The notes: generated from the sequence alone by a model not told the origin. 63,169 nt of DNA, filler included, from Octopus bimaculoides (GCF_001194135.2; 7 parts of 6 records of this genome joined end to end with filler, not necessarily neighbours in it); one strand, 5' to 3'. Shown: positions 1 through 63,169, counted from the first letter of the whole stretch. Numbers and translations are program-made.

Positions 1-67
1 CGATAACTATTAATTTCCAGTACCGCTGCCGTAGTCTCCTTTAGAGAGACTTAGAAATATTAATAAC

Positions 68-116
<49 letters not shown>

Positions 117-387
117 TCTGCTAGAATGATTTATCTGTATTCCTCTTTAGTAGTTGATATAAGAAACATATTTTCTTTATTTATATTGATGTATTTCATA
201 GTTAAATGAACCTTTCATGTTTGCTTCCTCTTGGTTGTTTGACATTATGTTATTGATAATTTGGAAAGAGCTTGGCATCTTTTGATGTTGTTTATCTGAC
301 ATTTATACTGCAGTCATAGTTATGTCGACAGAGAATATTCAGATTTCGTCAGGTTATTTTTCTTTCTGTTTTTAATTTAAATTTGAG

Positions 388-389
388 TT

Positions 390-435
<46 letters not shown>
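388..435. repeat. poly(T) tract
   Basis: Uninterrupted T run; source of the poly-F/poly-K ORFs in the track. Confidence 0.95.
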
Positions 436-440
<5 letters not shown>

Positions 441-660
441 CCTTTAATATTAAAATATACGAAATTGCAGTCATTATCATCATCGTTTCAACGTCCATTT
501 CTCCATGTTTGCATGGGTCAGTTGTACTTTTCTGTGAATGGATGCCTATCCTGTCACCAACCCTCACCTGTTTCCAAGTAAAGTAATGCTTTACCCATGG
601 CCATGCATGTTTTCTGGGAAGATTGGAACCAAAAGACACTGTTTGTATGACGGTGACTCT

Positions 661-1080
661 TGTTTACAGCTATGACTTTGCCAAGGGAAAGAGGCTAACA
701 CAAACACACACACAAACAAATATATATGCATACATACATACATACGCACACATGTTAATACATACATTTGCACACACACTCACACACAAATATACACGAA
801 CACTCACACGAATAAATAAATACATAGACACAAACACAAATATATACACACACATATTTATATATTCACACACACACACACACACACGTACACACACAAA
901 TACATATACACACACACTGACACAAATGAATAAATACATAGACACAAACACAAAAATATGCACACACATATATACATACACACACATATTAATATATACT
1001 TTCGCGCGCACACACGCACACACAAATACATAGACACACACACACACTCACACAAATACATACAATCACACACACACACA
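661..1080. repeat. Imperfect (CA/TA)n compound microsatellite
   Basis: Directly visible; includes a diverged duplicated block aataaatacatagacacaaacacaaa. Confidence 0.9.
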
Positions 1081-1246
1081 ATGGGCTTCTTTTAGTTTCT
1101 GTCTATCAAACCCATTCACAAAGCTTTAGGTTCACCCAAGGATTTAGTAGAAGAAACTTGTTCAAGGTGGAAAACAAACCCCTTACCACACACCCACACC
1201 TGCTCCTCTGTGTAAAATAAGAAAAAAATTTCAATGAATTATTCTC

Positions 1247-1657
1247 ATAGCTTGCTTACCAACCACATGGTTCCAGGCTCAGTCCCACTGCGTGGCACCT
1301 TGGGCAAATGTATTCAGCTATAGCCTCGGGCTGACCAAAGTGGATTTGGTAGACGGATTTGGTAGATGGAAACTGAAAGAAGCCCGTCGTATATATGTAT
1401 ATGTGTGTGTGCATGTGTGTGTGTGTGTGTGTGTGTGTATGTTTGTGTGTCTGTGTTTGTCCCCCCCCCCAACATCGCTTGACAACCGATGCTGGTGTGT
1501 TTACGTCCCCGTAACTTAGCAGTTCGGCAAAAGAGACCGATAGAATAAGTACTAGGCTTACAAAGAAAAAGTCCTGGGGTCAGTTTGCTCAACTAAAAAG
1601 GCAGTGCTCCAGCATGGCCACAGTCAAATGACTGAAACAAGTAAAAGAGTAAAGAGT
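1247..1657 (+). mobile_element. tRNA-derived SINE family B (internal TA/TG microsatellite)
   Basis: Matches the full copy at 44229-44660: B-box-like ggttcagtccc, gaaactgaaagaagcccgtcg, internal (TG)n, tail gcatggcc...tgactgaaacaagtaaaagag. Confidence 0.85.
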
Positions 1658-2271
1658 ATACATACATACATACATACGTACACATATACACTTTGCCATA
1701 TACACTATACACACACCACATGAACACACATATACACACACATATATGTATATACACACAACAAGCTTCTTTTGCTTTTAGTCTATCAAATCTACTGAAG
1801 ATGTTTCCGTTGGCCTGAGGTTGTAGTTGAAGACACTTGTCTAAGGTACCATGCTGTGGGGCTGAACCCAAAATCTTGTGGTTAGCAAGCAAACTTCTTA
1901 ATTACACTATCATATACGTAAGCAAACGCCACAAGCTATTTCGTCTTATGTTCCACTAATTTTACTGCCCACACACCTTACTGTAAATTTCATCATTTCT
2001 ATTTTTATCTTTCGCTTTACATAACAATTCTTCTTCCACTAATACCTCATTCAGTCAGTCGATTAGTTAGTCAATCCATACCGAGCATGTTTCTTGGGTC
2101 AGGTGGCAGTTTTCTTTCAGAGTTTCATGTCAGGTTGCATCACCTTCTATATTTGATAAGTATCAGTTGACAACCTTCACCTTTTCGCTAATGTCTACCA
2201 CACATTACTGTCCTTTTATTCTTGCTTCAATCATTGGACTGCAGCCATGCTGTAGCATCACCTTGAATGGT

Positions 2272-3215
2272 TTAACCCTTTAGCATTCAGATTACTCTGT
2301 CATGTCAAATGTAATGCTTATATACTCTTTACTCTTTACTCTTTTACGTGGTTCAGTCATTTGACTGCGGCCATGCTGGAGCACTGCCTTTTTAGTCGAG
2401 CAAATCAACCCCAGGGCTTATTATTTGGAAGCCTAGTACTTATTCTATTGGTCTCTTTTGCTGAACCGCTAATTAACAGGGACGTAAACGCACCAGCATC
2501 GATTGTCAAGCAATGTTAGGGGGACAAACACAGACATACAAACATATATACACACATACATATACANNNNNNNNNNNNNNNNNNNNNNNNNNNNNNNNNN
2601 NNNNNNNNNNNNNNNNNNNNNNNNNNNNNNNNNNNNNNNNNNNNNNNNNNNNNNNNNNNNNNNNNNNNNNNNNNNNNNNNNNNNNNNNNNNNNNNNNNNN
2701 NNNNNNNNNNNNNNNNNNNNNNNNNNNNNNNNNNNNNNNNNNNNNNNNNNNNNNNNNNNNNNNNNNNNNNNNNNNNNNNNNNNNNNNNNNNNNNNNNNNN
2801 NNNNNNNNNNNNNNNNNNNNNNNNATATATATATATATATAGATATATACGATGGGCTTCTTTCAGTTTCCGTCTACCAAATCCACTCGCAAGGCTTTGG
2901 TCGCCCCAAGGCTTTGGTCGCCCCAAGGCTATAGTAGAAGACACTTGTCCAAGGTGCCACGCAGTGGGACTGAACCCAGAACCATGTGGTTGGCAAGCAA
3001 GCTACTTACCACACAGCCACTCCTGCGCCTATATTCACGTTGTTTTTTTCAATTAATTATGCATTATCTAGCAGTTTTGAGATTTCAATGCTGTGATTAT
3101 TTATTTAGTTTTAGAATGACATTGTAGGATATGTGTGCAAGACCAGATCTGGTCAGTTTAAATATAAAAGAAGAATATTTGGGACTGATATGGTTGGTTT
3201 GAATACTAAACATTT
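2272..3215. mobile_element. piggyBac-type MITE family F, interrupted by a SINE B
   Basis: Left end ttaaccctttagcattcagattac at 2272; the body resumes at about 3030; homologous to the intact copy at 57501-57728. Confidence 0.75.
2324..3024 (-). mobile_element. SINE family B, full length, gap inside its microsatellite
   Basis: Reverse complement of 44229-44660 (ends ccacacagccactcc); contains a 17-bp tandem duplication aaggctttggtcgcccc. Confidence 0.85.
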
Positions 3216-3410
3216 AGTCAAGCAAATCTACCTCAGTATTTATTTTACGTCCTGTCCTTATTGTATTAGTCCCTTTCTTGCATAGGTTGGGGTCAATAAA
3301 TTAGAATACTAGCTATCGAGTACTAGGGTCAATTTAATTGACTAACTTCCCTCTCTTCAAAATTGCTGACCATCTGACTGTGTTTCAAGCAATTATCAAA
3401 CACTGCATTA

Positions 3411-3698
3411 GAAAATCATTCGAGCGAGGTCGTTGCCAGTGCCGCTGGACTGGCTCCCGTGCAGGTGGCACGTAAAATACACCATCCTGAGCGTGGCTGT
3501 TGCCAGCACTGTGTGACTGGCCCTCGTGCCGGTGGCACGAAAAAGCACCCACTGCACTCTCGGAGTGGTTGGCGTTGGGAAGGGCATCCAGCTGTAGAAA
3601 CTCTGCCAGATCAGATTGGAGCCCGGTGCAGCCTTCTGGTTCCCCAGTCCTCAGTCAAATCGTCCAACCCATGCTAGCATGGAAAACAGATGTTAAAC

Positions 3699-3734
<36 letters not shown>
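3411..3734 (+). mobile_element. Interspersed retroposon family D with LINE-like tail ending (GAT)n
   Basis: ggaagggcatccagctgtagaaactctgcc...cccatgctagcatggaaa..gttaaacgatgatg is shared with 6995-7378 and 56968-57153. Confidence 0.8.
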
Positions 3735-3735
<1 letters not shown>

Positions 3736-4030
3736 CATTATCTAACTTATTCTTCATTAAGAAAGAGTGATATTTAAAGATTTGATTGTTATTTCTTGTC
3801 GGTTGTGCTTCAGTTACTATTGTTCAACCCAAGTCAACTGTGATGGAACATATCTATGGTGAAAAATGTACCAACTATAGTCATTCCATTTCTTTTACGG
3901 TTGCGAAATATTCCATTATTTAATACCAAAGTAGGAACATCCTTTATATTTGAAGGCCACTTATAATTAAGTGTGGTCCAAGAATTGCAAATTACAAGAA
4001 GATTTTATTAAATATTTAATTGATTTCTTG

Positions 4031-4237
4031 ACATTCAGATTACTCCGTCAAATGTAATGCTTATATATTCACATTGTTTTGAATTAATCATGTATTATCT
4101 TGCAGCTTTGAGATTTTCATGATGTGATTGTTTATTTTTGGAAGGACATTGTAGGGTTGGTGTGAGAGGCTGGATCTCGTTGATTTGAACATAAAACAAG
4201 TAGAATATTTAGGCTGGTTTGAATGCTAAGGGGTTAA
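4031..4237. mobile_element. piggyBac-type MITE family F, left end eroded
   Basis: Right end gaatgctaaggggttaa; body matches 57501-57728. Confidence 0.75.
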
Positions 4238-4282
4238 ACTTGTATGAAGTGTGATTGCTTTTATTATGAGAATGTAGAAAAA

Positions 4283-4616
4283 GACCCCCTTTGATCATGA
4301 ATGACCATTGGATTGCACCTAGAAAGTTACCCTCTGAGGCACAAGTCCGGACAAGGTTGTTTATGGAAAACCAGCAGTTGCCCATGCATACCAGCCTCCT
4401 CTCTCCATACCACCAGTGTTATCCAGGGGAAAGGCAATGGCTGATACATCTTGGCATCTGTGACGTTGCAACTTATTTCTACAGCTGGGTGAACTGGAGC
4501 AGCATGAAATATAGTATCTTGCTGAAGAACGCAACACACAGCCTGGTCTGGGAATCGAACCCACTACCTCATGATTGTGAGCCTGATGCTCTAACCACTG
4601 AGCCATGTGCCTTCAC
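4283..4616 (-). mobile_element. tRNA-derived SINE family E
   Basis: tRNA-like head on the minus strand (rc of gggaatcgaaccc...ctctaaccactgagcc) plus cagctgggtgaactggagc...cttgctgaagaacgcaac, shared with other copies. Confidence 0.75.
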
Positions 4617-4979
4617 ACATATGAGAACATAAATATAGATATGAGGCATGGGCATTGCTTTGAGGTTAAGGGCACTTCTCAACTACATGGCTGTAGATTG
4701 AGTCCTGTTGTGTGGCACCTTGAGCAAATGTTTTCTATTATTGTACTAGAATAACCAATACTTTGTTAAGGAATCTGCTAGACAGAAACAGAAGCTGGTT
4801 GTGTGTGTGTATACATGCCGACATGAATGCTTAGAAAACTATGCTGAGCTGACTTTACGGTTTGTGGCTCATCTCCAAGTGGTGAGGTCATTGTTTGTGT
4901 TTAGGCAGTAGCTGTGAAGTTTGGTGGAATTTCCTGTTAATGAACCGTGTTCTAGCTGTACACTTTTGGATTCCGCTGA

Positions 4980-5022
<43 letters not shown>

Positions 5023-5040
5023 TTAATAATAATAATAATT

Positions 5041-5254
5041 CAAACTGACAGAAAGATAGACGCAAATAGGCCAGACATCATACTGAAAGACTTCAGACAA
5101 AAATCATGCCTCCTCATTGATATGACTGTCCCAATTGATATAAACGTATCTGTCAAGACCTACCAAAAACTGAGCAAATATAAAGATCTCGAAATAGAAA
5201 TTAGCAAAATGTGGAATCTGAAGACGAAAACAATACCTATTGTCATAGGTGCCC
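5041..5254 (+). mobile_element. R4/Dong-clade non-LTR retrotransposon, restriction-like endonuclease fragment (5'-truncated, runs into gap)
   Basis: QTDRKIDANRPDIILKDFRQKSCLLIDMTVPIDINVSVKTYQKLSKYKDLEIEISKMWNLKTKTIPIVIGALG contains the PD..D/E-x-K pattern and KxxKY/IGALG motifs of REL-type LINEs; no stops in the visible part. Confidence 0.85.
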
Positions 5255-6006
5255 TGGGAATGACAGCGAAACGGGCTGATTACTACCTAGCTCANNNNNN
5301 NNNNNNNNNNNNNNNNNNNNNNNNNNNNNNNNNNNNNNNNNNNNNNNNNNNNNNNNNNNNNNNNNNNNNNNNNNNNNNNNNNNNNNNNNNNNNNNNNNNN
5401 NNNNNNNNNNNNNNNNNNNNNNNNNNNNNNNNNNNNNNNNNNNNNNNNNNNNNNNNNNNNNNNNNNNNNNNNNNNNNNNNNNNNNNNNNNNNNNNNNNNN
5501 NNNNNNNNNNNNNNNNNNNNNNNNNNNNNNNNNNNNNNNNNNNNNNNNNNNNNNNNNNNNNNNNNNNNNNNNNNNNNNNNNNNNNNNNNNNNNNNNNNNN
5601 NNNNNNNNNNNNNNNNNNNNNNNNNNNNNNNNNNNNNNNNNNNNNNNNNNNNNNNNNNNNNNNNNNNNNNNNNNNNNNNNNNNNNNNNNNNNNNNNNNNN
5701 NNNNNNNNNNNNNNNNNNNNNNNNNNNNNNNNNNNNNNNNNNNNNNNNNNNNNNNNNNNNNNNNNNNNNNNNNNNNNNNNNNNNNNNNNNNNNNNNNNNN
5801 NNNNNNNNNNNNNNNNNNNNNNNNNNNNNNNNNNNNNNNNNNNNNNNNNNNNNNNNNNNNNNNNNNNNNNNNNNNNNNNNNNNNNNNNNNNNNNNNNNNN
5901 NNNNNNNNNNNNNNNNNNNNNNNNNNNNNNNNNNNNNNNNNNNNNNNNNNNNNNNNNNNNNNNNNNNNNNNNNNNNNNNNNNNNNNNNNNNNNNNNNNNN
6001 NNNNNN

Positions 6007-6107
6007 GGCACCTTGGGCAAGTGTCTTCTACTATAGCCACGGGCCGACCAAATCCTTGTGAGTGGATTTGGTAGACGGAAACTGAAAGAAGCCCGTCGTA
6101 TATATGG

Positions 6108-6139
<32 letters not shown>

Positions 6140-6345
6140 GTTTATGTGTCTGTGTTTGTCCCCCCAACATCGCTTGACAACTGATGCTGGTGTGTTTACG
6201 TCCCCTGTCAGCTAGCGGTTCAGCAAAAGAGACCGATAGAATAAGTACTAGGCTTACAAGGAATAAGTCCTGGGGTCGATTTGATAGACTAAAGGCGGTG
6301 CTCCAGCATGGCCGCAGTCAAATGACTGAAACAAGTGAAAGAGGA
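6007..6345 (+). mobile_element. SINE family B, 5' end in gap
   Basis: Matches 44229-44660. Confidence 0.85.
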
Positions 6346-6994
6346 AAAGCGAGAATAAACGTTATACTCTGTAATTATCAAACATGTATTTTTTTAATGC
6401 AAAATCCAAACTTCTTCAGATGGCTGCATTTAAGAGCTGCAGTGCTTGTAGATTCCCCATTCTTGTATGTCCTTTATTATTCAAAATAATTTAATGTAAT
6501 TTCAGGAAAATTTAGTTGCTATTTCTAGGATCTCAAATGACCACATAGGCTCATTACTGATTTGTTTCTTATAGTTGTTGTTGTTGTTGGTGGTGGTGGT
6601 AATGTCTTTGAAGATTAAAGTAATTTTAATATATAATCAGAAATTGTGACTTGTTACTAATGACGAGTATTAAGTAGCATTCACAATATACCATATTCTT
6701 TCAGCTGATAAAATGTTCGTCTGTTTGTCTGTCTGTTTGTCTGTCTGTCTATCTTATGGCCCTTGCCTTCCCATATCTCACTAAACCACTTATAATTGTA
6801 ATTTACACATTTCTTATCAACATTTCAAAATGGCTCTCATAAGCCATTTGTTAAGCACTTTGTACATTATAGGTCAAAGAGAAGAAGAAAAAAAAATCAC
6901 CTTTTTGGTGAAGTAGTTCCAGACTCAACATTATCCTGTTGTGTTTCAAATATTTGAATATTCATTTCCTTAATCCTACCATAATAATTCCAGA

Positions 6995-7378
6995 CATCAT
7001 CATCATCGTCGTTTAACGTCCGCTTTCCATGCTAGCATGGGTTGGACGATTTGACTGAGGACTGGTTAAACCGGATGGCTACACCAGGCTCCAATCTGAT
7101 TTGGCAGAGTTTCTACAGCTGGATGCCCTTCCTAACGCCAACCACTCAGAGAGTGTAGTGGGTGCTTTTACGTGCCACCAGCACGAAGGCCAGTCAGGCG
7201 GTACTGGCAATGGTCACGCTCAAAGTGGTGTATTTTATGTGCCACCCGCACAAGAGCCAGTCCAGGGGCACTGGCAACGATCTCACTCGAAAGTCCATTA
7301 CACATGCCACGGGCACAAGTGCCAGAAAGGCGACGCTGGGCACAGGTGCCATCCCGATTTCGCTTTCGCTTGCCCCAA
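6995..7378 (-). mobile_element. Retroposon family D
   Basis: Reverse complement of the 3411-3734 tail, starting with (CAT)n. Confidence 0.8.
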
Positions 7379-8029
7379 TACGTCTTTGCAGATATCATTT
7401 CTGGAATTTTGTCTGTTGACTGCTTTCCATGACCCTCCTGCTGAGGACGACAATACGATGACAGTGATGATGCTCTCTACTGTCGGTACAGGGCCTGAAA
7501 TATTGGCGGAGGGCAGTTGTTGAATTAATCAAACCCTGTGCTCAACTGGTATTTTCATCCCAAAAGAATGAAAAGCAAAACCGAACTTGGTGGAAATTGA
7601 ACTCAGAATGCAGAGATGGACAAAATGCTACTGTGCATTTTTCCCTGCGTGCTAATGGTCAATGTTTTATGTTTACTTTCCATGTTGGTGTGAGTTGGAC
7701 AGTCATTTCTCTGCTCCTAGATAGATCACTTCATGCTCATCAGTTTAAATTTTGGTCAATTCCTACTACCAGATACTTTTCCTAACACCAACCAATTTAT
7801 CTAGTGCATTATTTTTTGCATTGCATTACCAAAGAGGTTGTTATGTCTTTGACAAGACTAAAGGGACCTCTTGGCCCCACCCACTTTTAACTGATGCTGT
7901 GATAAAATGCACCCAGAAGGGATAAGGGTGACTGTGTGATGTATAAGAAGACGTGTTTAAATGATGGAGGTGAAAGATGGGCATTGATAATGAACAGTCT
8001 GTCGGGCAGGGCTATAGATGGTGTGTACA

Positions 8030-8284
8030 GGTAAGGTAAAGTTACCTTCTTTAGTCATAGTGACTCATAACAGCCGGTTTCCTATTTTCCATGGCACATA
8101 AATTCCCCACCTGGGTGGGACACTGATCTGTCGCAGGGTTGGTCACTTTTGCCAGCTGAGTGGACTGGAGCAATGTGAAATGAAGTGTTTTGCTCAACAA
8201 CACAACGCGTCGCTCGGACCAGGAATTGAAATCACAGTCTTACGATCATGATGCTGACACCCTAACCACTAAGCCATATGCCTC
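8030..8284 (-). mobile_element. SINE family E
   Basis: cagctgagtggactggagcaatgtgaaatgaagtgttttgctcaa...ccctaaccactaagcc. Confidence 0.75.
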
Positions 8285-8623
8285 TACAGATGGGGTATAT
8301 GGGGATATATACATGCTTGATGAGGTCCCTTAAGGATTTACCCCAAAATGAATGGGAGAGTGAGGGTTGATAAAGATGAGAAGGTGCACTTATAGGCTGA
8401 GTATATGGACTGTATATATATATGATGATGTTCCTTAAACTTTAGGATGGGTAAGAAAGTGAGGGTGATAAAGGTAAGAGAGTGGAGTGGGGCTGTTGGT
8501 TAGGTCAGATAGGTGCAATGGTGGTGAAAATAGTAACTGCTGCAATAATAGCTCCATTATAAATTGTCACATGCCCTGAATAATAAAATTACAATATTAA
8601 AAATACTTTAATGTTCTGCATCA

Positions 8624-8668
<45 letters not shown>

Positions 8669-9451
8669 CTTGATTCTAAAGTTGAAGCTTTGTCAAGCTT
8701 TGTTTATGAAGTCCTCTTTTGTTTGTGTATTACAATGGAGAAATTAAAAATATTGATACATTTACCATATAACATTCATGGACAAGTTTTCATAATGTCT
8801 CTATAAATAACATCATACATGTCTATTTATATAAAAAAAAAAAAACCACTGGAATCTTTTCAGTGAAACGTGATTCTCTGACCTGTCAATGAGGACAGCA
8901 ACTCCCGAATGAGAAATAATTCTGATTGAGAACTAAATACGATGATGATAACAAGAATAACTTCCACTAATCCAGCATTTAACCAAGTGGTTCTCAAGCA
9001 GTATGCCCCAAGGAGTATCTAAGGAGTCTATGGATTTTTAAAAATACAATTTAAGGCATTAGAAAATAATAATGTTTGTGAGTTTAGGTATTCGTAATTT
9101 TGTTTCAAACACAAATACAATTAATATAAGGTAAGCAATAGCTTTTTATATTTTTTCCTAGATTTTTAACTTTAAAGCACGTTTTCTTTTTAAACCTTCC
9201 ATGGGAAACGAACCATTCATTGATATACAGGGAACTCATTAAAGATATTTTTTTTTTAATGTATCTTTTTTTTAAGTGGTTGGGGAGCAATTTTGTTGCT
9301 ATTTCTAGCAGGCCAAGGAATTATACAGAAACCTACTGTTGGTTTTGTAGTAACAGTTACAACAACTATAACTGAAATAGGGCTTGTGTTATATCACTAA
9401 TGTAAGGAGAATTGTTTCTTAATATTGTTTCACCTGTTGTTAATGGGTCCT

Positions 9452-9846
9452 GCATGGAGGCGCAATGGCCCAGTGGTTAGGGCAGCGGACTCGCGGTCAT
9501 AGGATTGCGGTTTTGATTCCCAGACCGGGCGTTGTGAGTGTTTATTGAGCGAAAACACCTAAAGCTCCACGAGGCTCCGGCAGGGGATGGTGGCGAACCC
9601 TGCTGTACTCTTTCACCACAACTTTCTCTCACTCTTACTTCCTGTTTCTGTTGTGCCTGTAATTCAAAGGGTCAGCCTTGTCACACTGTGTCATGCTGAA
9701 TATCTCCGAGAACTACGTTAAGGGTACACGTGTCTGTGTAGTGCTCAGCCGCTTGCACGTTAATTTCATGAGCAGGCTGTTCCGTTGTTCGGATCAACTG
9801 GAGCCCTCGACATCGTAAGTGACGGAGTGCCAACAACAACAACAAC
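9452..9846 (+). mobile_element. tRNA-derived SINE family A, full length, 10-bp TSD
   Basis: A/B-box head ggcgcaatggcccagtggttagggc...ttgattccc, (AAC)n tail, TSD aatgggtcct at 9442-9451 and 9847-9856; second copy at 23401-23775. Confidence 0.9.
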
Positions 9847-9924
9847 AATGGGTCCTTGATAGGTTTCAATGATGATGCTTTGGTCAATAAACTTGTTAAA
9901 CTAATGTGGCCTGAAATTTGATGG

Positions 9925-10076
9925 GAGGGGACTAGTTGATTCACTGGTACTTAATTTACCAACCTTTGAACGGTGAAGTTGACCTCAGTGGAATTTGAAC
10001 TCAGAAGGTAGCAATGATTGAAATGCCGCTAAGCATTTTGTCGCACATGCTAAAGATTCAGCCAGCTCGCCGCCTT
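9925..10076 (-). mobile_element. SINE family C, partial
   Basis: Reverse complement of the head ggcggcgagctggc...ttctgagttcaaattcc seen at 16158-16391. Confidence 0.7.
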
Positions 10077-10244
10077 CAATAATAATAATAATAATAATAA
10101 TGATGACATGGAAGTATGAATAATGTTGATAAATAGAAATTAATGTTTTATAGGAAGAGCGAGAATTAACTTTGGTTATAAAGGTTACAATATTATGATA
10201 TAAAGAGACGAAGAGCAAGTGTATGAACTCTGTTATATTGTCTG

Positions 10245-10281
<37 letters not shown>

Positions 10282-10716
10282 NNNNNNNNNNNNNNNNNNN
10301 NNNNNNNNNNNNNNNNNNNNNNNNNNNNNNNNNNNNNNNNNNNNNNNNNNNNNNNNNNNNNNNNNNNNNNNNNNNNNNNNNAACTACATAATAGGCAGAA
10401 TTGTCGGATTAAGACAGTAGGGTGTTCTGAGAGAGATTTGGCTGCTATATCTACCAGGTCCAGCTACCATGTAGAGGTCTGAACTTAATTTTCATTCACA
10501 TATTTGTATTTCAAAAATTTAACATAATCTTTTCCATAAATCAACTATCGTAAACATTTTATACGATGACCTCACATTTTCTATGTATGTGTGTGTACCT
10601 TAAAAGATCTCAATCATCGCGACACACACTTTCAATCACTCACTCTACCTCTTTTTCTCACCCTCTTTCTCTCTCACATACACAAGCGCGCGCGCGCACA
10701 CACACGCACATACACG

Positions 10717-10771
<55 letters not shown>

Positions 10772-11942
10772 CCATTTCATATATCTTCTTTCAACTTCTA
10801 CTCTCTGCAAATAAATTTTTTTACGCATACAACTGCTTACAAAAAATAGGGATTAGTGTATAATTTCTTTCTATTTTCATAATTAAATCAATGTTCTAAT
10901 GATTAGACAGAGGTCCAATAGAATATCTCTCAGAAACAGAGTGCGTGCAAATTCATTCTTCTGAACTCCAAAAGCTGTTTTCTGACAAGTGGGGTGTGGG
11001 GAGTCAGGAAATTTTCATACAGCTGGAAGCTCCAATCGAAACAGAGGGACCCGAAATGATAAGGTAGAGAATGATACTGACGCCCTAACCACTAAGCCAC
11101 GCGTTTCCACATGTACATACACATACATACTTTAATTGTACACATCTATCTCTGAAATTATAAATATGAAAATGTTCAGTTCACTGTAGTTACAACTTCG
11201 AAAATACACCTTGTTGTTATTTGACTGAGAGCAGTTTTATGTTGTATGTGTGTCTGAGATAACTGAGAAGTGTAATTCCTTGCTTATAGTTAAGAACAGT
11301 GGAGAATGAAGTCGTTAGCATCAGTTAGTGAATAGAGTGTCAAAGTTCTGCTTCATAGATCGAATATTCCTCTCCTGTCATCACATCTGTTTTGTCTAAC
11401 TTCTAATGATAATTAAAAAATACTGAGAGACGCTGCTATAAAGCATTCCAGTGTGAATTTGTCATTATCGAAAATGGAACCACCAGATATTTTAATTACA
11501 TTGCTAATTAATGTGAGCAAAGCATAGTTATTGTGTACTCAGGTGTATCGGATGTTGACAGAAGTGAGTTAGGACGATTATCAGCAAAAACATAAAACAG
11601 ATATTTTTCTGCAAAGTCATAACCTTCATCAAATTTGACTTTGTTCTGGTTGTGAAGATCCGCATCATACAGATGGGTATCTGTGGATGTGTCTCAAGAG
11701 ATTTTTACAAGAAGTTGTCATTGCAAATACATTTTCATCGAGGAAAATGATATAGTGTGCAAGTCATCGAGGTGATGTCTTATTGACCGTATGACATGGT
11801 GAGCATTAAAAAGATAGCCACTTTCACTTACTGCACATCAAAGATACGTTCGCTTTTTGATCTAGGAAAAATTAAATAGACTCATTTTCATGGGTCCTTG
11901 GAAAAATAAGTACCATCACATTTTATTAAAAAAAGTTATTAC

Positions 11943-11996
<54 letters not shown>

Positions 11997-13732
11997 TAGA
12001 AAGGATTGAGGTAACTCCTTCTGAAGATATAGAGTCAAAATTAAAAATGAAGAGTGCTGTTGTTATCTTGTGAAGAGTTGAAAATAACTAACAAAACCGT
12101 TGAGTATAACCAAAATACCAGAACTTTAATTAAGAGGCCAATAGCATTTATGGAATAAATATGCAATTCTTTAGAGAGTTCTTTCATTTACCTCTGAAAT
12201 GTGTTAACTTCTTTTGGTGAGCTCTTCTTTTATTCACCAGTCTAATGATTTATTTTCTATCTTTTTTTTTTATCTCTATTTTTTTTCCGACTGGACTCTT
12301 GTTACTTCCGAATTCACAGTACCATTCCACCTTCTTTACGTTGCCAAGTTTACTATTTTCGCAGCCAGTTCGAAACCTTCCACCGTTCACATTAACCGCC
12401 GAAATCAACTTCACATCCGACACCTTCGACTAAAATAAGTTCCAATACTGGGAAGACTAGGGTCTCTTACTAGGCATTGTACGTCTGCTTTAGCTCCTTG
12501 TTTATTTATGTTTTTCTCTTTTTTTTCTGGTTGTCCTCAGCAGCTTTCTATTTTCCTTCAACTTTTTTTTATCATCATTGTCACAAGACGATGAGGTGGT
12601 GCAGCTAGGAGGAAGGACTTCGGTTTGGTGGATATCAACTTCGTCATTGATTTTCTTATTGCATCTTGATCGCCAGCTCTTGGGCCTGAGGGATAGGTGA
12701 TTTCTTAGCATGTTTCAGGAACTGCCACCGATGGTTCCCTGAGAACACATTTTCCTGTTGCTGTCACTTGTATTATCTTCACTATTTTCGATCCCACCTG
12801 GTAGAAATCCACCGCGTAGCCCTCTATTTTCTACATTGTCCCTCCATTTTAATGGTTTTTCTTTTTGCATGTAAGGTGAGGCATTCACCCGGAATATCTC
12901 TGTGGTCTTCGAGAATCATTTGGACTTGTAGACCTGTATGTCCATGAGACCCAATCCCACCACATACTGTTTCTGCTTGCCTCAACGTACAGTTCAGATA
13001 GACGTCGAAGTAACGACGAACCATGAGTCGATATCATTGCCAATACTCTTGAATATAACCTGTGATTCATATAAAATTTGTGACACAAGCTGCTTTTGGA
13101 CAGAAATATGACACACCAGGCTGACTTGTCGCCTTGCCTTGTTCTCATTCTGGAAGATCAGGTATACACTCCATTATGCCCTGCCTCGGTCGAAGGAAAC
13201 TACTCTCCACACATCAGTTAGACCTTCTCTCAAATGCCTTTTGGGAGCAAGTGAAACATCGTACATCATTTGTAAAGAAGAGGCTGGTTTACTTGCTCCA
13301 CACTCGGTCTCAGATAAATCCCTCAGGCAACGAGGTACTCTTTTTTGTAACAAACTGCCACCGTGTATTTCTTCTGTGGCGGCCTCTCAGTAATGTTTAA
13401 CAGTTCTCTGTGATTAGAAACACAAAATTGTTGATAATGATTTTTGTTTGTATCGTGTAAATTAATATTTTCACTTGTTCAAATTGCGTGAAAACAAACT
13501 CTGATTTTAACAACACAAAGTAAAAATAACGCAATGAAAAAAAAAAAAAAAATGAATGTCTAAAAACATATCTGTTATGTCTACCCCAGGTATGAGGCAA
13601 ATATCCACATGTTCTTACGGTTCTCTGTTTGAAAATAATCTGAAAAATAGACAACTTTTCATTCAGTAAACTTGGCAAAAATCCACATTCAAACAGAGCG
13701 TGAAATCACACGTCTGTTCGCGGCAAACACAA

Positions 13733-13789
13733 ACAACAACAACAAACAACAACAAAAACAACAACAACAACAACAACAACAGCACCAAC

Positions 13790-13830
<41 letters not shown>

Positions 13831-13898
13831 TGATGATGATGACGATGACGATGATGTAGTTGATGAGGATGATGTTGATGGTGATGATGATGATGACG

Positions 13899-13929
<31 letters not shown>

Positions 13930-13955
13930 CAACAACAACAACAACAACAATAACA

Positions 13956-14013
<58 letters not shown>

Positions 14014-14028
14014 TAATAATAATAATAA
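13733..14028. repeat. Compound trinucleotide microsatellite (AAC/AAT/GAT)
   Basis: Directly visible; source of the poly-N/D/L/I ORFs. Confidence 0.95.
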
Positions 14029-14856
14029 CTGCTTCCAGTATAAGCACAAGGCCGAAAAATTTGTGAATGCGACCTCAGTACTTAAATGGTTTTATATTTT
14101 AGCGCCTCCACAAGGATGAAATACAAAATTGACTTTGGCGGGATTTTGAACTCAGATGTGCAGCACTTCTGCACCTGTAGGGTTTATCTCCATCCAGCCA
14201 AGGAATACGAGAAGTTTCAAAGTCTCCGAGAAGATCCCGAGAACAGACGAGTCAGCTTATTCTCGCTGACACACCGAGTTTCTCCAATAACATTCTTACT
14301 TTTCTCAACCAGTGTTCCTTAAAGAAAGCTAATATGGAAGCTACATCTGTTTCATGGAATAACTTGTAAAGGGCTAAGAGTACCCGACAGCATTCTGGAT
14401 GCCAGACATCCGATCTTGGCCTTCTCTTGAGCTAAGGCTAACTCATTAAAGGGACGAAAGATGTACCTGGAAAACAGTGGTCACAGCTTCTCACCATCCA
14501 AGAAACTCTGTAGGCGTTGCAATGTCTACACACCATCAGTTGCGGTACATTGAACCCACAAAACACAGGGTGCTAGCAGCAGATAAAACACCTACCCAGT
14601 GGGATGCGTTATTTCTACAAGAAGAGAAAGAATAGAGATTCCAATTTGGTCAGGCGACAACTCGGGTAAGCTACATCTACCACGCGATCATAACAACAGA
14701 GGTGATCTATGCGTTCGTCACCTCTGACCGACATTTCAGTGATAGTTTTCGTTCAGCCTATTTCTTGGTGAGAGTGGCCAATCAGCTCGCATCCTCTTGC
14801 AAGTTTCCGTCTGCTTGGAGGTCTTGACTGAAGTAGACTTCTCGTCAAATTAACTG

Positions 14857-15272
14857 TTAGATGTTCCAGTTCACTGAGACATTGGCCGTCTTGGACTTAA
14901 GTTCCAAGTTGTATTTGCTATAGTTTTCTAATCCTTCAGTTCCCGCGGTAGCGGATCGAAAGTCAGCAAAGAACGGTGCATATGATTCCAAACGTGTTGT
15001 GTCGACGCCCCCAGGCGAAGAAGTAGGATCTCCCAAGACATATAAATAGAAGTAGTCTGGCCGTGGTAGGTGTGTTGAGTAGCAGTCGAGTAGCAGTTGT
15101 GTAGCGGTTGAGTAGAGATCATCCGAAGGTGCAAGATAGCAGTAGCGTTGAGACATAACAAAACGGTTCTGATAGGTGGCCATTTAGTATGACAACTAAA
15201 TGGATGTTGTTGTACATTGAAGAGGTTCATATTCTGTAGGCAGAATAGAAGCCGACTGCACGAAGAACACAA
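14857..15272 (-). pseudogene. Possible degenerate Ty3/Gypsy gag relic
   Basis: Frameshifted peptides LLFCLQNMNLF..HTKW and APSDDLYSTATQLLLDCYS...VLGD loosely resemble the Gypsy gag pattern WF.Q.E..F...TKF / PP.D.Y..LK..LL / LGD..PS. Judged by eye only. Confidence 0.3.
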
Positions 15273-15439
15273 CTCAAGTAACGAAGTTTGACATTACAGA
15301 GAGGCTTTAGTTTGTTGCTTAATTCCTTTACAACCCATTGCATGAAGAAAAAGTCTGTGCATTCCTGATCACGCTACCGACGACAAACACCAACTGCTTT
15401 GCTTGGAACTTAATCAAAATTTTAAACCCCATAATATAA

Positions 15440-15655
15440 TAATGGTTTCAGATTTTGGCACAGACAAGCAATTTTGGAGGAGGGGGTTAAGTCGATTACA
15501 TTAATTCCAATGTTCAACTGGTACTTATTTTGTCTACCTCGAAAGAATGAAAGGCAAAGTGAATCTCGGCAGAATTTGAATTCAGAATATAAAGACGGAC
15601 AAAATGCCGCTAAGCATTTTCTCCGGTGTGCTGACGATTCTGCCAGCTCGCTTTC
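15440..15655 (-). mobile_element. SINE family C
   Basis: Reverse complement of 16158-16391. Confidence 0.75.
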
Positions 15656-15821
15656 TTACTCTATAATATAATGATAATGTAATAATGTGACAATACACCA
15701 CCATATGTATATACATACATACATGCATACATACATACATGTGTGTATGCATGCATACATCCATACATGCACGTATGCATAAGTACATTCATACATACAA
15801 ACATATGTACGTATATAAAAG

Positions 15822-16069
15822 ATCAAAGGTCTTTCCCACGACATAGACTCGTAAGACCGGTTTCCCGGATTCTGTGACGTATATACTCCCCACTGGAGGC
15901 CGCCGAGCCGTCGTATGAAAACTCATTTTTGTCAGCTGAGTGGACTGGAGCAACGGGAAATGAAGTGTTTTGCTCAAGAACACAACGCGTTGCCCGGTCT
16001 AGGAATCGAAACCACAATCTTATGATCATGAGTGCAACCCTACTTAACCATTAAGCCACGCGCCTCCAC
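15822..16069 (-). mobile_element. SINE family E
   Basis: Same core as 8030-8284. Confidence 0.75.
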
Positions 16070-16157
16070 ATACATACATACATACATACATACATACATA
16101 CATACATACATACATACATACATACATACATACATACATACATACATAAGTACGTAT

Positions 16158-16391
16158 TAAGGCGACGAGCTGGCAGAAACGTTAGCACGCCGGGCTAAAT
16201 GCTTAGCGGTATTTCGTCTGCCGCTACGTTCTGAGTTCAAATTCCGCCGAGGTCGACTTTGCCTTTCATCCTTTCGGGGTCGATTAAATAAGTACCAGTT
16301 ACGCACTGGGGTCGATATAATCGACTTAATCCGTTTGTCTGTCCTTGTTTCTCCCCTCTGTGTGTAGCCCCTTGTGGGTAGTAAAGAAATA
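16158..16391 (+). mobile_element. tRNA-derived SINE family C, full length, 18-bp TSD
   Basis: Head ggcgacgagctggcagaaacgttagc, central gtcgactttgcctttcatcctttcggggtcgat, TSD acatacataagtacgtat at 16140-16157 and 16392-16409. Confidence 0.9.
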
Positions 16392-16999
16392 ACATACATA
16401 AGTACGTATGTATGTACGTATGTGTGTGCATATTTATATGTGTGTGTATATGTATGTATGTATGTATGTATGTATCTATCTATCTATCTATCTATCGATA
16501 TATATATATATATATATATATGCGCTAATACAAGTAAGTACACAAACACATATATAGGTATTGACAATGGGAAATTGCTAACGTATCTTGACAACCCTGT
16601 AGTTTTTGGCATCCATCCAGTATACCAGTTCTGTAGGCTGGAATGAGATGAGCAGAGGAAGTAAACATCATGAGATTTTGCCGATTAGGCAGGGAATTAG
16701 AGATAACAATAAAACGAGCCGAACACGTGTACACACGTAAACTCTCTCTCTCTCTCACACATACACATACACGCGCGCACGCACATAAGCGCGAGGGAGT
16801 ACTGTTACATGGTAACGTATAGACAAAGATAAACACACGCTTTTAAACATGTTTTGTTACATGGAACACATGTATTCCTTTACAGTCATACAAACATGTA
16901 CATTCACTCACATTGTGTCTATATGAAGGGATATGCTTAAAAAGGTGGTTTCAGTCAAGCTGAAGAATCAGAAGTGAAGCACCATTGCTGCCAGGCAAA

Positions 17000-17760
17000 G
17001 TGGCATAAAAGTGGCAGAGGTCTGACCAGCCAATTGACTTAAAGTACCATAGGGATTGTGGGAAAGGGAATGTTGTGTAGTATGTAGTTGTTTGTTGAGT
17101 AAGTACACCAATTATCACATTTATGATCTGGATATAGGAGCTATACGTTTCCGTAGTTGTTGTCCGTAGTTATCCCCCTTTCTCTTTGATTTTCGAAGAG
17201 ATATTCACATCAGCAGGGCTGATGCCTCAAACATCTATATCCGGCTTGTTATATTTGCACTTGGTAGAAGTTATGATGGGAATGCTCCACCAATATTTCT
17301 TGTGTTACTGCTTATGTATTCAATAACAATGGGATTTTCTACATTTATTCCAAGACAGTCTCTTTCTCAGATGGCATTGTACATTGTTTTAGCAACATGG
17401 CATGCTCACTTGGAAGATTGTACCTTGATGACATTTTTGGGCAGCTGTTGATCCCATGTTCGATGTCTTCCACAGAAATCTTGTGGACTTTAGTATCAAT
17501 GGAGTGGATGTCCTTTACAGATCAGCCGAGTATCCCCAATGTCGGTACTAGCACTGGTACTGCAAATGCATTGTGGGATACTATCTTGTTGCAAGAGGAG
17601 AGTTCTAGTTGCTATATTTTTCTAAGTCTGGCATAATAATCTCGGGTTACTCTATCTTTGTTCACAGTAACTTCATGTGATATATTTATGAGTAAAAGCA
17701 CAAAATGGAGTGAGAAGAGTACATATGTCGTACTGATTGTGTTGTATCGATGTTGATAGC
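17000..17760 (-). pseudogene. Degenerate R4/Dong-type non-LTR retrotransposon 3' part (thumb plus REL endonuclease)
   Basis: Minus-strand peptides ELSSCNKIVSHNAFAVPVLVPTLGILG, HVAKTMYNAI, WWSIPIITSTKCKYNKPDI and VIIGVL parallel the 5041-5254 peptide; many stops and frameshifts. Confidence 0.65.
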
Positions 17761-17818
17761 GTTATCAATATCAGCCATGATCATACAAGAGAAATTCTAC
17801 GTGGTGAGATATATATTC

Positions 17819-18051
17819 TATTGTGTTTTCCGGAAAGTTCGTGCCGATTTATAGTAGCTTATCTTTCGATTTATTTGCCATGAAACCACCTCAATTCTGG
17901 GAAGAGGGTATTTTCAAGTTAAAGGGAAAGATAGAGACGTATTGTGCAACAAAATGGTTCATATTTGGTTGATTAAAAATGTAATGGCAAGTATTTATTG
18001 ACCTTTTTCTTTCCTTTAAAAATCGGCACGAACTTTCCGGACAACCCAATA
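17819..18051 (+). mobile_element. Mariner deletion derivative (MITE), 30-bp TIRs, TA TSD
   Basis: TA-ttgtgttttccggaaagttcgtgccgattt ... aaatcggcacgaactttccggacaacccaa-TA (2 mismatches); the interior retains the transposase C-terminus (..QNGSYLVD stop). Confidence 0.85.
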
Positions 18052-18219
18052 GAATCCGGTCTGAATAACGTTAGGTTAGTAAGTAAAAGATGTTTAATTA
18101 TAACAGAAGAAATAAACGAGTTACTTAAATTGGGTGAGTTGGCATAATTGTAGATGAAAATGTTCAAAAAGACATTTTAAACGCTTCTCTACACCTGTAA
18201 GCCTGACGTTGACGGCACC

Positions 18220-18275
<56 letters not shown>

Positions 18276-18510
18276 GTATGCATGCATATATGTATGGATG
18301 TGTGCATGTATGTATGCATGTACATACATATGTTTATATGGATATATATACGCATATATATANNNNNNNNNNNNNNNNNNNNNNNNNNNNNNNNNNNNNN
18401 NNNNNNNNNNNNNNNNNNNNNNNNNNNNNNNNNNNNNNNNNNNNNNTATATAAATAGATAGATAGATAGATAGACGTGTATGTTCACACACGCATACACA
18501 TGTACATGTG

Positions 18511-18559
<49 letters not shown>

Positions 18560-18638
18560 GTCTGTCTGTCTGTCTGTCTGTCTCTGGCTCAGCCTCTGTT
18601 CTTTTTCTTCTTCTTCTTCTTCTTCTTCTTCTTCTTCT

Positions 18639-18677
<39 letters not shown>

Positions 18678-19759
18678 CGCACACACACACATATAATTAT
18701 GGACACATACACGCTAGTACAGACAAATACAGACCTAAACGCTCTCCCTCACATACACAGATATACATACATACACACACACACACATACACACGCACAC
18801 ATAGAGACAAAAGCAGATATAAACACACAGGTATTCGTGCAAGAATACGCTTACATACTTCACTCACGTGTCAGACATATGTCTGCACTAAATACACAGA
18901 CTTGGAGTCATCCACGCATTCCTGTTTGGCATGGAACCATAGTAAGTTGTTATACACATTTCAACGAAAGAAACTGTTTTTTTTCTTAGAGACTGATATT
19001 TTCGTTATTGAACATTGTAAAAGAATGGTGATAGAACGTAAATACGATTCTATTATGCTGTCTGAATGTTAACGAAAGAATTTGATTCTTAGAGACCAGC
19101 TGTTATTTTATTGAAGAAGTTTAAAGAATAAGTTAAAGAACACATACACACACATGCACACACACAGATTGTTTGCCCGTAAAATCTATTAGAGCACCAA
19201 TTATATAGAGTATATTCACGTCTTTCAACACGAACAATGTTTGTGGAACATTCTAATTAGAAAAAACCCAATAAAAACAACAGAAAAACTTTCATTAAAT
19301 TCAAGCAAAATAGACCTGCTACAATTATCTTCAGAACTAAAGCTAAAAGTCTGCCCTGTTTTAAGCTTTCAGCACCTGTTAGTCATATCCAACGGATATT
19401 ATCCGCTTGATCTTTATCGCCAGATAAAATATAAACAAGCTAACGAGATCAACATGTGGAAATAGATTCTTATCTAACGTCTGGCTATCTTACACTCCAA
19501 CTTCGTCACAATAAAAGCTTGCAATCGTTTTTTTTATGGTCCTTTACTAATCTCGGCAGCTGAACACATTGTCTCTAATTCAATATTCATCATACATGTC
19601 AAAAAACCTTTTCTTGTTTCCCAAACGTTTAATATATCCTTCTATCATCTACATCCCTTCTAAGTTCAACACATTTCAGTGAAACATTTTCCTTCTAATC
19701 TCAGCAAATTCACAAATGTTTGTCTGACCACATCTCTGAAGCACTCTCAAACGTGAGTA

Positions 19760-19848
19760 GCTACCGCCGCCGCTACCGCCGCTGCTACCGCCGCCGCTAC
19801 CGCCGCTGCTACCGCCGCTGCTACCGCCGCTGCTACCGCCGCTGCTAC
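19760..19848. repeat. GC-rich (gctaccgccgct)n repeat running into a gap
   Basis: Directly visible; reads as GGSS on the minus strand but there is no support for coding. Confidence 0.85.
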
Positions 19849-22843
19849 NNNNNNNNNNNNNNNNNNNNNNNNNNNNNNNNNNNNNNNNNNNNNNNNNNNN
19901 NNNNNNNNNNNNNNNNNNNNNNNNNNNNNNNNNNNNNNNNNNNNNNNNNNNNNNNNNNNNNNNNNNNNNNNNNNNNNNNNNNNNNNNNNNNNNNNNNNNN
20001 NNNNNNNNNNNNNNNNNNNNNNNNNNNNNNNNNNNNNNNNNNNNNNNNNNNNNNNNNNNNNNNNNNNNCACCACCGCCACCACTGCCACTGGCAGCAGCA
20101 ACTGCTCCCAACACCTATTCTCACCTTTCATTCTTCACAATCTAATGAAGCTTAGCATGAGTCCCAAACTTTGGAAATAGGAATGCACGTGTTCTGTCTC
20201 GAGTAAAGAAAAACGGAGATTCATCGTTCCAATCTCAGACATCTCTAAATGATCGAAACCATTAACAGTTACTGTATACGCATCTTTTAATTTGCTTAGC
20301 AACCACCATACTGGTTTCTAATGAGCTAAACAAATGAGTATAGTTCCTCTTATCTCCTTTATAAATTTTCTAAATTTCTGGAAGTTATCATGGAAATCAA
20401 ACTTCTTATTTAAGACATTAGGAGCAAATTCTCTAAAATATCTGACACTAAAATATATTATGCAAACTCCGTGCCAATACGAACAGAGATTTACTTTACA
20501 GACTAATGGTTTGGCGATCTGAAGAAAGAAACTATGATTTAATTTCCGGTCAGTTTCACGTCTGTCATTGAATTGTCTTTATATGCCAGTTAGATTAACA
20601 AAGGAAGCGTTCAGTGCTTCGCCCAAGGCCACGTACCAATGTTAGTTATATGATACCAATTCACAACCAAGAAGCAGACACTTCATTACTCAGATAACGC
20701 GTTACACTTCTAAAAACAGAATTTTCACTTTAATTTAATGTAACGTAATATATCATATAATATTATAATACATTGTAGAGAACGAGGTTAGCTACCAGTG
20801 AACTGAAATTGCAGCCTGCTTTCCGACTCCCTGTTAGACTTCGTCACTTCACTAGCCTGTTAATGTTCTCGAGGAGAAGAAGAAAACAGAAAGAAGAAGA
20901 AGAAGTAGAAGAAGAAGAAATAACTGAGAGGCTATAATTTCCATTTAACTTAGCTGCAGGCATACACATCATGTAGAAGGTAACAAGAAATCCCTGTAGT
21001 GCAGTCACTGTTGTACACATTGACAATATCATTACAAACTATACCCGGCGGCACACATGATGCGTAATGATTCCAAATATTATTTGATTGCTGGTCGCAA
21101 AGGCACAATTAGTAATAGCGTAACTATTCTAGCAAGGGAGGGAAATCAGGCCGTTCACACTTAACTGAATATTTACCGCCACACTATGTGTCCACTATGT
21201 ATTAAATAATCAAAACATTTCATACATAAATAAAAGGCTTTAGATTGATAGGAGATGAAGATATGAGGTTGGGAAGTTCATACCATTCCAAATATCCCCC
21301 TAAGTGCTGGCGAAGTGATACACAGCTCTAGCTGAGAATTGAAATCCGAATCAAGTTTGGCTCGCAGTCACAGATTATACACGTTTTGCTCAACGAAACT
21401 AACCAAGTAGTTTTCAAACGGAAAACAAGAATGCCCCCCTCAAAATATTAGTGAGATATTTACCTCTCACCCTCTTAGTAATAAGGAGACAAACTAGAAT
21501 TTGCATTCATATAATTCTTCTCTCTCCGCTATGGTGCTGGACAAGTTTAAAAAGTTTAAAAATTTTATTGAACACGATAACTTGTTCTCTCCATTTCTCT
21601 CCTTATTTCTTTCTCTCGCTTGAGAAGCACTGAGCTAACATACAATACAATACAATACAACACAACACAACACAATACAATATAATATAATATAATATAA
21701 TATAATATATAGAATATAGTATATTATATTATATAATATAATAATATATTTACAATATATTGCATTCGTTTCCTCTTCATTAGCTTTTCTCATATTTCTT
21801 CATACTGCCATACACGTATAATACCTGCAGGGGATAAAAGATAATAATGATGATGATGATGATGATGATGATGATAATTTAGAAGGCAAATTCAGAACCA
21901 GACTAATGGTATCTGAGAATGTGTTAATAACAACAAATGTAGAACGAAAATTGATTTTTCTGTCAGAAATTTTCACCTGCAGCCATTAATGAGTTCAGGT
22001 CAGATGATATAAAATATAGAAAGAACCCAACCCCCTCACCCACACTATTTGGGAACGAGCTTAAAGTACATGTAGATGGGCAGAACAGCAGGAAGATAAC
22101 TTTAATAATACATATTTCCATCGCCGCAGATAAAGAGACATGAAATTCTATATTTTGTTTACGTTTGCTATCAACTCTATTTAGATAAGTAAGGGAAGGG
22201 AAAAAAAAAACCCAAAAAACAAAAACAAAAAAACTAAAAATTCCCTTACAAAACAAAATAAAATCCAGAAAAAAACCTAGTATCAGTACAAAATGTTAAA
22301 AAAATTTTTTAAACAACCAAAATGCTCTTAAAAACTTTTTAACCAACATACTTATAGATTTCAACCAAATAAAATTAGGTGTAAAGTATTGAAGGAGAAA
22401 TCTGTATAAATCCCATTTTCTCTCCAGTTTTCTCCCTTTCTTTTCCTTCTCGTATCTCGTTTTCTCTCTTTCTCAACCTCAAGAATCGCAAAAGACCTTG
22501 TGTAATGTTTAGGTATATATAACATAGCAACTATCTTTCTTCATTGAACTTTTTACATTTCTGTTGTTAGTTCTTACATGGCGCACATGCACGAACGAAG
22601 AGTTTCATGCATATGTATATAAACATATACCCTTTAGGTACATACAGAGATGCATACGCAAAATATCATACATGCATACATACATACATACATACATACA
22701 TACATACATACTTACTTACATACATACATACTTGCATACATGCTTGCATATATACATACATGCATACAAACTTGCATACATACATACATACATACATACG
22801 TATGTATAAAATGTTTTGCGTATGCAATACACACACGCATACA

Positions 22844-23012
22844 TACAGGGTGCGATGGGTAAATTGTCGCCATTTTTAATTTTTAATTTCGCGCATCCAT
22901 ATTGTTCGTTTTTGATATTGTCGACTACACAGTATAGTAGGGTTAATTGGGTACCGTCTGTAAGAAAAATGACACCATGACGCAATTCTCTCTGCAAGAA
23001 ATTTGGAAACGA
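22844..23012 (+). mobile_element. Tc1/mariner-superfamily 5' end, truncated
   Basis: TA-CAGGGTG terminus followed by ATG at 22977 giving MTQFSLQEIWKR, resembling maT/DD37D-type N-termini; no matching right TIR. Confidence 0.4.
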
Positions 23013-23400
23013 TCCACGGCCCGGCGTTGGTCTGTGGTCCGGTGGTTGTGGAGCCCTGTCTTGCACCTTATCCAAAAGGACAACATGATAAGCAGGGCGT
23101 CGTTCATCAACACATTGTAACATCTGGACTACAGATGTCCTGGATCATTTCTTTGTGTTTTCTACAGCTACCGCAGTAGCCTCTGCTCTTCGCAGCTTGC
23201 TGATATCGCATCATATCAATTCAGAGCTCTTCTGACTATTTCGTTTCTTCTTTTCTCGCCACCCATATCGTATTCGCTTTCGGGCTTCTCACTAATCACT
23301 ATACTCAGAATACTTTTCTCTCCAGAACATCGACTCTCTAGAGTTCGCTGCATAAGTTTTTACTTCAGCCGTTGATTGCGATAAATCAAGAGAAATGTAG

Positions 23401-23775
23401 TTGTTGTTGTTGGCACTCCGTCGCTTACGACGTCGAGGGTTCCCGCTGAACAGCCTGCTCGTGAAATTAACGTGCAAGTGCCTGAGCACTCCACAGACAC
23501 GTGTACCCTTAACGTAGTTCTCAAGGATATTCAGCGTGACACAGTGTGACAAGGCTGACCCTTTGAATTACAGGCACAAGAGAAACAGGAAGTAAGAGTG
23601 AGAGAAAGTTGTGGTGAAAGAGTACAGCAGGGTTCGCCACTATCCCCCGCCGGAGCCTCGTGGAGCTTTTAGGTGTTTTCGCTCAATAAACACTCACAAC
23701 GGCCGGTCTGGGAATCGAAACCGCGATCCTGTGACCGCGAGTCTGCTACCCTAACCACCGGGCCATTGCGCCTCC
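23401..23775 (-). mobile_element. SINE family A, full length, 14-bp TSD
   Basis: Reverse complement of 9452-9846; TSD tcaagagaaa[t/c]gta on both sides. Confidence 0.9.
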
Positions 23776-24235
23776 ACTCAAGAGAAACGTAAACAGCATC
23801 AATCTCACCGCTCTTGGAGGATCTGCGAAGGCGAAGATCACATTGCCTTTCTTTAGGCAAAAAAGGGGAGGGGTATAAAACAAATAATTATGTACCTCGA
23901 TTTTCACATTGTATTGAGAAAAAATATATGTACGATCCAGATAGAATGATAAAGAAATAACGAGTTGGAGAAGGTAGTTGGTGGGGGGCGACACAGTTTT
24001 CAGTTCAAGAGATCTTTAGCTTAGATTTTTAATCAGTTGCATTCATGAAATTAAAACATCATTTTTAGTTTTATGGGGGAAAAAAATGAAATAAAATCAA
24101 TAAGAATTATGGAAATATGAAAATATTTTAGATGTTTTTCAATTTTGTTTTTCTTTGATAGAAATGCAGACGACGCAAAAGTTACTCAGCTATTATACTT
24201 CCATAATCCTTGAAATATCCGCTAGGCATGGCTAG

Positions 24236-24286
<51 letters not shown>

Positions 24287-25445
24287 ATATGTGTGTGTGT
24301 GTATATATGTATGTATATATTATGTGTGTGTTAACTTAATGGGTAAGATTTTAATACAAATGAAAGGACATTATATGTTTTCTGACATAAAATAATTAAC
24401 AAGCTCCAAGAACTACAAATCTTTTGAAGGACACGAATTAGTCACCTCCTCTTATTTTTGAGTTGCTTAGTTTGGAAGAAGGGATGGTGTCGATGACCTT
24501 TGCAGATGAATGAGTTCGATGCTATTAATGATGTTCAGTTCGAACAGTTGCAAGGCAACAGGTGTACGAAATGCATTAGTAGGGAGGAGATTGGAGCTGG
24601 GGTGTGTCGATATCTTGGGTGTAGAAGGACTGGGCCTAGTGGTTAATTCAAGAAATGGCAAGTAAACATAAGCATGACGAACGTGAGGTCGAGAGGCGCT
24701 TGGTTCGGAATGCTTGAGTGAATGGAAGACGTACAAAGAAGAGACAGCTACAGAAAAGCAATAAAAAAAGATAAAGGGGAACAGCACGCCTATAGGCTGG
24801 CGGCAGGATTGTATCTGTGATTTAATACCAATCAGTCGAATAGCCCTTCACCGGATGTGACCCAAGACATCTATGTTGTGCAACAGCAACACCGTCCCTC
24901 CATTGTGTACCTCATTTGAACATTGTTGGAGGCTGAAATACCTTCCGGACCTAAAGAGAAAGGGGACCATGATACCGATTTACACTAAAGAACGCTTGCA
25001 CTTTTCTCTGTAAGATTAAGCATCGTGTTAATTTTACATATATAAACTAACGCTTTTATCCCACATAGTGTGTGACTCGTTTCACAGTTAATTCGCCAGC
25101 CAGAAGAAGCTTATAATTTATAAAAAGCTGATTTGGTCTAATAGACCGAATCATGTCCCTAGATTTTTCTTGCCTGCAGCCAACGATCAGACTTCTCGTT
25201 GAACGTGTAAATTAACTTTGAGGGGAATTAGCTCCCCTTTGTATGAGAGTTTTTATTTTCTTTTTCCGATCAAAAGGGAAATGTCAATTAGTTAAAAATT
25301 TATTCCGTACGGCGTTCAGTATATCAGTCCTTAAATTAATTGTTATACTATCGTCTGTCACTGAGATATCATATTTTGGTTCGACATTTATGCTGAGAAT
25401 TAATCTTAAGAATAGGATGAATCATTTTATGTATGTATGTATGTA

Positions 25446-25482
<37 letters not shown>

Positions 25483-25513
25483 GTGTGTGTGCATACATAC
25501 ATACATACATACA

Positions 25514-25573
<60 letters not shown>

Positions 25574-26478
25574 ATGATTCAAATAAACAGATGAACAGAT
25601 TATCTCGATGTCATATGTGTGAGTATGTGTGTATATATATGTGTGTGTGTATGTATATATATATGTATATATATATGTGTATATATATGTATGTGTGTGT
25701 GTATGTGTGTGTGTATGTGTGTATATATATGGGTGTATGTATGTATGTGCATTATACACACACACACATATATATGCTCATGCTCAGACACATACAACAT
25801 TGCTGTTTGCAACGTATGCACGACAAAGAACTAATTACAATATTGATGGTATTTTCCTTTTTTTCTCCCTTTCTGATATACATACATGATGATCGCTTCA
25901 GCTTGACAGATGATAACCATTTCAATTAATCTACTCCATCCCGATAATCTCCATTAGCCTATGTGCTCCGAAGAAAAAAATCCCTCAAAAAGAACCCACA
26001 GAATTTTAATAGAGAAGAAAGATGGACCAGACAGAGTGAATCATCTGTACATCACTGGATTAAAGTGATATATGCATATACATGTATCCGACCCTCTAAG
26101 TATCAATAACTGGAATCCCATGACAGCTATTGCAAGATGACTGACAGCTCCATCAACTGGTTTGATTTCAGAGCGCTTTTTCTCAGACTTTTCCAAACAA
26201 AGTTTACTTAGACGTTGGCAGGAATTTGCCAGAAACATATTTATACATAAATGGATGGCCGTAGACACTCATGAGTTCATTCGCCCTTTAATGACTCTTA
26301 TTTTTTTATCCTGCAGGGTGTCCAGAAATCATATTCCTCACCAAGCCCGTTTGGTGGGTTTGCCGGCTCAGTCTTCGACGACATGACTATACAAGTTGTA
26401 TTAGGTTACATGTAACATGTAGCACACAGAAGTGACTTGACAAACAAACAAACATACATACATACATACATACATACA

Positions 26479-26830
26479 TGATGATGGCCGTCCACTCGTG
26501 ACCGAGGAAGACCATTGCTGACCTTCAGGAACATTGTGCGCTCTAGGACTAACTTATATTTTGCATTTGCGGCTCCGTTGGTGGCTAATGAGCCCTGCTC
26601 TTGACAAGCATACACGACTACAAACGTTGCAGACCAAGCTTTCCCCATTCACTATACGAGCCGGCAGAAACCAAGGCTGCGATTTAAGTAGTGTCAAGTC
26701 CTCATTAAAGGCCTGTGATATGCAGGAGAGTGAATGGGAGAACAATGCCTGTCATCGCCACAGATGGAGGAAGCAGTTAAGGAGGGGATCGACACTTTTG
26801 AGAGAGCACGCAACCAGCATGAAGTACGTA
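26479..26830 (-). mobile_element. RTE-clade LINE 3' end with inverted 5' segment
   Basis: Minus strand: LVCNVCSRVCLSRAGLISHQRS (C2H2 finger) plus tail ggacggccatcatcat. Plus strand from about 26660: KPRLRFK..KSSLKACDMQESEWENNACHRHRWRKQL, the RTE C-terminal pattern. Confidence 0.8.
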
Positions 26831-27405
26831 CATAATACATACATACATACATACATACATACATACATACATACACACATATGCACACGCATGCACACAT
26901 ACATTCGCATGCTCTGTTCCTTCTTTGTTACTTGAAAAGGTTTTCAAGCCCCTTCCCCTCTAAAACGCAACAAAAACAAGAAGCAAAAAAAAAACCATTG
27001 TTGGAATTTCGGTAACAGCAAAGCTTACATGTAGACTTTAAAAAATCTCTCGTTTTCTCTGTTCCACTTACAGATTACATTTTCAAACGGTGTGGTGGTA
27101 GCTGATTATACAACTACACACATTTAACTAAAAAAACAAAAAACAAAAAAAAAAACACAAAAAGGTTATTTTTTACTGTTCTACTTACACATTGTATTTT
27201 AAAATTTGTGGTAGTTAGCTGGTTACTATCTTTGGCTGATAACCCCCGACTTTTCAAGACAACCACTGAAACATTTACTAACATAAACAAGGATAATACA
27301 GTTCTGTATTTAAGAGATGAGGAATTATGTACATTATTTACAGTATTTACATTATTTACAGTATTTACATTTGACGGATATTTGTCCTCATCTTGTTTGT
27401 TGTTC

Positions 27406-27449
27406 ACACAACGTTTCGGCTGATATACCCTCCAGTCTTCATCAGGTGT
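27406..27449 (-). ncRNA. Minimal type I hammerhead ribozyme motif (Penelope-type)
   Basis: rc = acac CUGAUGA a gacugg agggtata ucagcc GAA ACGU U gugu: 4-bp stem I, stem II with one A.C mismatch, palindromic ACGU stem III, GUU cleavage triplet. Confidence 0.75.
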
Positions 27450-27501
27450 CTTGGGGGAAATTTCGAACCTGGGTTCTCATTCCTAAGGTATTTTTCGATG
27501 T

Positions 27502-27560
<59 letters not shown>

Positions 27561-27746
27561 TAATAATAATAACAATAATAATAATAATAATAAACAATCA
27601 ACACTACTAAGTAACAAGAAGAAAACAACAATCAACACTACTAAGTNNNNNNNNNNNNNNNNNNNNNNNNNNNNNNNNNNNNNNNNNNNNTTAATTAATT
27701 AANNNNNNNNNNNNNNNNNNNNNNNNNNNNNNNNNNNNNNNNNNNN

Positions 27747-27794
<48 letters not shown>

Positions 27795-28577
27795 GGAGAG
27801 ATACTATTGACAATAAAATAATTCATTTATATTACTATATTACGTGATATACTATGAATATAACATAACAAACAATTTTTAAAACAAGAAAAGGCCAACA
27901 AATTGTTTCGACTTATTTATATTTTTTCTGATATACATACAGAATAACAGTTCCCTTATATATAAATCCCTTCAGGGTCATGTTTTTAAAATAGACAAAA
28001 TTCCGTATGAATTCAGTTTGCTAGATAAATATATAGACTGATCGATAAATACTTGTGCACTTACGTATGTGTATGTGTGTGATGTGTGTGTGAGTGTATG
28101 TGTACCTTATTATATATTTGTTCATACTTTTATATATACATATGACCTCTTCCATATATATGAAAAATGCCACTGAGTAAGCAAGTTCTAGAATTCATAA
28201 ACTTAATCTATAGAAATTTAAATATAAGGATATTAAATTTGTGAAAAAACTCCATTGTCAAAACTTCTCTAGAAATATGTTTTGACGAAATCTTACGATA
28301 AATTTCCCTTGAAGGAACTGATGGGAAATTGTATATGTATATNNNNNNNNNNNNNNNNNNNNNNNNNNNNNNNNNNNNNNNNNNNNNNNNNNNNNNNNNN
28401 NNNNNNNNNNNNNNNNNNNNNNNNNNNNNNNNNNNNNNNNNNNNNNNNNNNNNNNNNNNNNNNNNNNNNNNNNNNNNNNNNNNNNNNNNNNNNNNNNNNN
28501 NNNNNNNNNNNNNNNNNNNNNNNNNNNNNNNNNNNNNNNNNNNNNNNNNNNNNNNNNNNNNNNNNNNNNNNNNNNNN

Positions 28578-28611
<34 letters not shown>

Positions 28612-29549
28612 AGAATTACTGAGTGGTAGAGAAGTGATAACGAATCTGTGTTAAAATATAGTTAATTATATGGGATTTATGGTATCTAAATTTTATTTTG
28701 TGTCGATAGCAAAATTGTGTGCTATTTACATCACACATAAAATTGCCTGCCTAGAATTAAAACTCTTTTATCATTAAGTGTAAAATTATCCTGTATATTC
28801 AGGTTTGACTGGTTTGAAAACTTATCACCATTCATGTACTCAGTGACTAACAAAATTTTTCATTCAATATAACTAAGTTTGCATTAAAAATTACTTATGA
28901 ACATTCCTTATCTGTAGACGGTTTTCTGTTAGAATTTCCGTCTGACCTTATAGAGGTTAATGAAATATTGTAAATTAATGTTTACATATTTAAATACATC
29001 TGTGCAAACCATCAAGCCATCGTGGAACTTTTGGATCATGATAAGGAACCTGCTGAAAGAAGTAAACTTCCATGGTATTCCATAAGGACTCTTTGCCGAC
29101 CGTTGAATATTCTTGAGACTTCGGAAAATATGCCGTCAGAATGTTATTGAATGATTCCCGGTGATGGCCAGTTTGCTGAAAGCATATGAACCGCTGACGC
29201 TAAGATGAATCTTTACTCTGCGAACTAAAATTACGAAACCAGTGACAACCTCTTCTATATATAGGCTCTCTAGGTTTTATAGGATTGCTGGCCTCGGTAG
29301 TCTTCACACGAGCCTACAACGGAAGGCATATCAAATAACCAACAGTTTTGTTTATCTGCATCAAAATGGAAAGAATATGGATAGATTTTCAGTGGGTCCG
29401 TATTGTATTAAAAAGCACTAAGTGAATATTACCGCAATAAATAGAATGAAATTGGTAAACGACTTGTAAAATATAATGCTGTGTTATTTGTTTGTCGACA
29501 AATGGGTTTTTAGAAATTCAAAATTAGCCGAAAAACAGTTACTTTTATC

Positions 29550-29608
<59 letters not shown>

Positions 29609-32472
29609 GAAAGCATTATTGCTGTTAAGAACAGCAATAATGAGGCGGTTAGCAAGACTTCAACCTTAATAGGCATAATATTAAATGTTTGAANNNNNNN
29701 NNNNNNNNNNNNNNNNNNNNNNNNNNNNNNNNNNNNNNNNNNNNNNNNNNNNNNNNNNNNNNNNNNNNNNNNNNNNNNNNNNNNNNNNNNNNNNNNNNNN
29801 NNNNNNNNNNNNNNNNNNNNNNNNNNNNNNNNNNNNNNNNNNNNNNNNNNNNNNNNNNNNNNNNNNNNNNNNNNNNNNNNNNNNNNNNNNNNNNNNNNNN
29901 NNNNNNNNNNNNNNNNNNNNNNNNNNNNNNNNNNNNNNNNNNNNNNNNNNNNNNNNNNNNNNNNNNNNNNNNNNNNNNNNNNNNNNNNNNNNNNNNNNNN
30001 NNNNNNNNNNNNNNNNNNNNNNNNNNNNNNNNNNNNNNNNNNNNNNNNNNNNNNNNNNNNNNNNNNNNNNNNNNNNNNNNNNNNNNNNNNNNNNNNNNNN
30101 NNNNNNNNNNNNNNNNNNNNNNNNNNNNNNNNNNNNNNNNNNNNNNNNNNNNNNNNNNNNNNNNNNNNNNNNNNNNNNNNNNNNNNNNNNNNNNNNNNNN
30201 NNNNNNNNNNNNNNATATATATATATATATATACATATGATCATCTTGTTTCGGTATAAAGAAATGTCTTTCCGAAAGCATCTAGATTGATATGTGGAAG
30301 GTCTAAATATATCCTGCACAATGGAAAAGCATACTAAGAAATGGCTGAATTCCACATTTTATGTACTGTTAGGAATGGATGTTAGTTTAGTAAAAATCTA
30401 AGACAGAAACAAGTCTGCTAATATTTAATGAGGTTGTTATATAACGTGCAAATGCATTATAATATTTAATTCTAGCTTGTTTTTGTGAGATTCTTTAGTC
30501 TAAGTTAATATTAGTTTACTCTTGCCATAATTCAAGAATGTAAATAAAGAACGTATGGCACTACAGTAACGATATAAACGAAATGTAAACTGTAGACTAT
30601 TATAGAAAATATATATTTATATACAAATACGAATATACGTACATACACTTATGCATATTTGTATACGTACAACAGTTTGTCATGTAATTTCATATAGCTG
30701 TAGCGAAGTACAGAAATAATGACAGGCAGAGATGATGCAAAAGAAGATAATGATAAATCTCAAATCGCCATCAAATATTCGGAAGAGCTGTCTGTAGAAA
30801 TATCTTGATAGTAGATATTATCAAACTTTTATTGATTGCACATTTCTACATTTAGAAGTAAATACTGCTCTCTTTTTATTTAGTTTTTGCTTTTTTTTTG
30901 TTTACAATATCTCTCTCTCCATTTTCACACTTGCATAAAATTCTTTCTATCTTTCAAATAAGATATACTGTAAATTGCATTTGGCATATAACAATTTGCA
31001 TTAAATTGAAACATATAAATTCGAAATTTAATTTCCTCACTGTATTATGCGTTTTATCATAAACACTACTAAGTTGTGTTTTTGTTTACAAAGTTTTGTA
31101 ATTCGCATTCTCCTAGAAATTCATAAAGAATATGGTCTCAGGATAAGACGGAGTTGCAGTTTTATTACATGTGAAATATTAGTATTACTAGGCAATGTCG
31201 ATAAATTACTTTAGTCATTTATACATGAAATACATTTTTCGTATGAACTTCATTATTTTGGAAGCATCTTATTTCTTATGCTGGACAATATGCCAAGTAA
31301 TGTAACACAGGAAGAAAATTTGGTAATTTAAAATGCCAAATGAATTAATTTGTTACAAATTATTCATACGACAAAACAAAGCGTAAGACGTGGAAAATAA
31401 AGAATAATATCAGTTAACTTGTAAAATCTATTCTTCCAATAAGCGTATTTAGAACATGAATAGCCGTTCTTTATGAACAATGGTCTGTGGTTCACTTGTT
31501 TGTAATCTAGTGGTAAAATTACCGTAGTCAAAATCATTGATTCAGAATTCAGAATTGATTTGAGTAGCTTAATCAGAATTTTGCAATAGTGAATTAATCC
31601 TCCAACATGTAAGTTAAGGTTGCTGTCATATTAATATTTAAGGAGTTACTTCCTGAATAGCTGAAATATTATATTTCAATACTTATATATGGTAGGTTTT
31701 CCTGAGAATACTATATAAAATAATCACGAACGAACTATGAAATATATCGTGACAATAAGCAGGAGATATACGATGACAGATTAAAAGCATCGCGTGAAAA
31801 CTGCTAACTTGAAATCATGATCTTGATCCTCCAGATGATGCGAATAAATACATAAAGAGAACTTCGTGAATAGACTCACGAAAGTTAAAACTGAAAACAC
31901 AATATAGATGCTGAAATAGAGAATGATAAAACTAAAATAAAAGCAAATGCGTGTTGAGACAATTAGATTATTGTCAAAGGGACGCAGAATTAATTGAGAG
32001 AAAGACAATGCTTTATAGAATTCAACACAGTTACAGCGACTACGAAAGTATTTGTTAGAAGAGACAATGCCTCGTAATCATATATAATAATTTTGTTTTT
32101 ACGACTGAGTGAAGTGTACTTATCCGACTAAGATTTGTGAGGGAATTAAAACTTGGGAAAATAGTGAATGCGTAAGAAAATTGAAACAATATGAGGGATA
32201 GACATAAATGAAGAAACATTTTGATGAGAATGTGCCAAACAAAACGCAAATAGATACAAATAACTAAACTAGGTATCTGGCCAATCTCACGTGAGGGGAC
32301 AGGAAGCATCCCCTTGTTGTATACTACACCAGAAGTCTAAACAATAGTGTATCTGCTGGCAAAGAAGAACAATGAACAACATTATTAGAGAAGATGAAGT
32401 GAAATCTTAATCACCATTCAATAATTTGGAAGTGAACATCAATAGCTGAAGCCTGCTTTGCCTTAAGTAGCT

Positions 32473-32912
32473 TTGGATGCAAGACCATTCACATATCAAC
32501 AAAATGCTACTAGATTTAGATCAGGGTTTCCGGAACACGCACATACTATACTTGGTGATAGTGTGGTCTATGCAACCCTCTTTCAGGCTAGACCGGGAGA
32601 GATTTGGAAATATTTGGATCTTGTGGTATGGAAAATCATTCAGCGTTGGAATTGTAGTTCAGTGATCCAAGTGGAATGCAGCAACGGAAGCGATTCCTTC
32701 CGACTTGTAATCGTTTATGCTTCATCAGGAGCAGGGTATCTAGATATTTTCAGTCGATTTAAAAACATTCTTGGAACCATCGATTTCATCAATGCAAATA
32801 GGCAATTGGCAAAATCTTTGAAGTCTGCTGGGATAGTACTGGAAATACTAATAACAATGGTGGTATAACAACTTGTAAAAAATTTCGGGCATTTTCCGTA
32901 ATCTAACAGGAA
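32473..32912 (+). pseudogene. L1/Tx1-type APE endonuclease relic
   Basis: FRLVIVYASSGAGYLDIFSRFKNILG (xxVYAP motif) followed in a shifted frame by IGNW (GDWN/GDFN-like). Confidence 0.6.
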
Positions 32913-33761
32913 ATATCTTTCGTGTATTTCTGTGTGAGTTTCTATCCATTAGGAAGTTTGGACTATATTGACATCTTAATAGAATCTTCTATCCAGTGAC
33001 GGATTGCTCTCGTCTGTGTAGACTTGCCATTTCAGGGGCCGAGAAAAATTAACTCTCTTGCCCTGGTATTGAATGCGTTCATATAACAGTAACTGAAGAC
33101 GCGCAAGGTGGACGAAGATGATGTTTCAATTTTGTTTTGCTGGCAACCCGGTTTGTGATTGTTACTGGAAGGACGGATTGCACAAACAGCCGTTTGCAAT
33201 TGTCAGCAGATAAATTCAAGAGGAAGATTTCTATCTGTCATGATACACAGAAAAGTTTCTATGTTAACAATTGAAATACTTTCCGATAAGCTTCATCTGA
33301 ACTACTTGGTGGATGAAGCAGATTTTTTTCTTCTTACAAAAGGCTGGATTGCTCCGGTGATTAGTAGTATTTCCTAGTAATCCAGATTAAACAGCAATCT
33401 TTTGCACCCTTGCTAATCCTGCATTCATGTTTCATTCCCTTCTATCTTTCTATTCATTTTGGAGAGCACTACACCATAGCAGACATAACAGTCCATAACG
33501 GTTATCTCCTTGGCATAGTTCATTTAGTGGCACGCTGAACACGGATCTCCACCTCAGTAACACTTTATTCAGTAGCAAGTAGCAGTATTATATGAACGTA
33601 TTCAATGCCAGGGCAAGAGAGTTAATTTTTCTCGGCCCCTGGAATGGCAAGTCTACACAGACGAGAGCAATCCGTCACTGGATAGAAGATCCTATTAAGA
33701 TGTCGATATAGTCCAAACTTCCTAATGGATAGAAACTAACACAGGAATACACTAAAGATAT
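32913..33761. repeat. 174-bp inverted repeat pair (32913-33086 and 33588-33761)
   Basis: Manual alignment gives about 8 mismatches over 174 bp; spacer about 500 bp. Confidence 0.9.
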
Positions 33762-34601
33762 CTATTATTTAACAGTTGAGTAAATAGGGCGAATGCGTGT
33801 CTCATTTCCGTTGTCTATTTACATTCCAATCGCTCTGACATATTCTCCTTAAGAGACCGTTTTGGAGAATCTCCTTTTGTTTGCTATTTGTTAGAGACGT
33901 GTTGCATTTATCAGAATGCCAGTTTGCTGGCACGTCTATCTGGCGGAGGACAATACCGCGACTGATAAGCAAATATGCGCAGAGACTGTCCAACCTCTTA
34001 AGATTCGTTGTTGGTGAAGAGCTGTGTTCTCCCCGTGCCACACATACCTTCAATAACTCGTCTTTTTTTGTAATGCTATTAAAATGTATAATGCTGCACC
34101 TTGTTTGAATCCCTAAAACTCCGATGATTATTGGCAGCGTTATGACCGTGCTGACTGCATTATGGCAGCATTTCAGAATTACACACTGCCTTATTTTTTT
34201 CATTTTTTAATTCATTTCTCTTCGTATGATATTTCACTTTGTCACAAAACCGAAAGATGAATGCAGCAATATTCATCATCTGGTCATTACGTTAAAGACC
34301 CATGCGATAATTACTTCGTCATTTTCAGGAACTTGATTTCTTCTCTTCTCATGGATTTTCTCTGCACAATACAAACTGAATCGCTCGCAAAAATTCCATA
34401 GAATCATTGATTAAATTCGCTCCTGTCTACGCCATCTGATTTTCGTCCGAGTTATCCTCACGACTTCTGCATTTAAATATCAAGCGGTGTTCCCCTCACA
34501 AATCAGTTCCTATGAAACTATAATCAATCTCTTTCGAAATTCTTTTGTACACTCTATTTGCTGAGTTTGCCATCATCATCAACATCACTATCATCATCAT
34601 C

Positions 34602-34661
<60 letters not shown>

Positions 34662-36445
34662 GTTCAGTAATTTTATTTTTGTAACGTGCTTTCACTTCAC
34701 TACCGAGCGCAGCTCTGTGTGCCTTGGGTATGTGCTGTGGTTTGCTGTGGTGCTCTTATGTTTACTGTATTGAAAGTGTTTTGCGTAGAATGTGTGCAGT
34801 ACCCAGTAGTGCAATTTTCTGTATGTTATATATATTTGTAAGTCCTGGTGTTTTTGTTATGTATTTGTCTGAATATTTTTTTAATTATACCTAAGGCACC
34901 TACTATGATAGGAATTGTTTCTGTTTTTAGATTCCACATTCGAGTTACCTCTATTTCCAGGTCTGAGTTCAAATTCCGCCGGGATCGACTTTGCCTGTCA
35001 TCCCACTCGGGGACGATGAATCATGTATCAGTTCAACACTCCCCCTCCCCCTCCCCACACACTTTCATGCCCGCTGCCGATGCTAGAAGTATTATCGCTA
35101 TTATCAGCACCCTTATCGTCACCGTAATCATCATTGTCATCACAATCATCATCTTTATTATTATTACCATCATCATCGTCATCGTCGTCATCATTATTTG
35201 TCCAGACTCCTTAGTATACTCGTGACAGCCTAACCTGTGGATACCTCATGATGGTATTGCTGGTGTCGTTGTCATCTGTAGACAATTTATACATATGGAC
35301 TATGACTATGTGTCAGAAACAAGTCTGTGAGACTGCCACTGCAATACTAACATTCATTTCAGTCCTCTTGTCGAACTATTCAAATTGTTTTTGTTTTTCT
35401 AAATTGAGAGGTTTGCAGAAACGCAGTAATTATACTAACGTGATTGCCTTTTATGAAGTGTATAACTTGTACTTTTTTTATGAATAGCAAAAAATGTAGG
35501 TATTTGCAGTGCGAAATGTTGCTACATTCGTTGAAACGCAATTGTGCTGTTCGGTCATACCTCAGATACTAAAGTGAATGACAAGTGATATTGTTTATTT
35601 CAGCATCGTAGCAACAAAACAATGGTGAACACAAATAGGTTATTTTTTTTCCTCTTCATTTTTCCATTGAATTTGCTGATTATCTTGGCTGTAGGCAGAT
35701 ATGACATGAATATCTTCAATGGACGAAAAGTTCATTGTGGGACAAGTATTGATATTGCAAATTCTCGTGCAGTGATAACAACGGTTAATAAATTAGAGAA
35801 ATAGAGAAACGGAGGAAAAATAATTGTTGTTAATATGCCATTTCCCAAAATTCACCCATACATCTTTACTTCACTGGAGTCTCTGTTCGAAGTTGTGATT
35901 TTCAAAGAGACAGAAAGTAACAATGAAGCTGAAACCATGGAGTTGAAAGCCTGGTGTGGTATCCACACCGACTGAAGTCAGTTATATTTTTCGAGTTTTA
36001 TCATTTCCAATACAAGAACTAACTTCTAATTTGCACCAATTACATTCATTCGTAGATATATGAAGGAACAGATGTAAAAGGTGTAAACAAATATGAATGT
36101 AATTTTTTGGCAGTTAAGATGAACCACTGACGAAACCTTAAGGTTATTGCAATGCTATTATCAGTTCAAATTTCACTTATCCCTGATTAGCTCCACCCCC
36201 ACTCCGCAACTTTAGGTTATTGTCATTAAAACTTGTTTTAAATTATTTCATTCACTACTTGTAAGTTGGTTTTGCGTTAATATTCTGACGAAATATCTTA
36301 AAATGATTAAATGAATGCATATAAAATTGATTCAACTACAGATAGGGAAATTCCACGAATTTATACAAACACACGCACACGCACATACACACACAGACAC
36401 ACACACACACACACAGACACACACACACACACACAAACACCCCCC

Positions 36446-36476
<31 letters not shown>

Positions 36477-36509
36477 TGAGAAAAATGACAACTGGTTTAC
36501 GCTTTTTAC

Positions 36510-36880
36510 TCGGGCATGACTGTGTGGTAAGAAGTTCACTTCCGAACCACACGGTTCCAGGTTCATCCCCACATTTTAGGCAAGTTCTTCTACTATAGCC
36601 TCGGGTCGACCAAAGCCATGTAAGTCCGTTGGCAAACGGAAACTGAATGAAGCCCGTTGTATATATATTTATGTGTGTCTGTATTTCTCCACCATCACTG
36701 CTTTACAATCATTGTTGGTGTGTTTACGTCCCTGTAACTAAGCGATTGGGAGGAAAATCAATACATTATGTACCGGTCTAGAAAAAAACTCAAATACTGA
36801 GGTCGATTCCTTCGACTGAACATACTTCAAGGTGGTGCGCCAGCATGGCTGCAGTGTCATGATTGCAAAACTAGTAAAAG
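36510..36880 (+). mobile_element. SINE family B, diverged
   Basis: ctgtgtggtaagaagtt...actatagcctcgggtcgaccaaagcc...cagcatggctgcagt. Confidence 0.75.
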
Positions 36881-37901
36881 ATAAATGGTAAAACATTATA
36901 TGCAGCATTATATATGTCAGCTGTTTTTCGGATATTCCTGCTGCACCTCTCCACCAGTGGTAAGTTAAATGCCTGTTGAAGTGCCAGAGAGTATAATAAT
37001 TGAAGAACATTTATATCTTATTTCTGAACGTTTCAGATGATATATCGATGGCTGACTGTAATGTCCTTCTGTTTATTTCTTGGAGCATTTGAAAAGCTGA
37101 TTAGTTATTACCGCAAGACCAATATCAATACCTAATCGCCTTTAGTGATTAGAAGATGAAGTAGGAGGTCGATAAAAAGAAAGAAAATATTGATCAAGAA
37201 ACTATATAATAAGAACGAAGAGGTGTTTGAAAATCTCATCTCATAGAGTGAATATATAATTCAATGCTGTAAAATACTTCATACTATCTGAATGGTACTG
37301 AGATATTTTGACAGAAACATCGTAAGGCAAATGAATGTATAACAAGCAGTAGTAGCGTAGCAAAAAATACTTTCCGAGCTCAAATATTATTGAGGTGATA
37401 AGAGTGATCCATATTTTGAAATTAATAGAGCAAATATTCAAACAGATTTCTAACAATGTCAACTAAGAATTTTACAAAATCAGAAGATTTGTAGCCTAAC
37501 GATGCAGATGACTTATGTATTCGATAATAATAAGAATTCCGACTACAGTAGTAGCAAATCAAGAAGGTGACGAGCATGCATTTTGGGATTAAATCATTTT
37601 ACGTCTACTTATCTTTTGTCGTCTTAAAATTACTCGAAAATATATCGTTATCATTATTTCTATACTTAATCGCAACTCGGCTCTGTAATAAATAACGGAA
37701 AGTGAATTAGGGGATCTCTGTTGCACAAGAAAATTGATGAAAATATATTTCCAGTAGCATTACATGTGTGATATTAGGAAAGCACGACTGAATTCTTGCT
37801 GGCTAGACGCAATTTCAAACCAAAAAGAAAATAACTCACCGTCACTAAAATGTGACCAAGGGTGTAGGGAACACCAGCATATATAAATACGCATGCACAC
37901 A

Positions 37902-37940
<39 letters not shown>

Positions 37941-38394
37941 ACACACACACACACACACACACATACACACACGCACATATATTTTTAAATATATATATAC
38001 ACATATACACAGCTACTATTGCAGCGTCAGGGTTATTGCTTTTACAACAGGCCGCGGAAAATTCTTCCTAATTTCCAAACAAGCCGTCTATCAATCCATT
38101 TACGTATAAATAAATATGAATTAACGAAAATGATGTAGTGAGAATTTCGAATATTCCTTTACTGATGCTTCTCTCTCATTCTTTGAGATTCCTTATATGT
38201 AAGTTTTACCAAGAATTTCGTTCCCAATTTTACAAATCTGGAAGAGGGTGCTTTATATTTTATTTTGTTATGTATTTGTATGTGGGTGTAGAAAATATAA
38301 AGAGAAAAGAGGACAGAATAGAGTAGAGGAAGAAAGAGAGGAAAACAGAAAGAACAGAAAAGCAGAAGTAAAGAAAGGCGAAAGAAAGGTGGGA

Positions 38395-38520
38395 GAAAGA
38401 AAGGGGGAGAAAGAAAGGGGGGAGAAAGAAAGAGGGGAAAGGGGGAGAAAGAAAGGGGGAAAGGGGGAAAAAGAACGGGGGGGAAAAGAACGGGGGGAGA
38501 AAGAAAGGGGGGGAGAACGA
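38395..38520. repeat. Purine-rich minisatellite, about 15-bp unit (gggggagaaagaaag)
   Basis: Directly visible tandem units. Confidence 0.8.
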
Positions 38521-38894
38521 AGGGAAGAAAGGGTTTGCTTTTTTCTTTTTTCCTCCTGGGAGATGGCTTTTCTTGATATATTTTGGGATGGTCTGTGGTT
38601 AGAATTTTTTTTAACAGGTGGCTGACATTATTGACATTCCAAGATGTCATTTTTGTCTTTTAAAGAAAGGGAGAAAGAAATGCATGAAGAAGGGTAAGGA
38701 ACAAGGAGAATAGAAAGGAAAAAAAAACATCGGAAAGAGTCCACTGTGTAGACTAAGATCCCCTTTGACAGGTTGCTGGTGTTTATTGAGTGTTAAAAGC
38801 TTTCGGTAAATCCTTCATAGAGTAACTGCTGCACTTTTAAGTCTATAAACAGTTTGACTGCGTTTTTCCCTTGAGACAGTCAAAATGATGTGGA

Positions 38895-38940
38895 GGCCTC
38901 TGATGAGAACCCAATGAGGTTCGAAAATCGATTAATGTTG
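38895..38940 (+). ncRNA. Hammerhead ribozyme-like motif
   Basis: ggcct CUGAUGA gaacc caauga gguuc GAA AAUCGAUU A augtt: perfect 5-bp stem II, 8-nt palindromic stem III, eroded stem I. Confidence 0.6.
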
Positions 38941-39003
38941 TTCGTCATCTTTTCAGTCTGCGGAAAAATGGCTAAAATTTGCAGTTTATGATTATGCCAT
39001 ATG

Positions 39004-39051
<48 letters not shown>

Positions 39052-39955
39052 NNNNNNNNNNNNNNNNNNNNNNNNNNNNNNNNNNNNNNNNNNNNTTAAT
39101 TAATTAANNNNNNNNNNNNNNNNNNNNNNNNNNNNNNNNNNNNNNNNNNNNATGGGGAGATAAGTATAGTGAATGTTTACATATGTGTGTGCTAGCGCGC
39201 ACATACATATATGTACAAACACGTGCGTGTACGCACATGCACATACACATATACGTACACCCATATATATATACCCATACACACACATACACCCATACAC
39301 ATACACACACACACCCATACAGAAACCTTCACATATACATATGTACATACACGCTCACCTATACATATGTGCCTGTATATATACCTACATTCCTGTATAT
39401 ATATACAAACATGCAAATACCCACACACGCACACACATACATACGCATACATGCACATACACACACACACATGCATGTATATATGTATATACACCTATAT
39501 ACACAAATGTGTGTGCGTGTGTGTATGTGCATGCGTGCATATGTAGGTGCGTGCGGGCGGGCGTGTGTGGGTGTTTGTACGTTTGTATATATACAGGAAT
39601 GTATGTATATAAACAGGCAAGCAAGTAAAGGTGCGCGTGTGTGTGCATATGTACATGTGAAGGTTTCGGTATGGGTGTGTTGTATGTGTTTGAGTGTATG
39701 TGTGTATGTGTGTGAATGGGTATGTATACATAAGTATATGTATATATGTATATGTATGTGTGTGCACGTGTACGAGCACGGGGCGTGTGTGTGTGTGTAT
39801 GGGTGCAGGTGCGTATGTGTATGTATATATATATATATATATNNNNNNNNNNNNNNNNNNNNNNNNNNNNNNNNNNNNNNNNNNNNNNNNNNNNNNNNNN
39901 NNNNNNNNNNNNNNNNNNNNNNNNNNNNNNNNNNNNNNNNNNNNNNNNNNNNNNN

Positions 39956-40270
39956 GTTATAGTTGTTAGTTGATACTGCGCACTTATAAACTATGTTTTT
40001 AGTGAGACAGCGGTTATCTAAAGGACAGGCAGCTGAGCATCTGAAACTGCATAGGTTTTTAGTGGGTGTTCCGGATGAATTTGTGAGGGGATTGTTATTT
40101 AGTGAAGAATCGGTGTTCATTTTGTTATTATTGTTGGTGCTAAGGTTATCATTTGATAAGGAGTTGAGGGTAGTGTTGTTGGATTGTATGGTGTGATAAT
40201 TATTGTGTCCGGTGGTATCCTCTGGAATTTTCTCTATTATGCAAACAACCACTAGCTATGCTTAAATTCC
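39956..40270 (-). pseudogene. Penelope-like element, linker / GIY-YIG start
   Basis: CSFRCSAACPLDNRCLTKNIVYKCAVST matches the PLE pattern C.C...CPL...CL...IVY; truncated by a gap. Confidence 0.7.
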
Positions 40271-40611
40271 CCACCTTACCTTGCTTTATTCATACACACT
40301 TTCTTTCTCCCTCACAACCAAAAATATTTTTCTACCCTCTCTCCTCCAATTTATCTTCTCTTCAAATTCTGTGATTAAGCTATACTACTATATTATCTAC
40401 TACTAACCTGCCCAATTCCTCCTTCCTCTCACTCCAATCATTTCCCACCTTTCTTCCTAAGTAAATAAAGCCTCGTCACGTTGCTTCTAGTATGATGGCA
40501 CTCAGGCATAACAATTATCATCCTAGTTTTTCTATATTGTTCCCTCGTTCATTCCATAACTTTTGTGCAGTAGCGTACCACGCCTACAGCCCACTCTTTG
40601 AGTGGATACGA

Positions 40612-40845
40612 ATTAAAATAGAAAATGAAAAAGTAAAACATTTGGTATCACTCAAAAATTTTTTTATTTGAGTAGAGAATATAAACATAATGCAGAGTAG
40701 TTATGATAAATATGTAAAATCTCGTACGGTCGTAAGAAACTATCTTTTTATCATAACTACTTTGCACTATGTTTATATTCTCTATTCAAATTAAATGTTT
40801 TATGAGTGATGCCAAATATCTTGCTTTTCCATTTTCTATTTTAAT
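40612..40845. mobile_element. AT-rich hairpin MITE, about 100-bp arms
   Basis: 40612-40710 is the imperfect reverse complement of 40747-40845. Confidence 0.75.
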
Positions 40846-40855
40846 ACATCTATTT

Positions 40856-41490
40856 ATTAGCAATTAGAACCTAAAGGCAAAATTAATAGAGGGTACAAAA
40901 GTGACAGAGGTTTCTGACTAGCATCACTTATGCTAAAATAAAAGTTAAATTAACTACAAAGCCACTTAAGATCTATACTTAATGACTGACAAAGGAAGGT
41001 AAGTCCTTAGCGTATATAGCCGTATCGTGATTTCGAATTTTGGTAGCATAAGCGGGGCTAGTCAGTACCCTCCGTCACCTAAAGGCAATATTGCTTTTAG
41101 GTTCTAATTGCTAATGAGCCATACTTTTAATTTGTTGTTTTCACTTTTACCGTTTTGAAAATCAGCACATGTCCCATGCGTATATAGCCGTATCGCGATT
41201 TCTAATTATGGTGTAGACCACCTTAATCATAAAATTGACAAAGGAAGTTAAGTTTAACCCTAGGCGATAAGAGCCGCTGAACGTAATTGAGGTGGTCTAC
41301 ACCAAAATTCGAAATCGCGATACGGCTATATACGCTAGGGACTTATCTCTTTTTGTCAGTCATGAAGTATAGTACTTTAGTGGCTTTGGAGTTAATTTAA
41401 CTTTTATTTTAGTATAAGCAGTATCAGTCAGTACCTTCCGTCACTTTTGTGACCTCTATTAATTTTGCCTTCAGGTTCTAATTGCTAACA
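40856..41490. mobile_element. Complex foldback element with nested partial copies
   Basis: 40858-41045 is the reverse complement of about 41300-41488. Inner ggtgtagaccacc-TTAA (41210-41226) faces ttga-ggtggtctacacc (41287-41303). Confidence 0.75.
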
Positions 41491-43169
41491 AGCCATCCTT
41501 TCAATTTGTTTATATATATATATCTATATATTATTTCTTATTTGTAAAGTTGAGGAACTGTGTTGCTGAGCCGGAAAGGATTGCCGTTTTGATAGTTGAG
41601 AAATTTAAAAACATTGTATGTCTATAATGTAGCATATAGTGAGAGAGGCAGGGAGAGAGATAGAGTTACCTTTAATCCTTTTGGGGTCGATAAATTAAGT
41701 ACCAGTTGCATACTGGAGTCGATCTAATCGACTGGCTCCTCCCCCAAAATTTCAGGCCTTGTGCCAATAGTAGAAAGGAATATTATTGTAATGAGAGAGC
41801 ATCACATACCGTCAAAGTCAAAGTGGGTCACGAAGCTCAATATACCCATCATGACTACCCGTCTAATGAGTACACCAGGCACATAGATCATGACCATATG
41901 TGCACGACGTGACCTCATATCAAAATAAACAGTGCATGACCTTGCAAATTGGTTCTTTATATCGAGTTCATGAAGGTTACTTTCCGTTGAATGATTTCTT
42001 CATCTTTAAAGTTCTTTCATTCGCCTTTATACGGAATACTGTCATCGGGTACTCAATGTCAGACCCCAAAGTGATCGGAAGTTTAAAGAAAAAGGAACGG
42101 TGTTTTGTACGACTTAGTGGTACTTGACTTAAAAAGGATGTCAAAAGAGATTATTATTTGTTTGTTGTATTTTTTCAGCATGGTGAGTTTCGCTGAGACA
42201 AGACGCACCAATGGCACGACTAAATATAAAACCAAAAAGTAATCGTAACAGTTCAACATTTCATGAAAAAGAAATGAACCTACCATTGTAGTTTTACAGT
42301 GGACGGGAGGAGAAGTTGTAAGGTAAGACACCTGAAGTAAATATTCTTTGTCATAACAAAATATCCCTTCGCTCTTTTTAGGTTCACTTTTTTTTATTGG
42401 TACGCTCGACAAAATAGTATTGTTATGGATCAGGTTGACATGATTATAAGTATATCCTTCAAGTGAGTATAACCAAACTGCAATAGAGTGAACTAATATC
42501 AGCTTTAGATGCAGACAACGTTAACAAAATTTCATAAATTAATTTTAAATGTATGGTTTTACTGAGGCATTATATGTTATTGGGTTGACATAAATTCGTT
42601 GGATTTTCCATATATTTAAATCCTTTTCAATGTTATTTGAATTACCGCAAAATATTTTTATCGTAGTATTTTATAGGGAATTTTTTGTCGCTCTATTCTT
42701 CCTACACAACTTATATTTATTGTTTTTGAAATTTGAATAAGATTTTACAATTTTTTTTCAAAGTTATAACGATTGAGAGCCTAATAGGAAAACAGAAATA
42801 TAAAACGAACGAATTTATTTGAAAACATAATATTATAACATAAAAAGAGAATAAATATTTATTTGGTATATGCACTAGTACAATAAATTACATGAATTAT
42901 TTGATAAGCTATATATATATATAATATTAGGGACAAAATTCAAATTACAGGTAAAAACTCAAATAAAATCAATTTATAAAAAATTAAAATTAAATTGAGC
43001 TTTATAGATAAAATATATATAAAATATATAGTTTTAGGGAAAATAACCAAGTTTCAAGAACTAATCGATGAAAATCCACTATCACATATAGAAAAATTAA
43101 TATTTAAAAGCACAATAAATGAGTATAATATAAAGTAAAGTAAATATCATAAGATAAATATAATAAAAA

Positions 43170-43283
43170 GATTACACGTGTTTCATAACTAATTTTCAAA
43201 TAGAAAAGAAATTTAAATCGATTAAAATCAATTGAAATTATCGAAAATAAATTCTATTCAAAAATATAGCTACTCGTCAGATC
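43170..43283 (-). ncRNA. Hammerhead ribozyme motif with extended stem II
   Basis: rc = gau CUGACGA guagcua [long hairpin] uaguuau GAA ACACGUGU A auc: intact core, palindromic stem III, GUA triplet, 3-bp stem I. Confidence 0.65.
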
Positions 43284-43594
43284 GTAAGTAGAACAATAAT
43301 TAGATATATATCTCTCAACCAACAATAAGTACCAAATGAATTAATNNNNNNNNNNNNNNNNNNNNNNNNNNNNNNNNNNNNNNNNNNNNTTAATTAATTA
43401 ANNNNNNNNNNNNNNNNNNNNNNNNNNNNNNNNNNNNNNNNNNNNGTATATGTACATGTGTGTGTCTGTGCGCGCGCGTATATATATATATATATATATA
43501 TAAGAGAATGTACGAAAAAAAGCAACAACAGACGAGGACAGGTGGTGTAAACAACAAAAGGATGTATTAGTTTGACGCTCGGGAATGCAGAAAG

Positions 43595-43631
43595 TCTTTA
43601 ACGTTTCGAGCTACGCTCTTCAACAGAAAGA
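43595..43631 (-). ncRNA. Hammerhead-like motif with A6U core change
   Basis: rc = ucuuu CUGUUGA a gagc gua gcuc GAA ACGU U aaaga: perfect stems I and II, palindromic ACGU. Confidence 0.6.
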
Positions 43632-43873
43632 ATACGGAGAAAACAAGGAGAAAAACACGGAGAAAAAAAATTGAATGGTGTTTGGTCAACGATCTATCAT
43701 GGTGATTCAAAAGTCACCATACATAGGAAAAATGTATTTTTTAAAATAAGAAACAGTTAAATAAAAAAAAACTGTTTCTTATACAAAAATAAATTGTTCT
43801 TATGTATAGCGACTTTTGAATCTCCCTGTATATATGATAAACTTACTTAGAAATGGATGTGTGGCGTTCAATC

Positions 43874-43930
<57 letters not shown>

Positions 43931-44228
43931 TAATAATAATAATATATATATATATATGCTTATATACATACATATATGTAGATACTTACATATATATGTA
44001 TATACTTGTGCATATATGTGTACAGGACGTGATAAAAACTAAACATGAAACACGAAATACGAAAAAAATGGAATTATAACCTTTTTGCGAATAACGAAAG
44101 AAATGGAAAACAAGACAAGTAACATAAAGAACGACCCTTCATCAGTTGTCGACTGTTTATCTACTCCACATTTCGAGCAAATACCACAAGATGTGTCTTC
44201 GAGAAAACAGTTGCTCATATATATATAT

Positions 44229-44384
44229 GGAGTGGCTGTGTGGTAAGTAACTTGCTTACCAGCCACATGGTCCCGGGTTCAGTCCCATTGCGTGGCATCT
44301 TGGGCAAGTGTCTTCTACTATAGCCTCGGGCCGACCAAAGCCTTGTGAGTGGATTTGGTAGATGGAAACTGAAAGAAGCCTGTC

Positions 44385-44450
<66 letters not shown>

Positions 44451-44660
44451 TTGTATGTCTGTGTTTGTCCTCCCAACATCGCTTGACAACCGATGCTGGT
44501 GTGTTTATGTCCCCGTAACTTAGCGGTTCGGCAAAAGAGACTGATAGTATAAGTACTAGGCTTCCAAAGAATAAGTCCTGGGGTCGATTTGCTCGACTAA
44601 AGGCGGTGCTCCAGCATGGCCATAGTCAAAAGACTGAAACAAGTAAAAGAGTAAAAGAGT
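44229..44660 (+). mobile_element. SINE family B, full-length reference copy with internal (TA)n
   Basis: Head ggagtggctgtgtggtaag...ccgggttcagtccc, internal (TA)n at about 44387-44441, tail aaggcggtgctccagcatggcc...aagtaaaagagt. Confidence 0.9.
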
Positions 44661-44831
44661 ATATACACTTTAAACAGAATCCTTGATTCAATAACACTGT
44701 GTATAAACTCTGTATTTGTAATGACCAATTTCAAAGACTATCTATCATTTAAATAGATACGAGCATGTCTAGATATGCTAGTATATGCATGAGAATACAT
44801 ACATAAAACAAAACATACAAATCTACACGAA

Positions 44832-44862
<31 letters not shown>

Positions 44863-44989
44863 TCTGTTGTTGATGTTGAAATTCCAGTGTAGGAGCCTTG
44901 GATCTTAGTTAGAGACCAGCTCTTTTTCTATTGGCAAGAAATCTTGACATAAACTGAATAATGACATGCATTCACACACGCACATATAT

Positions 44990-45250
44990 ATTAGGTTGGA
45001 AAAGAATTCCTTCGCATTTTAAACATGGTCACTTTGAGGGAAAAGATTATGGCTCTATCTGATTATCATCTTTTCAGATCAGTTGAACATTATTTAGAGA
45101 AATAAAAAAAACAGTTTATTAATTATGGAGAGATTAAAGATTATATTGAGTATTTCTTTGTCTGGGAGACCTAAATAAATTTACGACCGAGGGATCAACA
45201 ACATGATAGATACAGGTGATCAATAATGAGGGGAAGTATATCAATTAAGA
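44990..45250 (+). pseudogene. Mariner transposase C-terminal relic
   Basis: ALSDYHLFRSVEHYL resembles the mariner motif DLAPSDYHLF; preceded by a tattaggttgg TIR-like start. Confidence 0.6.
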
Positions 45251-45349
45251 CAAAAAAAGCATTTATTCCGTTTCCATCTTACAACGGCATAGGACTTTCT
45301 TGACAACATCTCTCCCTCCCTCCCTCCCTCCCTCCATCTATCCATCCAA

Positions 45350-46470
45350 CGCTCCCTCCATCCGTCTTCGCCGCCCACTATTCCCGGGTAGGGGTAGAGT
45401 CCTCAGGTATCTTACCCGTAGGGTCCTATCAGAAGCGACAATCATTACACTCTCTGACTGGATTCTCAAACGTGACTAACTGAGACAATGGGTATTATTC
45501 AACCATTTCGTTCTTGGTCTACTCATTGGTCTCTTTCCGCTTGACTGGGCTTGAAGAATCCGTCTTGCGATTATTTCTTGAGCATTCTAATCATATGTCT
45601 GTTGTACCAGAGCTGTGATCTCTCAATGCCGAGAAGTAGCGCTTCGAATTGGGGAGACTCGCTGATCTCCGGGCTTTGAACCTTGTCGAGTAAGTTTATT
45701 CCAGAAAATTTTCGGAAGGACCCCATTGTGGCCGCTTATATCCTTGATCGTATTTTAAGACCGTAGGTGAGGATAGACACGAAAATTGAAGTGAAGGTAG
45801 CAATCTAAGGATCGAATGCCGGAGCTGGCGCAAGAACTTGCAATTCTAGCATCCAATTCAGTCTCCTGGTTTCCATCACTCGTGAATATGGCTCCGAGGT
45901 ACTTAAACTTCTCTACTTGTTTCAATGAAGGTCTACAAAAATTCAGAATGCACTGGGAAGACGTTCTTGATGGGACCAATGTCTCAATCTTCGCAACAGT
46001 AATTCCTCTTTGCCTTGTAGCAATCGGCAGCGAAGCCATTCATTGCATGGTGGATATCACTTTCTGATGAACCAAGTTGCGTTTTGTTGCTTACAAATAC
46101 CAGGTCCTACACCCACCAATTATGATACCACATCCACAGCGGCTGCACATATCATTCAGGCTCATAAAAATTGAAGTGACTTCGTCAAGAAAGAACTTGT
46201 ATTTGGCTTCGCTGCTTGGTGCATAGACTGGCAACAGTCACAGCGGCCCTTCCTTCAGCTTAAACTGCAGGAGGTAAACCCTCTTACCTCGTGGAATCCA
46301 CTGCATAACACAGTCCGACAGTCGGGACCTTACGAGTATCCCCGCTCCTGTCTGTGCAGACATAGCTGGTACCACACCTGAACAGTGGAGTTTCCATCTG
46401 CCATCAAAATCTACGGTACAAGAGGCATGGAAACATCGACTATAGTAGGATTTGACCCCCTGCATTATTT
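45350..46470 (-). pseudogene. RTE-clade LINE relic, endonuclease fused to RT C-terminus (internal deletion)
   Basis: WKLHCSGVVPAMSAQTGAGIL and VYAPSSEAKYKFFLDEV (APE), then directly the post-YADD region and LKQVEKFKYLGAIFTSDGNQETELDARIA (RT). Confidence 0.8.
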
Positions 46471-46781
46471 CCTACTTTTTACCTGTAAAGGTTGTAACAT
46501 TCCAGTTTGCAATCACTAACGCTTGTTTCCTCCTGGAAACGCTTCAGTGTCCTGAGAGTGCTTCCTTTGTGCTTCCACACCACATCTCTGAGAACAAGCT
46601 ACAGGCTTATTACAGATTGTACTGGCATTGGATGGAGACTGCAATGTAGTTTTCAAAAGGGATCCCGTCGCGGTGTGGTTACTCTTTTGAACTTTTTTCA
46701 CATTGCGCAGTTTCTGGTGGCCTTATTAGCTCCATGCACAAAGCTGGTATTTATACTGGATCCTGGAAAACCTAGTACATG

Positions 46782-46848
<67 letters not shown>

Positions 46849-47433
46849 GTCTGTCTGTCTGTCTGTCTGTCCAGATGTACACGCATATTTATCTATATTT
46901 TTATAACTGTGTGTACGCGTTTATGTGTCTGTGTTTCTGTACCACTGCCATCACCATCNNNNNNNNNNNNNNNNNNNNNNNNNNNNNNNNNNNNNNNNNN
47001 NNNNNNNNNNNNNNNNNNNNNNNNNNNNNNNNNNNNNNNNNNNNNNNNNNNNNNNNNNNNNNNNNNNNNNNNNNNNNNNNNNNNNNNNNNNNNNNNNNNN
47101 NNNNNNNNNNNATGATATTCATCTTCCAACACCACTTAACAAATACGAAGGATTGGTCTAAACGTCAGACTTCTTTACTTCCCCAGTCTTTAAATAATTT
47201 ATTCTAATGTTTGAAGAACTGGGAAATGCAGACTGGATTACACTACGCTACCTTTTTAGGTTTTACATGTTTCACTCATTGAACTGCGGCCATTCTGGGG
47301 CACCGCCTTGAAAGGTTTTTGGTCAGATGATTCGGCCCAGCTACTTACTTTTTAAAACCTGGTACTTATTCTGTCAGCCTCTTAGCTGAACTGCTAAGGG
47401 GAAGTAAACAAACCAACATATATATATATATAT

Positions 47434-48354
47434 CTACAAGACCCCTTTCGTCAGTTTTCCCGGGCGTTTAGTCTCGATAGCTTTTCGTAATTGTTTCAGC
47501 AAGTGGGCATAGCACTCTCCATAGATGGTGTGACCCTTTTGAAGATAAACACAATACACACAATGCTTTTGCGTCCTCAACAAACTGAGACCTTCCCTGC
47601 AGATGAACGACCTTGGCCTTCTTTGGAGCGGGGTTGGGGAAGGGGTGTTTCCACTGCATGGATTGTCTTTTTGTTTCTGGCTCAAAGTGATGAACCAACC
47701 GCTCATCTTGGATGAGGAAGCGTTCATGGAAACCAGCTGGATCTGTCTCAAAGTCAGATTTTCCTGTGACGTGATCAGCCTGGTGCGATTTTGATCTGGT
47801 GCCAGAAGACATGGCACCCACCGAACATAAATCTTCGTCATGCCAAGTTCATTGTGCAGAATATTCTCAACTCTCTCACAGGATATACTGATAGCATTGG
47901 CTGTCTGATTTATAGTCAGTCGTCTGCCTTCCATCATCATTTGGGGAACACGGTCAATGTTTTTCTCGCTGATGGCAGTTGCAGGATGTCCAGACCTTGA
48001 GTCGTCTCCAAGACTCTTCCTTCTCTTCTCAAATTCAACTTCCAATTTTTGCCTTCTTGATAAAGCTCGAACATCATTCTAGAATGTAGCAACCATGTCT
48101 GCATGTATGTTCTTGGAGGCTAAACCATTTTTCTGCATGTACTTGATAACACCACGACGCCAAATTCTGTCCATTTTCAAGAGAAATCGTTGCTAGTTAC
48201 TTTTGAAGTCTCTTTTGAACAGTCAGATGTCAGTTCACCTGGAAAGAAACAACGCAATTATCAATAAGAGTTGAAATTAATGCATGCAAGATTTCACAGC
48301 TTTAGCACCACTCCTTCAGCGTCAGCCTATGAACTTTCCAACCTCACCCTCATA
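47434..48354 (-). pseudogene. Mariner (DD34D) transposon: 5' TIR plus frameshifted, 3'-truncated transposase
   Basis: TA plus terminus at 48354; ATG at 48174 (MDRIWRRGVIKYMQK); DDSRSGHP, RWVP, QDERLVHHFEPETKRQSMQWKHP, YLQKGHTIYGECYA, KRPGKLTKGVL; ends just before the second catalytic D. Confidence 0.9.
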
Positions 48355-48405
48355 TTAGAAGCCGAAGCTTCAGAAATCTGAAGTAAGCTGTGAGGCATGT
48401 ATTAT

Positions 48406-48585
48406 ATCCACTGTCTCCACCAGTCTCCAGTCTCCACAGTCTCCACCAGTCTCCACAGTCTCCATCAGTCTCCACAGTCTCCACCAGTCTCCACCAGTCT
48501 CCACCAGTCTCCACTGTCTCCACCAGTCTCCACAGTCTCCACCAGTCTCCACCAGTCTCCACCAGTCTCCACAGTTTCCACCAGT
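48406..48585. repeat. Mixed 9/10-bp minisatellite (c)cagtctccac
   Basis: Directly visible tandem array; source of the WRLVETGGD ORFs. Confidence 0.9.
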
Positions 48586-50711
48586 TGTGTCACTCAGTGT
48601 GGTGAACCAAAGCGAGGCTAGCAAGCCGAGCAAACGTAGCAAGCCTAACGACATCTCAACCAGGACGGGCTTCCTCCTTTGTTTTGTTTTTTACTGATGA
48701 AATTGTATTAACATCCTGATATTCTGTTTCGCTTGGTTATGGTATTAATCCACGATAAACACCGTTTATCATAGAAACTGTTACAGATACTCGTAGCTAA
48801 TGCAGTTCATAACAAAACATTATGATTTGGCTATAATTCTAAATGGACTATTTAATTTTGAATTAATTTATTATGTTTGATGCGTCACCTGAGAACAATA
48901 ATGCATTCTTTCAGTGACATTTTAAAACTACGCATGAATGTTTAAAAAGAACGTGCAATGACTTCATTGTAAATTGTTAATTTTCCCATTTTCAAAAAAA
49001 AAAAAAAAGATTGATAACTCGTTTCAATTCATGATCCAATAAAAAACAAAACTAACCTGAAACTAAAATATAATTATGTAATTCTTTGGTGATTGAAAAA
49101 AGCATAAATAATTCAAATGCATATCGTACACAAAACACGCCCACACAAGCAAACCCACCCACACACACGCGCACGCACGCACGCACGCACACACACACTA
49201 ACATGTACGCAGCAAATACACGCACACACATCAATACACATGCGTATGCATGTCTATGCGTGTGTATGTGTAGTTTATGAAAACAATTATTTTTATCGCG
49301 TCTAAAGTTTCACGACACAGTAATCTTCAGGCGAGAACTGTTTTTCTTTGGTACTCAGGATGCGCTTTGTACATTGAAATCGGTTCATTCTTTTGTCTAT
49401 GGCTATCGTTCAAGTTGGATGGTTTCTTATGTTGTTTTTTTTTTTTTTCCGCATGGTTATCTCTGGTTGCCGTCATTTTATTTGCCGATAAGTTGGTTGT
49501 ACTGCAATTTTATTAATCAGCTCCACTATCAGTTTTGTTTTGTACGGAATTTAACAGAATCTGTTATCTTGAACTCGTTTTCCTGATATGACATTGTATA
49601 TCGTTTTCTATTAATCAAATCTGTAGTCAATCAATCATTCTTATCAATTACATCCTGTTTTGCTAATCTGTATCACTATTCCTACCGTTATTTATATGTT
49701 CAACGCTCATTTATATAAGCTGATTCAGCAGTTCGCCTATGTCTATGTGTCTTTTCATTACACTACTTTGCTAAAATTGTCGCTCTGCCTACTTTCGAAA
49801 TTCTTAGGAGTGGCTGTGTGGAAAGTAGCTTGCTTACCATCCACATGGTTCCGGGNNNNNNNNNNNNNNNNNNNNNNNNNNNNNNNNNNNNNNNNNNNNN
49901 NNNNNNNNNNNNNNNNNNNNNNNNNNNNNNNNNNNNNNNNNNNNNNNNNNNNNNNNNNNNNNNNNNNNNNNNNNNNNNNNNNNNNNNNNNNNNNNNNNNN
50001 NNNNNNNNNNNNNNNNNNNNNNNNNNNNNNNNNNNNNNNNNNNNNNNNNNNNNNNNNNNNNNNNNNNNNNNNNNNNNNNNNNNNNNNNNNNNNNNNNNNN
50101 NNNNNNNNNNNNNNNNNNNNNNNNNNNNNNNNNNNNNNNNNNNNNNNNNNNNNNNNNNNNNNNNNNNNNNNNNNNNNNNNNNNNNNNNNNNNNNNNNNNN
50201 NNNNNNNNNNNNNNNNNNNNNNNNNNNNNNNNNNNNNNNNNNNNNNNNNNNNNNNNNNNNNNNNNNNNNNNNNNNNNNNNNNNNNNNNNNNNNNNNNNNN
50301 NNNNNNNNNNNNNNNNNNNNNNNNNNNNNNNNNNNNNNNNNNNNNNNNNNNNNNNNNNNNNNNNNNNNNNNNNNNNNNNNNNNNNNNNNNNNNNNNNNNN
50401 NNNNNNNNNNNNNNNNNNNNNNNNNNNNNNNNNNNNNNNNNNNNNNNNNNNNNNNNNNNNNNNNNNNNNNNNNNNNNNNNNNNNNNNNNNNNNNNNNNNN
50501 NNNNNNNNNNNNNNNNNNNNNNNNNNNNNNNNNNNNNNNNNNNNNNNNNNNNNNNNNNNNNNNNNNNNNNNNNNNNNNNNNNNNNNNNNNNNNNNNNNNN
50601 NNNNNNNNNNNNNNNNNNNNNNNNNNNNNNNNNNNNNNNNNNNNNNNNNNNNNNNNNNNNNNNNNNNNNNNNNNNNNNNNNNNNNNNNNNNNNNNNNNNN
50701 NNNNNNNNNNN

Positions 50712-50780
<69 letters not shown>

Positions 50781-51177
50781 TTTATAAACAAACCCGAAAG
50801 GGTTTGCAAGTCATTTGTTTATATTTAAAATTTGCCGCTTCAAATCGGAGAATAAATATCATTATGATATATATTATACAGTTATTACACAGTTATACTA
50901 TGAGTCTTCCGTAGTAGCTTTCTCTCCGTAACTTGCAAAGCCTTTCGGTTATCTTTTTAATAAAAATATTATTTATGTAGTATCAAGACAATTAAAGTAT
51001 ATATTAACTAAATATGACTGAAATTGAGAGGTGAGCATTTGGCCAATCAGATTCGCAAGGAGCTATGTAAGCGTCTATTTATGAGTTCGATTCAGCCTGA
51101 GGTTGGCTCATCATTTTTCAGTCAATTGTTTATTTTAAAAAAACTGTCGCTTCAAATCTGAGAATAAACGTTAGGAC

Positions 51178-51360
51178 CCCGGGGGAAATGCTTAGCGGTA
51201 GTTCGTCTGTCTTTACGTCCTTGACTTCAAATTCCGCGGGGGTCGACTTTGCCTTTCATCCTTTCGGGGTCAATAGATTGAGTACCCGTTGCATACTGGG
51301 TCGATCTAATCGACTGGCCCCCTCCCCCAAAATTTCGGTCCTTGTGCCTAGAGTAGAAAA
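51178..51360 (+). mobile_element. SINE family C, 5'-truncated
   Basis: gaaatgcttagcggta...gtcgactttgcctttcatcctttcggggtc. Confidence 0.8.
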
Positions 51361-51408
51361 GGATATATATTATACAGTTATTATATATTCATACATTCAT
51401 TCATACAT

Positions 51409-51448
<40 letters not shown>

Positions 51449-51599
51449 GTGCGTGTGTGTGTGTGTCTGTATTTGTCTCCCCCCCTCATATATTCTTATA
51501 CATATATGCTGACGACACAACTTTAAAAGTTGGACGACTTACGTAAATAATATAATGTATGAAAATAAATGGTGCGAATTGCAATATTCTGTCATCATT

Positions 51600-52000
51600 T
51601 TTCGCTAGTTTAGTACCAAATGAATAAGACGTGAAAACCTTGGTCGCACTGGAATTTATAGCATTTGGAAGACTAAGGAACACGGTTTGGAAGAGGCGGG
51701 TTATCATCTGGTGATGCAAGTTAGACTGTACAACGTCTTTAGGTTCCCTATAGAAATCTATGCCTCCGAATCGTGAACACTAAAAATCGAAGATAAATAC
51801 AGACTAGAGGTTCTTGAAATGCAACGTTCGCAGTCTTCAAGCGACATACACTGTTACAGAGATAACAAGAAGAAAGCGACTGGAATAATTCGGCCATGTT
51901 AATAAGAAGGTCGCTAGTAACTATGGGGTGTTGGCGTTCAGTTAAGACTTTCCAAACTTCTGACCACGTAGTAAACCGTTTAAAAAGTGAGTCTCTAAGG
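51600..52000 (+). pseudogene. RTE-type LINE RT 3' relic
   Basis: KVRLYNVF..IYASES-stop-TLKIEDKYRLEVLEMQR and ITRRKRLE-stop-FGH match the RTE thumb pattern. Confidence 0.6.
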
Positions 52001-52199
52001 TCAGTAAACAGACAGGGTTACAACAAAGGTACTCAGAAGTTAAAGATTCAGTAAAGACCAAGTAATAAAGTTATTACTCTGTGTGTGNNNNNNNNNNNNN
52101 NNNNNNNNNNNNNNNNNNNNNNNNNNNNNNNTTAATTAATTAANNNNNNNNNNNNNNNNNNNNNNNNNNNNNNNNNNNNNNNNNNNNCATGTGTGTGTG

Positions 52200-53420
52200 T
52201 GGTGTAGTTAAAAAATCGTATGTTATACACCTGGTAGTTTGCGGGTAGAGCACGTTTATTAAACAAAAAATTTAATAAAATGGTTTCATTCGAACAAAGT
52301 TGGGTTTTTGACTCGTTTAAAAGAAAAGCTGTCCTCTACATAGACCAAAGCCAGCGGTGTTACTGCCCCCGCGTCAGTTCTGTTCCCACCAGTGCCACTT
52401 GTGTCACGAAGATGGACGTTACCTTCACTAGCACCAACTCTGCACTAACATCCACCACCGCCGATTTCAGTTGGATTACACAAAGGAGGATGGAAAGAAT
52501 GGTTTTGATGTCAGTAGGGGTAGTTTTGATAGAGTCAAATTATGTGAATTAGTAAATTTAGTAACTTATTCAATGGTATTAGCGTAGGCCTGTACAGGGA
52601 TGATGGGTTCATGATTAAGAACAGCATGAGAGGAGGGTATACGTTCGACACCATCATGAAATAAATAACTGTAATAAATTCAAGAAATTCAGCCCGGTAG
52701 AGACGAACGAAAGGAAGATTCCGGTCGTAATTCCAGGATGCCACGCTTAAACTAAACTCGAAACCCTATGAGCCTTTCAAGACATCAAATAGCATCGAAT
52801 TGTACATTCACGTCGAATCCACCGAACGTCATCAAACATTTGCCAATGAACTTCAGCAAGAAGATGTGGTTCATCCTCCGACGAAACCATCTTCAACAAA
52901 GCTGTCGTGTGTGATAGCGAGATAGCGTTACTTAGCCAATACTGAGAAAGAACGGGATACGGGCTAACAACGTCCAGCAACTACGGGAATTTTTATATAG
53001 TATAATTCATAATGTACCATTAGCATTAAAAAAAAAACTATGCTGCAAAAGATTTAATCTTCGCAATGAAGAAACATTTCTCAAACGGTAATAAATTCCA
53101 AAGCTGAGTGAGAAATATCTGTATGAAAAGCATGCCTATCATCACAAAGAGCCAAAATGAAGAATATCACATCAGAAACAAAAGTGATGAAAAGGGAAGC
53201 GACATGCAATTTCAGAAGTAAAGATCGTTGCTTAGTGAAATTCGTTGCATACAGAATTAGGATATCTATCAGCTATACATCAACAAACTACGTAGGGCTT
53301 ACAGAGAACTCTTTCAAAAGTCGCTTCTATCAACACAGCATCTTCTTACGTCAATATCGAAAAAAATGAAATAAAACAAAATTTATTTGGTTCATCGTTT
53401 TAGTAAATCTACCTACATCT
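52200..53420 (+). pseudogene. Penelope-like element, degenerate RT plus GIY-YIG endonuclease
   Basis: FDVSRGSFD..LCELV, GLYRDDG (RT catalytic motif), YIHVES, then CNFRSKDRCL and YVGLTENSFKSRFYQH (GIY-YIG); many stops and frameshifts. Confidence 0.8.
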
Positions 53421-53626
53421 GCATTACTGCAAAATTAGTACAGTTGTACTCACTTTGAATGTTTGCACAAAATCCTTTCAAGTGAGGATATATGTGGAGG
53501 CATATGTGTGTGTGTGTGTGTGTAAGTATCTCTTATTTCTAGCAATGTAGGTGCCTCGGCATCCTTAGTTACACTTAGTGACGATTGAATCATTCGGCTG
53601 TTTATATATATAAGCTTAAAGCTTAT

Positions 53627-53775
53627 GGCGACCACCGTGCAATGACTAAGGAAAACAGTCTAATAAAGGGACATATAAGCGCTCGACAGAAAAAAGAAGG
53701 CTTTCCTATCCGCTGTCGCGGGTTTATATGTCTTTTTATTAGACTGTTTTCCTTAGTCATCGCACGGTGGTCGCC
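53627..53775. mobile_element. Near-perfect hairpin / MITE, about 52-bp arms, right end at a gap
   Basis: ggcgaccaccgtgcaatgactaaggaaaacagtctaataaa...catataa pairs with ttatatg...tttattagactgttttccttagtcatcgcacggtggtcgcc. Confidence 0.85.
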
Positions 53776-53936
53776 NNNNNNNNNNNNNNNNNNNNNNNNN
53801 NNNNNNNNNNNNNNNNNNNNNNNNNNNNNNNNNNNNNNNNNNNNNNNNNNNNNNNNNNNNNNNNNNNNNNNNNNNNNNNNNNNNNNNNNNNNNNNNNNNN
53901 NNNNNNNNNNNNNNNNNNNNNNNNNNNATGCATATG

Positions 53937-53984
<48 letters not shown>

Positions 53985-53988
<4 letters not shown>

Positions 53989-54130
53989 CGACGGACTTCT
54001 TTCAGTTTCCGTCTACCAAATCCACTCACTAGGCTTTGGTCAGCCCGAGGCTATACTAGAAGACTCTTGCCCAAGGTGCCACGTAGTGGGACTGAACTCG
54101 GAACCATGTTGTTGGGAAGCAACCTTCTTA

Positions 54131-54135
<5 letters not shown>
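53985..54135 (-). mobile_element. SINE family B, 5' half
   Basis: Reverse complement of the 44229 head region. Confidence 0.8.
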
Positions 54136-54169
<34 letters not shown>

Positions 54170-54756
54170 CACACATACACACACCTTATACACACCGACA
54201 AGTACATTGTATTAATATATAGACCAACATATTAATATACAGACAGACAGATCTATCTATCTGTCTGTCCGTCCGTCCGTCCGTCTGTGCGCATTGATAT
54301 ATATGTGTATGCGTATATTTGTGTGTGCGTGCGCTATAAAAATCTAATTAGCCAGTTAGGAATGTTTGGAAATCATTCATTTGACAGTTCACACGTATCT
54401 AATTGCAACAAAACATTTAAATGAACATCCATTCTCCCCGCCTCAGTCCATTCCCCCCATCTATCTATTTACCCATCTATCAAGTTCTCTGTGTGTCTAC
54501 AGATGGGGGTATAATCCTCTGCTGAAGAAGGGAGTGCCCGCTAGACACTGATGCACGTAGGCCAAATGTATGGCTTTAACCCCACCCAAATAAAACCAGA
54601 AGCGCTTCATGTTCCAACTTATGTATGTATGTATGCATCTATGTATGTATGTATGTATGTATGTATGTATGTATGTATTATGCATGCATACAGTATTAGA
54701 AACATATATGATTTGATCCCGTGGAAAAACCTCCCTTACATTGTCCCGTCTTGACA

Positions 54757-54798
<42 letters not shown>

Positions 54799-55679
54799 NN
54801 NNNNNNNNNNNNNNNNNNNNNNNNNNNNNNNNNNNNNNNNNNNNNNNNNNNNNNNNNNNNNNNNNNNNNNNNNNNNNNNNNNNNNNNNNNNNNNNNNNNN
54901 NNNNNNNNNNNNNNNNNNNNNNNNNNNNNNNNNNNNNNNNNNNNNNNNNNNNNNNNNNNNNNNNNNNNNNNNNNNNNNNNNNNNNNNNNNNNNNNNNNNN
55001 NNNNNNNNNNNNNNNNNNNNNNNNNNNNNNNNNNNNNNNNNNNNNNNNNNNNNNNNNNNNNNNNNNNNNNNNNNNNNNNNNNNNNNNNNNNNNNNNNNNN
55101 NNNNNNNNNNNNNNNNNNNNNNNNNNNNNNNNNNNNNNNNNNNNNNNNNNNNNNNNNNNNNNNNNNNNNNNNNNNNNNNNNNNNNNNNNNNNNNNNNNNN
55201 NNNNNNNNNNNNNNNNNNNNNNNNNNNNNNNNNNNNNNNNNNNNNNNNNNNNNNNNNNNNNNNNNNNNNNNNNNNNNNNNNNNNNNNNNNNNNNNNNNNN
55301 NNNNNNNNNNNNNNNNNNNNNNNNNNNNNNNNNNNNNNNNNNNNNNNNNNNNNNNNNNNNNNNNNNNNNNNNNNNNNNNNNNNNNNNNNNNNNNNNNNNN
55401 NTATATATATATACATATACATATACATATACTTAATCACTTATTACGTATTCCCGTCATTCTCCGTTTTTTTGTCTGTTTTGTTAGTTTATTGTTATTG
55501 TTGCTGATTGTCAAAAAAACAAAAAAAACAAAAGAAAAACAATTATCTGGAAACATTCCTAACTGGGTGCCTACTTAAGTAATTTTTGCCGAGCTAATTA
55601 ACGTCCAATTAACGTTAAATATGTCTATGTGTGCCTGCGCGTGTGTATTTGGGAGTTATAGATTCCACGTTGTTGTTGT

Positions 55680-55710
<31 letters not shown>

Positions 55711-56479
55711 GTTGTTACTATGTAACTCCATCCCCGTGTCCACTCCCTCAGTCAGTCTTCGATATAAAAAATTCCTACAGAACATACGGAGAACCCTAGA
55801 AATGTAGGCTGACCCGTTGTATAGAAGGTTTCTGAGAATTTATATTTTTCTCTCTCCTTCAAAAAAAGGGAGGGGCCTGTCCCTACCACAACATCCACTT
55901 CTTCCCAGCCATACAAACATCCTTCTCAGATCCCTCCCTGTTGAGTGGTGGTCTTAATCCGTCTCCCGCTCAACAATTCTCTTTTGTCCTTGTGTACTCT
56001 TAGTGCGCTTTACTCCGTTCATTCGTATTGGTCAGGTTTTCTGTTTGTAGAGACCTCCATCTCTCTCTTCCTTCCATTCATCACAGAGATCCTGGAAAAA
56101 AGAGCCAAGGGCTCAGCCCTTCTCTTGATTAAGGCCTCTGCCTAAAACTTCGATATCACCTTGGTCCTTGGGTGTCCTTAATGAAGTTTACGCCGTTGAA
56201 TCATTCCGTGCAGAGTTCCAGTTTGTAGAGATCTACATCTCCCTCTTCCTTCCTTCCACTCATCCCGGAATCCCCGGAAAAAAGGGCGAGGGGCAATGCC
56301 CTTCTTCGCCTGACTAAGGGCTACTCTCAAAATACCAATATACCCAAGTCCTTCGGTGTCCTTGGGTGTCCTTGGGTGTCTCCGAGTACAGATTACTCTG
56401 TTGAACCATTCAGGCCTTGTTTCCAATTTGGGGAGAAAATACTCTTTCTTTTTCTTCTGCTCGTCATGGTAACGCTGAA

Positions 56480-56765
56480 AAAAAAAATTAAGGGTGAGAA
56501 AGACAGAGAGACTGACAGACTGACGGACTGACATATAGACAGAGAGAGACTGACAGAGACTGACAGAGATTGACAGAGACTGACAGAGATTGACACTCTG
56601 ACAGACTGGCGAACTGACAGGCTGACAGACAAATGGAGAAACAGAAAGACTGACAGACAGACAAAAGGATAGACAGACCGACTGACTGACTGACTGACTG
56701 ACAAACAGACCGACAGTCAGACAAGGGAGACAGACTGAGAGCTTGACAGATTGATAGAGAAACTG
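56480..56765. repeat. Degenerate (gactgacaga)n / (GACA)n array
   Basis: Directly visible. Confidence 0.85.
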
Positions 56766-56967
56766 AGACGGAGGTGACAAATGCTTGCCAGGAAGACAGT
56801 CGGGGCCAATGTTCAAGTGCCTGAAGCAGCAGGGACCAGGAGGTGTAGGGGGGAGGGGGGGCTGTATNNNNNNNNNNNNNNNNNNNNNNNNNNNNNNNNN
56901 NNNNNNNNNNNTTAATTAATTAANNNNNNNNNNNNNNNNNNNNNNNNNNNNNNNNNNNNNNNNNNNN

Positions 56968-57153
56968 GTGCGGGTGACACGTAAAAGCACCCACTACACT
57001 CTCTGAGTGGTTGGCGTTAGGAAGGGCATCCAGCTGTAGAAACTCTGCCAAATCAGACTGGAGCCTGGTGTTGCCATCCGGTTTCACCAGTCCTCAGTCA
57101 AATCGTCCAACCCATGCTAGCATGGAAAGCGGACGTTAAACGATGATGATGAT
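56968..57153 (+). mobile_element. Retroposon family D, 3' part
   Basis: Matches 3411-3734. Confidence 0.8.
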
Positions 57154-57164
57154 ATATACATACA

Positions 57165-57330
57165 TGTATACGACGGGCTTCTTTCAGTTTCCGTCTACTG
57201 AATCCACTCACAAGGCTTTGGTCGGCCTGAGGCTATAGTAGAAGACACTTGCCCAAAGTGCCACGCAGTGGGACTGAACCCTGAACCATGTGGTTCATAC
57301 ACAAGCTACTTACCACGCAGCCACTCCTAC
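57165..57330 (-). mobile_element. SINE family B, 5' half
   Basis: Reverse complement of the 44229 head region. Confidence 0.8.
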
Positions 57331-57500
57331 ACCTATGTGTAAGTTTTATTGTAAAATACAGTTGTTTGAATTTGTTGCAGATAGTGGTTTGCATTTGTGG
57401 TGGCAAACAGGAGTGAGAGAGCTAGGGTGTCAAGGGGCAGCAGCCAGAAAAAGTTTAGGAACCACTGATCTGTACCTCCAAAACTGTATTAGGCTGGTAC

Positions 57501-57728
57501 TTAACCCTTTAGTGTTCAGATTACTCTGTTAAAAGTAATACTTTTCCATTCAAATTGTTTTGAATTAATCATGCATTATGTTATAGCTTTGAGGTTTCAA
57601 TGATATGATTGTTTATTTTTAGAATGTCGCTGTAGGTAAGGTGTGAGAGGCTAGATATGGCCAGTTTGAATATAAAACATGTAGAATATTTGGGCTGGAT
57701 ATGGCCGGTTTAAACACTAAAGGGTTAA
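57501..57728. mobile_element. piggyBac-type MITE family F, intact, TTAA TSDs
   Basis: TTAA-ccctttagtgtt ... aacactaaaggg-TTAA, perfect 12-bp TIR. Confidence 0.9.
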
Positions 57729-58149
57729 ATTTACCCTCCTCCGAGGAATAAAAGACAAAAGGTTGGCTCGGTGGGATTTGAAATCAGAACGAAAAGAGGT
57801 GGAACTAATACAACAAGGTACCCTTCCGACACCTTAATGATACTGTCAGCCTGCCACCTTTCATTCTGGTCATAACAACATGCTTCAACGGCTCCATCTC
57901 AACTCAATAATTCTAAATTGTGAGAAATGTGGGTGACATCTTAACAGGGAGATAACTCTCACAATAGTTCACCGTCATCATGACGAAATGGAATCAATTT
58001 TTAGTTGATTTGAACTTAGAAACGTTAAAAGTGTAAGTAATCTAACTGAACAAATTGGTTTTTTCAATGTTATGATTGACACGTTAATGCAAGGGAAGTA
58101 ACTCTCAAAGCATAACGAGGAGATATTTGATAGCATCTCTCTCTCTCTC

Positions 58150-58345
58150 TCTTTTACTTGTTTCACTCATTTGACTGCGGCCATGCTGGAGCACCGCCTT
58201 TAGCCGAATCAAATCGACCCCAGGACTTATTCTTTGTAAGCCTAGTACTTATTCTATCGGTCTCTTTGGCCGAACCGCTAAGTTACGGGTACCTAAACAC
58301 ACCAGCATCGGTTATCAAGCGATGTTGGGGGGACAAACACAGACA
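58150..58345 (-). mobile_element. SINE family B, 3' half, runs into gap
   Basis: Reverse complement of the 44460-44650 tail. Confidence 0.8.
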
Positions 58346-58720
58346 CAAGCATATACACACACATACACACACACNNNNNNNNNNNNNNNNNNNNNNNNNN
58401 NNNNNNNNNNNNNNNNNNNNNNNNNNNNNNNNNNNNNNNNNNNNNNNNNNNNNNNNNNNNNNNNNNNNNNNNNNNNNNNNNNNNNNNNNNNNNNNNNNNN
58501 NNNNNNNNNNNNNNNNNNNNNNNNNNNNNNNNNNNNNNNNNNNNNNNNNNNNNNNNNNNNNNNNNNNNNNNNNNNNNNNNNNNNNNNNNNNNNNNNNNNN
58601 NNNNNNNNNNNNNNNNNNNNNNNNNNNNNNNNNNNNNNNNNNNNNNNNNNNNNNNNNNNNNNNNNNNNNNNNNNNNNNNNNNNNNNNNNNNNNNNNNNNN
58701 NNNNNNATCTATCTATCTAT

Positions 58721-58990
58721 CTACATATCTAAGGTATGAATGCATGCTGATTCTGAGATGCCTTTGATGTATACAACAGAGCAATCCTTCCGGCAAATAA
58801 CATAGTAAATAGTCTTTGCAACTATATCATGCCTCGGGAGCAGGTAGTATCTCGTAGACACTTCGGGACAGCCTTTGATGACGTACGTGGGTGATATCTT
58901 CCACACTGGTATAGTAGAACGGACACTTTCTATCACAGTGTGGAGGTTTGGTGGTATCTTTGTCTCCCCCATTCTTCAACGCCCACAATA
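58721..58990 (-). pseudogene. R4/Dong-type LINE zinc-knuckle relic
   Basis: YVIKGCPEVSTRYYLLPRHDIVAKTIYYVIC matches the H..xGC...RHD.VAK pattern preceding the REL domain. Confidence 0.7.
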
Positions 58991-59232
58991 TCGCATGTCA
59001 AATATGCACTTTCAGTTCATCCATTTTAGCTGAGTGAAACTTGATATTAAACTATGACGTGCACGCTTTCACTGTTTAAATATGAATGACTGACGAGGCT
59101 CGTTTAAAAACGGTAGCTTCCATTTCAATTAAAACCACAGAAGTTCGAAATGCATCGTTACAATTCATCTCCAAAAAGCGGAAATTATTTATGACTCGAC
59201 CCAATATATATATACATATATAAATCTTATTC

Positions 59233-59528
59233 TTAACCCATTACCTCCCATAATTCTATTAACTGGAATTTTTTTCTGAAACTTTGATTTCTAGCATAAA
59301 ACAGCCGTAGAAACACGCTGGAATGATCAAAATAACATTTCAAAATAACATTAAATAGAAATAAGCGAGATATTGGATGAAAAATTAGCAAACCTCATTT
59401 GAATATCAGAGAAATATACCTAGTAGATATAGCAAAAGGGTTAGATATGTGTAAATATTGACAGATAATTACGAAATTTGTAATTTTTAAGTGATCTCAT
59501 ATGAGATCACTGGTAGGTAATGGGTTAA
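59233..59528. mobile_element. Second piggyBac-type MITE, TTAA TSDs
   Basis: TTAA-cccattacctccca ... tggtaggtaatggg-TTAA (14-bp TIR, 1 mismatch). Confidence 0.85.
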
Positions 59529-60533
59529 ACAAGAATATTGTTAACAGTAACTTTGAAGTTTTGAGCAGCAGTCGCACGAGGGCTTAGCTGGCCGAAACTT
59601 CGAAGCCACTGACACTAATATTCTTGTTAACGATTAATAAATTTGTACTCTAGAAAAGTATAAGGCAACCCATCAGATTGATGTAAAACTTTTTTCATTA
59701 TAACTGAACACAAAACGAACATTATATATATATATATATTATCGGTTTATTTTATCAAATTAATATATTTCTACATCATAGCAATCCTAATGTGGTAGAT
59801 TATTTTACATTAAATCAAGATACAAACTCGTTCTTGTCTCTCACATTTTAAAACATCTTTTCCAACGTCCAGTGGTGGTTTTGTACTTGACTTTATGAAA
59901 AGCAGTTACTTTATTAGACAAAACTATCTGGTTCAGTGAATGTCTAGTACAGTGTAAGTCTTTTACATAATCACCTGAAATAGCAACGTATTAACAAATT
60001 AATAATATATCTTCATTAGATAGCGAATCTTGGAATCAATTTATTTTAACTATCATACATCCCTTTAATATACTTTTGAAGATTAAATTAACGTAGAAAA
60101 TATTATAGATATTTATGTAAATTTTCATATAATTGTAGTTATAGATAAAGAGTCAACCTGAAAAAATACCAAAAAAGAATTTTTAATTCTCTTTTGACTG
60201 TTTTCCACGCGTCTTGTATGTGTATCAAATTTAGTTTTTTCGTTTTAAAATGTGAAACAGTTTTATTCACTCACTAAAAAATATTTTGTAAAAATGGCTA
60301 GAAAACATGTCTTTATGTTTCAAAATTAACTTGTTTTATGACATTTTATACCTTTTGATGTGAAGCTTATCAATTTTCAGGTAGAATTTGTTCTGCAAAA
60401 AAATTCCTACAGGAAGTTCATTGCAACCATAACAGAAGACGTAAATGGTCAATAAGTGACTATCCCAAAGGTCACTAAAAAATGGTTGTGTGTTGCTCTA
60501 TACAACTGATGTCTAATATGTCTGTTGAAATTA

Positions 60534-60730
60534 AGGCGGCGAGCTGGTAGAATCGTTAGCGGCATTTCATCCGTCTTTACGTTCTGAGTTCAAATTCCAC
60601 CGAGGTCGACTTTGCCTTTCATCCTCTCGGGGTCGATAAAATCAATACCAGTTGAGCATTGAGATCGATGTAATCGACTTAGCCCGTCCTCTGAAATTGC
60701 CGGCCCTGTTCCAAAATATGAAGCTAATAT
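60534..60730 (+). mobile_element. SINE family C
   Basis: aaggcggcgagctggtagaatcgttagc...gtcgactttgcctttcatcc. Confidence 0.8.
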
Positions 60731-62257
60731 TTCAATTGAAATTAAGGCGGTGAGGTGGCGAATTCATAACCGCACCGGAAAAATATACTTTGCGGCATTT
60801 CTTTCGATTTGNNNNNNNNNNNNNNNNNNNNNNNNNNNNNNNNNNNNNNNNNNNNTTAATTAATTAANNNNNNNNNNNNNNNNNNNNNNNNNNNNNNNNN
60901 NNNNNNNNNNNCTGCACAAATGATTTGTTTATAGTGATCAAATGTATGTGCTGTACATTAGTTCATTCTCTCTATCAAATCGACGCTGCCTGACAAAGGT
61001 GCATGGTGTACCACATGTCAGGTGTCGAAGTGATCACAGAGTAACGTGAGATGAAATGCTTTGCTCAAGAACACAACACACCACCCAGTTTAGGAAATGA
61101 AACCAGGATCTTGCGATCGTGAGTGTAACACCCTAAGCACTAGGTCATGTATACTACTACTACTACTATTACTACTACTGTGATGACGGCGACTGCTGTT
61201 GCTGCTATGCCATCTAATAAAATACTGGAAGTTTTAAGCTAATAAGGATGAGCTATGTGATAGCTTGAGCAGCAAGAAATAGCACCAGATTTCCCTCAAA
61301 TTACATTCTACTGCCATAATAATTAGATAACAAGGGTCTCTGTTACACTTTTTCTTGCTCTTAGCTGGAATGCCCGTGGCTGTGGATCAGCTGGATTAAG
61401 ATTGATATGATTCTGAATAACAGTATTCTTTTCTAATGTAGACAATAGATCATGGTCTAAAATTTTCCAGGGAAGGGCTTAGTCAATCAAAACTCACCCC
61501 AGAACATGACTGGTGCCTTTACTTTATCAACCTGAAAGAATGAGAGGCAAAGTTGACCTCAGTGAGATTTGAAACTAGAACATGAAAAGCTGTAACTACA
61601 CACCACAAGCCATTTTTTCTCATGCTTTAATGATTCTTCCATTCTACTACACTTTAGACAATAACAATAATAACAGTTTTTAATTTTGGCATAAGGCCAC
61701 CAATTTTGAAGGAGGGGTTAAGTTAATTACATCAACACCTAGTGTTTTACAGGTACCNNNNNNNNNNNNNNNNNNNNNNNNNNNNNNNNNNNNNNNNNNN
61801 NNNNNNNNNNNNNNNNNNNNNNNNNNNNNNNNNNNNNNNNNNNNNNNNNNNNNNNNNNNNNNNNNNNNNNNNNNNNNNNNNNNNNNNNNNNNNNNNNNNN
61901 NNNNNNNNNNNNNNNNNNNNNNNNNNNNNNNNNNNNNNNNNNNNNNNNNNNNNNNNNNNNNNNNNNNNNNNNNNNNNNNNNNNNNNNNNNNNNNNNNNNN
62001 NNNNNNNNNNNNNNNNNNNNNNNNNNNNNNNNNNNNNNNNNNNNNNNNNNNNNNNNNNNNNNNNNNNNNNNNNNNNNNNNNNNNNNNNNNNNNNNNNNNN
62101 NNNNNNNNNNNNNNNNNNNNNNNNNNNNNNNNNNNNNNNNNNNNNNNNNNNNNNNNNNNNNNNNNNNNNNNNNNNNNNNNNNNNNNNNNNNNNNNNNNNN
62201 NNNNNNNNNNNNNNNNNNNNNNNNNNNNNNNNNNNNNNNNNNNNNNNNNNNNNNNNN

Positions 62258-62312
<55 letters not shown>

Positions 62313-62760
62313 TATATATGTATATAAATGATGGATTTCCACACAGTATTTGCTGACCAGAATCACTCACAAGGCATTGGTAGCCCAGAGCATTAGGAGA
62401 AGACGCTTGCCTAAGGTGTTGTGCAATGGAACTGAACCTGAAGCAATGTGGTTGCAAAATGATCTTCTTAACCACACAGTCATGTCTATGTCTATATTAG
62501 TATTCAACCAAAACTTTTATTTTGCTGACCCTAGAATGATAAACGGCAAAGTTGATACACCACTTCCATTCTCAGACATATGAAATTGTTATACACAATT
62601 GGTATGGAGCTGACATGAGTCATCAACGGAGGTTTATAAACCATAAAAATTCACTCAGTCACTGCCTACAAGGATATTGTAGTGGATGAAGAAGTTGGTT
62701 AGTGCAGTCCCAAGAGGTTCTGAGTTTAGTCCCTGGCAAGGTACTAAGGTGGATCACAAG

Positions 62761-62801
62761 ATACCTGAAGAAGGCTGGAGCACACAGCTGAAACATAGAG
62801 A
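62761..62801 (+). ncRNA. Degenerate hammerhead motif, same family as 27406-27449
   Basis: atac CUGAAGA a ggcug gagcaca cagcu GAA ACAU A gaga, followed by the same caagatgagga...ttcctcatctc hairpin. Confidence 0.55.
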
Positions 62802-63014
62802 AAGCAACAATCAAGATGAGGATGCTACTCTGACTAATGTCAACTGAATAAAAGGAATTCCTCATCTCAGAAATATAGAATTGTATTAGGGCAAAGTTGG
62901 TGTTGAGACAATTTGAACTCAGAACATAAAAGACTTGCACGTATGTTGTCTGATGTTCTAAGAATTCTGCCAATCTCCTTGTAAGGTTCCTTCCAAAGTC
63001 ATATAGACTCATAA

Positions 63015-63169
63015 GACCAGTTTTCTAGTATTTATGGCACAAATATTCTCCACATGGATGGGATGTCAGTCCATTGCAGGATTACTCATTTATGCCAGCT
63101 GAGTAGAACTAGAGCAACATGAAATGAAGTGTTTTGCTCAAGAACACAACATGTCATCTGGTCCAGGAA
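63015..63169 (-). mobile_element. SINE family E, runs off the window end
   Basis: ccagctgagtagaactagagcaacatgaaatgaagtgttttgctcaagaacacaac. Confidence 0.7.

Follow-up and report, generated by a model that had tools for sequence, protein, structure and literature searches.

The window, i.e. the whole stretch of 63,169 nucleotides (filler included) that was analyzed, consists of joined parts of several Octopus bimaculoides records. It contains five hammerhead ribozyme motifs, the repeat copies in which they lie, and two relics of coding sequence of Penelope-like elements (PLEs). Positions in Table 1 are counted from the window start.

Table 1. Repeat copies, hammerhead motifs, and PLE relics in the window
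Feature	Position	Strand	Remarks
Family A, pLTR (3' end) of a coding element of Penelope/Poseidon type, truncated on its 5' side	27292..27516	-	cut inside (TAA)n; no tRNA-like cassette
Family A minimal type I hammerhead	27403..27452	-	core 27445; one additional A; ACGU palindrome; predicted cleavage following GUU
Family B, truncated copy, retrozyme-like	38743..39008	+	304-nt ORF-less head-to-tail unit ending in (CA/TA)n microsatellite
Family B hammerhead	38896..38939	+	core 38900; stem II of 5 bp; palindrome of 8 nt; predicted cleavage following UUA
Hydra-type PLE relic	39961..40238	-	contains the CxCX5C linker and the beginning of GIY-YIG
Family C, 3'-terminal part of a 5'-truncated element, young and AT-rich	42921..43345	-	inserts into (TA)n; at least ~2 kb long
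Family C hammerhead	43169..43283	-	core 43280; long stem II; palindrome of 8 nt
Family D, pLTR (3' end) of a coding PLE of Neptune type	43488..43700	-	followed by (TA)n
Family D hammerhead-like motif	43595..43631	-	core 43626; variant CUGUNGA (A6U), common to D subfamilies
Frameshifted Hydra-type reverse transcriptase relic	52188..53000 (approximate)	+	YRDDG motif and thumb
Family A-prime, old ORF-less internal-deletion relative of A	62578..62888	+	slightly longer than one unit
Decayed A-prime hammerhead	62759..62804	+	core 62765; ACAU for ACGU; stem I broken

Hammerhead motifs and PLE relics in the window

Motifs 27445, 38900, and 43280 satisfied a strict descriptor that required the CUGANGA core, both stem I and stem II, a perfect palindrome, and NUH; it was matched three times in the window and never in any of 30 dinucleotide shuffles. 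A relaxed descriptor gave five matches in the window as compared with 2.2 ± 1.3 in the shuffles, which is not above chance by itself. Motif 43626 was matched solely when one core mismatch was allowed; it reads CUGUUGA (A6U), a departure that the sequence-only reading, which ascribed a CUGANGA-like core to every motif, had not flagged. Motif 62765 was found by neither the strict nor the relaxed scan, but the rest of its family keeps the motif. Of the five hammerheads originally proposed, three are strict, one is a core variant, and one is a decayed copy. Genome-wide, the motif pattern occurred 17,224 times and a reversed control pattern 17 times, an approximately 1000-fold excess. A search of the window against Rfam (E up to 5) gave 186 matches; the 150 of these that were listed were all microsatellite-driven and included no hammerhead.

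The majorities of families A, B, and C contain the CUGANGA and GAA core with NUH. In the A-prime alignment, core and cut site are recognizable with CpG decay. The proposal that stems differ between families and still pair was confirmed. Across the majorities of A, B, C, D, and a Hydra-type family E, 18/20 stem I and 19/20 stem II positions were paired (permutation means of 10.0 and 9.4), values reached by 1 and 2 of 120 permutations, respectively; one cluster that proved to be a wrongly parsed C motif was excluded from this comparison. Judged by sequence, the motifs belong to the minimal type I hammerheads of PLEs, with a palindromic stem III, and reside in abundant families with PLE hallmarks. 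Cleavage is predicted to require dimers or the help of protein.

Five repeat families were distinguished instead of about four, since 62765 belongs to an older sister family and not to the family of 27445. Nor are the motifs gathered at one place. They lie on five separate stretches (G000 C3, C2, C14, C5, and C37627) and appear close to each other because these stretches were packed together in the window; a single genome-wide pattern matched the window twice where 0.43 matches were expected (P ~0.07), and no cluster was evident.

Both PLE coding relics noticed earlier proved to be genuine PLE fragments of Hydra type, the one at 52188 being placed partly by eye against published alignment passages. 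Pfam did not match the two relic pieces or the Hydra and Neptune endonuclease pieces. The family of the relic at 39961 has its own, sixth hammerhead (family E), which differs from the five window motifs. The relics are situated on other stretches than the A, A-prime, B, and D motifs. As mobilizers of the motifs they were rejected for families A and D; they are of Hydra type and the parent of neither.

Coding and ORF-less families

Most sampled copies of the motif families are just 200-500 nt long. Upstream of its pLTR, family A contains a full reverse transcriptase and GIY-YIG frame, and pLTR-ORF-pLTR units measure ~2.67 kb. The end of the ORF ran into a tRNA-like cassette at 27/30 loci and into the hammerhead at 24/30. 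Complete units with both end repeats were present at two of 13 extended loci. In the majority sequence, built on loci L171-L200, L331-L343, and L556-L585, a frame beginning at the hammerhead is open for 827 codons and forms a single ORF with reverse transcriptase and C-terminal GIY-YIG and no zinc finger linker. Pfam RVT_1 gave an E value of 2e-5, below the curated cut-off, and the assignment to Penelope/Poseidon was made by motifs and not by a tree. Partial pLTR tandems (L338 and L339), 5' truncation, and inverted 5' copies were all observed, an inverted partner lying upstream in 44/70 copies. The window copy was cut inside a (TAA)n tract and is devoid of the cassette; one stem II pair and one stem I pair of its hammerhead are mutated.

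The window copy of family D is also a 5'-truncated tail of a coding element. A CX2-5CxxC linker and GIY-YIG lie upstream of the pLTR, the target is (TA)n, and the reverse transcriptase domain was not recovered. Nine of 30 Neptune-type endonuclease loci ran on into a D-type hammerhead, one of them of the exact subfamily, and the other 21 stopped short of it at gaps or by truncation. The core of family D is CUGUNGA in place of CUGANGA across the subfamilies, and the motif is regarded as a putative hammerhead variant.

For family C, no ORF was reached, whether by two upstream walks (~2 kb), by a search that extended the 3' side, or at 13 loci examined over a longer stretch. The upstream walk ended in low-complexity DNA and assembly gaps. 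Family C extends over at least ~2 kb, and the number of candidates falls steadily toward the 5' side (2125, 529, and 134). The layout of its hammerhead resembles that of the Hydra-type family E motif.

The idea of short non-autonomous families held for B and A-prime, which are ORF-less units, and failed for A and D. Both B and A-prime consist of an ORF-less head-to-tail unit that contains a single type I hammerhead and falls within the range of 150-450 nt. A canonical loop-loop hammerhead was not found in either; stem I comprises 3-4 bp, and loop 1 is not defined. On account of this minimal type we call them retrozyme-like and did not file them as non-LTR retrozymes. The A-prime unit (~300 nt) is composed of end repeat, ~45 nt of ORF start, the last ORF bases, tRNA-like cassette, and hammerhead. 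The A ORF-start sequence directly preceded the head in 14/30 A-prime copies. In family B, 14/28 copies crossed the unit junction and 18/28 ended 66-90 nt past the probe. Inversions were almost absent (0/28 and 1/30 copies), so that the PLE dependence of B rests on motif type, fixed 3' end, and microsatellite target. B and A-prime are likely passengers of PLEs. At one B locus, a Neptune-type endonuclease fragment was located 1.1 kb upstream, across an assembly gap.

The tRNA-like cassette of family A

The end repeat of family A carries a tRNA-like cassette with A-box and B-box at the 27 of 30 loci mentioned above. It is identical to genomic tRNA-Arg(TCT) at 47/73 positions (z 8.1; 17 tRNA matches compared). 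ARAGORN did not call it a tRNA down to -ps80, and Rfam recognized neither tRNA nor hammerhead in positions 1050-1520 of locus L198. Since the end repeat of this coding element holds a tRNA-like promoter, transcripts made by RNA polymerase III may serve as the templates of family A. Among the 62 gap-free copies, i.e. without eight of 70 that ended at gaps, 42 had their 5' end 0-15 nt upstream of the probe, one at 16-66 nt, and 19 farther upstream (5.8 versus 0.5 ends per 100 copy-nt). Thus, 42/62 sampled copies start at the cassette. Furthermore, TTTT is missing from the 2.5-kb ORF (P 0.002-0.03, calculated post hoc) as well as from the stretch between cassette and end in the majority sequence. 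The 5' pile-up and the missing TTTT would together be consistent with transcription by polymerase III.

In its full form, this reading holds that family A is a coding Penelope element with a captured polymerase III promoter and with terminators purged from the whole 2.7-kb sense strand. Polymerase III would make an uncapped, unspliced template, the hammerhead would cut it, and SINE-like stubs would be produced by the element itself; loss of the ORF in a related lineage would have given rise to the retrozyme-like A-prime. We regard this chain as a whole as tentative and rather doubtful. A serious competitor, to which we concede almost an even chance, is that the pile-up arises by stalling or snap-back of the reverse transcriptase at a hairpin, the cassette being a passive tRNA or SINE remnant in a polymerase II transcript. 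A hairpin of -9.6 kcal/mol indeed spans the pile-up, several insertions are palindromes centred on it, and the lack of TTTT was noticed post hoc in one family with P 0.027 under the strictest null. However, the outer hairpin arm, at 16-27 nt, contained none of the 5' ends; both the A box and the B box are intact in the majority, and the older sister family A-prime has kept them; and TTTT was not depleted in six other PLE ORF pieces or in the D majority. These control pieces were of Hydra and Neptune type, since a Poseidon-type search yielded just matches of at least 56% identity, which were taken as family A.

Another possibility, which we consider improbable, is that the tRNA-headed short copies are a separate, self-propagating SINE family that parasitizes the coding element. 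Short copies whose 5' end bears tRNA-like A and B boxes do form the majority of the cassette-bearing copies, their cassette-to-end stretch has the terminator-free majority described above, and A-prime is a genuine ORF-less derivative. The cassette nevertheless belongs to the coding element, and short and long copies have a common majority and common variant sites at ~5% divergence each (nine copies were left aside, eight with ambiguous or opposite arms and one intermediate). This does not point to a separate non-coding family. Moreover, the short copies do not extend into the stretch at the ORF start, which the enzyme of another Poseidon element is described to require on its template (PMC11167929).

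RNA reads from three raw runs of one study, possibly of a related species, were mapped to family A. Ends at the NUH site had been proposed as a sign of cleavage; no end pile-up was seen at the predicted cut, and both directions were equal. The end repeat was covered more than 100-fold deeper than the ORF, as passive read-through would give. A predicted intron of 38-47 nt between the hammerhead AUG and the ORF was unsupported, as no such joint occurred among the joints listed (5 and 14 further joints exist beyond these, and in each run ~20 reads extend into the ORF).

Interpretation and comparison with known systems

Taken together, the five motifs are most likely minimal type I hammerheads, each at the 3' end of a different repeat family. 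Two of these families are tails of coding PLEs, two are ORF-less head-to-tail units that are likely passengers, and in one an ORF was not reached. A PLE enzyme would nick AT-rich or microsatellite DNA and start reverse transcription from a fixed site downstream of the hammerhead. Such a fixed start is established for another Poseidon element (PMC11167929), and fixed 3' ends were seen in the families studied here. Reverse transcription would mostly halt early and leave short, often fold-back stubs, as shown for A. In family A, polymerase III would likely begin the template RNA at the cassette, and reverse transcription from the pLTR-ORF junction would run off the template 5' end there; most sampled cassette-bearing copies start at the cassette, likely because the template does. 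Longer copies might stem from read-through RNA or from hammerhead-cut, circularized RNA.

It is very unlikely that all five motifs mark short non-autonomous hammerhead families mobilized by PLEs, as originally suggested. The copy lengths and the units of B and A-prime fit this suggestion, but it is contradicted for A and D, which continue upstream into reverse transcriptase or endonuclease sequence, and the length and steady 5' drop-off of C also speak against it. An origin of the motifs by chance, or as dead look-alikes that do not descend from ribozymes, is extremely improbable and contradicted at the sequence level by the strict matches, the excess over the reversed pattern, and the pairing of family-specific stems, even if the relaxed descriptor was matched by chance and Rfam hammerhead models were absent among the listed matches.

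Minimal hammerheads at PLE ends are already known from many animals; the new part is that the end repeat of a coding PLE includes a tRNA-like cassette. Our literature search found neither an octopus hammerhead survey nor a coding retroelement made by polymerase III. The families may already be listed in Repbase, Dfam, or the Zenodo library of PMC13282606. Minimal type I hammerheads were described in pLTRs of metazoan PLEs by Cervera and De la Pena (2014, PMC4209133). As in that description, the octopus motifs have a short stem I and a palindromic stem III, A and D have an extra base between positions 9 and 10.1, and many families per genome occur, mostly as single motifs of truncated PLEs. The fixed A6U core of family D was not seen among the variants described there. 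Such a core, kept in a very abundant young family, lends itself to testing if catalysis is indispensable for PLE hammerheads.

The window relics share the CxCX5C linker and the reverse transcriptase motifs of the Hydra clade, and family D the CX2-5CxxC linker and (TA)n targets of the Neptune clade (Craig et al. 2021, PMC8557442). The single octopus Hydra hammerhead listed in that work matches none of the five motifs.

B and A-prime resemble metazoan non-LTR retrozymes as described in PMC7229834 in being ORF-less head-to-tail units of ~300 nt with one type I hammerhead each. They differ from these in their minimal PLE-type hammerheads and monomer-to-dimer arrays. Metazoan non-LTR retrozymes were proposed to derive from PLE pLTRs (PMC7229834; bioRxiv 10.64898/2026.07.22.740005), an origin argued from phylogeny in the 2026 preprint. 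In A-prime, unlike in the retrozymes described, the ORF deletion junction is directly visible, and a retrozyme-like unit is thus seen at the sequence level to arise through deletion of a PLE ORF.

Family A is similar to the Anolis Poseidon element PAc (Frangieh et al. 2024, PMC11167929) with regard to the C-terminal GIY-YIG, the hammerhead where pLTR and ORF meet, genomic 3' ends that lie slightly more than 100 nt inside the frame, and the absence of RNA-seq ends at the cut site. It differs from PAc as described there by the cassette in the pLTR, a majority sense strand without TTTT, and an open frame that has no in-frame AUG upstream of residue 93. A coding PLE whose pLTR holds a tRNA-like promoter would allow a direct test of which polymerase makes the template and why the template is unspliced. 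In Schistosoma, the abundant, short, SINE-like repeats Sm-alpha and Sj-alpha also combine a tRNA-derived head with a hammerhead. Published descriptions call them non-coding (PMC2770079, PMC6765202), whereas the tRNA-like part of family A lies inside a coding PLE. Caution is warranted with "SINE-like" hammerhead stubs in octopus, which can be tails of coding elements. Cassandra, Helenus, and Ajax likewise carry small RNA-derived, polymerase III-type sequence in a terminal repeat (PMC10886601), but they are non-autonomous LTR elements without a hammerhead, whereas family A is a coding PLE.

Hammerhead motifs and their families

The sequence-only reading had treated five Penelope-type hammerhead motifs, from about four families, as gathered in one window. 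They lie on five separate stretches from different places of the 2.34-Gb genome, of which the window joins seven, and therefore their closeness is meaningless; a single pattern that takes in both the A and the D type matched twice in the window versus 0.43 expected, which was not a significant excess. The motifs themselves held up unevenly. Those of families A, B and C matched a strict minimal-hammerhead descriptor that yielded no match in 30 shuffles of the window, confirming a frequency above that of shuffled sequence. When one core mismatch was allowed, the family D motif and one weak match were added at a chance level of 2.2 ± 1.3. CpG decay and the loss of an intact stem I kept the A-prime motif from matching in either scan; its family retains the hammerhead. 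Genome-wide, the A and D pattern gave 17,224 matches versus 17 for the reversed pattern. L513, L528 and other loci among its first 100 matches appear to belong to additional hammerhead families, in which the core is canonical and stem II short.

Motifs harvested by core and palindrome only, with stems I and II not required, gave five family majorities (A to E). Across these, stem I paired at 18/20 and stem II at 19/20 positions, which was equalled by 1 and 2 of 120 permutations, respectively; pairing within families was thus borne out.

Features of the window (hammerhead positions are core starts)
Feature	Position	Strand	Remark
Family A hammerhead	27445	-
Family B hammerhead	38900	+
Family C hammerhead	43280	-
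Family D hammerhead	43626	-
Family A-prime hammerhead	62765	+
20-nt match to family B hammerhead	27462-27481	-	just upstream of family A hammerhead
Family C 3' end	43030-42921	-	window copy
CpG-depleted stretch	60912-63169		observed/expected 0.25 vs 0.72-0.88 in rest of window
Hydra-type relic	39961-40238		CxCX5C linker; member of family E, whose hammerhead is a separate one
Hydra-type relic	52188-53000		RT motifs like Hydra alignments, compared by eye
Tc1/mariner transposase-like frame (presumed)	47434-48078	+	214 codons
Non-LTR retrotransposon, C-terminal fragment (presumed)	4918-5290	+	restriction-enzyme-like motif

Family A and its tRNA-like cassette

Near copies of family A share a fixed end ~105 nt beyond the predicted cut site, and one locus continues upstream into a reverse transcriptase (RT) and endonuclease frame. 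The coding piece as query gave 2,397 candidates; among the best 30 of these, a tRNA-like cassette followed the coding sequence in 27 and the family A hammerhead in 24. The window motif thus belongs to the tail of a coding element. The N-terminal part of the ORF gave 517 candidates, and the majority frame is open over 827 codons, starting at the hammerhead. Judged by its motifs (no Zn-finger linker, C-terminal GIY-YIG), family A is a Penelope/Poseidon-type element. The end repeat flanked the ORF on both sides in 2 of 13 extended loci (unit ~2.67 kb), and one of these two complete units carried an inverted 5' copy. One copy (L566, G000:C9:26719159-26722656) has an open frame of 855 codons. The 20-nt match to the family B hammerhead covers core end, stem II and GAAA with a loop 4 nt shorter; its score was reached by 1/1000 shuffles, and the stretch is possibly what remains of a second hammerhead.

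The cassette has A and B boxes and is identical to genomic tRNA genes at up to 47/73 positions (z ~8, 17 tRNA hits compared); it was not called by ARAGORN or Rfam. A cassette 37-mer had 831 exact genome matches, and 5' ends were surveyed in the first 70 by position, 62 of which had a gap-free 5' end. Counted in nucleotides upstream from the probe (tRNA +1 at 8), 42 ended at 15 or less, one ended at 16-66 and 19 extended into the ORF end, with 5.8 ends per 100 copy-nt at the pile-up versus 0.5. An inverted partner, described as a PLE (Penelope-like element) signature (PMC8557442), accompanied 44/70 cassette copies. Short and long copies had majority and variant sites in common, with ~5% divergence in each group.

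Four T terminate Pol III transcription in animals. TTTT was absent from the 2,481-nt majority ORF, where three nulls predicted 2.8, 4.8 and 4.2 (P = 0.027, 0.002 and 0.010) in a post hoc test of one family. One full copy had none over 3,010 nt and other copies had a few. Depletion was not seen in the family D majority or in six single-copy Hydra-type ORF pieces, which are decayed sequences.

A transcript starting at the cassette of the upstream end repeat would give ~290-nt stubs, as seen, and would account for them without a separate SINE; longer copies would need read-through or circular templates, the latter proposed for PLEs (PMC4209133). In another Poseidon element, reverse transcription initiates internally, just past the junction of end repeat and ORF, and the template must include ORF-start sequence (PMC11167929). 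Alternatively, a hairpin of -9.6 kcal/mol over the pile-up bases might cause the 5' ends. Several palindromic insertions are centred on it, but no 5' ends fall at 16-27 nt, which argues mildly against it.

The first AUG of the open frame does not come before residue 93. On sequence grounds, removal of a short intron could link the frame to the hammerhead AUG; no such joint was among those listed for RNA reads. Reads over family A were equal in both directions, and a pile-up of ends at the predicted cut site was absent from them. For RNA viruses, cap-independent translation following ribozyme cleavage has been reported (PMC13725137).

ORF-less, Neptune-type and probable Hydra-type families

A-prime gave 810 candidates, the best non-self matches being 71-80% identical. 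Its majority is 77-88% identical to the family A end repeat in three blocks, with ~45 nt of the family A ORF start fused directly to the last ORF bases. The fusion occurred in 14/30 loci, including the window copy, and an inverted partner in 10/30. As read from these alignments, A-prime is an ORF-less internal-deletion relative of family A with cassette and hammerhead. CpG depletion around the window copy fits the decay of its motif.

The family B unit is 304 nt. Its hammerhead has 28 exact matches, all of them surveyed: 18 copies ended 66-90 nt downstream, mostly within microsatellite, and 14 crossed a head-to-tail unit junction. No common upstream sequence was seen in family B. Inversions were nearly absent, and in 1/58 loci (some repeated) an endonuclease fragment lay upstream in the same orientation, beyond a gap.

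Family D is young (best copies 96-99%). Upstream lie a CT-rich stretch and then a Neptune-type Zn-finger and GIY-YIG; 9/30 endonuclease loci reached a D-type motif, L345 being the exact subfamily. Its core is CUGUNGA throughout, a type to which roughly half of the first 100 matches listed for the A and D pattern belong. Hammerhead A6 matters for catalysis; a literature search on A6U in hammerheads gave two papers, both apparently unrelated. The idea of short non-autonomous families hence suits A-prime and B and not the coding families A and D; observation and interpretation of the sequence-only reading each held in part.

Family C is also young (97-98%), with copies 5'-truncated across at least ~2 kb, no ORF reached within ~2 kb upstream and two 3' ends, both into (TA)n. 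Its motif resembles the hammerheads of families E and F (L137, L154, L155 and others; L151:5278), 8-nt palindrome motifs behind Hydra-type endonucleases, so descent from a Hydra-type coding parent is likely. CCCTAA directly precedes (TA)n in both 3' ends, and at L118 a TTAGGG run lies ~90 nt upstream of a copy; these are possibly related to telomere repeats. A fragment at L424 adjoins what we take to be a gag-like retrotransposon coding stretch.

Relation to published systems

Minimal PLE hammerheads, truncated stubs, inverted copies and PLE-derived retrozymes are already in print, and 31 recently active PLE families are described for octopus (PMC13282606). Family B, to judge from its DNA sequence, works like the non-LTR retrozymes (PMC7229834; bioRxiv 2026.07.22.740005) but its hammerhead is of the minimal kind. 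In the open literature (Repbase, Dfam and the PMC13282606 library being outside this scope), no tRNA-type promoter was found within a coding PLE. It is less the five motifs than family A, as a coding element with a tRNA-like cassette, and its ORF-less sister A-prime that carry the weight of the finding; in Schistosoma, a tRNA head together with a hammerhead is known from SINE-like elements.
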